Source: Selaginella moellendorffii
Lineage: Eukaryota; Plantae; Lycopodiophyta
NCBI RefSeq assembly: GCF_000143415.4
Contig: NW_003314346.1
Location: forward strand, 124,001 to 188,000
Length of the DNA: 64,000 nucleotides
Direction: 5' to 3'
Made by a program: the position numbers and the translations under genes. Under the pieces are notes generated by a model that did no database searches, was not told where the DNA came from, and was given only the letters and a program-made list of their open reading frames with translations. Below are positions 1 to 64,000 of the stretch, piece after piece (position 1 is the stretch's first letter; each line of letters begins with the position of its first letter).

Positions 1-689
1 ATGCCAAGGAGTGATGGAACCGGACCACGGAGCAACTCCTGAGCATATAGCCCAAGGAGCGAAGGGACAGGGGCCCGGAGCAACTTGGAACAGTCCTAGA
101 GCAACCAGCATCCCAATGCCAGGACCAGCACGCAAAACGGAGCCAAACAGAGTCTGGTGCTATTTCGGCATACCGGTGGCCTAACGCGAGGATATGGGTA
201 CTCCACCAACTAGCATGGAATGGAACTTGGGCTTAGACCCAAGCCGGACGCAGAACAAGGGCAGGCACGCAAGCGGGAGCTAGACTATGCCTCAGGTTGG
301 TCGGCCATGCCCGACCTACCCACTATCCCTACTATACATTTGGAACCCCCCATAGCCCCCCCCCCTTGAGGAACACACGCTTTGGGCTTTCACCCCAAGC
401 CTCCCTTAGTACCAGGAGTTAGTCTCTGGGACAAGCTCGAAACATACTAAATATGGAATGTCCTTAGAATGCGAATTTGGACACGGGACGAACACCATTG
501 TGTTCAGGCCGATCTCTACATTCTGTAGATATGCCAAATGAGCAAATCTGGACACTTTCCATAAATAGCATTTGGGACTAAAATGAGACTAACACAAAGG
601 GCATGATAGCGAGGGTGTTTGGCAGACACGGTAAGCTATCATCTAGCAATATTGAGGAACCAAGCTCAATATCGCGGGGGTTCCCAACA
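1..689 (-). mobile_element. LTR (partial) of an LTR retrotransposon, related to the LTR family at 59.8-63.1 kb
   Basis: The minus strand begins TGTTGGGAACC at 689. It carries motifs cctactatac-tttgg (~328-343) and acgctttgggctttcaccc (~377-395), which are the reverse complement of motifs at ~62078-62147 and lie in the same order. Confidence 0.55.
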
Positions 690-948
690 CTAGCAAGTGC
701 AAGCCAACATCATGAGTTTCTCATCACCGTGTCAAGTCTGCTTGACTAAATGACAACTTAGGATTTCCTTCCTTAGTGCCCTTCCGGTCTAAGTGCACAT
801 GTGATGACCAGTTTCTCAACTAGCTTAGGCAGAGACTAATAACGGGTCCAGCAATACCGACCTCCTGCCGTCGTGGCAGTAAGGTAAGAGTGTCCGTAAG
901 GACTAGCCGATAGGTAACTTTCGATACCCGAAGTCACATGCGCGACAC

Positions 949-3616
949 TTGGTCCACGACGACACAAGAGGAAAGGCTGTCCCTGTTAAGCTGGTCGAGA
1001 CTCTGCAAAGAGCAGTAGCAAAGGAGGAAGAGGAACTCCGCAAGAAGGCACTGATTGCTGTTTTCAGGGGGAAGTTCCCAACAGGTCGCATGGCTAACGA
1101 TTGGATAAATGCAACGCTGGGACAGGGAATCCTCATGAAGAAGATGCTGCCGGATGGGAAGGGCTGCTACATAGTTATCTTTGAGATAGAGGAGGCACGG
1201 TCTCAGGTGGAGGCCATGCATGGCCTCATTGACGACAATTGGGCAGTGTCATTCCACCCATGGATCTCGAGGTTCACGGCAGAGGACCAGGCACATCTCA
1301 AGGGCGGGAGCTTTCCAGTGAACATCGCATTGTGGGATGTTCCCATGGAAATGCGAATCACAATGGTGATCCAGGAGCTGGTCAAAGGAAGTATCGGCCA
1401 GATAGCGGCTGGCCTTGACACTGTAGAAGCAGAGGGTGTTCTAGGTCCCATCCGCCTCAAAGTTTTTGTGTCAGCCCCGGCTGGAATCCCGATAGAGATT
1501 GCAGTGCTGGGCTAGTATATCAGGATCCAAACGGAGAACTCAGAACCTAGATGCAACTTTTGTCAGCATACTGGACACCGAGAGGAGGCCTACTCAGTCA
1601 AGCGGAACAGGTTGGCATCCCAGAAGCCGTTTGAGTTACCTGTAGAGCATGAGCGGATCTTGAAGGCACGCCCTCCAGACCAAGCTCCCCACATTTGCTT
1701 CCCAGTTGCCACACCACTCTTGGGTTCATCCTCGCAGCCCAAACTGTTCGAGGGACCTATTACGGATGCCGAAGGGGATGGCTTCGAGCTGGTCCTCCCT
1801 CAAACAGTAGGAATGGCGGTCAGGTGGATTCCGCCTAAGCGGGAATTAAGTCCCACAGAGGTGGGAGATTGGCTGATGTGCCGTGGGAACACAGCTTTCC
1901 TAGAGGTCATCACCATTGGAGACTACCAAACACACATGGAGAGTGCTATCACTGAGTGGACGGGCTTTGCAAAATACACTGTCTGAGGCTTCTCCTGGAC
2001 AAAGTACAAGGGGAAGGCACTACAGTATAAAATCCTCCTCATGGGCCTCCAACTAGGTAACCAACCTTGGAGACTCATGTTTAGGCAGAACTTGTTGGCA
2101 ATCCGGCCCAAGCACAACACTGCAAGACCGTGGGAGGAGGATCCACGTTGGCTCTTTGCTGAGGGGCTGAAGCAAGTAGTCAAGGGTGGCACTCTAGTCC
2201 AGGGTTTTCTCAGGTTATGGAGCGCGTTTCCAGTCAGTAGGGAATTGCCAGAGCATGCGGAGGACTGGTTGAACCAGCCCCTATTCTTCAACGACCTCTT
2301 CAAGTTGGATGACAGGGCACTAGGCAGGGAGGACCACTACACAATCTGGAGAAAGCTACATAGCGTAGGCTTCCAAACGAGTCAGCTTTTGGGCTTGGAC
2401 ACGGGCATTTACAGCCCCAACACCAGCTTGGGAGGATAGAGATGTGGAAGTGTGGTTCGTTGTGTCTCCAGACCAAAATGTTGGGTGTCCTTTTCGGGTC
2501 TTGAGAGGTGACATGCTGCTGCCAGTAGGGGATGAACAGGTCATGCCGATGGTGACGGATGACGAAGTCAAGGGCAGGATTTGAGTAATACAACAGGCTC
2601 CAAAGCAATCGGTCGTGGTTCAATCATTGGCCACACTAGAGGGAGACGGCATTCTCAGATGGTGGCGACAGCAACTCATTGAGGATTTGGATTGGGACCC
2701 CGCAGCATGGAAATGAGGAGCGAGGAGCTTCTTCTCCTTTGGCATCAAGGAAGCAAGGGATGGTCTCTTGACTAGTAGGGAGGAGGTCTGAGGGGAGATC
2801 CCCAAGCTCTGGAAGAAACGGATTGAGCAAGGAGTTGAAGCAAATCAGGTGGTGGGCAATACGCTTGCATTCTGGAAACTACCGGTACAGGAGAAAGTCA
2901 AGGCCACTTCTTGGTTGGTGGCAAATAACGGGCTGCCAGTAGGGCAACAGTTCCAGGAAGAAGCATGCCAACGGTGCAAGGAGTGTGGCGAGCTAGAGAC
3001 AGCATGACATGCACTTTGGAAATGTGACATGGTGAGAGAAGTATGGTGACAGATCTTCAAGGCGATGGAGGAACTTGGAGACATTCCAGAGTTCGAGGCT
3101 CAGAGTGGGGATATCCTCTAGTGGTTTGAGGGAGCTAGAGGTCCAGCCATTGGTCCAGCTTGGAGGCGTATTCACTGCTACAGACAACACGGATGGAACA
3201 TGTGAGTCTGGTGAGACGCAATAGGGGCTGAAGTTGGGATGTCGATCTGGGAGGTGATGGGACAGGAGCGTTGGTCCATTTGGAGGGCAATAGGAGTGCA
3301 GGCACTTTGGGAGGCACGGAACAACTGTCGCTTTGATAGGCAACAAGTGAGAATATTGGCAGTGGTGGCATCATGGTGGAGACTCACTTTTGCAGTGGTA
3401 CGTCTTCACTACACCATCCTGAGAGAGTGGGTGAAACTAAGGCAGCTCGAGGAGTGGAGATCTAGGTGGCTCCCATGCTTCGGCACATTGGGAGGTGGCG
3501 AGATTTGCTGGCAATGGCACCCCCCAGACTCTGTTCTAAGGTCAACTCGTGGGGGAGACTTGGACATCGACATGATTCGCTTGAGACGACCACATCCACT
3601 TCTACTCCAGGACTAG
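949..3616 (+). mobile_element. Degenerate non-LTR (LINE, L1-like) retrotransposon: ORF1 plus the C-terminal part of ORF2
   Basis: ORF1-like frame 949-1986 is broken by one TAG (1513) and contains a zinc knuckle CNFCQHTGHREEAY (CX2CX4HX4C with last C>Y). Downstream fragments include QPLFFNDLF, a zf-RVT-like CQRCKECGELETA*HALWKC and ALWEARNNCRF. Stops and frameshifts occur throughout. Confidence 0.7.
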
Positions 3617-3739
3617 GTCCAGCTGTGACATATGAGGATCATGTAGAGAAGCTCATTGAGAGGGCGGCACGCCCAGCTTTTGTGGAATGTACATACACGT
3701 TCAGCGAGCTCGCCAGATTGCAGCATCGGGGGGTGTCTT

Positions 3740-3805
3740 TAACCCTAAATGCCTAAACGTGCCTAAACCCTAAAAACCCTAAACCCTAAACCCTAAAACC
3801 CTAAA
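3740..3805 (+). repeat. Interstitial plant telomere repeat (CCCTAAA)n, degenerate
   Basis: aaccctaaat gcctaaacgt gcctaaaccctaaaaaccctaaaccctaaaccctaaaaccctaaa. Confidence 0.9.
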
Positions 3806-6800
3806 GCCGACGAAGCTGTGGGGATTTGGACCATTCAAGATGTGGTTCATGATCTGTGAGCCCTTAATCAAAATCAGCAAGAGATGTAAGATGAAATGCA
3901 TGGCATGATGGATACCATATGTGGGCATGTTGAGACACTACAAGGCTGATTGTCCGCAATTGAAGAACAAGCAATAGGACAAGAAGAATGGCCAATCTTC
4001 TACTCACGGTAAGTCAGATACTAAAAAGTTGCAAACTTTGCAGCATGAGGATGATGAGAACGACCATTCTAGTCGGAGGAAGAGACTTTCGATCGTTGCT
4101 TGTCAACTCAACTATGTGTGGAACAAAATGGAGCTCGAGCATACCATGAATCAGCTTCAATGTTGGAGGGTGTGTTTTGTGGCGATCTAGTGTGGCTTTT
4201 ACTGGATAGTGGGAGCGATGACAACTTTGTTTCAGCAAAGTTTGTTGCGAAGCATGGCCTGGTCACACGTGGAGTTCTTCCATACACGGTGGAAAGTGCA
4301 ACTACCTTTGCTCAGCATTTTGATGCTTGTGTCGAAGGGCTAGAAGTGTTGGTTGGCAAAACCACACTTGTAGAGACTTTTTATCTTGCGGATATCCATC
4401 GTGTGGATTTCATTCTTGGGATGCCATGGTTGGTAAAGGTGAATTTAGAGATAAAGTGGAGTATTAAGTGTGTCTCGTTGGAGTATGATGGCATTAAAGA
4501 TGTGTGGTTTGGCGAGGGTGTTCAACCACCAGTTGTTATGCTCTTTGCTACATTTTTTAAGCGGACTTTTCATAATGGAAAAGCACTTTCAAGATACTTA
4601 CTGTTTGTTCGTGACTTGGGAAACCAAGGCACGTGTGGGGGAGAAGCAACAATATGGGATGTACTTAACGAGTTTTCTAATGTTTTTCCATCTGAACTTC
4701 CTCATGGGTTGCCTCCGTTATGAGGTTTGGAGCATGGGATTACATTGGAGCCGGGGACGCGGCCAATTTACCGACGTCCATTTCAGTTAAGTTATGCGGA
4801 GGAGCAAGAAGTTCAACGACAAGTCAAGGAGTTACTTGAGTTTGGATTTATTCAGCCAAGTAAGGATAAGATGCTGATGCCACATGTGGATGATATTCTA
4901 GACACGCTTGGTGAGGCACAAGTGTTTACCAAGATTGATTTGAGGAGTGGATATCATCAGATTGTAATGGATGATGCATCTATCTCCAAGACGGCATTCA
5001 ACACAAGCTTCGGACATTTTGAGTTTACAGTTATGCCGTTTGGTTTGACGAATGCACCAGCCATATTTGCTCGGTTGATGACGGAGGTATTTAGGCATTA
5101 TCTTCATGAGTTTGTGGAGATTTTCTTGGATAAAATTCTTGTTTTTAGCAAGAATATGGAGGAGCATAAGGTGCATTTGCGCAAGGTTCTTTTGTTACTC
5201 CGAGACAACAAAATTTATACGAAGAAGAGCAAATGTGAGTTTGCAAAGTCGGAGGTGGAATATCTAGGCCATATTATGACATCTAAGGGTGTCAAGACGG
5301 ATCCAAGGAAGGTGGCTGTGGTGGAAAACTAGCTTACACCGACTATAGTGGCCGAGTTGCATAGTTTTCTTGGTATGGCTAGTTACTATCGACGTTTCCA
5401 GCATAAGTTTGTAGAGGTGGCTATTCCTTTGATGCGGTTGTTACGCAAGAATGTGCCATTCAAGTGGAAGAAGCCATAAGAGGAGAGCTTTGTGGCGCTG
5501 AAACGATTGTTGAGCAAGACTCCAGTGCTTCGCATTGCTGATCCATCGGAACCTTACAAGGTGACATGTGATGTGAGTGGTTATGCACTAGGAGGAGTTC
5601 TCATGTAGAAGGATAGCCTATTGCATATGAGAGTCAAACTTTAAATTCCACAGAGCAACACTATTTCATATATGAGCAAGAGTTATTCTCTATTGTTCAT
5701 GCTTTGCAACGTGGCAACACTATCTTTATGGTGCAGTGTTCGTGGTGTTGATAGATCACAAACCACTTGTGTATCTTTTCACACAGAAGGAGTTAAACAT
5801 TAGGCAAGCTCGTTAGATGGTCAAACTCATGGAGTTTGGGGAGTTTCCTATTAAGCATCGTCTGGGAAAATCAAATGTGGTGGCAAATGCTTTATCTCGT
5901 GTTCATCATGTGATGACATTACAAACACAATTTTGTCATCATTTGAGTAAAGTGGTTAGCGAGTTTGGCAGTTGGTTGAGCATGCTCAAGCTCAGGATGC
6001 TGAGGTGGCCTCTTTGCGAGACTAAATAGAAGCCTCTTTCTCATTAGTGGATGGGATTCTCTACTACAATGGCTGTGTATATTTGCCATGGGTGGATGCA
6101 TTAATTACTCAAGTTTTATTCCACTATCATGATCATCCAGAGGCTGGTCATTTTGGGGGGAAGAAGACGTATGACTTGATTAAACACAATTTTTATTGGA
6201 GGAATATGAAGGTTGATATCCTCAAGTATTGTAAATCATGCGAGCTCTATCAATAGATTAAGGTGTCACAGGAGAAGCCGGGGGGACTTTTGCAACCTTT
6301 ACCTATTCCTCAGAGCCATTGGTGTAGTATCTTTATGGACTTCATCACTTGTTTGCCATAAACACATATACAAAAGGAGCAAGTATGGGTCATAGTGAAT
6401 CAGTTGACGAAGTATGTGCGGTTGTTGGCTCTTTGGAAGACTATCACTGCCTCAGACTTGGCTGCGGTTTACACTGAGAAGGTTTTTCCTGATTTTGGTT
6501 TGCTAGAGGACATCATTAGTGATTGAGATTCAAAGTTCACCAGTGGATTTTGGAAAAGCTTTGCAAAGGCTATGCAAGTGACTTTGAAACTCTCGAGTGG
6601 AGATCATCCTCAGACGAATGGGCAAACCAAGCGTGTGAATCAGGTGGTGGAGGATATGCTACATTGTAGCATTGGTCAAAGGCAAGGACAGTGGGATCTA
6701 TATCTTCTGTCGGTGCAATCTGCTTACAACAATAACCACCACAGTGGAACCAAGTTAAGTCCTTACTTTGCTATGTTTGGAAGGCATCCCCGAACAGTGG

Positions 6801-7754
6801 TGGAGTTGGGATTGCATTTGAGCAAGGACATTCAAGATAAGCTTGATTCCAAGGCCACTAATCTGGCTACAGAACTTGATGAGTTTTTGGTGGTGTGCAA
6901 ACGAAACTTGCAAGCAGCTTAGGATAGAGGGGAGAAGTTTACCAATGAGCATTGCCAATTCTAGGAATATAAAGTGGGTGATTTCGTCTTTATGCAAGTG
7001 ATCTTTCTGTCAAGTGAGCAGCAGACCACCTTAGTGCCTTTACGGACAGGGAAGAGTGATAAACTTTCCCATTGATATAGTGGTCCATATGAAGTGCTAG
7101 AGCGCATTGGTAAAGCGGCTTATCAGGTGTAGCTGCCAACTGGGGTGAAAATTCATCTAGTATTTTATGTTAACCAGTTGAAAGGTGTACTATCTTGGAA
7201 TGACAAGCCTAATGCCTCCTTGATGTATATAGCTGTGGAAGATGGACCAAGAACTTGAGCAAGGTTCCCCAGAAAGGGTGATCACTAGTACAACTCATCC
7301 TTAGAATAAGGACTTTGTTGGGGGGGAAGAATTGTTAGGCACCAGCTTTGACCACGTGGTCAACTTCGGTCAAAGGGAAGATCAAGGGTATATTAAGGCA
7401 TGATAGGGTAACTCACAGTGGAGCAGCGGCACAATGGAGCTTTTGAGGTAGTTCGGGGGTGGTTGGGTGGTGAGGAACCTTAAGAGGTGGCATAGCATAG
7501 TCTAGGGCGACTAGATCTTTGTCTTTTTGTGCCGAATCATAACATTGTCTCTAGTGAACTCCACTAGTGGGATCAAAAGCTGGTGGAAGACCCAGGAAAG
7601 GTTTGTCAGCCTCGTTTTCGAGCTTCTTCTGTGAACCTAGTTCGGTTTCACCATCGGGTTCAAAGTTGATAACCAAGGTATGTTGGCGGAGAAGCAGGGT
7701 GTGATGAACGATTGAGGTAGCCAGGTCTTCAACCCGGGAGCTGCATGTGTCTTC
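3806..7754 (+). mobile_element. 5'-truncated, degenerate Ty3/gypsy LTR retrotransposon (gag remnant, PR-RT-RH-INT, PPT, 3' LTR)
   Basis: Knuckle remnant HYKADCP (~3935); protease LLDSGSDDNF; RT TKIDLRSGYHQI...MPFGLTNAPA...FLDKILVFS; integrase HDHPEAGHFG...CKSCEL and HPQTNGQT in gypsy order; many stops. Polypurine tract at 7320-7331 followed by TGTTAGG at 7333. The LTR 3' end is approximate. Confidence 0.9.
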
Positions 7755-8631
7755 ATCCACCAGAAGAAGAGATCCATTGGCAGGCTCTGAAGAGCTCTTT
7801 CTTTCTGCCGGTGGGAGATCAAGCCTCGGGCAGTGATGGAGGCCACCATTGGAGTGACAGTGGCCTCCTCGATCTCCGGCGGGCTCAGCTCAAAGCTGGA
7901 GCGGGAGCTGAGGCTCTGGGAGTGATGGAGCCTACCTTCGGAGTCCTTGATTTTCTTCCGCTTCCTGCCAGCATTATTCTTCTCCCGGGTGAGCTCACTC
8001 TTGGCCCAGGTGAGATCCTTGCCACTGGAAACATCACGGAGCAGCACATCATAGGAGAAGCTCCAGCTCATGCAATGATGATCCTGGGAAAGGTCTCGTC
8101 CACGCTTTAAAATTTGCTAGAATATGCTGGCTTGAGAACAATAAATATAACAAGTTTGCCATGCACACAATCTCATAGTGTGTTTTCCACGTTGGGCACT
8201 TGTTAAAGCAGGGCTCCTGTTCAGCATGAACTTGTACACCAGGAGGTCACAGTTGTGGAGCTTGAAGAAGGCGTAGAGCTTGATGATGTTCCTGGCCAAT
8301 AACAATCTCATTTTTTGCCAATACTTTTTTGACTTTTCAGTTCTTTTATTATCTCTCTCTCTCTCTCTCTAGATGTGGAAGATCAAGCTGGCGTTTGTGG
8401 CAGAGAGGTCCATGGTGGGGAAGAACTTGGAGTGCATTCTTCTCCACTACCCAATGTGACTATGGATGAGTGTATGCCACTGTTCAAGTGCCATGGCCTG
8501 GATGGCGAGAGGATGGCACAAATTTTGGCTTGAGAAGGATATTTAAATACTTGTTCCACTTTTTTGTTGACCCTTCAAAATAGTATCTGTATTAATGCTT
8601 TTTCTCATCCTTCCACTACTAATGTTTAGTA

Positions 8632-8715
8632 GTTTAGGGTTTAGGGTTTAGGGGTTTAGGGGTTTAGGGGTTTAGGGTTTAGGGGTTTAAACCCTAAACC
8701 CTAAACCCTAAACCC
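8632..8715. repeat. Inverted interstitial telomere repeats (TTTAGGG/TTTAGGGG)7 >< (AAACCCT)~4
   Basis: Seven TTTAGGG(G) units, a palindromic centre GGGTTT|AAACCC at 8688/8689, then AAACCCT units. Confidence 0.95.
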
Positions 8716-9900
8716 ATCCATCCAACGGTTGTCCAGTTGTCGGCAGCCACATGGAGATGCAGGTGAATATTCCTTTCTCTGGAAGAATTAGGGTTCTTGG
8801 AGTGTCGCGGGGAGTAGGGAGATGAGCATAGTCCACAACTCATGGTGCCAGCAGCATCCACACCAGCCGTTAGTGTTATTGACAGAGTGGATATTAAGTA
8901 GGTCTACCAGAATAGACTACAAGCAACCTTTAACCTGCAAACTAAGTTGGAAAGTCAGTCAGGACCTTTAGTCCCAAAGCTTGAATTGTCTCTGCTACAT
9001 TTCCTTGGCAACATTTTCCATCTCTCTCATAGTCCAGTGATTTCGTGTACTCCATGAGCTGAACTCGATGATCACTGCATTTGCCCAGAGAGGGCAACAG
9101 CATGGATTTCCAGCACGAAGCACGTACGTACAATGTGGGCACCCAGAAAACGCCAAATCAATCTTTGCCATCATGGAGATCTGAATGACCCTTTCCTGAA
9201 CAAGAGTGCTCTGGTACACACAAGCTCAGATTGTCAAACACCTTGACCTCGTCAAAACACCTTTCAGGTGACCTTCAGGACACCTTTTCAGCTTCTTTTT
9301 CTCCATTTACATCATTGAAAAGATTTTCAATAGTGCCAGGGGAGATGCTCATATCATATATATATCCCATTGATGTAATAGGTTCTTCCACCTCCCCATC
9401 CTCTGGCGGTGCAGTGTAAGATAAAATGCACAATGAACTTAGAAATGAGGTCGCTTTTGTGGATCGTTATCCTCATCATCAAGCATATCACACAGCTCTG
9501 CAAAATGGAGAAAATGTCCAGGACTCAATAGATACACAAAATAAACTTGCCTCTAGCACATCATGTTCCCAAGAACCTAGTGGCAGCTGTGGCAATTTAG
9601 AATAAAGACGATGAACTCCTAGCTTCAATGTCACTAAAATTAACGTCTTGCTCTCATCTTTGTAGCTTCCAACAATGGCTTTACAAGCCTCTACCAAACC
9701 TGCGAAAGAAACGTCTTTATTATCATAGTACAAAGAAACAAGCAAGAGCTTATCACTGTTTTGATTTGTGTTCCTAGGATTGGCCGTAAATCACCAATGG
9801 TAGACCTGGATATTTCTTCTGAAGCAATCGCCTCCATTCAACCGTCAGCTTAGCCCATTTTTCCTGTATCTAAGACCACACAGCTCTTGAAACAAGTGAT
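8716..9900 (-). pseudogene. Decayed Cys-rich coding remnant of unknown family (possibly transposon-derived)
   Basis: Several broken minus-strand frames (GCPHCTYVLRAGNPCCCPLW; SCGLCSSP) with stops, ending at the telomere tract. No family recognised. Confidence 0.25.
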
Positions 9901-10329
9901 GGCAGACTAGCTCATTTTTCCTACATCACATTTGGACGTTTTGAGACAACGCAAGAACAGTAAAACACACATCACGAGTGCAGGTCATAACTGACAGTAG
10001 ACTATTAGGTCATAGCCACCACAGAACACGGATGGTAAAACCTGTTAGACTGGCCACATGTTACAACAAGGTTAAGCTTGAACTGCATCCTCTGTTTGAC
10101 CAAAACCAAAACCGACCAAAGGACGTGGCATGGAGCTGAGCTGGCAGGGGATTCTTGGGGTCTTGATGGATTGATGAGGGGTGGTGCCAGTGCTCTGCAC
10201 TTTACAAGGAGAATCGTCGCATTGACAGCAGCCACCATGTAGAAAAATGGCTCGAGTAAATAGTCAGCCGTATTATATCAACTCCTTTCATACAAGAAAC
10301 AAATAGAGCTCGAGGGATCATGAAATTTG

Positions 10330-12614
10330 TCACACGATGCTTGGGGGATCGCCAGTCCAGTTCGACGTTGCCCTTTGCCATCTCGTCCGGATGCAGTCGG
10401 TCAACGGCGCATGCTGAGCCGGTTCCTCTCTCTTGTCATCACTCTGCGTGTTCTCCTCTACTGCAGGCCCTTCCACGGTCATCATGGACTCTGGTGTCCA
10501 CCTCGGAGGAACAGCAACCTTGAGCTTGGTCAGTCTTGGCCTCTGCTGCATCACGTCTGCCGCGCCTGCACTGCTGCTGCCGCTGCTGCCCGCTACAGTC
10601 TTCGCGATACCGTTGAAGTGATACAACTCAAAGTACTTCTTCCCCATTGACCCCTCTTCGTCTTTGAGGCCGCCTCTACTCTTTTCAAGGTGCATCAAGC
10701 TTTGCCACAAGTCGTTCCAGATCACGATGTCACTGCTGCAAAGATTGTCTAGAACCTGCTGTGGCATGTCAACGTTGGTGTCGATTAGAACCTGCTGTAG
10801 TGCCTCCAGGCTAATAAATCCTCCTCCCCCGCTTTGATCCTGGGCATCAAACGCCCTACGGATGGTAAACTCCCTAGCCTCGACCTCGTTCTCGTCTTGA
10901 ACGCCCGTGTCAAGAGCAAAAAGGACCGTGTAGTGGGACTCGCTGCCTACCACCCAGATTGGCCACTTTGGTCGCTTCAGGTACTGACCAACTTTGCAGA
11001 AGTTGAGAGACTCTAGCAGAGTTAAAAATCCCACTTCCACGTTGGACGGGATTCCCTTGAGGCTCATGCCACCCCCAAGGTCGTAGTTCCCGTCAAACAC
11101 ATTTGCAACAGCCTGGCCGCAGAGCAGCAGGTTTACAATCTCCTGCAAGAGACGAGCAAAGAGAGGTCAGGCCCACGAGAAAAAAGGAGATGGTTTCCTA
11201 ACAGCTTAAGAGCACAGCAAATGGGTAGGGCAGACAAGAAAAGAAGAGAGTAGCGTAATCCTTCCGCAGAAGCTCCAGATTACAAAACCTGGACCAGCAA
11301 AAACTGGTATTAGACTGCTACCAAGATGCAAGCTCACGCAGGGCTCGACTCTCTGTGTTATTCTCCTCCCACACTTTTTCGCCAATCACGCAGCTGTAAA
11401 TGATATGCTCCGAAAACGTCACCGTACCTGAGATGCATGACCAAATGGAGGAGTAACCAGAGGTTGAACTGGATCATCCCGGTCCGACTGGACAGCGTCC
11501 TGGATGTGGAACAAGAAAGTAATGCTTGCATGAATCAAATAGACGAGACATACCAGGCCCCTTGATAGCAGTGCCGAGAAGAGAAACAAGAGAGCACCCA
11601 TACGACTCCTGAACCCAGCAATCCTCTCCTGGATTTGCTGATAAAGGGTAGACAGTGACAAGACTGTGCATATTCTAACAGCTTCGCGCAGTCCGGTGGC
11701 CGAATCCAGAGCCACGCTTTCCAAAACCTGGGCAGCACCATCAGTATCAGCATATGTGCAAACCAACACCGTACTCTGTCTTGCTCTTCCTCGCTAGCGT
11801 CTGGTATGTCCATAACAGCCAGCACAGCTCTTTGGTTTCCTCCTGCTCGCCATAGCGTCTCAGCCATCGCTTGAATCAGCGCACTAGGGAAGATACAGAC
11901 AGTTAACGAAACACAAACGACAAGTTCTCTACCTGGTTCGTTCGGAGTCCTGGAATTCAAGCTGGGAAGCATCTCGCTTGTTAGGCACGAAGAGAAGATA
12001 CTTGAGCAGGGTGGCCTGGGAGGGACAAAACGCACGATCCAATTCTCTCATCCAGAGTACAGACTAACTTGATACCTGAATGGTTGCGAGCACGCCGCAA
12101 GGACCACCCTCATGCTGTACGAGTCCCAGTGATGTCTCCAGGTCGGAGCTAAACCTTTTTTTTTTTTTTTTTTGAGCAAAACGAGAAGAAGGTGAAGGGA
12201 GCGCGGAGAGAAGAAAGGTGGTTACCTGAATCCTTGGTTGCACCACTGCGCAAGGACTTCCCTGGTGACCTGAGGCCCAAAAACCATTTGGTGTAACTGC
12301 TCAGCAACAGGAAGAGGCAGCTCTTCTCCAGCTTTGGTGTTGCTGGAACTGCAACTGGAAGAAGAGGGGGGAGTAGCAGCAGCATTACCAGAGCCTTCCA
12401 GCTCCCTCGTGATGGAAGGAGTCGGGTTTCCAGCCGCGGACAGCCTCCGCTTCTCGGCAGCAGCGGCCCGGATCTCTCGCTGGAGCCTGCGTTGCGATGC
12501 TTCGTCGGGCGCCTCGGCAGTGGTGTCCCGCGACTTGGTTCGCTTTGCCTCCGGCCCAGGCTGCAAGCTCATCCGAAAAGCCCTTTGGAGCTCCTCGTCA
12601 TCCAGCGCTTCCAT
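10330..12614 (-). CDS. MINDY3: MINDY-3/4-family (FAM188/DUF4205) deubiquitinase with N-terminal UIM-like motif, multi-exon
   Basis: DDEELQRAFRMSLQ (UIM-like); catalytic Cys motif GLVQHEGGPCGVLATIQ; His motif WVVGSESHYTVLF; EF-hand-like AFDAQDQSGGGGFI; C-terminus CIRTRW...WTGDPPSIV; GT-AG introns. Confidence 0.88.
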
Positions 12615-12630
12615 CTGTTCCTCCTCCGCC

Positions 12631-14385
12631 CTAGGAGCCCATTAGGGTTAGGGCGCTCCTCCTCCACAGGAGGTAGGGATAAGATGCTTGGGACGAGGCC
12701 GTCAGGGAAACGAGGTGATTCGCCGCGCGAGCTGCCAGTGATTGATGCTCCGTTTGCCCTCGGCACGCCACCAGCAGGCTCGTCCACTCGTGCTCATCCG
12801 GTTCAAATGGCATGTTGGCCACCAGATCCCGGGCGTCCTCCACGTCTCCGGCCCGCGCCAGGATGCCCACAAGGCAGCTGTAGTGGTGCTTGGTAGCGGC
12901 CACCCCAAAATCCAGCGCCATGGAAGCAAAGCGCCGGCAGCAGCAACAGCTTGGGGACGATCTGCCTTTGTTGCTGCTCTTGGACGCTATGGCAATGATG
13001 GCCATAGCAAGGGTTGCGGCGTCCGGGACCTCCACCGTGTTCATCGCGTGGAAGAGGTCAAGCGCCTGTCCAAAATGCCCGCTGTGGGCACAAGCCGCCA
13101 TGGCCGAAGTCCACAGCGTCACGCTTCGGTCCGGCGCGCTGTCAAAGAGTCTCTGGGCCTGGCGGAGAAAACCGCCTCGCGCATATCCCGATATCAGTGT
13201 CGTGGACGACACCACGTCCTGCACAGGCATTCTCTCGAACAGCCTCTTGGCCTCGTCCAAATGCCCGCTGTGGGCGTAAGCAGCCAAGAGGGCATTCCAA
13301 GAGAACACGTCCTGCTCCGGGAGGCTGTCAAACAGCTGCTTTGGCTCGTCAACCTTGCCGTGCCGTGCAAACGCAGCGATGAGGGCATTCGCGGACACCA
13401 GATCCGCCTGCGGCATGCTGTCAAACACCTCCTTGGCCCGGGCCGGGTCGCGGGCGGCGCAAGCGGTGATCATGGCTGTGCACGACACCGAGTTTCTCAT
13501 CGGCATCGCATCGAACAGCCTCGTGGCGTCGTCCACGCGGCCGCTCCCTGCAAGCACCACTAGCATCGCCGTCCACGACACGAGGCTCCTCTCGGGCATG
13601 CCATCAAAGAGCTCCTTGGCCTCCTCCACAAGCCCCTGCTTGGAGTAGGCAGCAAGCAGCGTGTTCCACGCCACAAGGTTCCTCTCGGGCATCCGATCAA
13701 ACACCTCCTTCCCGCCCAGAGCGAGCAGCGTCGTCCAGGTGACCACATTCGTCTGCGGCATCTCCTCCAAGGTTTGCTTGGCCCTGGCAACGTGCCCAGC
13801 CCGGGCATATGCCAGGAGCAGCGCATTCCACGACACCAGGCACCTCTGCGGCATCCCTGTGAAGACCTCCTCGGCATGCGCAATGGCGCCGGCGTCCGCG
13901 TAGGCAGAGAGCATGGTGTTCCAAGAGATGGCGTCTCGCGCGGGCATCAAGTCGAAGAGGTGGCGGGCAGCGGCTGGGTGGCCGTTGTGGACGCACGCCG
14001 CGACCATGGCATTCCACGACACGAGATTCCTGGCGGGCATTGCCGCAAAGGCGTCCGCTGCATCGTCGAGGCGGCCGGCGCGAGCGCAGGCGGAGAGCAG
14101 CGCATTCCAAGAGGGCGCGTCCCACACGGGCATGTCGCGGAGGAGCATTTGTTTGGCGTCGCGCAGGTAGCCATTCCGTGCGTAGGCGGCGAGCATGAGC
14201 GCCCATGAGAATCGGTCCTTGGGCTCCGTGGCATCAAACAAATCGCGGGCGCCCTTGACGTTTCCGCACTTGCCATACTGCTCGATGAGCTTGTTCTGCG
14301 AGTACGTCGTCTTCCCGTCGCTCACACTTCCTGGCAACGAGCTACTACACACGCCGTCGCCGGCCACCTTGATCACGATGGTCAT
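12631..14385 (-). CDS. PLS-class PPR protein (mainly 31-aa short repeats, E-type C-terminus), intronless, 584 aa
   Basis: Tandem repeats such as RNLVSWNAMVAACVHNGHPAAARHLFDLMPA; E motif HYSCLVGILARAG...MPFEPDEHEWTSLLVAC. Confidence 0.9.
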   Translation of the reverse strand: MTIVIKVAGDGVCSSSLPGSVSDGKTTYSQNKLIEQYGKCGNVKGARDLFDATEPKDRFSWALMLAAYARNGYLRDAKQMLLRDMPVWDAPSWNALLSACARAGRLDDAADAFAAMPARNLVSWNAMVAACVHNGHPAAARHLFDLMPARDAISWNTMLSAYADAGAIAHAEEVFTGMPQRCLVSWNALLLAYARAGHVARAKQTLEEMPQTNVVTWTTLLALGGKEVFDRMPERNLVAWNTLLAAYSKQGLVEEAKELFDGMPERSLVSWTAMLVVLAGSGRVDDATRLFDAMPMRNSVSCTAMITACAARDPARAKEVFDSMPQADLVSANALIAAFARHGKVDEPKQLFDSLPEQDVFSWNALLAAYAHSGHLDEAKRLFERMPVQDVVSSTTLISGYARGGFLRQAQRLFDSAPDRSVTLWTSAMAACAHSGHFGQALDLFHAMNTVEVPDAATLAMAIIAIASKSSNKGRSSPSCCCCRRFASMALDFGVAATKHHYSCLVGILARAGDVEDARDLVANMPFEPDEHEWTSLLVACRGQTEHQSLAARAANHLVSLTASSQASYPYLLWRRSALTLMGS

Positions 14386-14519
14386 GGTATTTCATCTCTA
14401 CACACAGACAGCGCAACACGTACTAACTGTACAAAAGCAGTGACGCCCTTCCCGAGGACATGGAGACGTTTCAAGACTTTTCTGCACAAAAGAAAACGAT
14501 GCTGTGAGGTCACCATATC

Positions 14520-15938
14520 TTATCCTCTGTCTGTGCAGCAAAAAGAAATGGAATGCTCACCTGTGGAACAGTGCCTGGGCTCCCCGGCCTCTGAGTCGGT
14601 CAGAAACCTCTCCCAGAACACGTCGTTGAAGCCAACGCCCACGGCTCCGTTGTCAACGCTGGCACGCATCTCACCTTGGAGGGCTGCTGCTGCTGCGGCG
14701 GCTTTGGCGCTACTCTCGTTGTCCTCTGGCTCCGAGTTGAGGTTGAAGGGATGCTTTCCGGCGGCTGACTGGCTGCTTAACTCGGTCGTAACACCAGACC
14801 GTGGAGACAAGTGCCTTGCCTCTGGAGACGTCACGTCCGAGCAGGGCGTTGTCACCACGCTTGCGGCTCTGGTAGATGCCTGGTAATCCCCATCGCCGTC
14901 CCGGCTAGTAGTCACAACCTCTTCTTCCTCCCCGTCATACGCGTCGCCGCCTTCCTGCTGCCGCAGTAGCTCGCGGATAAGGAGCTCCAGCTCCAGCGAC
15001 GACTCGTGCGGTTTCTTGGACGCCAAGTCCGGGCTGTTGAAGAACTGGCTCAGCTTGTCAACCGGGTCGTAGCGGACGAGCCGGCTGTTGCTGCTGGCGC
15101 CGGCTTCTTCGAGCGCCTTCCTCTTTCTGTGGCCGCCGATGCTCGGCGAGTGGCCGCAATTGCGCCGAAGGACTTGTGCCAAGAATCCCGGGCTCTGGAT
15201 AGCCTTTGCCAGGAAAGAGATCATGTGTTTCTGGCGTTGCTCTGATCCCTGCACGCGCTGCCCCATGAGCAGCAGCTCCGTCTCCGTTTGCTGCTGCTGC
15301 TGCCTCAGCCTCACCAGCTCCAGCATCAACACGTTCTTATCCCGCTGGAGCCTGTCAACCTCCGCTTCCAATCCGAGCTTTGGCTCGCCGCCGCCACCGC
15401 TGCCGTGGTGTGCCTGCTGCGGCGGCTGCTGCTGCTGAGACGATGGCTTCTTTCTGGTGATGTTTCTGAGCAGGCTCCTGTCGCCTCGAACGAATTCCTC
15501 GTTTGCAAACTCCCATCGATCCGGATCCACCTTCCGAAATCCCTGGCCCCCAACAAAACCATGAGACCGGCTTGCTACCTAGGCCTAGAACAAACTCACA
15601 TAGGTGTTGAGCTGCCGGACAAAGCTGGAGAAATTGTTGTGCTTGAAATACTGCGGTAACAGATCCCGCGCAAACTCGGGCGGATTCCACACCACGAAGC
15701 TCGTGCCCTTGCTGCTCCACGACACAACTGGGTCGGAGGAGGCGTCGTCAATCATGTCGTATGTCTTGGTGAGGAAGGGAGCCGGGGGCGCCGCTGCTGC
15801 TGCTGCTGCTGCCGCTGCCGCTGCCGCCGCTGCCGCTGCTCCATCGCGCTGCTGGTGAGAGCAAGAGGACGATGCAGTAGACGAGGTCGCGCACACATTG
15901 GCGTGCCCATCGTCCGAGGCTGTTGTGGCGGACGCCAT
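14520..15938 (-). CDS. Class A heat shock transcription factor (2 exons; intron 15543-15599)
   Basis: [17 protein letters not shown]...[16 protein letters not shown]|[15 protein letters not shown] with the conserved intron; [21 protein letters not shown]; NLS RKRK; AHA motif NDVFWERFL; N-terminal poly-Ala. First in-frame ATG is 15938. Confidence 0.93.
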
Positions 15939-16007
15939 TGTCAGCCCGGGAACAACGCCATCCAAACCCTAGCTAGAATGTGCGCTAGCTAGGGTACACG
16001 ATGTGGG

Positions 16008-18668
16008 ATGGAGGAGCAGCACGAGATTGTGGTGCTCCTCCGGCAATGCATCCGCAGCAAGGATGCGCGCCGCGGTGTGAGCCTCCACGCCGCCATCAGC
16101 GCAAGGGGTCTGGACAGGGTGAAGCTCATCCAGGACCTCCTCGTCCACATGTACGCCAAGTGCGGCAGGCTAGACCGCGCGGTGCAAGTGTTCCAGGCCA
16201 TGGACCATCCCAACTCCACCTCCTTCAACATCCTGGCAGCGGCCTACGCCGCCAATGGCCGCCTTGACGACGCCAGGGCCACATTCGATCGCAACCCCGC
16301 CAAGGACACGGTGTCCTGGAACACGCTCATCTCTGCCTGCGCCCGTGCCGGCCGTGGCCACCAAGCCCTGGCGCTGTTCCTGGGGATGGAGCGCGACGAG
16401 GTGACACCCAACGTGGTGACTTATCTGGGAGTGATCCAGGCCTGCGCCAGCCTCCGAGACCTCGAAACGGGTAAGTCTATCCACGATAGGATTGTTGCTA
16501 TCCATCCTAGACTAGATCCTAAGCTCGCAGTCGCACTAATCAACATGTTTGGGAGATGCAGGTGTGTCGCTCGGGCTCGAGCGGTGTTCGATCGGCTTGA
16601 TTACCGAGACACGGTGGCGTGGAACGTTTTGATGTCGGCACATGCCCAGAATGGGCATCTGGAAGAAGCACGGGCAATCTTCTTTGGTGAGATGCCGCCA
16701 GAGAAACGGAGTGTTGTGTCATGGAACGTGATCATCTCAGCCTGTGCACAGGCCGGCCGTGCAGCCGACGCCCTGGAGCTTTTCCATGTCATGGGAGAGC
16801 AGGGGTTCGAGGCCGATGACGTTACGTTCCTGGCTGCTCTAGACGCGTCCTCTGTTCTGGGGGACTTAAAGAGAGGGGAGCAAATTCACTGCGCGATCAT
16901 CAGAAGCAGGGGTAGAGTGCCGAGCCTCAAGGTCGGGAACGCACTCATCAGCATGTATGGCAAGTGTGGCAGCCCTGGTGACGCATGGAATCTCTTCTGC
17001 CGCCAAGAGACAAGAGATGTGGTGTCGTGGAACGCTGCATTGGCGGCACTGGCACAGAACGGGAGGGTTGCCGAGGCTCGGCAGCTGTTCGATCGAATGC
17101 CATGCAGAGATGTCGTCTCGTGGAATACCATGATCTCCGCACTGGCCCGTAGTGGGCTTCCTGGCCAGGCAATCCAGCTCTTGAGCTCCATGACAGCGGA
17201 AGTAAAGGCCAACGCAATCACCTTCGTCAGTGCCGTGGATGCCTGCGCTGGGCTTGGCGTGATTTCTGAGGGGCGAAAGCTCCACCGGCTTGTCAGAGAA
17301 GCCGGCTGCGAGCTTGAATTGAACGTCCAAAACTCGCTCATCAACATGTATGGTAAGTGCGGCAGCGTTGGCGAGGCACGAGGGGTGTACGACGGCATGC
17401 CGTATCGGGACGTGGTGTCCTGGAACGGCATGCTTGCGGCATATTGCGCTAACGGGCATCTGCGCCAAGCTAAGCTTCTGTTTGATGAGGTTCCTGACCG
17501 GGATGTCATCTCCTGGAACATAATGGTGGCGGGCATGGCCCGGGGTGGCAGGAGCCGGGATGCGTTGCGGCTGTTTGCTTCGATGGATGTGGAGGCAATA
17601 GAGACAGACGAGATAACCGTCATTGCTGTACTAGATGCGTGCGGCAGCCTTTCAGATTTGGCTGCTGGCCGAGAAATCCAGGGGCTGTGCACAAGCATCA
17701 GCAGCAGCACCAAAGTCTGGAACTCGCTCATCTACTTCTATGGACGATGCAAGCGGAGTGACGAAGCCAGGAGCACGTTTGACAGAATGAAGGAGTGGGA
17801 TCTGGTTTCGTGGACTGCTATGGTGGGCGCATACTCTCTCGCCGGCGACTTGGAGGCTGCAAAAGCTTGCTTTGAGGCGATGCCCGAGCACGATGTTGCA
17901 GCGTGGAATGCAATGTTGACGGCTTTTATTCAGAATGGATGCGGGTCGGAGGCACTCGCAAGCTTTAAACTGATGGAGGCCAGAGGCATCGACGCTAACG
18001 AGATATCTTTGACGTCCATCCCCGAGGCGTGCCTGAGGCCGCCGGCCCATACGAAGGATGCGGAGTTTGTGTACGCGAGAAGTGTGAGCAGCGGTATCCG
18101 GTCCGTGCTGATCGACAATGCGCTGATTAGGATGCTCGGAAAGTGCTGCAATGCAGCCCGAGCAAGGCGAACATTCAATCAAATGAGTGAGCGAAGCGTT
18201 GTCAGCTGGAACTCCATGGTTGCTGCATATGCCCATAGTGGTCATCTTGCCGAAGCGGGCGAAGTTGCTACCCACATGATCGTCGAGGGTGAGATGCCCA
18301 ACGAGGTGACCTCTGTGATACTGCTTGCAAGCTACAGCCACGCGGGCATGCTCTTCCGCTCGATCGCTCACTTCGTGAAGATGCAGCGCGAGTTTTGGAT
18401 CCTGCCAGAGGCCGACCACTTCAGCTGCATGGTGGATGTTTTGGCCCGCTCTGGGAGGCTGCGTGACGCTGAGCAGCTGGTTGCCACCATGTCATACGAA
18501 CCAGACATGCAGGTGTGGCTGGCCTTGGTTGGGGGATGTAACATGCATGGACATGTTCAAGGTGGGGCACTTGCTGCTCAGCAGGCCTGGGAGCTGGATC
18601 CGCAGAGCTCCGCTCCCTATATCCTCACCTCGAATCTCTACAAAGCTCCACCCGTGGTGAGAACGTAA
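16008..18668 (+). CDS. PLS-class PPR protein, E subgroup, intronless, 886 aa
   Basis: P/L/S repeats (NALISMYGKCG, RDVVSWN...); E motif HFSCMVDVLARSG...WLALVGGCNMHG...ELDPQSSAPYILTSNLY. Confidence 0.93.
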   Translation: MEEQHEIVVLLRQCIRSKDARRGVSLHAAISARGLDRVKLIQDLLVHMYAKCGRLDRAVQVFQAMDHPNSTSFNILAAAYAANGRLDDARATFDRNPAKDTVSWNTLISACARAGRGHQALALFLGMERDEVTPNVVTYLGVIQACASLRDLETGKSIHDRIVAIHPRLDPKLAVALINMFGRCRCVARARAVFDRLDYRDTVAWNVLMSAHAQNGHLEEARAIFFGEMPPEKRSVVSWNVIISACAQAGRAADALELFHVMGEQGFEADDVTFLAALDASSVLGDLKRGEQIHCAIIRSRGRVPSLKVGNALISMYGKCGSPGDAWNLFCRQETRDVVSWNAALAALAQNGRVAEARQLFDRMPCRDVVSWNTMISALARSGLPGQAIQLLSSMTAEVKANAITFVSAVDACAGLGVISEGRKLHRLVREAGCELELNVQNSLINMYGKCGSVGEARGVYDGMPYRDVVSWNGMLAAYCANGHLRQAKLLFDEVPDRDVISWNIMVAGMARGGRSRDALRLFASMDVEAIETDEITVIAVLDACGSLSDLAAGREIQGLCTSISSSTKVWNSLIYFYGRCKRSDEARSTFDRMKEWDLVSWTAMVGAYSLAGDLEAAKACFEAMPEHDVAAWNAMLTAFIQNGCGSEALASFKLMEARGIDANEISLTSIPEACLRPPAHTKDAEFVYARSVSSGIRSVLIDNALIRMLGKCCNAARARRTFNQMSERSVVSWNSMVAAYAHSGHLAEAGEVATHMIVEGEMPNEVTSVILLASYSHAGMLFRSIAHFVKMQREFWILPEADHFSCMVDVLARSGRLRDAEQLVATMSYEPDMQVWLALVGGCNMHGHVQGGALAAQQAWELDPQSSAPYILTSNLYKAPPVVRT

Positions 18669-18975
18669 AAAAGCACTCGTTTTGTACGGCCCAGGAAAGA
18701 GAATCTCCAAGCCCATATCGGGAAGGGATACTTAGTTTGGTACGAGAGGTTGTTGCTGGCTGGCGCGCGATTCGTTTGTTGGGATTGTGGTCTGGATGTA
18801 TGCATCAATCAATCAATCAATCGGTCCAGCTGCCATGAAACCAAAGGGTCACATTCAATGCTGGCTGGAACAACCACAAGAAACGAGCGATTTCCAAGTC
18901 GCGATCATCATACTCTCATTAACTTACCAGGAGAGGGTATAGTGCCTAGTACAAGCTACGCCGGTGGTCTGTCTC

Positions 18976-20004
18976 TCAGGGTTGCTTGGGTGGGAAGCTA
19001 GCGGCCGCAGCCATGTAGCTGCTAACTTCTCTCGACACCATGTCCCGCAGCATCAATCCCATGCGATCATCACCTTCCACGCTCATCGGCGGGGAGGCGT
19101 GGCGAAGGATGGGTGCCAGGGAGAGAGACACCGCCGCTCTGATGGCAGCAGCCATGAGGTCGACTACCTCTTCCATTCTCAAGTAGCCACCTCTAGGCAG
19201 TGATGCCAGATCCTTCTCCTGGATTGCATGAGCCAGCGAGAGGAAAGATGCCGGGGTTTTCTGTCTTCCTTCTTCCATGGCACGCTTGGCGATGGCCGCT
19301 GTGGTCGTATCTTCAATGGAGCCGGGCAAACAGAGGCTGAGAGATGTCGGCGGATCTGTTCTCACAGTCGCCATCGTCGCTGCTGCTGATTCCTGGCCGA
19401 GAGGCGGGCTCGGAAGCTTTGATGCCGGCTTGAACAGTGGGGGAGGACTTCCAATGCGAGCATCGCTCTTCTTCGTCACTGCCTCTTGCAGATCCTGCTC
19501 CGGCTCGTCGCTGTGATTCATCATGTCACAGCAGCTGCGCTTGGTGCTGGCACGGGAGTCGTCGTGTCTCTCCCCAGTAGCAGCAGCAGCAGTAGCAACC
19601 GTCATGGTGGCCGCCCTCCGGCGCAGCGTGGAGTTCCAGTGATTCTTGATGGCATTGTCCGTGCGGCCCGGAAGCAAGCGCGCGATGGTTGCCCACTTGT
19701 TCCCGTGCAACAAGTGCGCACGGACGATGGCTGCGTCCTCGGCAGCAGTGAAGGGGCGATGCTCCACTTGCGGGCTGAGCTGATTGCACCACCTCAGCCG
19801 GCACGACTTGCCCGATCGCCCCGCAATGCCCTTGCTTATAACAGACCAGTTGCGAGCGCCATGCTGCTCCACCAGCTGCTGGAGCGCGGCATCCTCCTCC
19901 GGGCTCCATGGACCTTTGATCCTCTCCTCGAGATCCTTGTCGCAGCTGCTGGTGTTGCTACTGCCGCTGCTCGTGCTGGCGGCACTGGGCTTGAGCACCT
20001 CCAT
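18976..20004 (-). CDS. R2R3-MYB transcription factor, subgroup-22 (MYB44/73/77)-like, intronless
   Basis: [11 protein letters not shown]...[24 protein letters not shown]...[15 protein letters not shown]; [12 protein letters not shown] and [10 protein letters not shown] motifs typical of subgroup 22. Confidence 0.93.
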
Positions 20005-20775
20005 AGCTCCTCACTCTTCTCTGTCTCTCAAAAACTAAAGGAAGACGAAGGAACAAATTAAAAAACGAAAAGAGGAAGAATCAAAAAGGAGAAAACGAGG
20101 AGCCCTAGAAACAGGGAAGCTTCATAGCAATGTAGGTGAGGCCCATTTTATATGGTCACAAAACAACCAAGGGCTGTTAACCAGACAACAACGTATCGGC
20201 CGTACTCGCAAACAGCTGGAGGTGGCCAGGCTGGCTGGCCCGTGACACACCATAATTGACGGACGGTCCAGATCTCTCCGCCACCGTCAAAGTATTTCCA
20301 CCTCGCCGTAGAGGAGGACGGTTATACGGCCCCGCGCCGTATGGTAGTTTGGCCGTTGGCGGTCGTTCTGTGGGACCGCTGGACCACATGACAGACCCAC
20401 GGTCACTAGCATGCCCATGGATGCGCATCGCAAGATACGCCATACTAATAAGCTGGCACGCATTGGAGTTTCCCAGCATGGCTGTGGCTTTGGCTGTGTC
20501 TTTATGAGCCAGGAGTTTTTCCTTTCAAGTAAAAGTATCGAAGTATCTAAAGGTAATCTCTTTTTGTTGTTGGCGGTTGGGTTGCTGTTGGTTAGTGTGA
20601 TCCTGACTGTGATCGTGGAAATGGAGGAATCCAAACGTCGAAGCAGGGCAAAAGAACGAATCAGACAAGCCGCATCGTCCAAGTATAAGAATATGGCATT
20701 TCCTGTGCAAAGCAAAGAGCTTGGGAGGAGCAAGCAATGCCATGATCCATCCGCCATCGATAGTGTCACTCGCAC

Positions 20776-21474
20776 TCACGCTGGGCCATAGTCGGACTTG
20801 ACGTAGATGGGCACTTGCTCCCTTTTGGCGCGCTCGGCCTTGTCCGCCTTGATCGCCCACGGTGCTCTCATGTCGATGGTCTCGCCGCCGGGGAGCTCCA
20901 CGATGCCGTCCTGGGCGGTGGCCTTGAGCAGCAGCTTGCGCAGCTTGAGGATGTGGTCGAAGAGCTCGCTGGGCTCCTTGTGCTTGAGGCAAAACGCGCG
21001 CTCGTTGTAACCCAGCGGCTCCAGCAGGATGAGACGGGGCGACTCCAGCTCCTTGGTGTAACTCGGGTCCTCCACCGTCTCCAGCGTCGGCATCAAGGCC
21101 GTCTCGGCAAAGTCGGAGGTGCACACCATCGGGTGCGTCTCCACCGACATGCTTATCAGGTGGGGGAACTCTATGTACATGCCCGTGTGAACCAGCGGAT
21201 CCACGATCCGGCGCACACGGTACGTGTTGTCCAGCTCCCTGCAAAACCTCTCGTCATTCATTCCCTTCCCAAGAAAGAGAGCAAAGGCGCACCTTGCCTT
21301 GATCCACTCCTTGATCTTTCGCACGCCATAGCTACATTTATCCTCGCTTACCTTGATGTTCATGCGGTCCTCGAAGATGTCATCCTCTCCCTCGGACGAT
21401 GAGGAGCTCCACCGCCGCAGCAGCCTCGCACACCCATTCCTCGTCGCCGCTGGACATCGCCTCACAAAGAGCAT
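20776..21474 (-). CDS. Uncharacterised 232-aa protein with Arg-rich, mitochondrial-like N-terminus, intronless
   Basis: Uninterrupted ORF with strong G/C third-position bias; N-terminus MLFVRRCPAATRNGCARLLRRWSSS; no recognised domain. Confidence 0.65.
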   Translation of the reverse strand: MLFVRRCPAATRNGCARLLRRWSSSSSEGEDDIFEDRMNIKVSEDKCSYGVRKIKEWIKARCAFALFLGKGMNDERFCRELDNTYRVRRIVDPLVHTGMYIEFPHLISMSVETHPMVCTSDFAETALMPTLETVEDPSYTKELESPRLILLEPLGYNERAFCLKHKEPSELFDHILKLRKLLLKATAQDGIVELPGGETIDMRAPWAIKADKAERAKREQVPIYVKSDYGPA

Positions 21475-21510
21475 CTGGCCTTAGACCCTAGCAAAACCCT
21501 TGTTACACAG

Positions 21511-22726
21511 TTAATTCTCATTTTCAACTTGTTCTTCCACGTATGGGCACGTCCCGTCGTCTACGGTGGCGAGCGGGTCGTAGAATGGGTTCTCTTTGTC
21601 TGTACAGCCCGGGTTGAGATCCAAGTCACACTTCCACCCCTGCAAAAATGCACTCACACAAGCTGAGCCACAGCACGCTCGTTTTGCCTTGACTTGCCTC
21701 TGGATTGTATGGCGGTAGAGGGCATCTGTCCATCACCAGCACTGCCTCTGGGTAGATGGCATTGTCACAGGCTCCATCCTTGGACAGTTCGGCTGCCAGT
21801 CCCTGGTAGGAAGAGGAGGAAGACAATCACTGCTTTGAACTTCACGAGCAGTGTAATTTCAAGTACCTCGCTGAAGAAACTTGAAGGCTTGTTCCGAAAC
21901 TTGGGTGGCACCGCCACGTTCAACTTGTAAGGCCCATCCCAGTCCTTGCCATTTGTAAACGAAAACTCCAAGCTCAGTGCTGCCAGCCAGCCAGCCAAGC
22001 AAAGCCGGAATGTGAATAGTTGTTTAATGCCGACAAACGCGTCAGGCACGTACTATGCTTTGGGAGATTGATCTTGATGCTGTACAAAGGAGCACAAGAG
22101 TTGCCGCGATCCTTCTTTGTCATGATTCGTGGCTCGCCTCCACACATAATTGGCTGGTTGAATCCTCCTGCAAACAAACGCCAGGATTTGAGGAAAAATG
22201 ATAGACCGCAGACGCTTACCGTTGAAGGCAACCCCGTAGACGTCGTTGGGCTTCAAGGAAGACGCGTCCGGATTGAAGAAAATGATGAGCTGCCCTCCCT
22301 GCTTGATAATATATTTATCACACTCACTGTGCCACAGACTTTGAAAATGACAAGCTCACTTACAGCAGCAGGAGGCTGGCCATCACTTGCTTGCCACCAG
22401 ACTGGAAACTTGCCAAGCTCGAATGCGGACCATGACGGGCGAGTATATCTGCTCAAACACACCGCAAATTGGAGCGGCAACGAAGCAAAATCATGGCAAA
22501 CCATCAGTACCTGTCGATAGTCTTCTCCGAGGCAACAGCAGCAATTCGCAGCTTCCGCCGCGGTACCAGCTTTGTCTGCCTGATCGCTTCACATTCCGCA
22601 AGTGAAGAGCTATCTGCAAACACAAAACAAACAGTGTGAGAAGCAGAAGAAATCGCACGACAACTTACAGAGTGACGATCTCCTGATGCCCAGAACTGGG
22701 TGGTTGCTAAGAGCTGCGGTGGCCAT
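21511..22726 (-). CDS. PIFI: POST-ILLUMINATION CHLOROPHYLL FLUORESCENCE INCREASE-like plastid protein, multi-exon
   Basis: [63 protein letters not shown]...[14 protein letters not shown]; ATG 22726, TAA 21511-21513. Confidence 0.88.
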
Positions 22727-22789
22727 GGAAGACAGCCACACCCTCAAGCTAGGAGCCACAGATATTTTTCTTGCTAAACAGCGCTTTGT

Positions 22790-25700
22790 TTACAGCAACG
22801 GCAGACAATAAGTGATTTGAAGTAATGTTCTCGGAGGTGTACCAGGTAGCAAAGATGCCAGCATTGGAAGCAAGGAGTTTCTGTCTTGCTTGGACCAATC
22901 CGGTATGGATTGCTGTATCTCTAGCAACGCTTTGGTCACCAGAGCTGGCTGGGGAACTCCCTCCCAGCTAACGTAACAAGCAAACATGAGCCTCTGTATG
23001 TCCTCGCTGCTCGCTGACTCCCTGGGCCAGGTGTGTGAACTCAAGTAAGAAACCAACTCAGGTGGCGGTCCAAGTTGCTCACGGTCCTCGAATCGCCTAC
23101 ATTTCCAATGGGTTAAGATATCGTCCATCCGCTTCGCCAGTGACACGAGAAACGTTCGCTGTATGAGTGATGGCCCTTGTAACGCAGGGTCATGACCTGC
23201 TGCCCCGCAGTATGCTAAAGACACCTGGAAGAGCAAAGGACGAGATTTAGATCGCGAGACTAAGACAGCTCCAACCTTCAGATTTTGCACAGCAAGACAG
23301 GGCGTAGAACAAGCTTTCGGAACAGTTCCCCCGCCCTGTGACTCGGTTAATTAGAGCTTCCACGGACGTGTACAGCCCAATGTATGTCTGGAAACAGCAA
23401 CGTTGAATTGTACAAAAGAAGGAAATGAATATGCTTGCCTGCAACAACGCGGGCTTATCCATGCTCACGCACTCGAACAAAGCCAGTAGGCAGAAGTCTT
23501 GAAATTCACCGCGGAAACTGAGAGAGAAGGTGGTAAGGACAAGAAAAAAAATAGAGTGAAAACAGTTTAACCTGCTACTGCAGAAAAGATGCGCAAAGGC
23601 TAGTAAACTTGGATCAGAAGAGAAAGCACCCACAAGCTCATCAACCTTCGACTGGTCCCGGATGGTAAAATCCGCATTCTCGTCTACCTGCGGTATGAAA
23701 CGCACCAGTTACTTAGCTCATAAGAGCAAAATGAAAAATTACCAAGACCCGCTGTAAAGCTCGCGAAAGAAGAGAACGAGAGCCAATGGGATCATCTGCA
23801 TACGAGCGCGCCCCGACTTTTCGTTTGACATACAAAACGCCTCCGTTGAAAGGATCCCCCGTTTCTCCATGTTCCCACCACGGCTTAGTTTCTGGCAGGA
23901 GTTAATGTAGATTGAAAAAAACAAAATCGAGATAAAAGCTAACCTGAAAGCAAAAATTGCATATCTTGAGACCAATACCGCGGTCCGCAAACGCGAACTC
24001 GCTTCAACTGTTATTCAATGAAGACGCGTTAGGAGCGAATAAGCAACGAAGATGTCAACTCACAGCAGAGCGTTCGGGAAGTATGCAAGGAGAGACTCTG
24101 CTGAATGTGGTCTCGCAGTGCAAGCTCGTCTCATGTAGCGTCATCTCAAGGGGTGCATATACTAATAAGCCGGTATCCACATCCATTGTCTGCACACATC
24201 GCGCTTCCGTCGCAAGAACGTACAGGTGACGAAACGCCTTGCAAACAAGAGTTCAGTCTCAACATCATTAATAACTCGAAAAACGTACTTGAAGATGACA
24301 GCGATGATCATTAGGCGAGGTTGGAAATCTGGGATACAAGGATATGAGTAGTGCAGCGACAGCGCCATTGCTGGTTGAGAATGTAAGGGAGCCTCCTCCA
24401 AGAAACAAAAATCCTATTGCCAAACTTACCTGCGATGAAAGAGCAAAGGAATTTTTTTTGGCGGGATATTACTGTAAAACTTACTGCCATATGGTTCCCA
24501 TAGACAATATCTGTGTCGTTTCTTTGTCGAAGGTAGCGCAAAAGCCTGAGGGTCTCCAGATGTCCGGTACCAGCCATAACCTAGATGCAAACCGTGGATA
24601 GTGGACACCGAAAGAACAGCTAGCACTTACCACACTCAAAGACAGAACAGCCACATCGAGACATGTTTCCAGCGTCCCTCTGTCTACACGTCGGTCGTTT
24701 GGGGAGGTCCCAGAAGCAGCTTGAGATTTCTGCCAGCAGCATGCACGTGAAATCAGATAGCCATGAATAGTCAGAGTCACCTCTTTCATGAAATACAAAG
24801 CGTAGTGCTGTAGCAGCGTTTGTGCTTCAGCATTAGCCGTACCAGCATAGCGGAGACCTGGATTGCGATTCAGCTAGATGTCAAGTCAAGAGAAAAATGG
24901 CCAGGTTACCAATAGACAGGCACGCCCCAGCAAGAATATTTACGTGCGCTTGGGTAAGTGCTTCCATGTCTAAATCAGGAGTGACGTCTGCACCGGCGTC
25001 GCTACCCTTGGCCTGGACGACAGCCTGGCGTATAATATCGGGCACTTGAGACTGAATCCACTCCTCTGTGGCTTGCACACTATGTAAACCAGTTAAAACA
25101 AAACTTTCAGTATGAAGGGTCACCAACCTGTCCCATAAAATTAAGCTACGAGCAATCAGCCGAAGAAGGATAAAATCTGGTCTGACATACTCGAGTGCAA
25201 AATGTGTATCGGGTATGGCAAGTCTTGCAGCTACAACGTGATCGTTTGTCTGTACAAAAAGAGTTGGACAAAAGAAAAAAAACGGTCAATCTTTAACTAC
25301 CTTCATGAACATGAGAGCAAGAGCAAGCGTTGCCCCGGGTGCAGTCACGTCCAAATTTACAATGGACCCTTCCATGACCTGTGAAAGTCATCAGTGTCTT
25401 GAGTTTGACGTAGAAAGTTATAGAAACATTAACCTGGCCACCAGTCTGATTCTGGTCATCAAAGCTCTTGGAAACGGATGAGAAGCCGCTAGCCCCATCA
25501 AACCTTCGACGGTATTCCTGCATTTCAGCCGAAGTGTTTCAGTGTCACACATTAGATAAACCCAAAGACTTACATCGGACGGTTCACTACCACCACACAT
25601 ATAATGGCGCAATCGATCTTCAATTTGCAAGTCGGCAAGACCCCAAGCATCCTTTCCTCTGCCTGCAGGAAAGTTTTACCATGTTTCCAAACACAGCATA

Positions 25701-28700
25701 GCCATTTACCTAAAGTAACTAGACCAAGGGCCACACCAGCAGCAAGTGCATAGCCCTCACGGTCTAAAGAACTGTCACTACCAGGTTTACGGCCAATCTC
25801 CGCCTGAATTTATCACTGTTTAGCTCAAGACAAAACACGAAAACGCATACCAGTAAAATTTCTGTCGTGAGGCGATGGGCTGATCCTTGATAAAGCAGGC
25901 CTACTGCCATAAGTGCCGCCGACTGAAGTATATTAGAGTGTCAGCAGCCACTTGACAAGATTCACCAGCATACTTACCTGTAGCAAAGAAGATAATTCCA
26001 GCTCTGGAAACGATGGTGGGTGGCGCGCAGGAATGTGAAGATAAAGCATCTGGAAAATACGCAATCTCATATAGCCAGAGGGTACACCAGTATTTATTTA
26101 CCTTTGACATGGCTGGATCCATGGTCCCTCTATGTGCAGCTGCCATTCCAAGAAGAATACCAACAGTTGTGGGGTCATGCTCCTAAAACAACACTTGTTG
26201 GACTCTAGAGATGTTAATACATCCATCAAACCTGGGCCAAATATCTGAACACATCAGTAGCAGCTAAGACTGCCAAGTGCTTATGAAGCCCCAGGGACAT
26301 GAGAAATCCAGCATGCTCGTAGCTAGGCTCATCCGGTTTGTTGTATACGATCCATGTACGAGTAATTTTAGCCTGTGTTGCACATCAATCACAAGACAAT
26401 AGTTTTTCTCTCTCTTTTACCTGACCGGGTGCCAGCCGTAGCCCAGCAGCAACACCATTATGAAACTCTGGCCACGAAGTGAACTCGGAGACGTTCCCCG
26501 CATTTACGTCCAGATTGACCTGCTCAAAAGCATTAGTCGCTGTACGTTGAGGCGGTGGTTACATACAGTTGCGTCGTGCTGTGAAGGAAGACGTCCAGCT
26601 AAAACCAGTTTAGGAATTGGAAGGGCCTGCAGCAAGAGGGTTGAAGCTCTCGAACAAGAAGTAAAACAAACCTCGGTCAGCAAAGGACGCAAGGTGGAGA
26701 GTGTAAAAGCACCACGTCCGAATGGAAGGGCAGTTGTACGTTGAGCCAGCTGCCACAGCTGTGCCTGCACACCAGCTTCTTCAATAAAGCCAGGAGAAAT
26801 TTTCTTGTACCAACCTGCTGTTGAGCAACAAGATCCGGATCACTCACGTCAGGTGCATTGGCGGTCCTCACAGCAACAGGCTTTGATGAACAAAGAACCC
26901 GTCGAACCTGGAACGTCTCTCATTGCATCATGAAATTGAAAAAAAAAAGCCCAATATACCTCATTCAATCGTAAGTCAGAACCAAATCTCAATGTAGCCG
27001 ATGGGGTGAAAATATGTTCCATCCCGTCACTAGCTTGTCCCTCCATTGGAGGTGTATCTGATGGAATTGGCTCGCGTTCAGTAAAGGGAAGAGTTGGACG
27101 AAGATGCAACATGTATTGTGCTGCCATAGTCACGTCTTTCGCACCCGACTTACGACTTGCAGACATGTAGGCTAAATCCTCACGGCCCAGAAGTATATAG
27201 GCATCAGGCGGCCAATCTGCTGGTGGAGATTCCCGACAACTGTTAAGAGCCTGAAAAGAGAAAAGCGAAAAAACTTTCAGAGAAAGAAAAATTATAGTTT
27301 TTTACGTACATGGCGTAGTGGGAGCGAAAGACCACAAGGCAGCCGATCCAGATGAGATAATCCAAAGCGTTCTCCAACCATGGCCAACACCGTCATCTGC
27401 TCTGCATTTGTTGCAGTTCCTGGTGCAAACTTTATGCAGATGCCAGATAAAAGCTTGTCACGGTTCCCAGATCCTAAAAGAACTTCGAAGAATCCCAATA
27501 CTTTCCGTGACCAGTCAAGAGAACCGTCTTCTTTAGTAAGGAGTGCCGGCAAGCGACTGGTAGCATGTTTCTTTCGCAGAAGGTTCTCAATCCAGGTAAA
27601 ATGATTAATGATGAGACCGCTTGATCTGGAAGATACGTTTGACATCACCCGTGATGTTACTACCGTTGGAAAGTCTCGAACATAATGATCAGCATAGTCG
27701 TACTCTTCAACTGCCACCGCGATACTGTTGAGAAGAACTCCCAGTTTCCACATTTCCCTGTTAAGAGAAGTTAAGAATCATTTGAGAGAAATAAGACCGC
27801 ATACCCCCATCGCAAGACATCCAGCTTAAAATCTTCATAAACCAAGTGAAGCGTCTCTAAAACCTCTAGCAGCATCGAGGAGTAGCCTGATCGTTCATTC
27901 TTGCTGTTGTGAGTTGGACATAGCTCGTACCTTCGACTTGGATATGGATGTGATCCATTTCTGTGCCTGTTGCTTTGCAATAAAAACTCCCAACTGGAAA
28001 GAGAGCGATGCTTATACGAATCCGATCTCCTCTCACCCGTCCACTGCATCATGATCCCGGAAAAGGCAGACCAGTCTTTGTCAAAAGAGCTATCCGTTTT
28101 GTTTAGTTGGCCGGGCTTGAATTCCATCAAGGATCCCAAAACGAACCGGTAAAACGAAGGCCTTAATCCTTCTGAAAGCGCAAGCAAACAAGACCTCGTG
28201 ATTCCTGATGATGGGATTAACTCCACAATGCATCGATAAATCTACAAAAGCACCAAAGTCACTAATTTGAGGGACAGAAAGAAGACACGGTTACAAACCT
28301 TGCCAGAAGAAGTCAGAACGTTGGCACGGGTGTTGACAGAATCAAGAAGCTTCTCGACGCGATGTTGTCCTGTTTGCTGGAGGACTGAGGCGGGTAGGAC
28401 GTATGTACACAATGGATACCGCCCGGTCTAGAATAGAAAGATAAATGAATTAAAACGATTGGCGACACCATATTACTTGTTCTTACATACAGAAAGACGT
28501 TCCCGTCTGGTGCCAGAACCAGCATATCTAAACGCGGCAGACCCCTTCTCAATCTGTCATATATTCCACGTCTTAACCGGCTTAGTGCGAGAAGCAAATT
28601 ATCACTTACGTTGGTTGACTGGCAACGATTGGAACGGCAGAGACTGCCGAAATACTCCATGCGACATCCGCTGCGGGTTCTGGTGCCCGAGAAAGTTTTA

Positions 28701-29877
28701 TTGCAAAGAGTCTTTTGGCATCCTTGATAACAAAGCAAACCAAAGGCTCCCTATCATCATCTGTGGCGATGAACACCTGCATAAGTCGTAAGCCTCACAA
28801 ACACACTGCATCACACACGCACCTGCGCTGCTTGAGGATTGCTGCCTTGCTCCCGCCAACATTGCAGCAGGTACATAGAGTTGGATCGCTCTAGTGTCCG
28901 ACCTTGTTCAAGACGAGAATTGGTGGATTTGACTTCCCACACAGTGTGCTGTTTGCGACCTGAGAGTTGCCACTCAGTTACCCCAAGAACGAATAAAGAG
29001 AGGCAAACCTGAGTGATACGACACAGCATATGGTAAACGTCCACTAGTCCAGATTATTTGCTCATCTGAGTCCACCAGCGACTGAATTCTCCCCGAAACT
29101 TCAACACATAATGCCTATTGTTTGAGAATCACAAAACAATTACGTTCACGTCGGTTGATGGAGGAGCAAACGACGACATACCTCAGGCTCTTCCAAGTTG
29201 TGTTGCAAGGTGAAGTAGACAGAACCACTGGTTTCGGCAGCCGGGGAAACAGAGTATGGCACAGCTTCAGCCGCACGCTGCAAAAGTAGACCGGAAGGCA
29301 TTGGCCACATAGAAGACATTGCAGAGGAAAACGGGACCGAGTTGAATTCACCTGGAAAAGGTCCCTCTCTTGAGTCAAGGACCTAGCTAAACAAAATGAT
29401 GGACGAACCGGAAGGGGTGTATGTCGACAGTGAGTTCGAGTGCAAGATGCAAAGAAGGGGTTCCGGTGTGGACTCCATGCTACACCAGCATGCCTGGAAG
29501 AAGAAGAAAAAACGATCGATTGTGGTGTGTATGTGGTGTTGTGTACCTTTAAGACGGTCGAAGATGCAGAAAAACGTTTTCGAACATGATGCCCAGCACT
29601 CCATACAACACTGGAGGCCCAGATGGATCATATTAGCAGCAGGAAACAAAATGTGGTGGAGGATTGCTTACACATTGTCGCGGATGAAGATTTCCTCCTC
29701 GTAATGATTGCCGCAGCCAGAGACGACCGCCTGTTCCACCCCATCCCCGCGCGCTCTGGCGACGCCAGGATCGAACAAGAAGTAGCTGTCATTCGATCCA
29801 GCTGCTGCGCCGACTGCCGCCTCCGCTCGCCGGCCAAAGGGCTCAAACTCGCCCAGGACACAAAATGCCCTCCCCAT
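22790..29877 (-). CDS. APC1: Anaphase-promoting complex subunit 1, many short introns
   Basis: N-terminus MGRAFCVLGEFEPFG; LDRLPCGLSLPLR; LRFGSDLRLNEV; QRTTALPFGRGAFTL; NILAGACLSIG; MAGTGHLETLRLLR; ECVSMDKPALLQ. Confidence 0.92.
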
Positions 29878-30377
29878 TTTCCTAGGGCTTTGGAGGGAAG
29901 ATAAACCCTAAAGACCAAAGCCGCTACCTATAACTATAATACCTGGATTTCAATCATACAAAAATCGCGGGAATGCAATGCAGCTGGAAGGAAGAGAGAT
30001 ATTTCGGTGGCATCAAAAGCATTGGCATTTGGCACGGCTGGACAAAACGAACGAAACACGTCACGCTCGAAAGAAATTTTTTTACAGCCTGGGGACACCC
30101 AGGCAACAAAATTTACATTCGAGAGAGTACTTTTACCTCAGCAGTGCCAGCCAGGAGAAAGAGAGAAGGCTGCCTTTTTTACCGTTCCCAATCATACCCG
30201 CTGGCACCTGGCAACCATTTCAAATCGCTTTTCAAGCCCCACCTTTAAATAATCCTCCCTGGAGCCACCTGGCATGCTCGTGTGCGCGGGAGAGCCGACG
30301 TGGCGGCCTCCTGTCGCTGAGCTGGCGGCGAGCCGCCTCAAATTCTAGGGCTAGGGCAGAGCGGGCAGAGAGGGGAG

Positions 30378-30384
30378 TATAAAA
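30378..30384 (+). promoter_or_regulatory. TATA box of the EXORDIUM-like gene (followed by a (CTT)n 5' UTR tract)
   Basis: TATAAAA about 120 bp upstream of ATG 30504, with a pyrimidine-rich leader downstream. Confidence 0.6.
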
Positions 30385-30503
30385 TACAAGGCCACAATGC
30401 GTCTTGTGCAGTGCAGCTGGCATTCTTCCCTCTCTTCTTCTTCTTCTTCTTCTTCTTCTCCCTCTTTCCATTTCTCTTCTTCTCCCCTCTAGAGACCTCA
30501 GCG

Positions 30504-31580
30504 ATGCCGATGCCGTCTTCTTCTTCTTCTCTCCCGATGATCCTCGCCTTGCTCTCACTGCTCGCCCCATCCTACATTCTCGTGGATGGCCGCGGGCTTG
30601 CTCTTGCGACCACTCCCCGCGCGTTCTCGCCCTTCCGGCCGTGGCCCAAGGACTCCGCCAAGTACTCCGCCACCGCCGCGGCGCTGGAGAGCTCCAAGGC
30701 GTTCGAGGGATCATCCGACTACGTGCACATGAAATACCATATGGGTCCTGTCCTCTCGCCCAAGATGCACGTCTACATTGTGTGGTATGGCGCTTGGGAC
30801 GCGAGCGACAAGGCCATCATCAAGGACTTCTTGCTCTCCATCTCCACCCACAAGCTCGAGGCCCCCAGCGTGGCCAAGTGGTGGCGGACCGTCCGCCTCT
30901 ACACGGACCAGACCGGGCACAACATCACCGACTCGGTGATCATCGGTGCGGAGCACGACGCCCACTACTCGCACGGCCACTCGCTGACCCGGATGAGCGT
31001 CCAGCAGGTGCTCAAGAGCGCGCTGGCCGAGAACAATGGCTCCCTTCCCGTTAACTCCCACGGCGGCCTCTACCTCCTCCTCTCCTCCGAGGACGTGCTG
31101 ATGCAGGAGTTTTGCCGGGCCGTGTGTGGATTCCACTACTTCACCTTCCCCTCCATCGTCGGCTACACGCTCCCCTACGCGTGGGTGGGCAACTCGGGCA
31201 AGCAGTGCCCCGAGGTGTGCGCCTATCCCTTCGCCATCCCGTCGTACATGCCGCACACGCAGCCCATGAAACCGCCCAATGCGAACCGGGGCGTCGACGG
31301 CATGATCAGCGTCATCGGCCACGAGCTCGCCGAGATGTCGTCCAACCCGCTCATCAACGCCTGGTACGCGGGCACCGATCCCACCGCGCCCACCGAGATC
31401 GCGGACCTGTGCGAGGGGATGTATGGCACCGGCGCCGGCGGCGGCTACACGGGATCTGTTCTTACGGATGACAAGGGCGCCAGCTACAATCTCAATGGCA
31501 TCCATGGCCGAAAGTATTTGGTCCAGTGGGTGTGGAGTCCCGTCCTCAGCGCTTGCTTCGGCCCCAATGCGCAGGACTAG
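30504..31580 (+). CDS. EXORDIUM-like / Phi-1 secreted protein, intronless
   Basis: Signal peptide [15 protein letters not shown]; [49 protein letters not shown]. Confidence 0.93.
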
Positions 31581-32185
31581 AGCGCGAGCGAGCTCTCGGG
31601 ATCGCCATCGACATCGTCATCATCATCGAATCACAGCACTCGAAGCATCGCTTCCTTCTTTTTTTCTTTGTTTTTCCTCTTGTTGCTGTCTGTACATACA
31701 TAGAGCTCTAGCCTAGGGAGAGGAGAGGAGTTTTTTTGAAAGCATATGTGATGTTGAGGCAAGAGGCAAGGTCCAGTTTTTGATACTAAAAAAGAAACCC
31801 CCACATTGAGATTGTCAATTGATCAAAGTCATGTCCACTTACTTGCAGACCATTGCACTGACGAGGGAAAGAAAATGGACGTCAAACACGCAGGGCTGAG
31901 GCACACGGACGCTGCGAGCGAGCGAGAGCAACGAGGCAAGCTTCACGTTGCTAAACGAAATGGTCAGAAGCGAGCAGGGAAAAGAAAAGGGATTGTGGTT
32001 GCCTGCCATGCATGTGAGTAAAATATGTCCCTGTGTGTCTTACCTGGCATGCACCGAGCGAGCAGACCCGCTTATCGCTGGCCTTTGCTTGCCTTTGCTT
32101 AACAGTAAGTAGCCAGATGCCCAAGAGCGGCATTTGCGCAGTCTGGCATTTAGAAACCCTCCTAGGGTAATTGGAAACTATTGTC

Positions 32186-34108
32186 ATGCTCAGAAGGTGG
32201 CTGCATTGCGAAACAGCTCAGCGGAGGGTTGGGTCCGCCTCTCTGTCCCTGTCTGACCACAAGACGACCAAGCTCAAAGAGGACTCCCCGGCGCCCGCGG
32301 CCAAGAAGAAGAGCAAGAAGAAGAAGAAGGCCAAGAAAGCTGCGGAGCCTACTCCCGAGCTCGACGAGGCAAAGGTCCCCCCAAGTGCTAAAGCCGACCA
32401 CCCTGCCTCGTACGTGGATTTGCTACGGAAATGCAGCAGCCGCGCTCACTTGCCCGATCTCCGGCAGCTCCACTCGCAGCTCGTCGGAAACGGGTATGCA
32501 CGGCGCCCCGGCATTGCCACCAAGCTCATCCAGATGTATGGCCGATGCGGCAGCCTCAGCGACGCGCGGCTCGTCTTCGACAGCATTGCCTCCAAGGATC
32601 GCAGCATCGACCTCTGCAACGCCATGATCACGACTTGCTCGCAGAACGGGGACGCGGCGGGTGCGCACACCGTGTTTCAGAGCATGCCCAAGAGCAGGAA
32701 GATGCGCACAGACGACCTCACCGCCTCCAACAGCATGATCGCTGCCTACGGCAAGGCCAAATCTGTGGCCGACGCCAAGCGCCTGTTTGATCGCATGGAG
32801 CGGAGGGATGAAGTCACCTGGACTGCCGTGGTTGCAGTGTATGCCCAAAATGGGCATAGCAGGGACGCCAAGCTGCTGTTCGATGCGATGCCGCGGCGGG
32901 GCATCATCGTGGCTACGGCGATGCTGGGCGTGTGCGCTCGGGGCGGCCAGGCACACCAGGTGTGGGACCTGTTCACGGAGATGGAGGGACGCGACGTCTT
33001 CTCGTGGGGGGTGCTCATCTCGGTGCTGTCGCGCCACGGCCGTATGCAAGACGCGCGCTTCGTCTTCGACAAGATGCCGCTCCGCAGCACAGTGTCATGG
33101 ACCACCACCATCACCGCGTATGCCAAGTGCGGGGACCTGGACGAGGCCCGCAGGCTGTTTGACGCAATGCCGCAGCCGGACGTTATCACCTGGACGTCGC
33201 TCATGACGGCGTACGCGCAGGGTGGCCTGAGCAGGGAGGCGGTGGAGCTGTTCAAGCTCATGGACCTCGAGGGCGTGGAGGCGGACAAGTACAGCTTCTC
33301 CATCGTGCTGGACGCGTGCGCGAGGCTGTCGGATGTGGCCGAGGGCCGCAGGGTGCACCGGACCATCGCCGAGCTCGGCCCCATGGACGTGGTGGTGACC
33401 AACTCGCTGCTCAACATGTATGGCAAGTGCGGCAACATGGCGGAGGCGGTGGCGGCGTTCGAGGGCGTGGCGGCGATGCAGCGGGTGGTGGCCACCTGGA
33501 ACGCGCTGATCGCCGCCTACACCGAGAACGGGTGGCACGAGTCGGCGTTCGGGGCGTTCCGGGCGCTCAATCTCGACGGCGTCGTGCAACCCAACGCCAT
33601 CACCTTCATTGGCATCTTCACGGCGTGCAGCCACACGGGCAAGCTCGAGGACGCCCGCGACTACTTCCTGTGCATGGCTCCCGACTTCGGGGTGACGCCG
33701 GTGGCGGACCACTACGTGTGCATGTCGGACCTGCTGGGCCGCGTCGGGAAGCTTGTGGAGAGCGAGGAGCTCATCGGCAGCATGCCATTCCACCCGGATC
33801 CGGTGGCGTGGCTGGGCTTGATGGGCTCGTGCCGGACACACCTCAATGCCGACGTTGCGGAGCGAGCGGCGGAGCATGTCTACGTCTCGGACCCCGGCTG
33901 TCCCTCGCCGTACATTCTCCTGTCCAACATCTATGCAGCGCTGGGGAGGACCAAGGATTTGCTGCGCATCCGGAGGCTCATGAAGATGAGGGGCGTCAAG
34001 AACAACCAAGCGCTGGCCTACGTGCAAGTCAAGGACCGCCTTGTGCCCTTCGCAGTTGCCCGGTGGACCAAGAAATTCTACAAGGACCACTGCAGCAGGA
34101 GTGAGTGA
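32186..34108 (+). CDS. PLS-class PPR protein, E/E+ subgroup, with probable organellar presequence, intronless
   Basis: MLRRWLHC... presequence; PLS repeats; HYVCMSDLLGRVG...WLGLMGSCRTH...PYILLSNIYAA...MKMRGVK; no DYW. Confidence 0.92.
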   Translation: MLRRWLHCETAQRRVGSASLSLSDHKTTKLKEDSPAPAAKKKSKKKKKAKKAAEPTPELDEAKVPPSAKADHPASYVDLLRKCSSRAHLPDLRQLHSQLVGNGYARRPGIATKLIQMYGRCGSLSDARLVFDSIASKDRSIDLCNAMITTCSQNGDAAGAHTVFQSMPKSRKMRTDDLTASNSMIAAYGKAKSVADAKRLFDRMERRDEVTWTAVVAVYAQNGHSRDAKLLFDAMPRRGIIVATAMLGVCARGGQAHQVWDLFTEMEGRDVFSWGVLISVLSRHGRMQDARFVFDKMPLRSTVSWTTTITAYAKCGDLDEARRLFDAMPQPDVITWTSLMTAYAQGGLSREAVELFKLMDLEGVEADKYSFSIVLDACARLSDVAEGRRVHRTIAELGPMDVVVTNSLLNMYGKCGNMAEAVAAFEGVAAMQRVVATWNALIAAYTENGWHESAFGAFRALNLDGVVQPNAITFIGIFTACSHTGKLEDARDYFLCMAPDFGVTPVADHYVCMSDLLGRVGKLVESEELIGSMPFHPDPVAWLGLMGSCRTHLNADVAERAAEHVYVSDPGCPSPYILLSNIYAALGRTKDLLRIRRLMKMRGVKNNQALAYVQVKDRLVPFAVARWTKKFYKDHCSRSE

Positions 34109-34812
34109 CTAAGTACCCATCATCACCTTTTGATCCAAGTCCACTACACTAGTTTATCAAGTGATCAGTGCGCGACAAGCAACATATTCTACAAGTGAGG
34201 CGTCGCGGTCGTGGCCAGATGATAGGAGCATTTGTAAAACTGTTATGATTGGATGGCCACAGCAGCGCGCAGCACGACGTCTATATATGCACGTAAAGAA
34301 TTTGGCCATGGATGGCGATGTGAATGCTACGAGTGAGTAGTGTTCGTGCGGTGCAGTGCGCCAGGTACAGCGCTATGGCATGGATCGGATGCCCCCGCCT
34401 AGAGCCCCTCTGACCCAACTTAAACTTGCTACAATCGGCTACCATCCACGTGCTGCTCCGCTTGGCCGATAGTGATATCATAAACCCATTTGGATCCATC
34501 CATGGAGCAAGAGATCTTTGCGTTCGTCCGTCCGGCCGAAAAGAAGGGGATTCTACCTGCTGGATGCAACTCGGGGAAGAGGAGCTACAGTGCCGAGTTA
34601 CTGCTAGTAGAGAGAAACTTGGTCCAACACTTGGTGCTGCTAGAGGCGACATTTATTGCGCACGCCCTCCAATACATGTTGGTGGTGCGTGCGTGGTTCC
34701 ATGAGGAAGGAGCAGCAGCGCAGCAAGCAGCAGAGCACATAAAATCTGCGTTTGGGAGAGACAAGCGCACGAGCAAGGGGACACACCGATACTTTGTAAG
34801 AATTTGATCCAC

Positions 34813-36610
34813 ATGGACAGGGTAGTCTGGGTGGGATTGATAGCTGCAGCATGCTGGATTGCGGTGCTCAAGCTCGTGGAGCTCGTGGTCAAATCGTGGT
34901 GGAGGCGGAGGAGGATCTGCCAGGTGATGGAAGGCCAAGGGATTCGAGGGCCTCCGTGCAACCTGCTGGATGGGAATTACTCGGAGATAAAGAGGATGCA
35001 AGCCGAGGCTGCCGCGGTGGACATGCCGGCTCTCACTCACGACATCGTCGCCAGAGTCTTTCCCTTCCAGCACAAATGCACGCAGCTCTATGGTAGAGAA
35101 AAGAAGATCCGAGAGCTTTTTGTTGTCCTCACAAAGCTAGCTTTGTCGTTTGCCTTTGTTTGCAGGCAAGCACTTCCTGCATTGGTGGGGGCAAGATCCG
35201 ATCATCCACATCACGGAGCCGGAGCTGATTGTGGAGGTTTTGTCGCTCAAGTTTGGACACTGGCAGAAGTCCTCGCAGCTGCGGCGGGCTATGGAGTTTC
35301 TGTTTGGAAAGGGCCTCCTGGTGGCAGTGGGAGAGGATTGGGTCCGCCAGAGGCACGCCGTGAATTCGGCCCTCAGCGCGGAGAAGATCAAGGTGGGTTT
35401 CTTGGTACTGCAATCTCATGGCTCTCCTTGAATCCATCATGGTTGCATTGCGCAGTGCTTTGTGGAGGTGGTGATCTGCTGCGTCAAGCCCATGGTGCGC
35501 AAGTGGGAGCAACGAGTGGAGGAAGGCGGCGAGGCGGAGGTGGAGGTGAAGCAGGACATGCTCGACATGGCCACGGAGATCATACTGCGCAGCTCCTTCG
35601 GTGACGAGTGCTACGACGAGGCCAGGAGATATCCCGAGCTGGTCTACCGCCTGCTGGGACTCACATCCAAGTCGTCTCCTTTCAACAGTCTCATCCCGAG
35701 GTACTCTGTCGGGGTTGACAGTGGCAAACACGCTGGCTGGACTTGACTTCTTGAATGGTGGCGCAGCTTTGTCCCAACCAAGAAGAATCAGCTGCTCAAA
35801 GAGATCGAGCAGTGCTTCTACCGGGTGGTGGCAACGCACACGCAGCAGCGCAACACCATCTTGAGCTCCCTGCTCGGCTGCGCAGCCAGAAGCAGCCTCA
35901 GCGTCCAGCACGTCATCGACGAGTGCAAGAACATCGTGTTTGCGGGGCACGAGACCACGGCACACATGCTCACGTGGACGATGATGCTCCTGGGCCTCCA
36001 CCCCGAGTGGCAACAGCGAGCGTTTGAGGAGGTGGCGGAGGTGTGCAAGGGCCGGGATCCCACGTCGGACACGCTCAGCAAGCTCAGAGTCGTGAGTCCC
36101 TCGATCATCCCCACCCGTTTGATCGCATCGTTCTAAAAGCTGTGCTCTCGATCCTTGATGCAGATGAACATGATCGTGAACGAGTCACTGCGACTGTATC
36201 CTCCGGGAGCCCAGACCGCGCGGGAAGCTCTCAAGGACATGAAGCTGGGCGACCGCATCACCATTCCCGCCGGAGTCTCGGTGGCCATCAACATCGTCGA
36301 GGTACACCGCAGCGTGGAAATGTGGGGTGACGACGCCCTGGAATTCAAGCCGCAGCGCTTCGCAGAGGGTGTGTCGAGGGCGTGCAAGCAACCCGTGGGT
36401 GGCTATCTCCCCTTTCTACTCGGCCCGCGCGTGTGCGTCGGCCAAGGCCTGGCGCTCATGGAGGCCAAGCTCGCCCTGGTCCTCATCTTGCAGCGCTTGT
36501 CGTGGCGGCTATCGCCAAACTATCGCCACGCTCCCATTGTCGCGCTCACCCTCCAACCGCAGCACGGCATGCAACTCGTCATATCACCGAGAAGAACACA
36601 CGATCGATAA
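34813..36610 (+). CDS. Cytochrome P450, CYP72 clan, 5 exons
   Basis: N-terminal membrane anchor, QGIRGPP, I-helix DECKNIVFAGHETT, ESLR (ExxR), PQRF, heme motif FLLGPRVCVG. Confidence 0.92.
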
Positions 36611-36985
36611 TTGATTCAAACCAGTTGTGTACCTCGATCAAGCATGGTTGGCTGGCTGGTATACAGTTTTAGGAGATAAGGATTGAATACTGCCATGTCA
36701 TATAGATTGAGCAGCCAAGCGACAACCGTCTTTATATCAAACCGTCTCCAATTCCTATACAACGAATGGGTGGCGGCGGCGGCGGCGGGAGGAGAGGGGT
36801 GGTGGACAATCCTCCCGCGAGCAGCAGATGGATGATGCTGGCACTTGCCGCGGGAGCTGCCCTTGGGTTGATCACCTTAGCATCGCTGCTGCGGAGATGG
36901 CGCCGGAGGAGAGCTCTGGAGAAAGAATGGTGGTGGAGGAGATGACACCCTCCTCGTGTTTGTTTATGTACAGAGAAACCAACCA

Positions 36986-38259
36986 TCAGGTGAACTTTGC
37001 AAATTCCTTCTGTACCATGTCACCGCCGCGGTCGGGATCGTATGCACATCTGTAGTAGCTGATGGTGACCATCAAAGTCAGTCGTGACATTTCTACCAGC
37101 TCGGTCGGTTTACCTTCCGTCGCCGCAGATGATGATAACGGTGTTCTTGGCGGCCCCAAACGCGACAATCGCTCTGCTGTCCGCTGGCAGCCGGAACTGC
37201 GCAAATGACCAGTCCGATTTCAAGTAGCTGGGAAGCACGCCTGTCGTAAAGGATGTATTCACTGGGTTGATGGAAAACAAGAAAAAATAGAGCATTTGTA
37301 TGTATGTACGTACCTTGGACCATCGAGGAATTGGCAGCAAGAGAAAAGATGGAAGAAGCCGAGAGCCTGGGAAGGCGCCGTCGCGGTTTGTGCTCAAACT
37401 TGCTCCTGACCAGGTTGAACACATGGACGGTGCATTTGTCACTGGACACGGCGAGCCAGTGGCAATTGACAGAGAGTGCCAGGCTGAAAATCTCGGCCCG
37501 CTCGGCACCCCGGCGGAGCTGCGCAGTAGAGGCAGCAAAGATGGCAGCAAAGATGAGCAAATAAGAAGAAAAGATGAGCAAATAAAAGAAGTAAAACTTT
37601 CAACGTACTTCGTGCAGCTTAGTTCCGTCGTTGGTGTCAAAGATGCGAACAATGGTACCTTTGATGCTTGCAGTCGCCAGTAGCCTCCCGTCTTGGCTGA
37701 GAGCCAGGCAGGCGAGGGGCGATTCGTGTGCCTGGACGAACAGCGTCTTGCCTAAGCTATACAATTCAAGCCGGACCTCACCTCCGCTCATGGTACCTGG
37801 GCACGCAAGGACAAACATAGTGGACGCCGGCGAGATCGCACACACGCCCCTCGGGTTGTCAAACGTCTCCACCTCGTGCAGCGGCTTGAGATCCGACAGG
37901 CTATGGACATGGACCTTGTGCTCCAGCACAGCCACCACGGCGTCTCTCCTCAGCCTCACCGCTCTCACCTCGCTCCGGAAGAAGAGCTCGCCAATGCAGC
38001 GGCTCTGGTCGTCGTCCCAGATGATCACCTTGTTCCTGGCAGCCGCCCCCACGAGCCCCAAGATGTTGGAGCGAAACACCATCTCCACAATCCCCACGCC
38101 TCCATCCAAATCTCGCCGCAGCGTCTGCTTGAGGGGGTCGCAACTGTAGATGCGAAAGCCCACGCTCGTCGAGTACGCAAAGCACCCAGCATCCTGATTG
38201 AAGTTTACGTACTGGACCACCGCCTTCTCGCTTCCATCTTCGTCCTCCTCCACCGCCAT
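36986..38259 (-). CDS. ATG18: Autophagy-related protein 18 (PROPPIN/WIPI WD40)
   Basis: [10 protein letters not shown]...[38 protein letters not shown]...LHE|[18 protein letters not shown]. Confidence 0.92.
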
Positions 38260-38305
38260 CCACAACCAAGAACCCTAAGTTATGAGCTCTTCGTTTTCTT
38301 GCTTT

Positions 38306-38393
38306 GCTTTATTCCCTTTGCTTGCCTTTGCGACAGTGTCTCTAAACACGCTTTATTCCCTTTGCTTGCCTTTGCGACAGTGTCTCTAAACAC
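38306..38393. repeat. Perfect 44-bp tandem duplication in an intergenic spacer
   Basis: gctttattccctttgcttgcctttgcgacagtgtctctaaacac occurs at 38306 and 38350. Confidence 0.95.
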
Positions 38394-38401
38394 GCTAACT
38401 C

Positions 38402-39038
38402 TCAAGACATGGGGGCCGCGTCGGCCTTCTTCCAAGGATCGTATCGGCTCCAATCTCGCTGGTTTGGGCTGAGGACATGGCCCTTGGAGTGGTATATGTA
38501 CTGCTCGCCCTCGCCAGTTCGATTGGGTTGGTGCTCCAGGCCGTAGCGCTTGGGTCGCAGATCTTCCAGCTGCTCCGCCGTGTGATCGGTCACGTAGTGG
38601 AGCCAGCCATGCCACTCGGGGGGAACGTTCGAGGCGTTGTAGTATTTCTTGTCCGCGTACTCCACCCATCGCGTGCGCCCTGAAGCTCCATTGATTCTTT
38701 CATTCTGGCTGCGAATTCCAAGACATACCTGCGGTGCCACTGGGTTTCTCGAAGTACTTGTTCCCGAATTTGTCAATGCCCACCAGCCGGGTGTCTTTGT
38801 TCCCCCACATCTTTGTGAGCCTACAAGAGCTCTACTCAGATCTAGCAGCACTACCAAGTGAAATGAGAACTTACAAGAGATTTCCATCTACGATACAGTT
38901 CCTACAGGCACAATTTTGTCAGAGAGAAAAGAACTCAAGCTATACTCACAAGATGCCCTCCTTCTTTGCTTCTCGCCAGGCCTGTGCTAGTCCCCCTTCC
39001 TTGAACGCCTTGTGCACAGCGCTTAGGAAATACTTCAT
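38402..39038 (-). CDS. NDUFA12: NADH:ubiquinone oxidoreductase subunit A12 (B17.2)
   Basis: LVGIDKFGNKYFE, RTRWVEYA...YNASNVPPEWHGWLH, NRTGEGEQYIYHSKGH. Confidence 0.92.
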
Positions 39039-39127
39039 GCCTGAGAATGGAAACCCTAGGTAGGAGGTAAAGGGAAGTTCGAGTTAAATGAATCATGAAT
39101 CATTCAAAGAATGTGCTTGCTATATTG

Positions 39128-39806
39128 CTATTGTTCTAGAGCGCCCAAGAGGCATCTCTCCAGGAGGAACTCGGCATTCACCCAAGCGTGGTATTTGTCT
39201 GGAGCAAACAAAGCTTTGAGCACAGGGGAAGAAAACAAATCAACTTACTGAAGAGAGAAGTGCAATCTTTGCCTGCTGCCTTCATCAGCATGTCCAGGCC
39301 TGTCAAACACACCTTCTCGTGAGCCAAAGCAAACTCACACTCTTTCTTCGATTACCTCCTGGGTGGAAGTTGAGGTAAGGCGTGATGTTGTACACCCGGC
39401 CGCGTAGAACTGTCCATGCATCGTCTTGCTTCCTGTGTTGCTTTACTTCCTCCATAGCTATCATTCTCCTGTTGGATCGCCCCTTGAGCCCTGCGCAAAG
39501 AAGTAGTGGTATAGACATGAAGGAGAGCGCTTGAGCACGGCCAACCTGCTAGATCTGGATGGCTCTGGGTGAGCTTGAGCCAGTCCATCTGGCTGAAACC
39601 TTTCTCAAACGGAACCTTGTTTCTCTGCTTTGGCGGCGGCATTGCCTTTGAAGACTCCGTGTTGTCAATTGTGGGTTCCGGCTCGGGAGCTTTCTCCTGG
39701 AGATGGAGCGCTCGCTATCACAACAACGACAAGACACAAAAGATTTCATTCATGCCTGGAAGAAGCTGAATTCGGTGGCACTGTCGGACGAAGCCGGTGC
39801 CTCCAT
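39128..39806 (-). CDS. RLF: Cytochrome b5 domain protein, RLF-like
   Basis: [17 protein letters not shown]...[45 protein letters not shown]. The start depends on a GC-AG intron (39715-39755). Confidence 0.85.
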
Positions 39807-39865
39807 GATCGCGTTCCCTTCCTTTTGACCTTAAAAAAACAAGTTCCTTCCCTAGAACTGGAACT

Positions 39866-40416
39866 CTACTTGTTCTCCTTGCGTGGAAACACGACCGACA
39901 AGAGCACGCCGGCCATGAAAAAACCGAGCGCTGGCTGGAAGAGTAACGGCCACAGTGGGTACCAGGAATCGAGAAGTGTGGACGAGTTGAATGCCGCTTT
40001 CTCGCCCAATCCAGCCAGAAGCCATCCCAGTGCCACCACAATGAAGAAAAAGTCCACAATCAGGGCCTTGTCCACGACCTCTCGCAATGGAATGCGAGAA
40101 TCCTTGTCCGTGAATGACGAAGACTGGCCGGCTTGAAAACTAGCTGGAGCATCCATGCGTCTCAAGTCTTCCTGCATCCCTCGAAGAAGCTCGTCATCCT
40201 CGCTACGTTGTTCCTGGTGTTCCTTGCTGGAACAAATCGTTGATCTTATCCACCGACGCCATGACAGGTTCTTATCTCGAATTGTTCCCCTTGGCACTCC
40301 ATGGCTGCCTGCCAAGAACATTCAAGCGCCATAGCCGATGGATGGATACGCAAACCTGAGGCTGGTCCAAAGTTCCGAGCGAAGGATGGTGTTTCCAAAC
40401 CACGGAGAACCAGCAT
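39866..40416 (-). CDS. Small two-TM membrane protein with probable plastid transit peptide (cyanobacterial-type conserved hypothetical)
   Basis: Exon 1 MLVLRGLETPSFARNFGPAS spliced in frame to ...DKALIVDFFFIVVALGWLLAG...WYPLWPLLFQPALGFFMAGVLLS. Confidence 0.7.
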
Positions 40417-40596
40417 CCCTGCTGCTTGTGCTGCTGCCTTTAGGCTTAACCGCTGCTAAGTAGCTGATGGATTGATTCGATTTAAGCTCTCATCTCGGCA
40501 TCCACTTCTTAAACACACCCTCCCGGAGCGGGGAAATGCCGTGCATGAGGCAGCGAAACGAAAAAAAGTATCGCCAACGCACTGTGCAGGAAAGAA

Positions 40597-41460
40597 TCAA
40601 ATCAATGCTGTACGCTCTTGTTGCAGCATGGCTTTGATGGTCTCTTCTGAAACCATCAAGTGCTCGTCGTCTTTTGCTGGTTTACAAGCCGTGCTATCGC
40701 CGTTTTCCTCTGCACGGGTGCCATGGAAGTGTGAGCAAAGGAGTAAAAGGAAAGTAAGCTCGCGCTCGCGCTCACCTTGGGCACTGTCTTCCTCCTCGAT
40801 CTCGCAGATCTGTTGGGCGGCGGTGAGCTGCAAGCACTCTGGGAGGAAGCATCTGCAGAGCCAGCCTGGTGAATGGAGACGATGAAACTTTAGAACCAAA
40901 GAAGAGTAAAGACGTGGTGGTCGAGGCATTCACCGATTCTGGCGACGCGGTTCACCCAGGACGGGATCGGGTGTTTGACGAGGCGCATGGTGATGTCTTC
41001 GCTGAAATGGTTGCAGTTCTTGAGCAGCAAGTGGTAAGTGTCACCGTTGTAATGCGAAGCCACGCTCTCGACGAACTGCCGGAGCTGGAGCGGCCCCATG
41101 GTGGTGCTGCCCAGCCGGATGCTCGTCCGGAACATGAAACCGGGGCATCTGCGCGGCTCCACTTCGAAGACGCCGCTGGTTGGGAACTCGTGAGCCCCGA
41201 ACGCATACTCCACGCCGTGCACTGCCACGCCCCACTCGTTGGAACAATGCCGACTCTCACACACACTCACCTTCGACGCCGCTGTGGAAGATGCCCAGCC
41301 CAAACCAGTAGGCGTAATCATTGTAGGCGGTGAGATCGTAGACGTTGAGGAAGACCGGCACGCTCTCCTTGTGTGGCTCTGGCGAGGGCGAGGGAGATGG
41401 AGACGGCGAGGAGGAGGAGGAGGTGGATCCGAGCTGCTGGTAGAAATTGGTGAGCCCCAT
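40597..41460 (-). CDS. PPPDE/DeSI-like peptidase (deSUMOylase/deubiquitinase), 3 exons
   Basis: VFLNVYDL...GLGIFHSGVE|VHGVEYAFGAH, YHLLLKNCNHFS, IPSWVNR. Confidence 0.92.
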
Positions 41461-41630
41461 CTCCCGCAAGAACCCTAACTTTGCCACACTCTGCCACGTA
41501 GCCCGGGAAGAAGAAATATACCTTGTCGAGTGTCCATACACATGGCCAAGCGACATTCTGGTGCCGCCGTCACCGTCGCCGTCGCAGTCGCAGTCGTCGG
41601 TGGCCGGCGCAGCAGCAGTGAGATGCCCCA

Positions 41631-42766
41631 ATGCCGTACTTTGGCGATCCTCGCAAGAGTGGCGGTAAGTGGGCCTTTTCGGAGCAGCCGCGCACCTACA
41701 AGGAGCGTTGCCACTACTGCAGCTACAATGGGAGCGACCAGGTTCGATAGCTTTCTCTCTCGACATGGGATCAAATGCGATAAAAAATGATCAAATGTGC
41801 GCGATCGTGATCGATCCCCCAACAACGTTAACGTTGCTGCATTGCAGGATATCATGTCCAAGCGGAGGATAGCGGCGCGCACCTTCGGCTTCCAGAGGCA
41901 TCCGGTTTACAAGACGTCGTGCATGGTGGAGCCGTTGAGGGAGTGCACATACTACGCCCCGGAGGAGGAGCGGCTCAACAAGGACGTGGATGGCTTCATC
42001 CGGGAGATTCACGACAAGAGGCGAGACAGGGACAAGGTATAGATCGATCGAGTTTCTGGGAATTACAAACACGAGCGACCGATATAGGATCTATATACTG
42101 ATCGATTGTATTGCGTGTGTGTGTGTGTGTGTACATGCACAGGAGATTCTGGCGTGTAACAAGGTGGCGCGAGCATACGAGGAGTACAAGCTCGTGTGCA
42201 AGAGGGAGGAGGCGTGGGACAAGGAGAAGCTGCGCGACGAGTTTTTCCGCGTGAAACCCCACGGCAGGACCTTCTCCAACCGGAGTGCCGTCAAATACGA
42301 CATCTTCACCATGGAGTACGAGGACAGCTTCTACGGAAGACAATTCAAGCACGAGGATGACTTGGCCAGGTTCGTCGTCTCGATCTCGCTCGCGCTCTCC
42401 CAAACTTTGATGCCGCCACTGCTCAAGATTGAGAACTTTCACAGGTGGCGGCAGACTCTGCGCAAGCTCTTCCTCCAGGCCCGCTCCAGCGGCGTGCCAG
42501 ACTTCAACATTGTGGACTGGCGGCGGCTGCCCGCGCCGGTGGAGCCCGCGAGGCCGAGGCCGCCCGGGCCCGACCCGGCCAAGGCGCTCCACGGGCTGGA
42601 GATGCAGCGATTCAAGCCCGTGGCGGTGGAGCCCGGCGACATCGTCCCCGGCGACGGCAAGACCGCGGAGCTGCTCCACTTCTCGCCCATCCCGCACCAG
42701 CGGCCACTCGCCTCCGTCAGGGACGTCATTGTCAACGTCGAGCACCCGTGGCAGCACTGCTGCTAG
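41631..42766 (+). CDS. Uncharacterised 4-exon protein, possibly cilium/flagellum-associated
   Basis: Exons 41631-41741, 41848-42036, 42143-42369 and 42445-42766 join in frame via GT-AG introns, with high GC3. The function is inference only. Confidence 0.65.
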
Positions 42767-43551
42767 CTTAGCCGTCATAAGAATATATCGGTTGCAAGGA
42801 GAATATACCGGTGGCATGGAAAATATACCGCTAGCGTCAAGTGAAATAAAACTATTCCAGGGAAAAAAAGAAATTCACATAAATGGCGAGAAACATGATA
42901 GGCTAGCAAGGCAGTGGGAAGAAAGAAGGGGTGCGACCATATTGACCCCTATTTTCTCCCTTCCCTTGTCTCTCTCTCTCTCTCTCTCGCTCGTCCACTC
43001 TCTCCTCCAAGCCCCACGCATCACACACACACACACACTCCTCTCTAATCACAGGGCGCGCAAGGGGATAGGTCGTGGCGGGCGAGATCTGGCGAGATCC
43101 CCTCCCATTTCCGGCGACTGGGGCGGGATGGAGATGAATGGCGGGTGAGGAGGGAGAGGGGCTTCATCTTGGCGCTTGCTAGGTAACGACGGCGGCGGAG
43201 GAGGGCGAGGGCAGAGGGCGAGGGCGCGGCCGCCATGGATGGGAGGTGTGGTAGAATACACATGTGATGCGCGGCGCCAAGAGCTTGTTCGTCTCAGGTC
43301 TCTCTCTCTCTCTCTTCGCTCGCTCGCTCGCTCTTTCCTTGCGATTTGCGGTTAACCCTCTCCTTGTTTGCGTGCTTGCCTCTCGCTATCTTCCATTGCT
43401 TGCTGCTCGGTGTAGGGTTTTTGGTGGCATACTTGGATCTGGATGTCCATTTTGCTAACATGGCATGGCAAATCTTGTGCGTGGGCAGCTCCTCCTAGTG
43501 ACTGGATAAGCGGCAGCACCACCACCAACGAGGAGGAGGCAAGAGCAGCGT

Positions 43552-45480
<1,929 letters not shown>

Positions 45481-45934
45481 CCTGTGCCCGGGCCTGGAAG
45501 AGAGAGAGAGAGCTGGGTGGGATCATCTTCTTCTTAACAGGTGTCCATCAAGCTGCCGCTGGTGGTCTTCCTTTTTATCCTCCTTAATTCTCAATGCTGG
45601 TGTTGGTAAGCTAGCTAGTATGACACCAAAGTGGCTGGTTGCTTTTTTTTTTTCTCCTTTTTTGTACCTTGAGAGTTACCTATCTAATGTGCTTGCTGCT
45701 CTTGTATCACTTGTGTGTGTTAGCAGTAATCTCCGAAATGAATTGTTCTTCTCTGTGCCGTACTTGGAGTGTACAGCACGGCACGCTACGGAGGTGCACG
45801 GCCTACCGTAGTTGGTCAAAGTAGGCGTCGCGCCGTTCAACGGCCAGCTCGCGCGCGACTCGACTTGAGTTGACTGAGGTTATGAGGGTGATTTGCCAAA
45901 GCAAGAAGTTAACGTCCATGTTTTTTTATACATC

Positions 45935-48088
45935 TTACCAGTAATCTCCACAGTGGCAGCGGCCGTGTAAAAAGTGGTGGAAGCGCTTGGTGTCCCTGAC
46001 GACAATCTCTCTTTCGAGGATGCTCGACAGGAGCTTGAATGCATTGTGGCAATCACCACACATGCGAAGGTTCTTGATGATCCGAAGCGTGCTACGAGGC
46101 TTAGTACTACTGACCACCCCAAAAGCAATTGCCAGCTTTTCACTGTGGCAGAAGAGCAGCTGCTCCTTGAGCTCCTCCTCGACGTCTTGCAGAACGAGGC
46201 TCGTGTTTGGAACGTAACCGGCGTCCTTGAGAAGCAGCGCCAGGCGGTGGAGCTCCGCATAGATGGCTTCACTCTTGGGATGCGAGCAATCCTTGGCAGT
46301 GAAGACATGGACTTTGTTCCTCACCTCGATGGAGCTCCACCCGGCTTCCTTGGCTAAGCCCCGACGAGCCATGAGCTCTCTAACACCGGCGGCATCGTCC
46401 CATCTCCCTTGCGCCGCGTACATGTTGGACATGAGGATGTAGGCCCCGACGTAGGCCGGATTGAGCTCCATAACTCGCTGTGCAGCTCGTCGCCCGCGCT
46501 CCCAGTCACCATAATTCCTGCAAGCGCCCACCAGGCTCATCCACACTATGTCGTCTGGCGCGCACGGCATCATGCTCGTGATGAAACGCTCCGCATAGCC
46601 GAGATAACCGGAGCGAGCCAGCAAGTCGACAATGCAGCCGCAGTGCTGAGTGGAGACTGGCACGGCGAAGTCGGTGCCATGACGCATGGCCGCGTAGAGG
46701 GAGCAGCCGGTTTTCAGCAGCGCTGGGTGGCGGGCGCAGGTGGCGAGGAGGCTAGTCAAGGTGATGGCGTCGGGCGAAATGCCTGCGAGGAGCATGTGTG
46801 AGAAGAGCCACAGCGCGGCAGGATGGCCCTGCTGGGCAAATGCGGCGAGCATGGAGTTCCACGACACGAGGTTAGCGGGGGCGGAGCTGGACGTGAAAAA
46901 GATGCCGGCAGCATGGTCAAGAGCCCCACATCTCCCATACATGCTCACCAGGGCGTTTTGCACGACGGGGTCTTCGGCAACGCCGGCCTCGCGAACGTGT
47001 GAGTGGCAGAAGCGTGCCTGGCCGAGCGCCGCCACCGCAGCGCATGCCGAGGCGACGGTGGCGAGAGTAACGGCGTTGGGCTTGGCACCCGACAGCAGCA
47101 TCCGGCGGTACAGCAGCAGCGCTTCGAGAGAATGTCCGCTCTGGGAGGTGACAGAGATGATGGAGGTCCAGGTTACCACGTTTGGTTGCTCCATGCGCTC
47201 AAACACCGCTCGCGCTTCTTGCAGGCTGCCGCATTTGGCGTACATGTTGACGACAGCGGTCTCCATGACGAGGTCTCTGCCTCCATCGAACTCCAGAATG
47301 TGCGAGTGGAGCATGCGGCCTTGGGCGAGGCTTAACTCGGGGGAATTGAGCAACGCCACAAAGGTTACCTTGTCCGGCGCCATCCCCTCGAGCTGCATTC
47401 TCCGGTACAGGCTTAACGCCTCCTGCGAATGCCCGTTGTCGGCAAATGCGGTGATGATACCAGTCCAAGACACCACGTCCCTTTGCTGCAGCTCGATTCC
47501 TTCAAACGCATCTACTGCTTCTCCCACACATCCGTGTGCTGCGTACATCTTCACCAACGCTGTGGCAATCACGACGTGAGAGGCCAGGCCACAGTCTCGG
47601 ATTCGAGCGTGGACTCTCCTTCCTATGGGCAGCAGAAAGGCTCGCTTGCCTTCAGCGCAGGCGTTGACAACCGTGGTGAATGTGAAACCGTCGGGCATAA
47701 CGCCGTCGAGCTGCATCTCGTGAAGCATCGCAACTGCTTTCGTGTGTTGCCCAGACTGGGCAAATGCTGCAATCATGTTGGTCCACGCAATGACGTCCCT
47801 GCATGGCATTTCATCCATTGTCCGGCGCGCATCCTCCAAGCAACCGCAACGAAGGTACATGTCCACTACGTGATTCCCAAGGAAAGAATCCAATCCCACC
47901 CCCGCCGCCTTGATCTCCTCCAATATCCCCTTCCCTTTCCACAGGATAACGTCCGCTGGATCATCCGTGCTCTTGTAGCAGTCGCGGAGCATTCGAGCGT
48001 AGTAACGGTTCTCATTCCTTGCCTGCTGTTTCGCATTTTTTGGGGCGTGAGGAGCCAACTCAATACAAAAGTCTGGACAAGTAGACAT
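45935..48088 (-). CDS. PLS-class PPR protein with E/E+/DYW cytidine-deaminase domain (organellar C-to-U editing factor), intronless
   Basis: PLS repeats; EAGWSSIEV (PG-box equivalent); HSEKLA, KNLRMCGDCH, terminal CHCGDYW. Confidence 0.95.
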   Translation of the reverse strand: MSTCPDFCIELAPHAPKNAKQQARNENRYYARMLRDCYKSTDDPADVILWKGKGILEEIKAAGVGLDSFLGNHVVDMYLRCGCLEDARRTMDEMPCRDVIAWTNMIAAFAQSGQHTKAVAMLHEMQLDGVMPDGFTFTTVVNACAEGKRAFLLPIGRRVHARIRDCGLASHVVIATALVKMYAAHGCVGEAVDAFEGIELQQRDVVSWTGIITAFADNGHSQEALSLYRRMQLEGMAPDKVTFVALLNSPELSLAQGRMLHSHILEFDGGRDLVMETAVVNMYAKCGSLQEARAVFERMEQPNVVTWTSIISVTSQSGHSLEALLLYRRMLLSGAKPNAVTLATVASACAAVAALGQARFCHSHVREAGVAEDPVVQNALVSMYGRCGALDHAAGIFFTSSSAPANLVSWNSMLAAFAQQGHPAALWLFSHMLLAGISPDAITLTSLLATCARHPALLKTGCSLYAAMRHGTDFAVPVSTQHCGCIVDLLARSGYLGYAERFITSMMPCAPDDIVWMSLVGACRNYGDWERGRRAAQRVMELNPAYVGAYILMSNMYAAQGRWDDAAGVRELMARRGLAKEAGWSSIEVRNKVHVFTAKDCSHPKSEAIYAELHRLALLLKDAGYVPNTSLVLQDVEEELKEQLLFCHSEKLAIAFGVVSSTKPRSTLRIIKNLRMCGDCHNAFKLLSSILEREIVVRDTKRFHHFLHGRCHCGDYW

Positions 48089-50009
48089 CCAAGATCCTCA
48101 CCACCTTTCTCAAGAACAGCTTCTCATCAGACCTGTACTTCAACGCCGACTTCCATCTCACGGACTTGTCCTCTCCAGCTGCCGCTGTTGGAAAGCCCAT
48201 AAGTGAGCTACGCGAAGACCGAAAACCAAGAAAGAAGAGACTCCTTACCCATGAGCTTCACATCTTGTTCGTAGCTACTTGGATATGCTGACAGTAGCTG
48301 CCGGCATTCCTTCTGTAGCTCCCTCACGGCTCGCTTTTCCATGCTAGGCAGAAACGGGAGATCCGCATCCGACCACATCGGGAGAATCCGAGCTGCTGCA
48401 AGAACAGCTCCATCTGCCATGGGATCGTCTGTGCCTGTGACGAGCAACAAAGATGCTTTTCACGGGTTTGAAAAGAGCACCGCATACCTCTCAGGTAGTA
48501 ATTTGGCCCCAGCCCACTGATCCCAAACGCAGATAGGAATGAGTCCCTGTGGATGGAAACCGAGCCACTGAACTTGACAACATTCCAAGGATTCTGCAAA
48601 AGAAAGAACCACTTTGGTCATCGTTGTTTGTGTAGGGCGTTGTCTATACCACTGGTGAAGAGAAGCCAAACCGGTGCATGTAGTCTCGCGTCGGGTTCTT
48701 TGGCAAGTAGTCAAGCGTCATCTGCTCATACACAGAACTTTTAGCTGCGTGTGAGAAAAAAGAAACACACTAACCTCGTCTCCCTCTCTAATCGTCTGCC
48801 CGGCCTTGACCACCACTTCGAGCACCCGATCGCAGGCTCGCCATCGCAAGGAACAAGTTGGTTGAAACGAGTGATTTAGCATATCTACGCACACCGAGAG
48901 AAGAAAAACAAACGAGAATTACGATGACCATCAAAGTATGTGGTGTTACCAGCGTAGGGGGAGATTATGTTGGCAACTTGGACTTTAGAACCGATCTTCA
49001 TGGTTAGTGTGTGCGAGCGTGACCTTGCCATGCCAACGGCCCATTTGAACCTGTCGCTGTCTCGGGCCAAGCGTTTTAGCTTCAAAGGCGCCCCCGGATG
49101 CTGCCACGAGGAAGTAAAACTCAGCTATGATCTCTGGAAATGTTACAAGTCTACTCACAAAACACTCCTCCCATTTCTTCTGAATCTTCTCCTGCTCGTC
49201 CTTGATGCACTGAGAAAGCACGGAATCTTGTAGCGCGTCAAGTTCTTCCTGAGGGACAAAAGAGAAACCATGGTTTCCTTGAGAAGATCTGACAACCAGC
49301 TTACCTCGGTTGCAAGAAGCAAGTCCGTGCTCTCTGCCTGATTTGGAAGATAGTCTCCGTAAAGCCTCCAGAAGTTGCCGTCTTGCTCGAGCGCCAGCAG
49401 CAGGAGGCACCCCAGCCTGATATCGTAGTCTGTCTGGAATGAAAAAACTCTCAGTCCACAGAGACCGTGTAACTCCCTGGCACTCACCTCGGGATCAGTC
49501 GAGTTGATAACATCAAACACTGGGTGACCGATTGGTACAATATCCGGGAAGAACATCCAAGGGAGATTGCTGCTCACGGTGACAAGTATCTCCATGGGTA
49601 CTTCGAGTATAACCTGTGGAGGAAGAGAGAAGGATGGATAAGTTCTTTGGTCAGAGTTTCATGTCCCAGAAAGCAATCCAGACTTACCCACCCTTGGCCT
49701 CTCAATGTCGGTCATGTCTTTGGCAGCATACACTCCAACTCCATCCGGCCCTTCCTTGAAGTGGACACCGTATGCTCGGACGTGGCGGAGGTGCCCGATT
49801 GTGTAGTACTCGGGCTGCATCAGCTCCACTCCCTGCCTCGCCTCCTCCACTTGAGGCTGGGGCGGCGCAGCCACCATTGCTGCTGCTGCCGCTACTCTCC
49901 TCCTCCCACATTTTAAGCCTCTCCCACATATGGATTTGGAGCTGGCAAACCTGTCCAGCGATGGCACCAATGGCGCTGCTGCTGCTGCTGCTACCAGATG
50001 ATATCCCAT
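48060..50009 (-). CDS. PTAC14: PLASTID TRANSCRIPTIONALLY ACTIVE 14 (SET-domain PEP-associated protein), multi-exon
   Basis: VRAYGVHFKEGPDGVGVYAAKD, PWMFFPDIVPIGHPVFDVINSTDPE, FWRLYGDYLP, AARILPMWSDAD, C-terminus ALKYR...LDVYLSRLLY* (TGA 48060-48062). Confidence 0.9.
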
Positions 50010-50084
50010 CCAAGAGCAAAGAGAACGCGCGCTTCTCAAGACTCCATATTTTTCTATCGCTTGCCCTAGTTAGGGCTGTGAGCG

Positions 50085-50898
50085 ATGACAATGGCGCGAG
50101 CGCGTGCGCGGCTGCCATCTCTCCACTTGCGTAAGTCGCGCTTACATCCATCGCTCTAAATTACACTCTTCTTCTCCAGCAGGAGGAGCTGGCGAAGCAT
50201 TCTCTTTTGTTGCCAGGTACTTCTTTGCTTCTCTCTCCTTTCTTCTAAGCTTGTCACTCCAGGCGAATGCAACACTCGGACAAGGGCATGATCGGGACCA
50301 CGGTTCTTTGCATCCGCAAGAATGACTCGGTGGTGATAATCGGGGACGGGCAAGTCACCATGGGCGCCGAGATACTCAAGCCCAACGTACGTAAGGTCCG
50401 AAGGATTGGGGAGAATGTGATCGGAGGCTTTGCAGGTAGCGCTTTGCTTGATTGAGCTTACATAGCCATGACAATGGTCGAGCAGGCGCCACCGCTGATG
50501 CTTTCACTCTGTTTGAAAGGCTGGAGACGAAGCTGGAAGAACACCCTGGTCTGGTCTCACGAAAAAAAGCCCCGTTTGTCCCCTGAAAGCTTGTTTTGAT
50601 CTCAGGCCAGGTACCGCACTTTGTTCGTGGATCGAGAGCTTGAAAAAATTTATCTTGTGAGCAATGGCAGCTAACGCGGGCTGCGGTGGAGCTTGCAAAA
50701 GCATGGAGAACTGACAAGTTCCTTCGAAGGCTCGATGTAAGTGAAAACTCAATCATGTTCTCGTTTGCAAGTCCTTGTGCTAAATTGTTTCATCCAGGCA
50801 TTGATGGTGGTAGCGGATGCCGAGATATCCTTGACGATCACAGGCACTGGAGATGTTCTAGAGCCGTATGATGGAATTGTGGGTACGAGAGCCTCTCT
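50085..50898 (+). pseudogene. 3'-truncated duplicate of the HslV gene
   Basis: The HslV exons stop after EPYDGIV at the duplication junction. Confidence 0.75.
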
Positions 50899-51852
50899 CT
50901 GTCTCGGGCCAAGCGTTTTAGCTTCAAAGGCGCCCCCGTGATGCTGCCACGAGGAAGTAAAACTCAGCTATGATCTCTGGAAATGTTACAAGTCTACTCA
51001 CAAAACACTCCTCCCATTTCTTCTGAATCTTCTCCTGCTCGTCCTTGATGCACTGAGAAAGCACGGAATCTTGTAGCGCGTCAAGTTCTTCCTGAGGGAC
51101 AAAAGAGAAACCATGGTTTCCTTGAGAAGATCTGACAACCAGCTTACCTCGGTTGCAAGAAGCAAGTCCGTGCTCTCTGCCTGATTTGGAAGATAGTCTC
51201 CGTAAAGCCTCCAGAAGTTGCCGTCTTGCTCGAGCGCCAGCAGCAGGAGGCACCCCAGCCTGATATCGTAGTCTGTCTGGAATGAAAAAACTCTCAGTCC
51301 ACAGAGACCGTGTAACTCCCTGGCACTCACCTCGGGATCAGTCGAGTTGATAACATCAAACACTGGGTGACCGATTGGTACAATATCCGGGAAGAACATC
51401 CAAGGGAGATTGCTGCTCACGGTGACAAGTATCTCCATGGGTACTTCGAGTATAACCTGTGGAGGAAGAGAGAAGGATGGATAAGTTCTTTGGTCAGAGT
51501 TTCATGTCCCAGAAAGCAATCCAGACTTACCCACCCTTGGCCTCTCAATGTCGGTCATGTCTTTGGCAGCATACACTCCAACTCCATCCGGCCCTTCCTT
51601 GAAGTGGACACCGTATGCTCGGACGTGGCGGAGGTGCCCGATTGTGTAGTACTCGGGCTGCATCAGCTCCACTCCCTGCCTCGCCTCCTCCACTTGAGGC
51701 TGGGGCGGCGCAGCCACCATTGCTGCTGCTGCCGCTACTCTCCTCCTCCCACATTTTAAGCCTCTCCCACATATGGATTTGGAGCTGGCAAACCTGTCCA
51801 GCGATGGCACCAATGGCGCTGCTGCTGCTGCTGCTACCAGATGATATCCCAT
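50899..51852 (-). pseudogene. 3'-truncated duplicate of pTAC14 (5' exons only)
   Basis: Copy of 49057-50009 ending at the junction, with a 1-nt insertion at ~50939. Confidence 0.75.
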
Positions 51853-51927
51853 CCAAGAGCAAAGAGAACGCGCGCTTCTCAAGACTCCATATTTTTCTAT
51901 CGCTTGCCCTAGTTAGGGCTGTGAGCG

Positions 51928-53074
51928 ATGACAATGGCGCGAGCGCGTGCGCGGCTGCCATCTCTCCACTTGCGTAAGTCGCGCTTACATCCATCGCTCT
52001 AAATTACACTCTTCTTCTCCAGCAGGAGGAGCTGGCGAAGCATTCTCTTTTGTTGCCAGGTACTTCTTTGCTTCTCTCTCCTTTCTTCTAAGCTTGTCAC
52101 TCCAGGCGAATGCAACACTCGGACAAGGGCATGATCGGGACCACGGTTCTTTGCATCCGCAAGAATGACTCGGTGGTGATAATCGGGGACGGGCAAGTCA
52201 CCATGGGCGCCGAGATACTCAAGCCCAACGTACGTAAGGTCCGAAGGATTGGGGAGAATGTGATCGGAGGCTTTGCAGGTAGCGCTTTGCTTGATTGAGC
52301 TTACATAGCCATGACAATGGTCGAGCAGGCGCCACCGCTGATGCTTTCACTCTGTTTGAAAGGCTGGAGACGAAGCTGGAAGAACACCCTGGTCTGTCTC
52401 ACGAAAAAAAGCCCCGTTTGTCCCCTGAAAGCTTGTTTTGATCTCAGGCCAGGTACCGCACTTTGTTCGTGGATCGAGAGCTTGAAAAAATTTATCTTGT
52501 GAGCAATGGCAGCTAACGCGGGCTGCGGTGGAGCTTGCAAAAGCATGGAGAACTGACAAGTTCCTTCGAAGGCTCGATGTAAGTGAAAACTCAATCATGT
52601 TCTCGTTTGCAAGTCCTTGTGCTAAATTGTTTCATCCAGGCATTGATGGTGGTAGCGGATGCCGAGATATCCTTGACGATCACAGGCACTGGAGATGTTC
52701 TAGAGCCGTATGATGGAATTGTGGGTACGAGAGCCTCTCTTTGTTTTCCTCTCTCAGTTTTGATGCTTCAAACCAGGCATTGGCTCTGGAGGCTCGTATG
52801 CCTCCGCTGCTGCTCGGGCTCTCATGGATCTCCCTGACATGGACGCCGAGAAGATCGGTAAGGCAACCATAGTAGCGCCCGCATCGACCGTCTGACAAAG
52901 GATTTTGCTTTGTCCGCAGCTAGAAAGGCCATGAAAATCGCCGCCGACTGTTGCATCTACACGAACCACAACTTCACGCTCGAGACGATCAAGGTGACGC
53001 CCAGGAGCCCCGACGTTGACAATCAAGCCGCTACTATATCGGTGCCGGGAGCCACCACTACCAAGGGATCCTGA
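51928..53074 (+). CDS. hslV: ATP-dependent protease subunit HslV (ClpQ), mitochondrial-type presequence, multi-exon
   Basis: [10 protein letters not shown]...GMIG|TTVLCIRK...[18 protein letters not shown]...[54 protein letters not shown]. Confidence 0.92.
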
Positions 53075-53132
53075 TTGATTGACTGACCATGTAACATCAC
53101 GAGTTGAGTATCAGCAAACTTAGTCGCGGTGA

Positions 53133-54704
53133 ATGTGGAATAAGAAGGTTCATTGCACGACACTGATCTGCGCATATGGCCGGCAAGGGCACTCGGACAC
53201 TGCAAAGCTGATTTTCGATCGAATGTTAGACAAGGATGCGATATCCTGGAACGCACTCTTGTCCGCCTACGCCCAGCAGGCGGATGCCGCAGCTATCGCG
53301 CTCGCCAAGATGCCGCAGCACAACACCGTGTCGTGGACAAGTGTTTTGGGTGCATATGCCCGCAAAGGGCAACATAGAGAGGCACGCGATATTTTTGATG
53401 GCATGCTGCAGCGAGACTTTGCATCGTGGAATGCAATGCTGTATGGGCTTGCAGAGAGCAAGATGGTGTCGCAAGCGGCGGATGTGTTTGCCAAGATCCC
53501 GCAGCGAAGCCCCGCTGCCTGGAATGCTGCAATACTAGCATATGCCACCACCGGTCATATCGAGCTCGCTCGGTTTACCATGGATTCCATGCCTGATCCC
53601 GACAGTGCGTGCATGAGCACAGTGTTCGTGGCATACGCGCAGCATGCACCCTCTGCAGAAGCAAAGATCCTCTTTGATAAGTTGCGGGAGCGGAATCTCG
53701 TGCTGTGGGGCCTCATGTTTCAAGCGCTTGCCCGTGCTGGTGATCTGGACGCGGCTGAGCAGCTCTTCCTGGCCATGCCCGCCACGGATGTTGTCTCGTG
53801 GACGGCTCTTGTCCAAATCTACGCGGAAGCCGGGGAGGTGACCAAAGCGAACACTGTTTTCTTTACCACCATGCCATGCCGCAACGTGGTATCATGGAAC
53901 CTGTTGATTGCTACCAATGCCCAGGGTGGGTATCTGCAACTCGCTTACGCACTCTTGTTCCGGATGCCACAGGAAAGCATTTCGGCGTGGAATTCCATCC
54001 TGGCTTCGGATCATCTTAGCCCACAAGCGGCAAGCCAGGTGTTTGTAGCGATGCCAAAGCGGGATGTCACGTCATGGACAAGCATGCTTGCAGTATATAG
54101 ACGATCACGGGACAAGACAATGGTGAAGCAGCTGTTTGACGAGATGCCAGAGCGCAACATTGTTTCTTGGAACGTTGCTCTGTCAGGGCTTGCCACGGAC
54201 GCTGGCATGGCCAAGCACGTCTTCGACAGAATGCCGGCATGGGACTGTGTTTCTCAAAACTCGCTGCTCGCAGTTTATGCCCAAAACGGGCATCTGGAAT
54301 CAGTGAGCTCCTGGTTCGAGTGCATCACGGAGAAGGACTCAGCCTCATGGGACATAGCCATTTCAGTGTTTGCCAGGAACGGAGAGAGCAACCGGGCGTT
54401 TGGGCTCTTGCATCAAGCGATCTTGGAAGGAAACCCCTGCACACAGATGGACATTGCATTCCTGGGGCTTCTCAACGCATGCAATCACCTCGGCCTTGTG
54501 CATCGGGGGCTCTCGTTGTTCCTGTCGATGCAAAGTGACCATAGCATTGACCCGTCCCACTATCACTACTGCTGCATGCTCGACACCTTGGGGCGTGCCG
54601 GGCAACGGTCTAACGCGGAACAATTGCTACAAACAATGCCATTCGAGCCGAGCGAAGTGGCATGGAAGGCAGTGCTTAGCTCCGAAACCCGAGTTTTGGA
54701 ATAA
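53133..54704 (+). CDS. PLS-class PPR protein (short-repeat rich), truncated E domain, intronless, 523 aa
   Basis: KDAISWNALLSAYAQ-type repeats; HYCCMLDTLGRAG...MPFEPSEVAWKAVLS then stop. No presequence; an in-frame TGA lies directly before the ATG. Confidence 0.8.
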   Translation: MWNKKVHCTTLICAYGRQGHSDTAKLIFDRMLDKDAISWNALLSAYAQQADAAAIALAKMPQHNTVSWTSVLGAYARKGQHREARDIFDGMLQRDFASWNAMLYGLAESKMVSQAADVFAKIPQRSPAAWNAAILAYATTGHIELARFTMDSMPDPDSACMSTVFVAYAQHAPSAEAKILFDKLRERNLVLWGLMFQALARAGDLDAAEQLFLAMPATDVVSWTALVQIYAEAGEVTKANTVFFTTMPCRNVVSWNLLIATNAQGGYLQLAYALLFRMPQESISAWNSILASDHLSPQAASQVFVAMPKRDVTSWTSMLAVYRRSRDKTMVKQLFDEMPERNIVSWNVALSGLATDAGMAKHVFDRMPAWDCVSQNSLLAVYAQNGHLESVSSWFECITEKDSASWDIAISVFARNGESNRAFGLLHQAILEGNPCTQMDIAFLGLLNACNHLGLVHRGLSLFLSMQSDHSIDPSHYHYCCMLDTLGRAGQRSNAEQLLQTMPFEPSEVAWKAVLSSETRVLE

Positions 54705-54783
54705 GTAATGACGATAATTACTCTAGGGTTTTGGGAGGGTTCGGAAACCCGAGCAGCATGGGAAGGGAGGGGGGTGGGCGGCG

Positions 54784-56022
54784 ATGAGCTTGGGACCGGG
54801 GATGGCGCTGGCACAGGGGAGCAGGCGCTGCAATGCATTCCGGCAGCAGCATATAAGCTTGTTCCATTGCTCAGCATCGCTGCAAGAGAAATGGCGGTGC
54901 AAATACAAAAATGTGAGTGATTTTCTTCCCTCATTCCTTCTGATCTCCTCGATGCTGTGGTGCTGCAGAGAACGGGCTACGATTCCGACAATAGCCACAA
55001 GGTGAGGTGAGTTGAGCTTTGCCAAAGAAAAAATGCGTTTTCTTTTCTTCGCTGGTATTGATTTTTTCGTGTGGGCAGAAATTCGTAGCATATGAGAGGC
55101 GTTTAGAGAGGGCTGCACACCGCAAGGATTTATTGAATTGGAGGCTCCACGTTACATTTAGTGAGCTCGAGGTTGATCATTTCCAGTGCCACAAAACTAT
55201 AGCTGCTAGTCCTGGTCCCGGTTCTTTTTGCGGTGCTTGCTGGGCTGATTTCTCTTTCTGCCAATCTGCAGGGATCATACACATCAACGAAGCCCAAGTC
55301 GCAAGACTTTCGGTGGAATCGCAAGAAGGTGACCTCCAAGAAGACAAACGACTGGGAGGCGTACTTGAAGTACGAAGGCGACTGGGAGAGGTTTTGTAGG
55401 AAGTTTACGAATTTATCCGGTAAGCACTTGTTTCCTGTCTTCTGTCTCCGTTGTGGACATCACTCATCGAGAGAGTGGACAGATTTTGAGACGCGTAGGC
55501 CTCGGTCTCAGAAAGAACGGGCTAAGAAGATGTGGCACGAATGGGACTCGTCAGACTCGTCGGACTCGGACGACGACGACGACGATGACGACGATGGCTG
55601 GGATGACGATCCAACGTTTGGAAGGCAATATCACAAGACTAGCAGGCCTCGGGTAGAACAAACGTTCAAGGGGAAACCTGTAGTCACCGTTGGACAAAGG
55701 TCGGACCGCCTGGCTCTTGGGCTTCCTCCGGCAGGCTCCTTGACAATGGAGCAGCTCAAAGCAGCGTAAGTTTGGTCTCGTTAGTGCCTTGTTTCTTACC
55801 CATGTCTGTTTCTTTTGTCGCCGCACAGCTTCCGTGCATCCGCATTGAAATGGCACCCGGACCGCCACCAAGGCTCTACCAAGGTTTGATGAATGCAGTT
55901 GCGTGTTTTGTAAACCTTTGCTTCTTGACCTTTTCTTGTAGGAAACCGCCGAAGAGAAATTCAAAATGTGCGGTAACGCTTATAGAGCTCTGTGTAGCGC
56001 CCTGGCTGAGAAGAGAGCTTAA
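54784..56022 (+). CDS. DnaJ-domain protein (C-terminal J domain), probable mitochondrial presequence, multi-exon
   Basis: SLFHCSASLQEKW presequence-like segment; SDRLALGLPPAGSLTMEQLKAA|FRASALKWHPDRHQGSTK|..AEEKFKMCGNAYRAL (HPD motif). Confidence 0.85.
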
Positions 56023-57949
56023 ATGCCACCATTGATGATTGTAAGAGAGATTAAATATTTAGATGGAAGCAGTTTTTTATAATACAATGCAGAAGATTTC
56101 CCAGGATTAAAAGTTCTTTGTTAATCTTTTATTTAAGCTCCACCAATATGATGGGATGCATGATGATATATATATATATATAAAGAAAAATGGTAAGTTA
56201 CCAAGTTAGGCTCAAATGCTTTACATTTATTTGAAATATTTATGTACTTACTACAAGATTATAGCACCCCTAGCATCCCATGCAAATCAACCATGCGATG
56301 AACTGCTTTATTGCTGAGAGAATAAATAAAAGATAACCAATAACTCTTACTTCTGTTAGCTCTTTGAGCTTCATTTGAGAAAATACTTCCACACATGTCC
56401 ATTGCATTATAGAACAACTTCCACATGAAACTAGCCTGAGGCTGTGGCAACACAAAAGCTGTTTTCTAGCAAGCATTCCAGGCATTCACAAGATCCATTC
56501 ACAAGATCAAGAAATCAACCGTACATAGAAGTAGAAATAACTTCATATGGGCATGGCCACTAAACCATGAAATAAAAAATCAGGAAGAATGTATTTATAC
56601 CAGAGGCTCTAAAGGCTTAAGAAAATGGATTTCCTAAACATTAGCAAACACAAAAGCACAAAAAAGAAAACATTTGGAACTAAGGGGTCCCAAATTTAAA
56701 CACTCTTTTAGGTTTGAACCAAGAAAATATTAATTGTTCGCAGTTCAAAACGTTTTTTTTCTCAGGCCAAAGCAGAACAAAATACAACACCCTGGTTTCT
56801 TGGCCTGAATGGGGATAGCTATCTTAAATGGTTTAATTGCCAAGAAAAAACCATTTAGGAGATTATTTACTTATAAATTTAGTTTGTAAAATTGAAAATG
56901 CCAGAAATAATTAAGTAACAACTCTATAATAAAATTGCCTTTCTTTTAGTTTCAAGAAGTTAACAATGGTCCCACTGTTGTTAGTCTAATTTAAGAAAAG
57001 TTTATAAGACTTATAACTCAAAAATTATATCATATTAATTGATAGTTATTTTAAATCATTGTAGTGACTAGCTTATACTCTAGTAATATGTGTATCACTA
57101 GTACTTTTATGATTTCTATATTTTGAACTTATTAGTCATAATGATAATTTTTTTAGCTCAAATAAAAAGTCATTTCTGTATATGCTAATAGCCAAATCAA
57201 TTTTAGACTTTCTTGAATGACTTAATTGAAATATTTAATTGATTTAATTTAAGGCTGATTTATAAATTGCATTTATATAGGAATTATTTATGGTTTTTTA
57301 TTGTTTGTTGCAATTTATATGAATTTTAAAATGAAGGGATATTATTGTTTTCCCCAATCCATTGCCTCTTAATGTTTTATAATTTATTTCTAATAAATCA
57401 GCTTATTTCTTGGTGGTCAAGACAAATAAATGGACCAAGGCTTATTAAGCAGTAAGCTCTTCATATGGGTTAATGATTTTGAAAGTGGGAGACTCATTTA
57501 TAATGATCAATGGCAGGGCAAATTTAACAGTCAGTAGAAACAAGAGCAACCACTGAATTCCCATTTAAATTCTATTAGAAGCAGCACATTGTAATGAGCC
57601 CAAGATTAAATTATAGTGTGATTTGCAATATGCAATATTTATAATTAATAAAAATCAATCCTTTTTTGTGATATAAAAGCTAATATTTAGAAAGTTTTCT
57701 GCTCATTAGGTTAAAGTTTTCATTTTTTATAAATATAGCATTGAAATAAATGCCCCATATTGGCAAGGTGATGCAATTTATTATTCACTTTTGTGCTTAA
57801 GCTCATTGCCATGACAGTATCAAGAACAAAATCAAGTTTGTGGGATTGTTGAATTGTGTTGTAATTTGGCCTAAGGCTCACTCTGATAGAAAGCTCCAAC
57901 TAGATGCCCAAAACGTTGTTCTTGAAACTCTAATACCTAAAATTCAATT

Positions 57950-58450
57950 CTTAGGAGTTCTTAAGAGAATACAAAATGTTTTAGGTGAGATGAGAGAACT
58001 GCAATATGGAGGAGTTGACCTCATCAAGCCAAGCACCAATCTATTCCTTGCTAGTCTTAAAAAAAGATGGTAGTTGAAGCTTTGCATGGATTATAGGGGC
58101 CTGAACAAGGACTCTTAATTCTGCATATGGACAAGTTATTGGATGAGCTTGGCAAGTAATTAGATTGATTTTCCCTCTAGTTATTACTAGATAGTAGTGA
58201 AAGTAAAAGATTGGTATAAGACAATGTTTTGCACTCACCGGAGATAATTCTGGTTTTCGATAATGTTATCATAGGCTTACTAATACCCCAGCCATATTCC
58301 AAATGGTGGTGAAATTCTTGGCCTACATCTCTTCAGGTTTATTGTTAAGCAAATCTTCTTAGGTTGCTTCAGTGGTGATGGTTAAGAAAAAAATGGTTTA
58401 AAGTGTCTTTATGTGAACTAGAAAGGATTGAATGATAGGATGGTGAATAA
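57950..58450 (+). pseudogene. Highly decayed Ty3/gypsy reverse-transcriptase remnant
   Basis: Broken frames LIKPST...KKDG.LKLCMDYRGLNK, DKLLDEL and GLTNTPAIFQ in AT-rich DNA. Confidence 0.6.
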
Positions 58451-59780
58451 TATATTCATTAATATTAATCCACATGGCTTAAAGTATGACTAAGTTAAAT
58501 TTAGTCAGTTTATTTTATAATATATTTTTTCATGACTAATCAAGTGCAACTGAGTAGTGGCAAAGAGGGCTTGGGAATGGCTGGGTGGCAATTTTCTTTG
58601 CATCAGTGTGGTAATTCTTCCTTCAGTTCTAATAATTGATATTAGAGGTAGATTTATAAGTTGATCAAACACAAGTTCTTTTAGAAGAATATGAAAAATT
58701 ACATTCTTGAGTATGGGAGAATTGTTAGCATGAAGGTGTTAATAGAAAGGCTAATAGGGTTTTTGGTGGTATTGGTTATCCTAGAGGATAAATGTGTAAG
58801 TAACAAAAAAGAACAACTCAAGAAATGATTCATAAATGTTAAAATAGGGAAATGAATAAAAGTGCATCTCTTGATAACGGTATTAGGATATATAGGGTTA
58901 AATGTCTTTAGGTTTGAGCAATATTGATTTGAATGACTTTCTAAAAAATCTAAATTCAAGAGTTGACATTTAGTATTAGAGTGGTCTTAGGTCCAATTGC
59001 ATGTTGAGATTGACATTTAGTGATCCAGTTTGGTAAAGTATATTTAGATTTAAGTAGTACTAAATTAGTATCAGAGCGGTCTTGGGTCCAATTGCATGTT
59101 AAAATTGACATCTTATGATCTAGTTTCATAAAGTATATTTAGGTTTGAGAAGTATTAAGTTGGATAACCTCCCAAGAATTCCAAATTTAGGAGCTTATAA
59201 GATAGATGAGCATATCCATGTATTTTATTATGCATTTACAAAAAACACAAAGGTAAAATAAACAAGCTTAGGTCATTATAGATTGTTTAACCAATTTTAT
59301 AAAGTTGGTTCCTCTGAAAAAGGTAGTAAAGAGTGTGAACTTAGCTACAATATACCTTGAGTGTGACTTTTGTCAATTTGGTTTGCCAATGGAAATTACA
59401 CTCAAAATTCACAAATGAACTTTGGAGAAGCTTTATGAAGGTCATGAAGATTGTGTTACGAATGTGTTTATGGGTATCGAAAGTTACTTATTGATTAGTC
59501 TTTTCAAATATTTTTCCCTTGCTGCCATAACGGCAGAAGGTTGGTATTGCTGAATCCTTTATCAATCTCCACTCAAGCTAGTTGAGAAAGTAATTATGTA
59601 TATACTTATGTCAGATAAACATAAGGTAAGAACACCTATATATTTCTTGCTGAGCATACTCGGTCCGGTATAAAAAACTTATATGTTGGCTTGCACTTAT
59701 TTGTATTGGGAATTCTTGCAATATTAAGCTTGGTCCCTCAATATTTGTTAAATGATAGCTTACTGTGTCCGCCAAGACAC

Positions 59781-61470
59781 TGTGAGACACAAATCCCTAA
59801 GCTAAACTCTTTATGAACTCTTTATCATTTCGGTCATGTTTTTGGGGATCCTTTTAGCTTACGACACCTCGGGGAGTTAATTCCTTACACCTAAGGGGTT
59901 TAAGAAACTCCAAAAGTATAGTAGAGGGGAGGATTCTAGTGGAGCCAGTTTGGCCAGGAAAGGCTAATGTGACCAAAGAAGGCTATACCCACGTGTTGGG
60001 TGATGATATAATCACTGAGGAGTCCAAGATGAGGTAGTTTGGTGAAATGAGCTAGCTCTAACTCCCTTAGGAGATTGAATGGTCGATACTCCCAATCCAA
60101 GTATGGGTGGCATTACCTACTTGGATGTCTAGTGTGGCTCATCGGAACTTTGCTCTAGCCATATGCTAGAGCACCTAAAGGTGGAACGTAGGGAGAGTAC
60201 CCACGAGGCTCACATAAGGCCACAGTGTTTCAAAGTGTTATCCTAATGTCCTGGAAAAGAAGTGGAGAAATCCTTACGTAATGATTAAGGATACAATCAC
60301 AAGGTGAGGAAGTCCCAGAAGTCGGTGGGACTTGGTGATTGAGCCTTTATGCCTTAACCCGATGGCAGTGTTGGCAAACATGCTTTGTGGATGGGGACTT
60401 AGTGGGAACTGAAGAAGGGACATTAAAGAAGATGTTCCCTATATCTTCAAGCATCCTAAGGATGCTACAGTGTAGTTATGGGATGACCACTCATGGATAG
60501 ATGGCCCAATCTTTGAGAGATAGGACTATGATGTAGGTGGTCATGGACCACCGGTGTGACAAAAGTGAATAAACATAACCTTAGCGTAATGAGCTGATAT
60601 GTTGGTGGTACCTTTGGGTGTCAATCAGAGGATTGGACATATGGAGCACTTGGACCAAATGCAAAGGTTGAGTGGATAGATGCCATTCATGGGGCTAGCA
60701 AGTCCACAAATCTGGAATAGAACTTATGAAGGTTATGAGTGAGATTTTTCCAAGCAGTCGGAGGTGTGATTAAATGAGTAAAATAGAATGAAAAATTTAG
60801 TCACTTACAATTTGAGATCAAAGCTGTTCCTTAGTTTGCAGTCAAATATATCACCATTTGATAGTGATATTGGAAGGTCCCAGGAGTGGGGCTATATTTG
60901 AGGACTAGCAGGTTGGGAGGATATAGCTCTCCACTATAGTTTGTGTGTGAACTGGTAGGTAATGTAGTGGATAGAAAGGGGTTAATAAGGGAACAACTTT
61001 GGAATATTGGGAATAGTAGAATGTTTTCCTCATAAAGTTAAGGATGTGATTGTTATAAACGTTTGACTTAGCAAACTAACTAATGTGGTTGTGGTAAATA
61101 GCTATAGTTAAGATCAAGGGAATGATAGAACAATAAAGGAGTTATAAGATTACCCTCATATAATCAAGGATGGTGCTCCAAAATTTAAGATTAGAGTTGG
61201 TGACTGTGGGAAGTTAAATACGGATGAGGACATAAGTCTTTGGAATGGTAACCGATGCTACCTTAAATAAATGTTGGAACAACCCTTTAGAGGATGAGTC
61301 GGTATTCTCATAATATGGACAGATAGTCCTAAGGGGCAAAAATAACCCATATGGAACAAAGAATAATCAAGTGTCAGAGTAACACTTGCCAAGATGGTCC
61401 TTGTAAGTAGGATATGAATATAAGAAGTTGTATTTCAATGAGCTAACACCTCAAAAGTAACCATATGTAG
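59781..61470 (+). mobile_element. Old, decayed LTR (59781-60809) with degenerate PBS and internal leader
   Basis: Starts TGTGAGACAC, ends CTTACA, followed by tttgagatcaaagc. Collinear with the younger copy (61534-~63750) with many C>T/G>A changes. Confidence 0.75.
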
Positions 61471-61533
61471 CGCATCTTATTTCTCTCCCCTTAAGCTAAC
61501 TGGAAAAGGGGTAATTGCTTGATGAGAGAGCCC

Positions 61534-64000
61534 TGTGAGACACAAAATCCCTAGGCCCCAAAGTGGAGCCGGAAGGGCGCCACATGGTAGTGGCCGAAGC
61601 GAGAGCCAAACGAGTGTAACACGTTTGGACCAAAAGCTCCGACTTGAAAAGTCAAGAGCGGGAGTGGAACTCCCAACGAAGTGCTCGAGGAACGAGCATG
61701 AAGCGAGCAAAAGGCGAGGCTCCAAAAAGGGACCCAAAAGGACCAACACATGACACGTGGGAGTGTCCGAAATGGACCCGAGTTGGAGTCCGAAGTGGAG
61801 TCCGAGATGGAGTCCGAGATGGAGTCCGAGATGGAGTCCGAGGTGGACCCGAGATGGACCCGAGTTGGAGTCCGAAGTGGAGTCCGAGATGGACCCGAGA
61901 TGGAGTCCGAGATGGAGTCCGAGATGGAGTCCGAGGAGGACCCGAGATGGACCCGAAATGGAGTCCGAGATGGAGTCCGAGATGGACCCGAGATGGAGTC
62001 CGAGATGGAGTCCGAGATGGAGTCCGAGATGGACCCGAGATGGAGTCCGAGTCCGAGTCCGAGTCCGGAGCCTGAGAGGGTGAAAGCCCAAAGCGTTCGT
62101 CTCCCAGACCCTGGGGGGTTTGGTGAGCCCCAAAAGTATAGTAGGGGGAGGACTGCAGTGGAGCCAGTTTGGCCAGGAAAGGCCAGTTTGGCCCAGGAAG
62201 GCCAGACCCAGTGTTGGGTGATGAGCTGCCCACTGGGAAGTCCAAGACTAGAGTGAACACAGACCGACAAGCGGGGTAGCTTGGTGAAGTGTTCAAGAGC
62301 CGGCTCTAGTTCCCCCGGGAGATCGACTGGCCGATGCTCCCAGTCCAAGTGTGGGTGGCACTACCTACTTGGATACCAGGCGTGGCTCAACGGAACCTCG
62401 CTCTAAGCCCATGGCTAGAGCACCTAAAGGCGATAGGTGGGGAGAGTACCCAGGTGGCTCGCGTAAGGCCACGGTGTTCCGAAATGTTGTCCCAAAGGCC
62501 CAGACTGTGGAAAGGAAGAGGAGCAGTCCTCTGGGGTAGTGACCAAGGACACAGTCATGTGGTGAGGAAGTCCCAGAGGACCGTGGGACTTAGTGGTCGG
62601 GCCTGTGGGCCTCGATCCAGTGGCAGTGTTGGCAAACACGGCCAGGGGCAGAAAGGGACTTGGTAGGAACTGACAAAGGGACTTTGGGGAAGGCAATTCC
62701 CCAGGTCTGTGGGCATCCTAAGGATGCTAAGGAGTGGATCTAGGATGACCACTCGTGGACACATGGCCCAGTCTTGGAGAGACGAGGTGGTGATGCAAGT
62801 GGTGTTGAACCACTAGTGCAGCAAAGGTGAATGGGCATGGCCTTAGCGTAACGGGCCGAGATGTCAGTGGTACTTTTGGGTGTCGGTCTCAGGACCAGAC
62901 ACATGGAGCACTTGGACCAGGTGCAAGTGTGGAGTGGCATGGATGCCATTCTTGGGGCTAGCAAGTCCCAAGTCCTGAATTGGATTGATGGAGGTTGTGA
63001 ATGAGACTCCTCCAAGTGGTCGGAGGTGTGGTTAAGTGACTAAAGTAGAATGGAAAATTTAGTCGCTTACAATTTGGTATCGGAGCTGTTCCTTAGTCCG
63101 ACTTTTATTGGTGCTCAAGCATATCACCACTGGTGCTAGCAACGGAAGGTCCAAGAAGTGGGCCTATCCTTGAGGAGTAGCAAGTCGGGAAGACATGGCT
63201 CTCCATTACAGTTCATGTGTGAACTTGTAGACAAGGTGGTGGATAGAAAAGGGGCCAATAATAGAACGACTTTGGGATCTTGGGAACAGTGTAAGGTTTT
63301 CCTCATTGAGTTGAGGAAGTGATCCAGATGAGCGTTTGACTCAGCAAACGGGCTAATGTAGTTGGGGTAAACAACTATAGTTGGGATCACGGGGAAGATA
63401 GAGACTCCAAAAACAATAAAGGAGTCACGAGTTTATCCTCACATGGTTGAGGCTGGTGCTCATGAAGGTGAGACCGGAATGGATGACCGTGAGAGGTCAA
63501 GTATGGATGAGGACACGAGTCCTGGAAATGGTAGCCGGGGCTACCTCTAATAAATGCTGGAACAACCCCAGGAGTTGGGGGTGTATTAAGTGGATGAGTT
63601 GGTGTTCTCATCACATGGACAAGTAGTCCTAAGGGGCAAAGGTTGCCCCCAGAGAACAAAATCAAGTGTCGGAGTAACACTTGTGAAAATAGTCCTTTTG
63701 AGTAGGACAGGAATGCAAGAAGTGTATTCCAGTGAGCTAGTGCCTCACAAGTAGGACCTTACGGGTCTGTGGATTAACCAAGTCCAAAACTGCTGGATGA
63801 CTCAAGTAGAGTCAACGGATGGTCCTAAAAGGACTGATGGAAGCATTTGGACTGAGGTGTGTTGTACCCCATAAAGGATGGGGGGGGATCATAGGATCCA
63901 AGGATGAGAACGGAGGGTATCTCATCGATGGCAAAATATGCCATGCTAAAGTTATGGGAAAGGTGTTCCCAGAAGAAAACAACTTTGACACAAAGTTGTG
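61534..64000 (+). mobile_element. Younger LTR retrotransposon 5' end: LTR 61534-63071, tRNA-Met PBS 63075-63086, internal region running off the window
   Basis: TGTGAGAC...CTTACA followed by ATT-TGGTATCGGAGC (1 mismatch to the canonical TGGTATCAGAGC); no intact gag ORF seen. Confidence 0.75.
61767..62067. repeat. 12-bp minisatellite (ATGGAGTCCGAG)n with an 11-bp variant (ATGGACCCGAG) inside the LTR
   Basis: About 25 tandem units; explains the MESEMESE / WSPRWSPR / GVRDGVRD ORF translations. Confidence 0.95.

Follow-up and report, generated by a model that had tools for sequence, protein, structure and literature searches.

Tight gene spacing and telo-boxes ahead of start codons suggest closely packed, separate transcription units in a gene-dense island of Selaginella moellendorffii

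The window, a stretch of 64,000 nucleotides, belongs to scaffold GL377650.1 of the S. moellendorffii assembly GCA_000143415.2 (record position = window position + 124000). The public gene models used here, which are CDS-only calls without UTRs, place 22 genes between positions 10330 and 56022 of the window, at a density of 0.48 genes per kb; coding sequence makes up 67% of this interval. The stretch is a gene-dense island of the nuclear genome. All of the 22 models had an ATG at the start and a stop codon at the end; the starts of PPR584, PPR717 and PPR523 are nevertheless uncertain. A plausible targeting peptide was lacking in all three of these PPR proteins, and a DYW domain in two, among them PPR584. 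PPR genes are greatly expanded in S. moellendorffii. No gene calls were obtained for 41581-43132, and Pfam returned no match for the 214-aa gene, the 167-aa gene or an ORF at 41990-42766. The main features are listed in Table 1.

Table 1. Genes, gene chains and spacers of the gene-dense island (window positions)
Feature	Position	Strand	Basis and remarks
MINDY-3/4 deubiquitinase gene, 572 aa	10330-12614	-	Gene call; Pfam PF13898; downstream gene of the 16-bp gap
16-bp spacer and last PPR584 codons	12615-12650	-	AACCCTAA at -35 from the MINDY ATG; CTAGGG at -22 to -16
PPR584, intronless PLS-type PPR ORF	12631-14385	-	Pfam PPR; occupies the 1.86 kb from HSF to MINDY
85-bp spacer, HSF to PPR584	14386-14470	-	No telo-box; RNA contigs from runs X1, X2 and X11 span it unbroken
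Heat-shock transcription factor (HSF) gene, 443 aa	14471-15938	-	PF00447 on exon 1, E = 4.5e-21
69-bp head-to-head spacer, HSF/PPR886	15939-16007	.	Two outward-facing telo-boxes: AAACCCTAG 15964-15972, CTAGGGT 15989-15995
PPR886, intronless PPR gene	16008-18668	+	Gene call and Pfam
APC1 (22790-29877), 63-bp gap, PIFI (21511-22726), 36-bp gap, 214-aa gene (20776-21474)	20776-29877	-	Gene calls
C97 peptidase, 180-bp gap, 167-aa gene, 59-bp gap, cytochrome b5, 89-bp gap, NDUFA12, 142-bp gap, PROPPIN	36986-41460	-	Gene calls
SET/pTAC14-like gene (48060-50009), last 29 nt overlapping the annotated ATG of DYW-type PPR717 (45935-48088)	45935-50009	-	Gene calls, Pfam
Proteasome subunit, 58-bp gap, PPR523 (53133-54704), 79-bp gap, DnaJ (54784-56022)	50288-56022	+	Gene calls

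Stop-to-ATG gaps between same-strand neighbours were 16, 85, 771, 36, 63, 605, 704, 142, 89, 59, 180, -29, 58 and 79 bp, 10 of the 14 being 180 bp or shorter, with a median of 82 bp. Nine of the ten short gaps of the original prediction (16, 36, 58, 59, 63, 79, 89, 142 and 180 bp) were reproduced exactly by the gene models, as was its 29-bp overlap. A tenth gap of 134 bp was absent from the models and probably involved 41581-43132, the stretch for which gene calls were lacking, while the 85-bp gap between HSF and PPR584 had been missing from the list.

Same-strand gaps were shorter than opposite-strand gaps (median 82 bp vs 375 bp; one-sided Mann-Whitney p = 0.023, with small n). Strand switches occurred at 7 of the 21 adjacencies (p = 0.095), and both co-orientation and the length of strand runs were within chance expectation. 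Short spacers were also found where co-transcription is impossible, namely in the 69-bp head-to-head spacer (ATG to ATG) between HSF and PPR886 and in tail-to-tail spacers at other S. moellendorffii loci (stop to stop; 58 and 67 bp at L005, 30 bp at L008), indicating that same-strand pairs are not alone in having short gaps. Spacing was much looser at the sampled loci L004, L005 and L007. The observation of tight spacing was confirmed: the compaction is real and recurrent, and polycistrony was not demonstrated.

An unbiased comparison of 2040 hexamers between the 100 nt before the 22 ATGs and the remainder of the stretch identified the telo-box hexamer TAGGGT/ACCCTA, with its longer forms CTAGGGTT / AACCCTAA and AAACCCTA, as the most enriched motif (10 inside, 1 outside, p = 3e-13). 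Ranks 2-5 were overlapping fragments of the telo-box, and a GAAGAA motif was co-enriched. The placement was nearly fixed. Among the 11 TAGGGT sites in the 46 kb, 10 lay within 100 nt before an ATG, nine of the 11 at a distance of 16-34 nt, 10 shared a common orientation and none was located in the interior of a CDS.

A telo-box was present 16-60 nt before 10 of the 22 ATGs, including the five that follow short gaps of 16, 36, 79, 89 and 142 bp. The motif lay within the spacer itself in the latter four cases, and in the last PPR584 codons in the case of the 16-bp spacer, where the TAG of the CTAGGG preceding MINDY is the PPR584 stop codon. In the other chains, CTAGGGT was located 16 nt before the ATG of the 214-aa gene, TAGGGT 33 nt before that of APC1, telo-boxes 17-20 nt before those of C97, NDUFA12 and PROPPIN, and CTAGGGTTTT 60 nt before that of DnaJ. 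Eleven of the 22 genes were without an exact telo-box. These included PPR584 (85 bp), PPR717 (-29) and PPR523 (58 bp), as well as PIFI (63 bp), the 167-aa gene (180 bp) and cytochrome b5 (59 bp), the last carrying only the variant CTAGGGA.

The placement near the ATG was replicated at the independent locus L008. The 78-bp spacer before the DNA polymerase alpha gene contained TTTCCCGCC, which we take to be E2F-like, plus TTAGGGTTT adjoining the ATG, and the 109-bp spacer before the next gene carried AACCCTAA at -19. Judged by sequence, these sites would belong to the land-plant telo-box promoter class, which has a AAACCCTA-type motif near the ATG that is scarce in CDS and in 3' regions. In that class, TRB-type proteins bind the motif and transcription starts at or beside it. 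In Arabidopsis and rice, telo-boxes are concentrated in 5' UTRs and depleted in 3' UTRs and CDS (PMC3022908), and in four grasses the enrichment of AAACCCTAG falls precisely on the primary start site (PMC9827901). The ribosomal-protein genes of S. moellendorffii carry the telo-box near the start codon, and the GAAGAA motif is co-enriched with it in Arabidopsis (PMC3212954). The motif and its position here are the same as in these land plants. The sites of this island differ in that they are located in spacers of 16-142 bp after the previous stop, once inside the previous CDS, and precede varied genes (HSF, PPR, APC1, PROPPIN, NDUFA12, DnaJ) rather than just translation-related ones.

RNA was available as assembled contigs from four runs (X1, X2, X11 and X17), with one depth figure per contig. 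Run X17, considered as a possible 5'-end library, was rejected as uninformative; its contigs were unspliced, of depth 2 and DNA-like. Searches with PPR886, PPR523, Phi_1 and PPR584 recovered the genome record only and no RNA assembly. The NDUFA12 exon search recovered orthologues and no S. moellendorffii transcript contig, P0001 being the sole match from this species.

Most of the RNA evidence came from the chain of HSF, PPR584 and MINDY. At least six introns of MINDY and the two HSF introns (15542-15598 and 14482-14560) were recovered as joints in RNA contigs from two studies, all of them GT..AG on the minus strand, and the spliced HSF frame was checked. Only 10 nt separate the last HSF intron from the stop codon; thus, the final exon is nearly all post-stop. 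In the MINDY frame, no start codon lies between an upstream stop and the annotated ATG, and RNA contigs end approximately 80-100 nt beyond the MINDY stop codon. Within the 85-bp spacer, an out-of-frame ATG lies 10 nt and an in-frame TGA 9 nt before the PPR584 ATG. A spliced contig of 3919 nt, found in two studies, ran from HSF through PPR584 into MINDY across the 85- and 16-bp gaps, with no intron between PPR584 and MINDY exon 1, and a separate contig spanned the 69-bp head-to-head spacer. RNA contigs were therefore continuous over all three of these spacers, a contig not being equivalent to a single molecule. Since contigs cross both the HSF-PPR584-MINDY junctions and the head-to-head spacer, some RNA begins upstream of the proposed start sites.

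Mean contig depth in run X11 was 57-92 for the MINDY 3' exons, 29 for the PPR584-containing contig and 37 for HSF, which is only suggestive of separate units. The contig over the 5' part of PPR584 had a depth of 32 vs 37 for HSF, which would also fit an HSF transcript continuing into PPR584. No foreign letters indicating a common spliced leader, as in the trans-spliced operons of nematodes and kinetoplastids, were found at the 5' side of MINDY or PPR584 among the loose ends and joints listed for the contigs; this is a weak test, since contigs drop rare forms. Even where genes in the stretch have a free 3' flank, canonical poly(A) hexamers were absent, and they are therefore unusable for placing 3' ends in this species. 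The sole clear case was the 142-bp spacer between NDUFA12 and PROPPIN, where a perfect tandem repeat of 44 bp holds two AATAAA, both ahead of the PROPPIN telo-box.

The original prediction had offered two alternatives, co-transcribed polycistronic units translated by leaky scanning, reinitiation or after processing, or promoters and terminators lying inside neighbouring coding sequence. The latter agrees with the observations, a telo-box promoter motif lying 16-60 nt before 10 of the 22 ATGs, for MINDY inside the last PPR584 codons, and RNA contigs crossing the 16- and 85-bp gaps unbroken; the former was not supported. Upstream ORFs were 459-5184 nt long (7 of 11 exceeding 680 nt), and between 9 and 135 ATG triplets per pair precede the downstream start in the genomic span, 12 of them inside the exactly spliced HSF CDS. 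Leaky scanning is thereby excluded, and the downstream promoter motifs and the equally short opposite-strand gaps also argue against leaky scanning or reinitiation on a polycistronic mRNA. Operon-like units of the green-algal type, in which a single promoter and a single poly(A) site yield an mRNA for several proteins, are accordingly very improbable here. The inter-ORF distances of 16-180 nt do fall within the range of algal bicistronic loci (medians 40-260 nt; PMC7896298, PMC11291117), including the occasional overlap of stop and start, and RNA contigs bridge both junctions examined. However, ORF1 of algal loci is short (median 291-600 nt), ATG-poor and has a weak start context, and the locus carries a single promoter mark and a single poly(A) site (Gallaher et al. 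2021, PMC7896298; Duenas et al. 2024, PMC11291117), while here it is neither short nor depleted in ATGs. A promoter motif precedes downstream genes, five of them after short gaps, which disagrees, on indirect, motif-based grounds, with a single promoter at the head of each chain. The two AATAAA ahead of the PROPPIN telo-box, the functionally unrelated neighbours within chains, the chance level of co-orientation and the 2- to 3-fold differences in depth between X11 contigs of one chain all point in the same direction.

The three PPR genes without a telo-box require separate consideration. It is quite unlikely that HSF-PPR584, SET-PPR717 and proteasome-PPR523 are truly co-transcribed, the PPR being the 3' part of a bicistronic mRNA and expressed through reinitiation, internal entry or RNA processing. 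This possibility is consistent with ORFs that begin 85, -29 and 58 bp after the upstream stop, with the spliced contig linking HSF to PPR584 in two studies, with the similar X11 depths of HSF and the 5' part of PPR584, and with the nearly all post-stop final exon of HSF. Under established rules of plant nonsense-mediated decay, however, transcripts with 1.8 kb of sequence beyond the stop, or with spliced MINDY introns there, should be degraded. The upstream ORFs of these pairs, 711-1413 nt with 16-56 ATGs before the PPR start, exclude leaky scanning, and reinitiation after long ORFs is very inefficient, as established in earlier work (discussed in PMC11291117). The joint contigs do not represent single molecules. 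Furthermore, at other loci PPR ORFs lie only 30-67 bp from tail-to-tail neighbours, which shows that close packing of PPR genes does not depend on a shared orientation. Improbable to a greater degree is the version in which PPR584, PPR717 and PPR523 form a promoterless subset that depends on the mRNA of the housekeeping gene directly upstream, either as its second cistron or through a 3' product processed from it; if true, a land plant would have nuclear bicistronic mRNAs that are functional despite a long first ORF, by a translation or RNA-processing mechanism unlike algal leaky scanning.

The same genes raise the question of annotation. Wrong start codons, or truncated PPRs that are decaying copies in otherwise normal spacers, may account in part for the pattern, in which case the 16-, 85-, -29-, 58- and 79-bp values would not be gene-to-gene distances. 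All five of these extreme gaps flank PPR584, PPR717 or PPR523, and the missing targeting peptides and DYW domains described above fit with decay. For PPR717, a second in-frame ATG 96 nt downstream, at 47992, would turn the overlap into a 67-bp gap. Variants in the RNA contigs (nonsynonymous to synonymous) were 7 to 4 in PPR584, compatible with neutrality (expected nonsynonymous fraction 0.75), vs 1 to 5 in HSF. We nevertheless consider this explanation unlikely. The PPR ORFs are open over 523-717 codons, with no stop among the variants, and are covered by RNA; the position of the MINDY ATG behind an in-frame stop and the uninterrupted passage from PPR584 into MINDY exon 1 in the RNA contigs also argue against it. 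The junctions not involving these PPRs (36, 59, 63, 89, 142 and 180 bp) are flanked on either side by genes with homology support.

The arrangement is probably best explained by separate, overlapping RNA polymerase II transcription units that are tightly packed, start at telo-box initiation regions and produce their own capped monocistronic mRNAs, with read-through RNAs as by-products. Most genes would have an initiation region of their own, the telo-box (CTAGGGTT / AACCCTAA) located 16-60 nt ahead of the ATG, and their 5' leaders would consequently be very short. The remainder of the promoter, together with the 3' UTR and cleavage site of the upstream gene, would lie in or over the neighbouring CDS, and this overlap would cause short-read RNA assemblies to fuse neighbours into one contig. 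The telo-box may thus mark the actual start sites in these spacers, and upstream mRNAs would end inside downstream genes. A gap of 16 bp with separate expression of both genes requires transcript overlap, and a telo-box just before the next ATG suggests extreme packing of separate units, not operons. Every protein, including those of the downstream genes, would then be made from its own capped, monocistronic mRNA, multi-gene read-through RNAs probably existing only as by-products.

Overlapping transcription units have reportedly been found in the compacted genomes of microsporidia and nucleomorphs. In those genomes, spacers are too short for UTRs and promoters and transcripts carry parts of neighbouring genes, with one mRNA per protein. 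The spacers described here resemble them in being too short for UTRs and promoters. Unlike them, S. moellendorffii is a vascular plant whose genome, at approximately 100 Mb, is not compact overall, and the continuity across neighbouring genes was seen in assembled contigs. In cotton, as far as the Iso-Seq study (PMC6797763) is summarised in PMC7896298, neighbours occur on common as well as monocistronic transcripts, with no evidence of translation of the second ORF from the long form; the joint transcripts of S. moellendorffii, in contrast, are known from assembled contigs and not from long reads. The literature search returned no paper on polycistronic nuclear mRNAs, Iso-Seq or tight gene spacing in S. 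moellendorffii, and the 2017 transcriptome paper on this species did not treat gene fusion or overlap.

Separate, overlapping units would do away with the tempting but unsupported idea of vascular-plant operons, with one narrow exception, the closely following PPR genes without a promoter motif. For genome annotation, they would mean that short-read assemblers fuse neighbours and that UTR models overlap. If this reading is right, the island shows a minimal working junction of plant promoter and terminator, in which a telo-box 16-35 nt ahead of the ATG suffices and the remainder lies in the CDS of the neighbour. Such junctions would be relevant to transcriptional interference between tandem plant genes and to compact plant expression cassettes.

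The window corresponds to scaffold GL377650.1 of assembly GCA_000143415.2 (record position = window + 124000), as established by four exact-protein look-ups. The public models of this scaffold place 22 called genes in 10330-56022, with no gene calls obtained for 41581-43132, and in all 22 the model limits are coding limits, from an ATG start to a terminal stop codon. The same-strand stop-to-ATG gaps were 16, 85, 771, 36, 63, 605, 704, 142, 89, 59, 180, -29, 58 and 79 bp. Nine of the ten gaps listed in the original prediction, which had proposed operon-like chains of co-oriented genes, and its 29-bp overlap were matched exactly; its 134-bp gap is absent from these models, and the 85-bp gap was missing from its list. 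Gene density was 0.48 per kb and the coding share 67%. The median gap was 82 bp between same-strand neighbors versus 375 bp between opposite-strand neighbors (one-sided p = 0.023, n = 14 and 7). Co-oriented runs were no longer than by chance (the strand switched at 7 of 21 adjacencies, p = 0.095). Since run length is that of chance and the gaps are short, the spacing is unusual but the chains themselves are not: the predicted tight packing is real and, as regards spacing, beyond chance. This spacing has long been visible in the public gene models.

Genes and other sequence features of the window
Feature	Position	Strand	Basis or description
MINDY-3/4 deubiquitinase (MINDY)	10330-12614	-	direct Pfam identification
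PPR584	12631-14385		direct Pfam identification
Heat-shock transcription factor (HSF), 443 aa	14471-15938		PF00447 on exon 1, E = 4.5e-21
PPR886	16008-18668		direct Pfam identification
PPR523	53133-54704		direct Pfam identification
PPR717, PPR640, R2R3 MYB, Phi_1/EXORDIUM	window		direct Pfam identification
APC1, PIFI, p450, PROPPIN, NDUFA12, cytochrome b5	window		gene-call tables
C97 peptidase, protein kinase, SET/pTAC14-like gene (SET), proteasome subunit, DnaJ	window		gene-call tables
ATG ORF, 258 aa	41990-42766	+	no Pfam match; in 2.1-kb stretch 41461-43551 between C97 and kinase
Telomere-repeat arrays, interstitial	3741-3805; 8624-8789		TTTAGGG type, both orientations; in gene-poor DNA to the left of the dense island
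Simple repeat	15780-15847		probable poly-alanine tract (18 A) of HSF exon 1; masked, RNA contigs break here
Tandem repeat	38306-38396		perfect, 44 bp, 2.1 copies, one AATAAA per copy; NDUFA12-to-PROPPIN spacer
Tandem duplication	49091-50853; 50934-52695		period 1842-1843 bp, 99-100% identity; SET 5' part, head-to-head spacer, proteasome 5' part
12-nt repeat, GTCCGAGATGGA	61765-62063		about 25 units, higher-order periods 35 and 93 nt; within overlapping ORFs of both strands, outside 10330-56022

The public models at the tandem duplication are nested or duplicated (an additional SET fragment and a proteasome model of 188 aa), and the duplication is either a very recent event or an assembly artefact.

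Reading of the junction sequences revealed CTAGGGT(T) recurring immediately 5' of start codons. All 2040 hexamers were then tested without bias for enrichment in the 100 nt ahead of the 22 ATGs relative to the remainder of 10330-56022; the plant promoter motif TAGGGT/ACCCTA (telo-box) ranked top (10 inside, 1 outside, p = 3e-13), followed by the overlapping telo-box pieces CTAGGG, AGGGTT, TTAGGG and GGGTTT; GAAGAA was likewise enriched. The 11 TAGGGT sites lie at -16, -17, -18, -18, -20, -23, -33, -33, -34, -60 and -139 from an ATG; 10 of them share one orientation relative to their gene, and none of the 11 is internal to a coding sequence in 10330-56022. Telo-boxes were found in spacers of 36 bp (before a 214-aa gene), 79 bp (DnaJ), 89 bp (NDUFA12) and 142 bp (PROPPIN), as well as before C97, APC1 and PPR640, and the 69-bp spacer between HSF and PPR886 contains two, both pointing outwards. 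The MINDY copy, AACCCTAA, lies within the final codons of PPR584, whose stop codon TAG belongs to the CTAGGG at -22 to -16 of MINDY. Two AATAAA precede the telo-box in the PROPPIN spacer, so that terminator-like and promoter signals adjoin there. The site at 43413, 139 nt 5' of the kinase ATG, may indicate that the kinase model has a misplaced start or upstream exon.

Similar arrangements were detected at S. moellendorffii loci outside the window. On scaffold GL377623.1 (locus L008), DNA polymerase alpha is preceded by a same-strand spacer of 78 bp that carries TTTCCCGCC and TTAGGGTTT abutting the ATG, and the 109-bp spacer before the following gene has the MINDY-type motif, AACCCTAA, at -19. 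TTTCCCGCC matches an E2F-type site, which fits an S-phase gene. Locus L004 has two more telo-box sites, 20 and 143 nt 5' of start codons. There, too, only 5 bp (15461-15465) separate a 111-aa model from the CFA20 gene on the same strand; this model, which may be split or wrong, itself contains a telo-box, 113 nt ahead of the CFA20 start codon. In L008, a PPR gene and DNA polymerase alpha lie tail to tail with their stops 30 bp apart (12999-13028); in locus L005 the tail-to-tail distances beside PPR genes are 58 and 67 bp (11819-11876, 15656-15722). In all three pairs the 3' ends must overlap in antisense.

Telo-boxes of Arabidopsis and rice cluster in 5' UTRs and are underrepresented in coding sequence and 3' UTRs, and have been proposed to mark cryptic polymerase II promoters (PMC3022908). 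Among longer motifs, AAACCCTAG alone showed enrichment precisely at the primary start site in four grasses, where its TA flanks the start (PMC9827901). Nearness of the telo-box to start codons in S. moellendorffii is published already for ribosomal-protein genes, in which it is enriched (PMC3212954). From this behavior and the positions of the sites, we infer that transcription starts within the spacers and gives leaders of about 15-60 nt.

A survey of 24 runs, all assembled contigs whose RNA status was only guessed, identified 16 with at least half of the sampled words of 10330-16329, and four runs from different studies were aligned to 10130-16129. Run X17 was unspliced, DNA-like and of depth 2, and was rejected as RNA evidence. 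Runs X1 and X2 each contained a single 3919-nt contig in which HSF, the 85-bp spacer, the entire PPR584, the 16-bp spacer and MINDY exons follow one another unbroken. It lacked both HSF introns, 15542-15598 and 14482-14560, as well as four or more introns of MINDY, all GT..AG on the minus strand; therefore these runs are RNA, the gene models are confirmed, and both spacers are covered by transcripts. One contig over two genes does not prove one transcript. Where the gap is only 16 bp, mRNAs made separately would necessarily overlap, and their assembly would look alike. In run X11 the region was split among several contigs, with a break at 14020-14064 and mean depths of 37 (HSF), 32 (a 420-nt contig over the HSF end, the spacer and the 5' portion of PPR584), 29 (most of PPR584 with MINDY exon 1) and 57-92 (MINDY 3' exons). 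As each contig has one depth figure, this is only suggestive; it would fit the combination of an HSF mRNA ending a few hundred nt inside PPR584, a weakly expressed PPR584 and a separate MINDY start. The head-to-head spacer of 69 bp is spanned by another contig, so some RNA begins beyond it. Neither poly(A) tails nor common leader sequences were present among the listed loose ends of the aligned contigs.

The predicted operon-like polycistronic translation was not supported. Green-algal polycistronic loci are recognized by an ORF1 that is short (median 291-600 nt) and has a weak start context, by a scarcity of ATGs ahead of ORF2, by a single promoter mark and a single poly(A) site, and by long reads that cover both ORFs (PMC7896298, PMC11291117). 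The upstream coding sequences in the window, in contrast, are 459-5184 nt long and place 9-135 ATGs ahead of the downstream start, which excludes leaky scanning; translation is known to reinitiate inefficiently past ORFs of this length (discussed in PMC11291117). The exactly spliced HSF coding sequence alone has 12 ATGs. By established plant rules, an mRNA with spliced introns far 3' of a stop codon should undergo nonsense-mediated decay. Moreover, genes neighboring within a chain have unrelated functions, and opposite-strand pairs reach short gaps too (69 bp ATG to ATG); co-transcription cannot explain such head-to-head and tail-to-tail pairs.

Three close followers had no telo-box, namely PPR584 after HSF (85 bp), PPR717 after SET (-29 bp) and PPR523 after the proteasome gene (58 bp), and the five most extreme gaps (16, 85, -29, 58 and 79 bp) all flank one of them. 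No plausible targeting peptide is present in any of the three. In PPR584 and PPR523, and likewise in PPR886, which also lacks such a peptide, the ORF opens with a PPR motif and closes with an E motif that is truncated. These genes may be fast-evolving or decaying copies filling ordinary spacers. Nonsynonymous to synonymous variants in the RNA contigs were 7 to 4 in PPR584 versus 1 to 5 in HSF; the numbers are small, but the PPR584 ratio is compatible with neutrality and suggests relaxed constraint. The three genes may also start at internal promoters within the upstream gene. Expression from the upstream transcript, with operon-like translation of polycistronic mRNAs, is the least likely reading and of low probability.

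The best-supported mechanism, which we consider probable, is local compaction so extreme that separate transcription units overlap, each of which would start at a telo-box micro-promoter. The novelty is modest: the region is a clear new example of a phenomenon already known.
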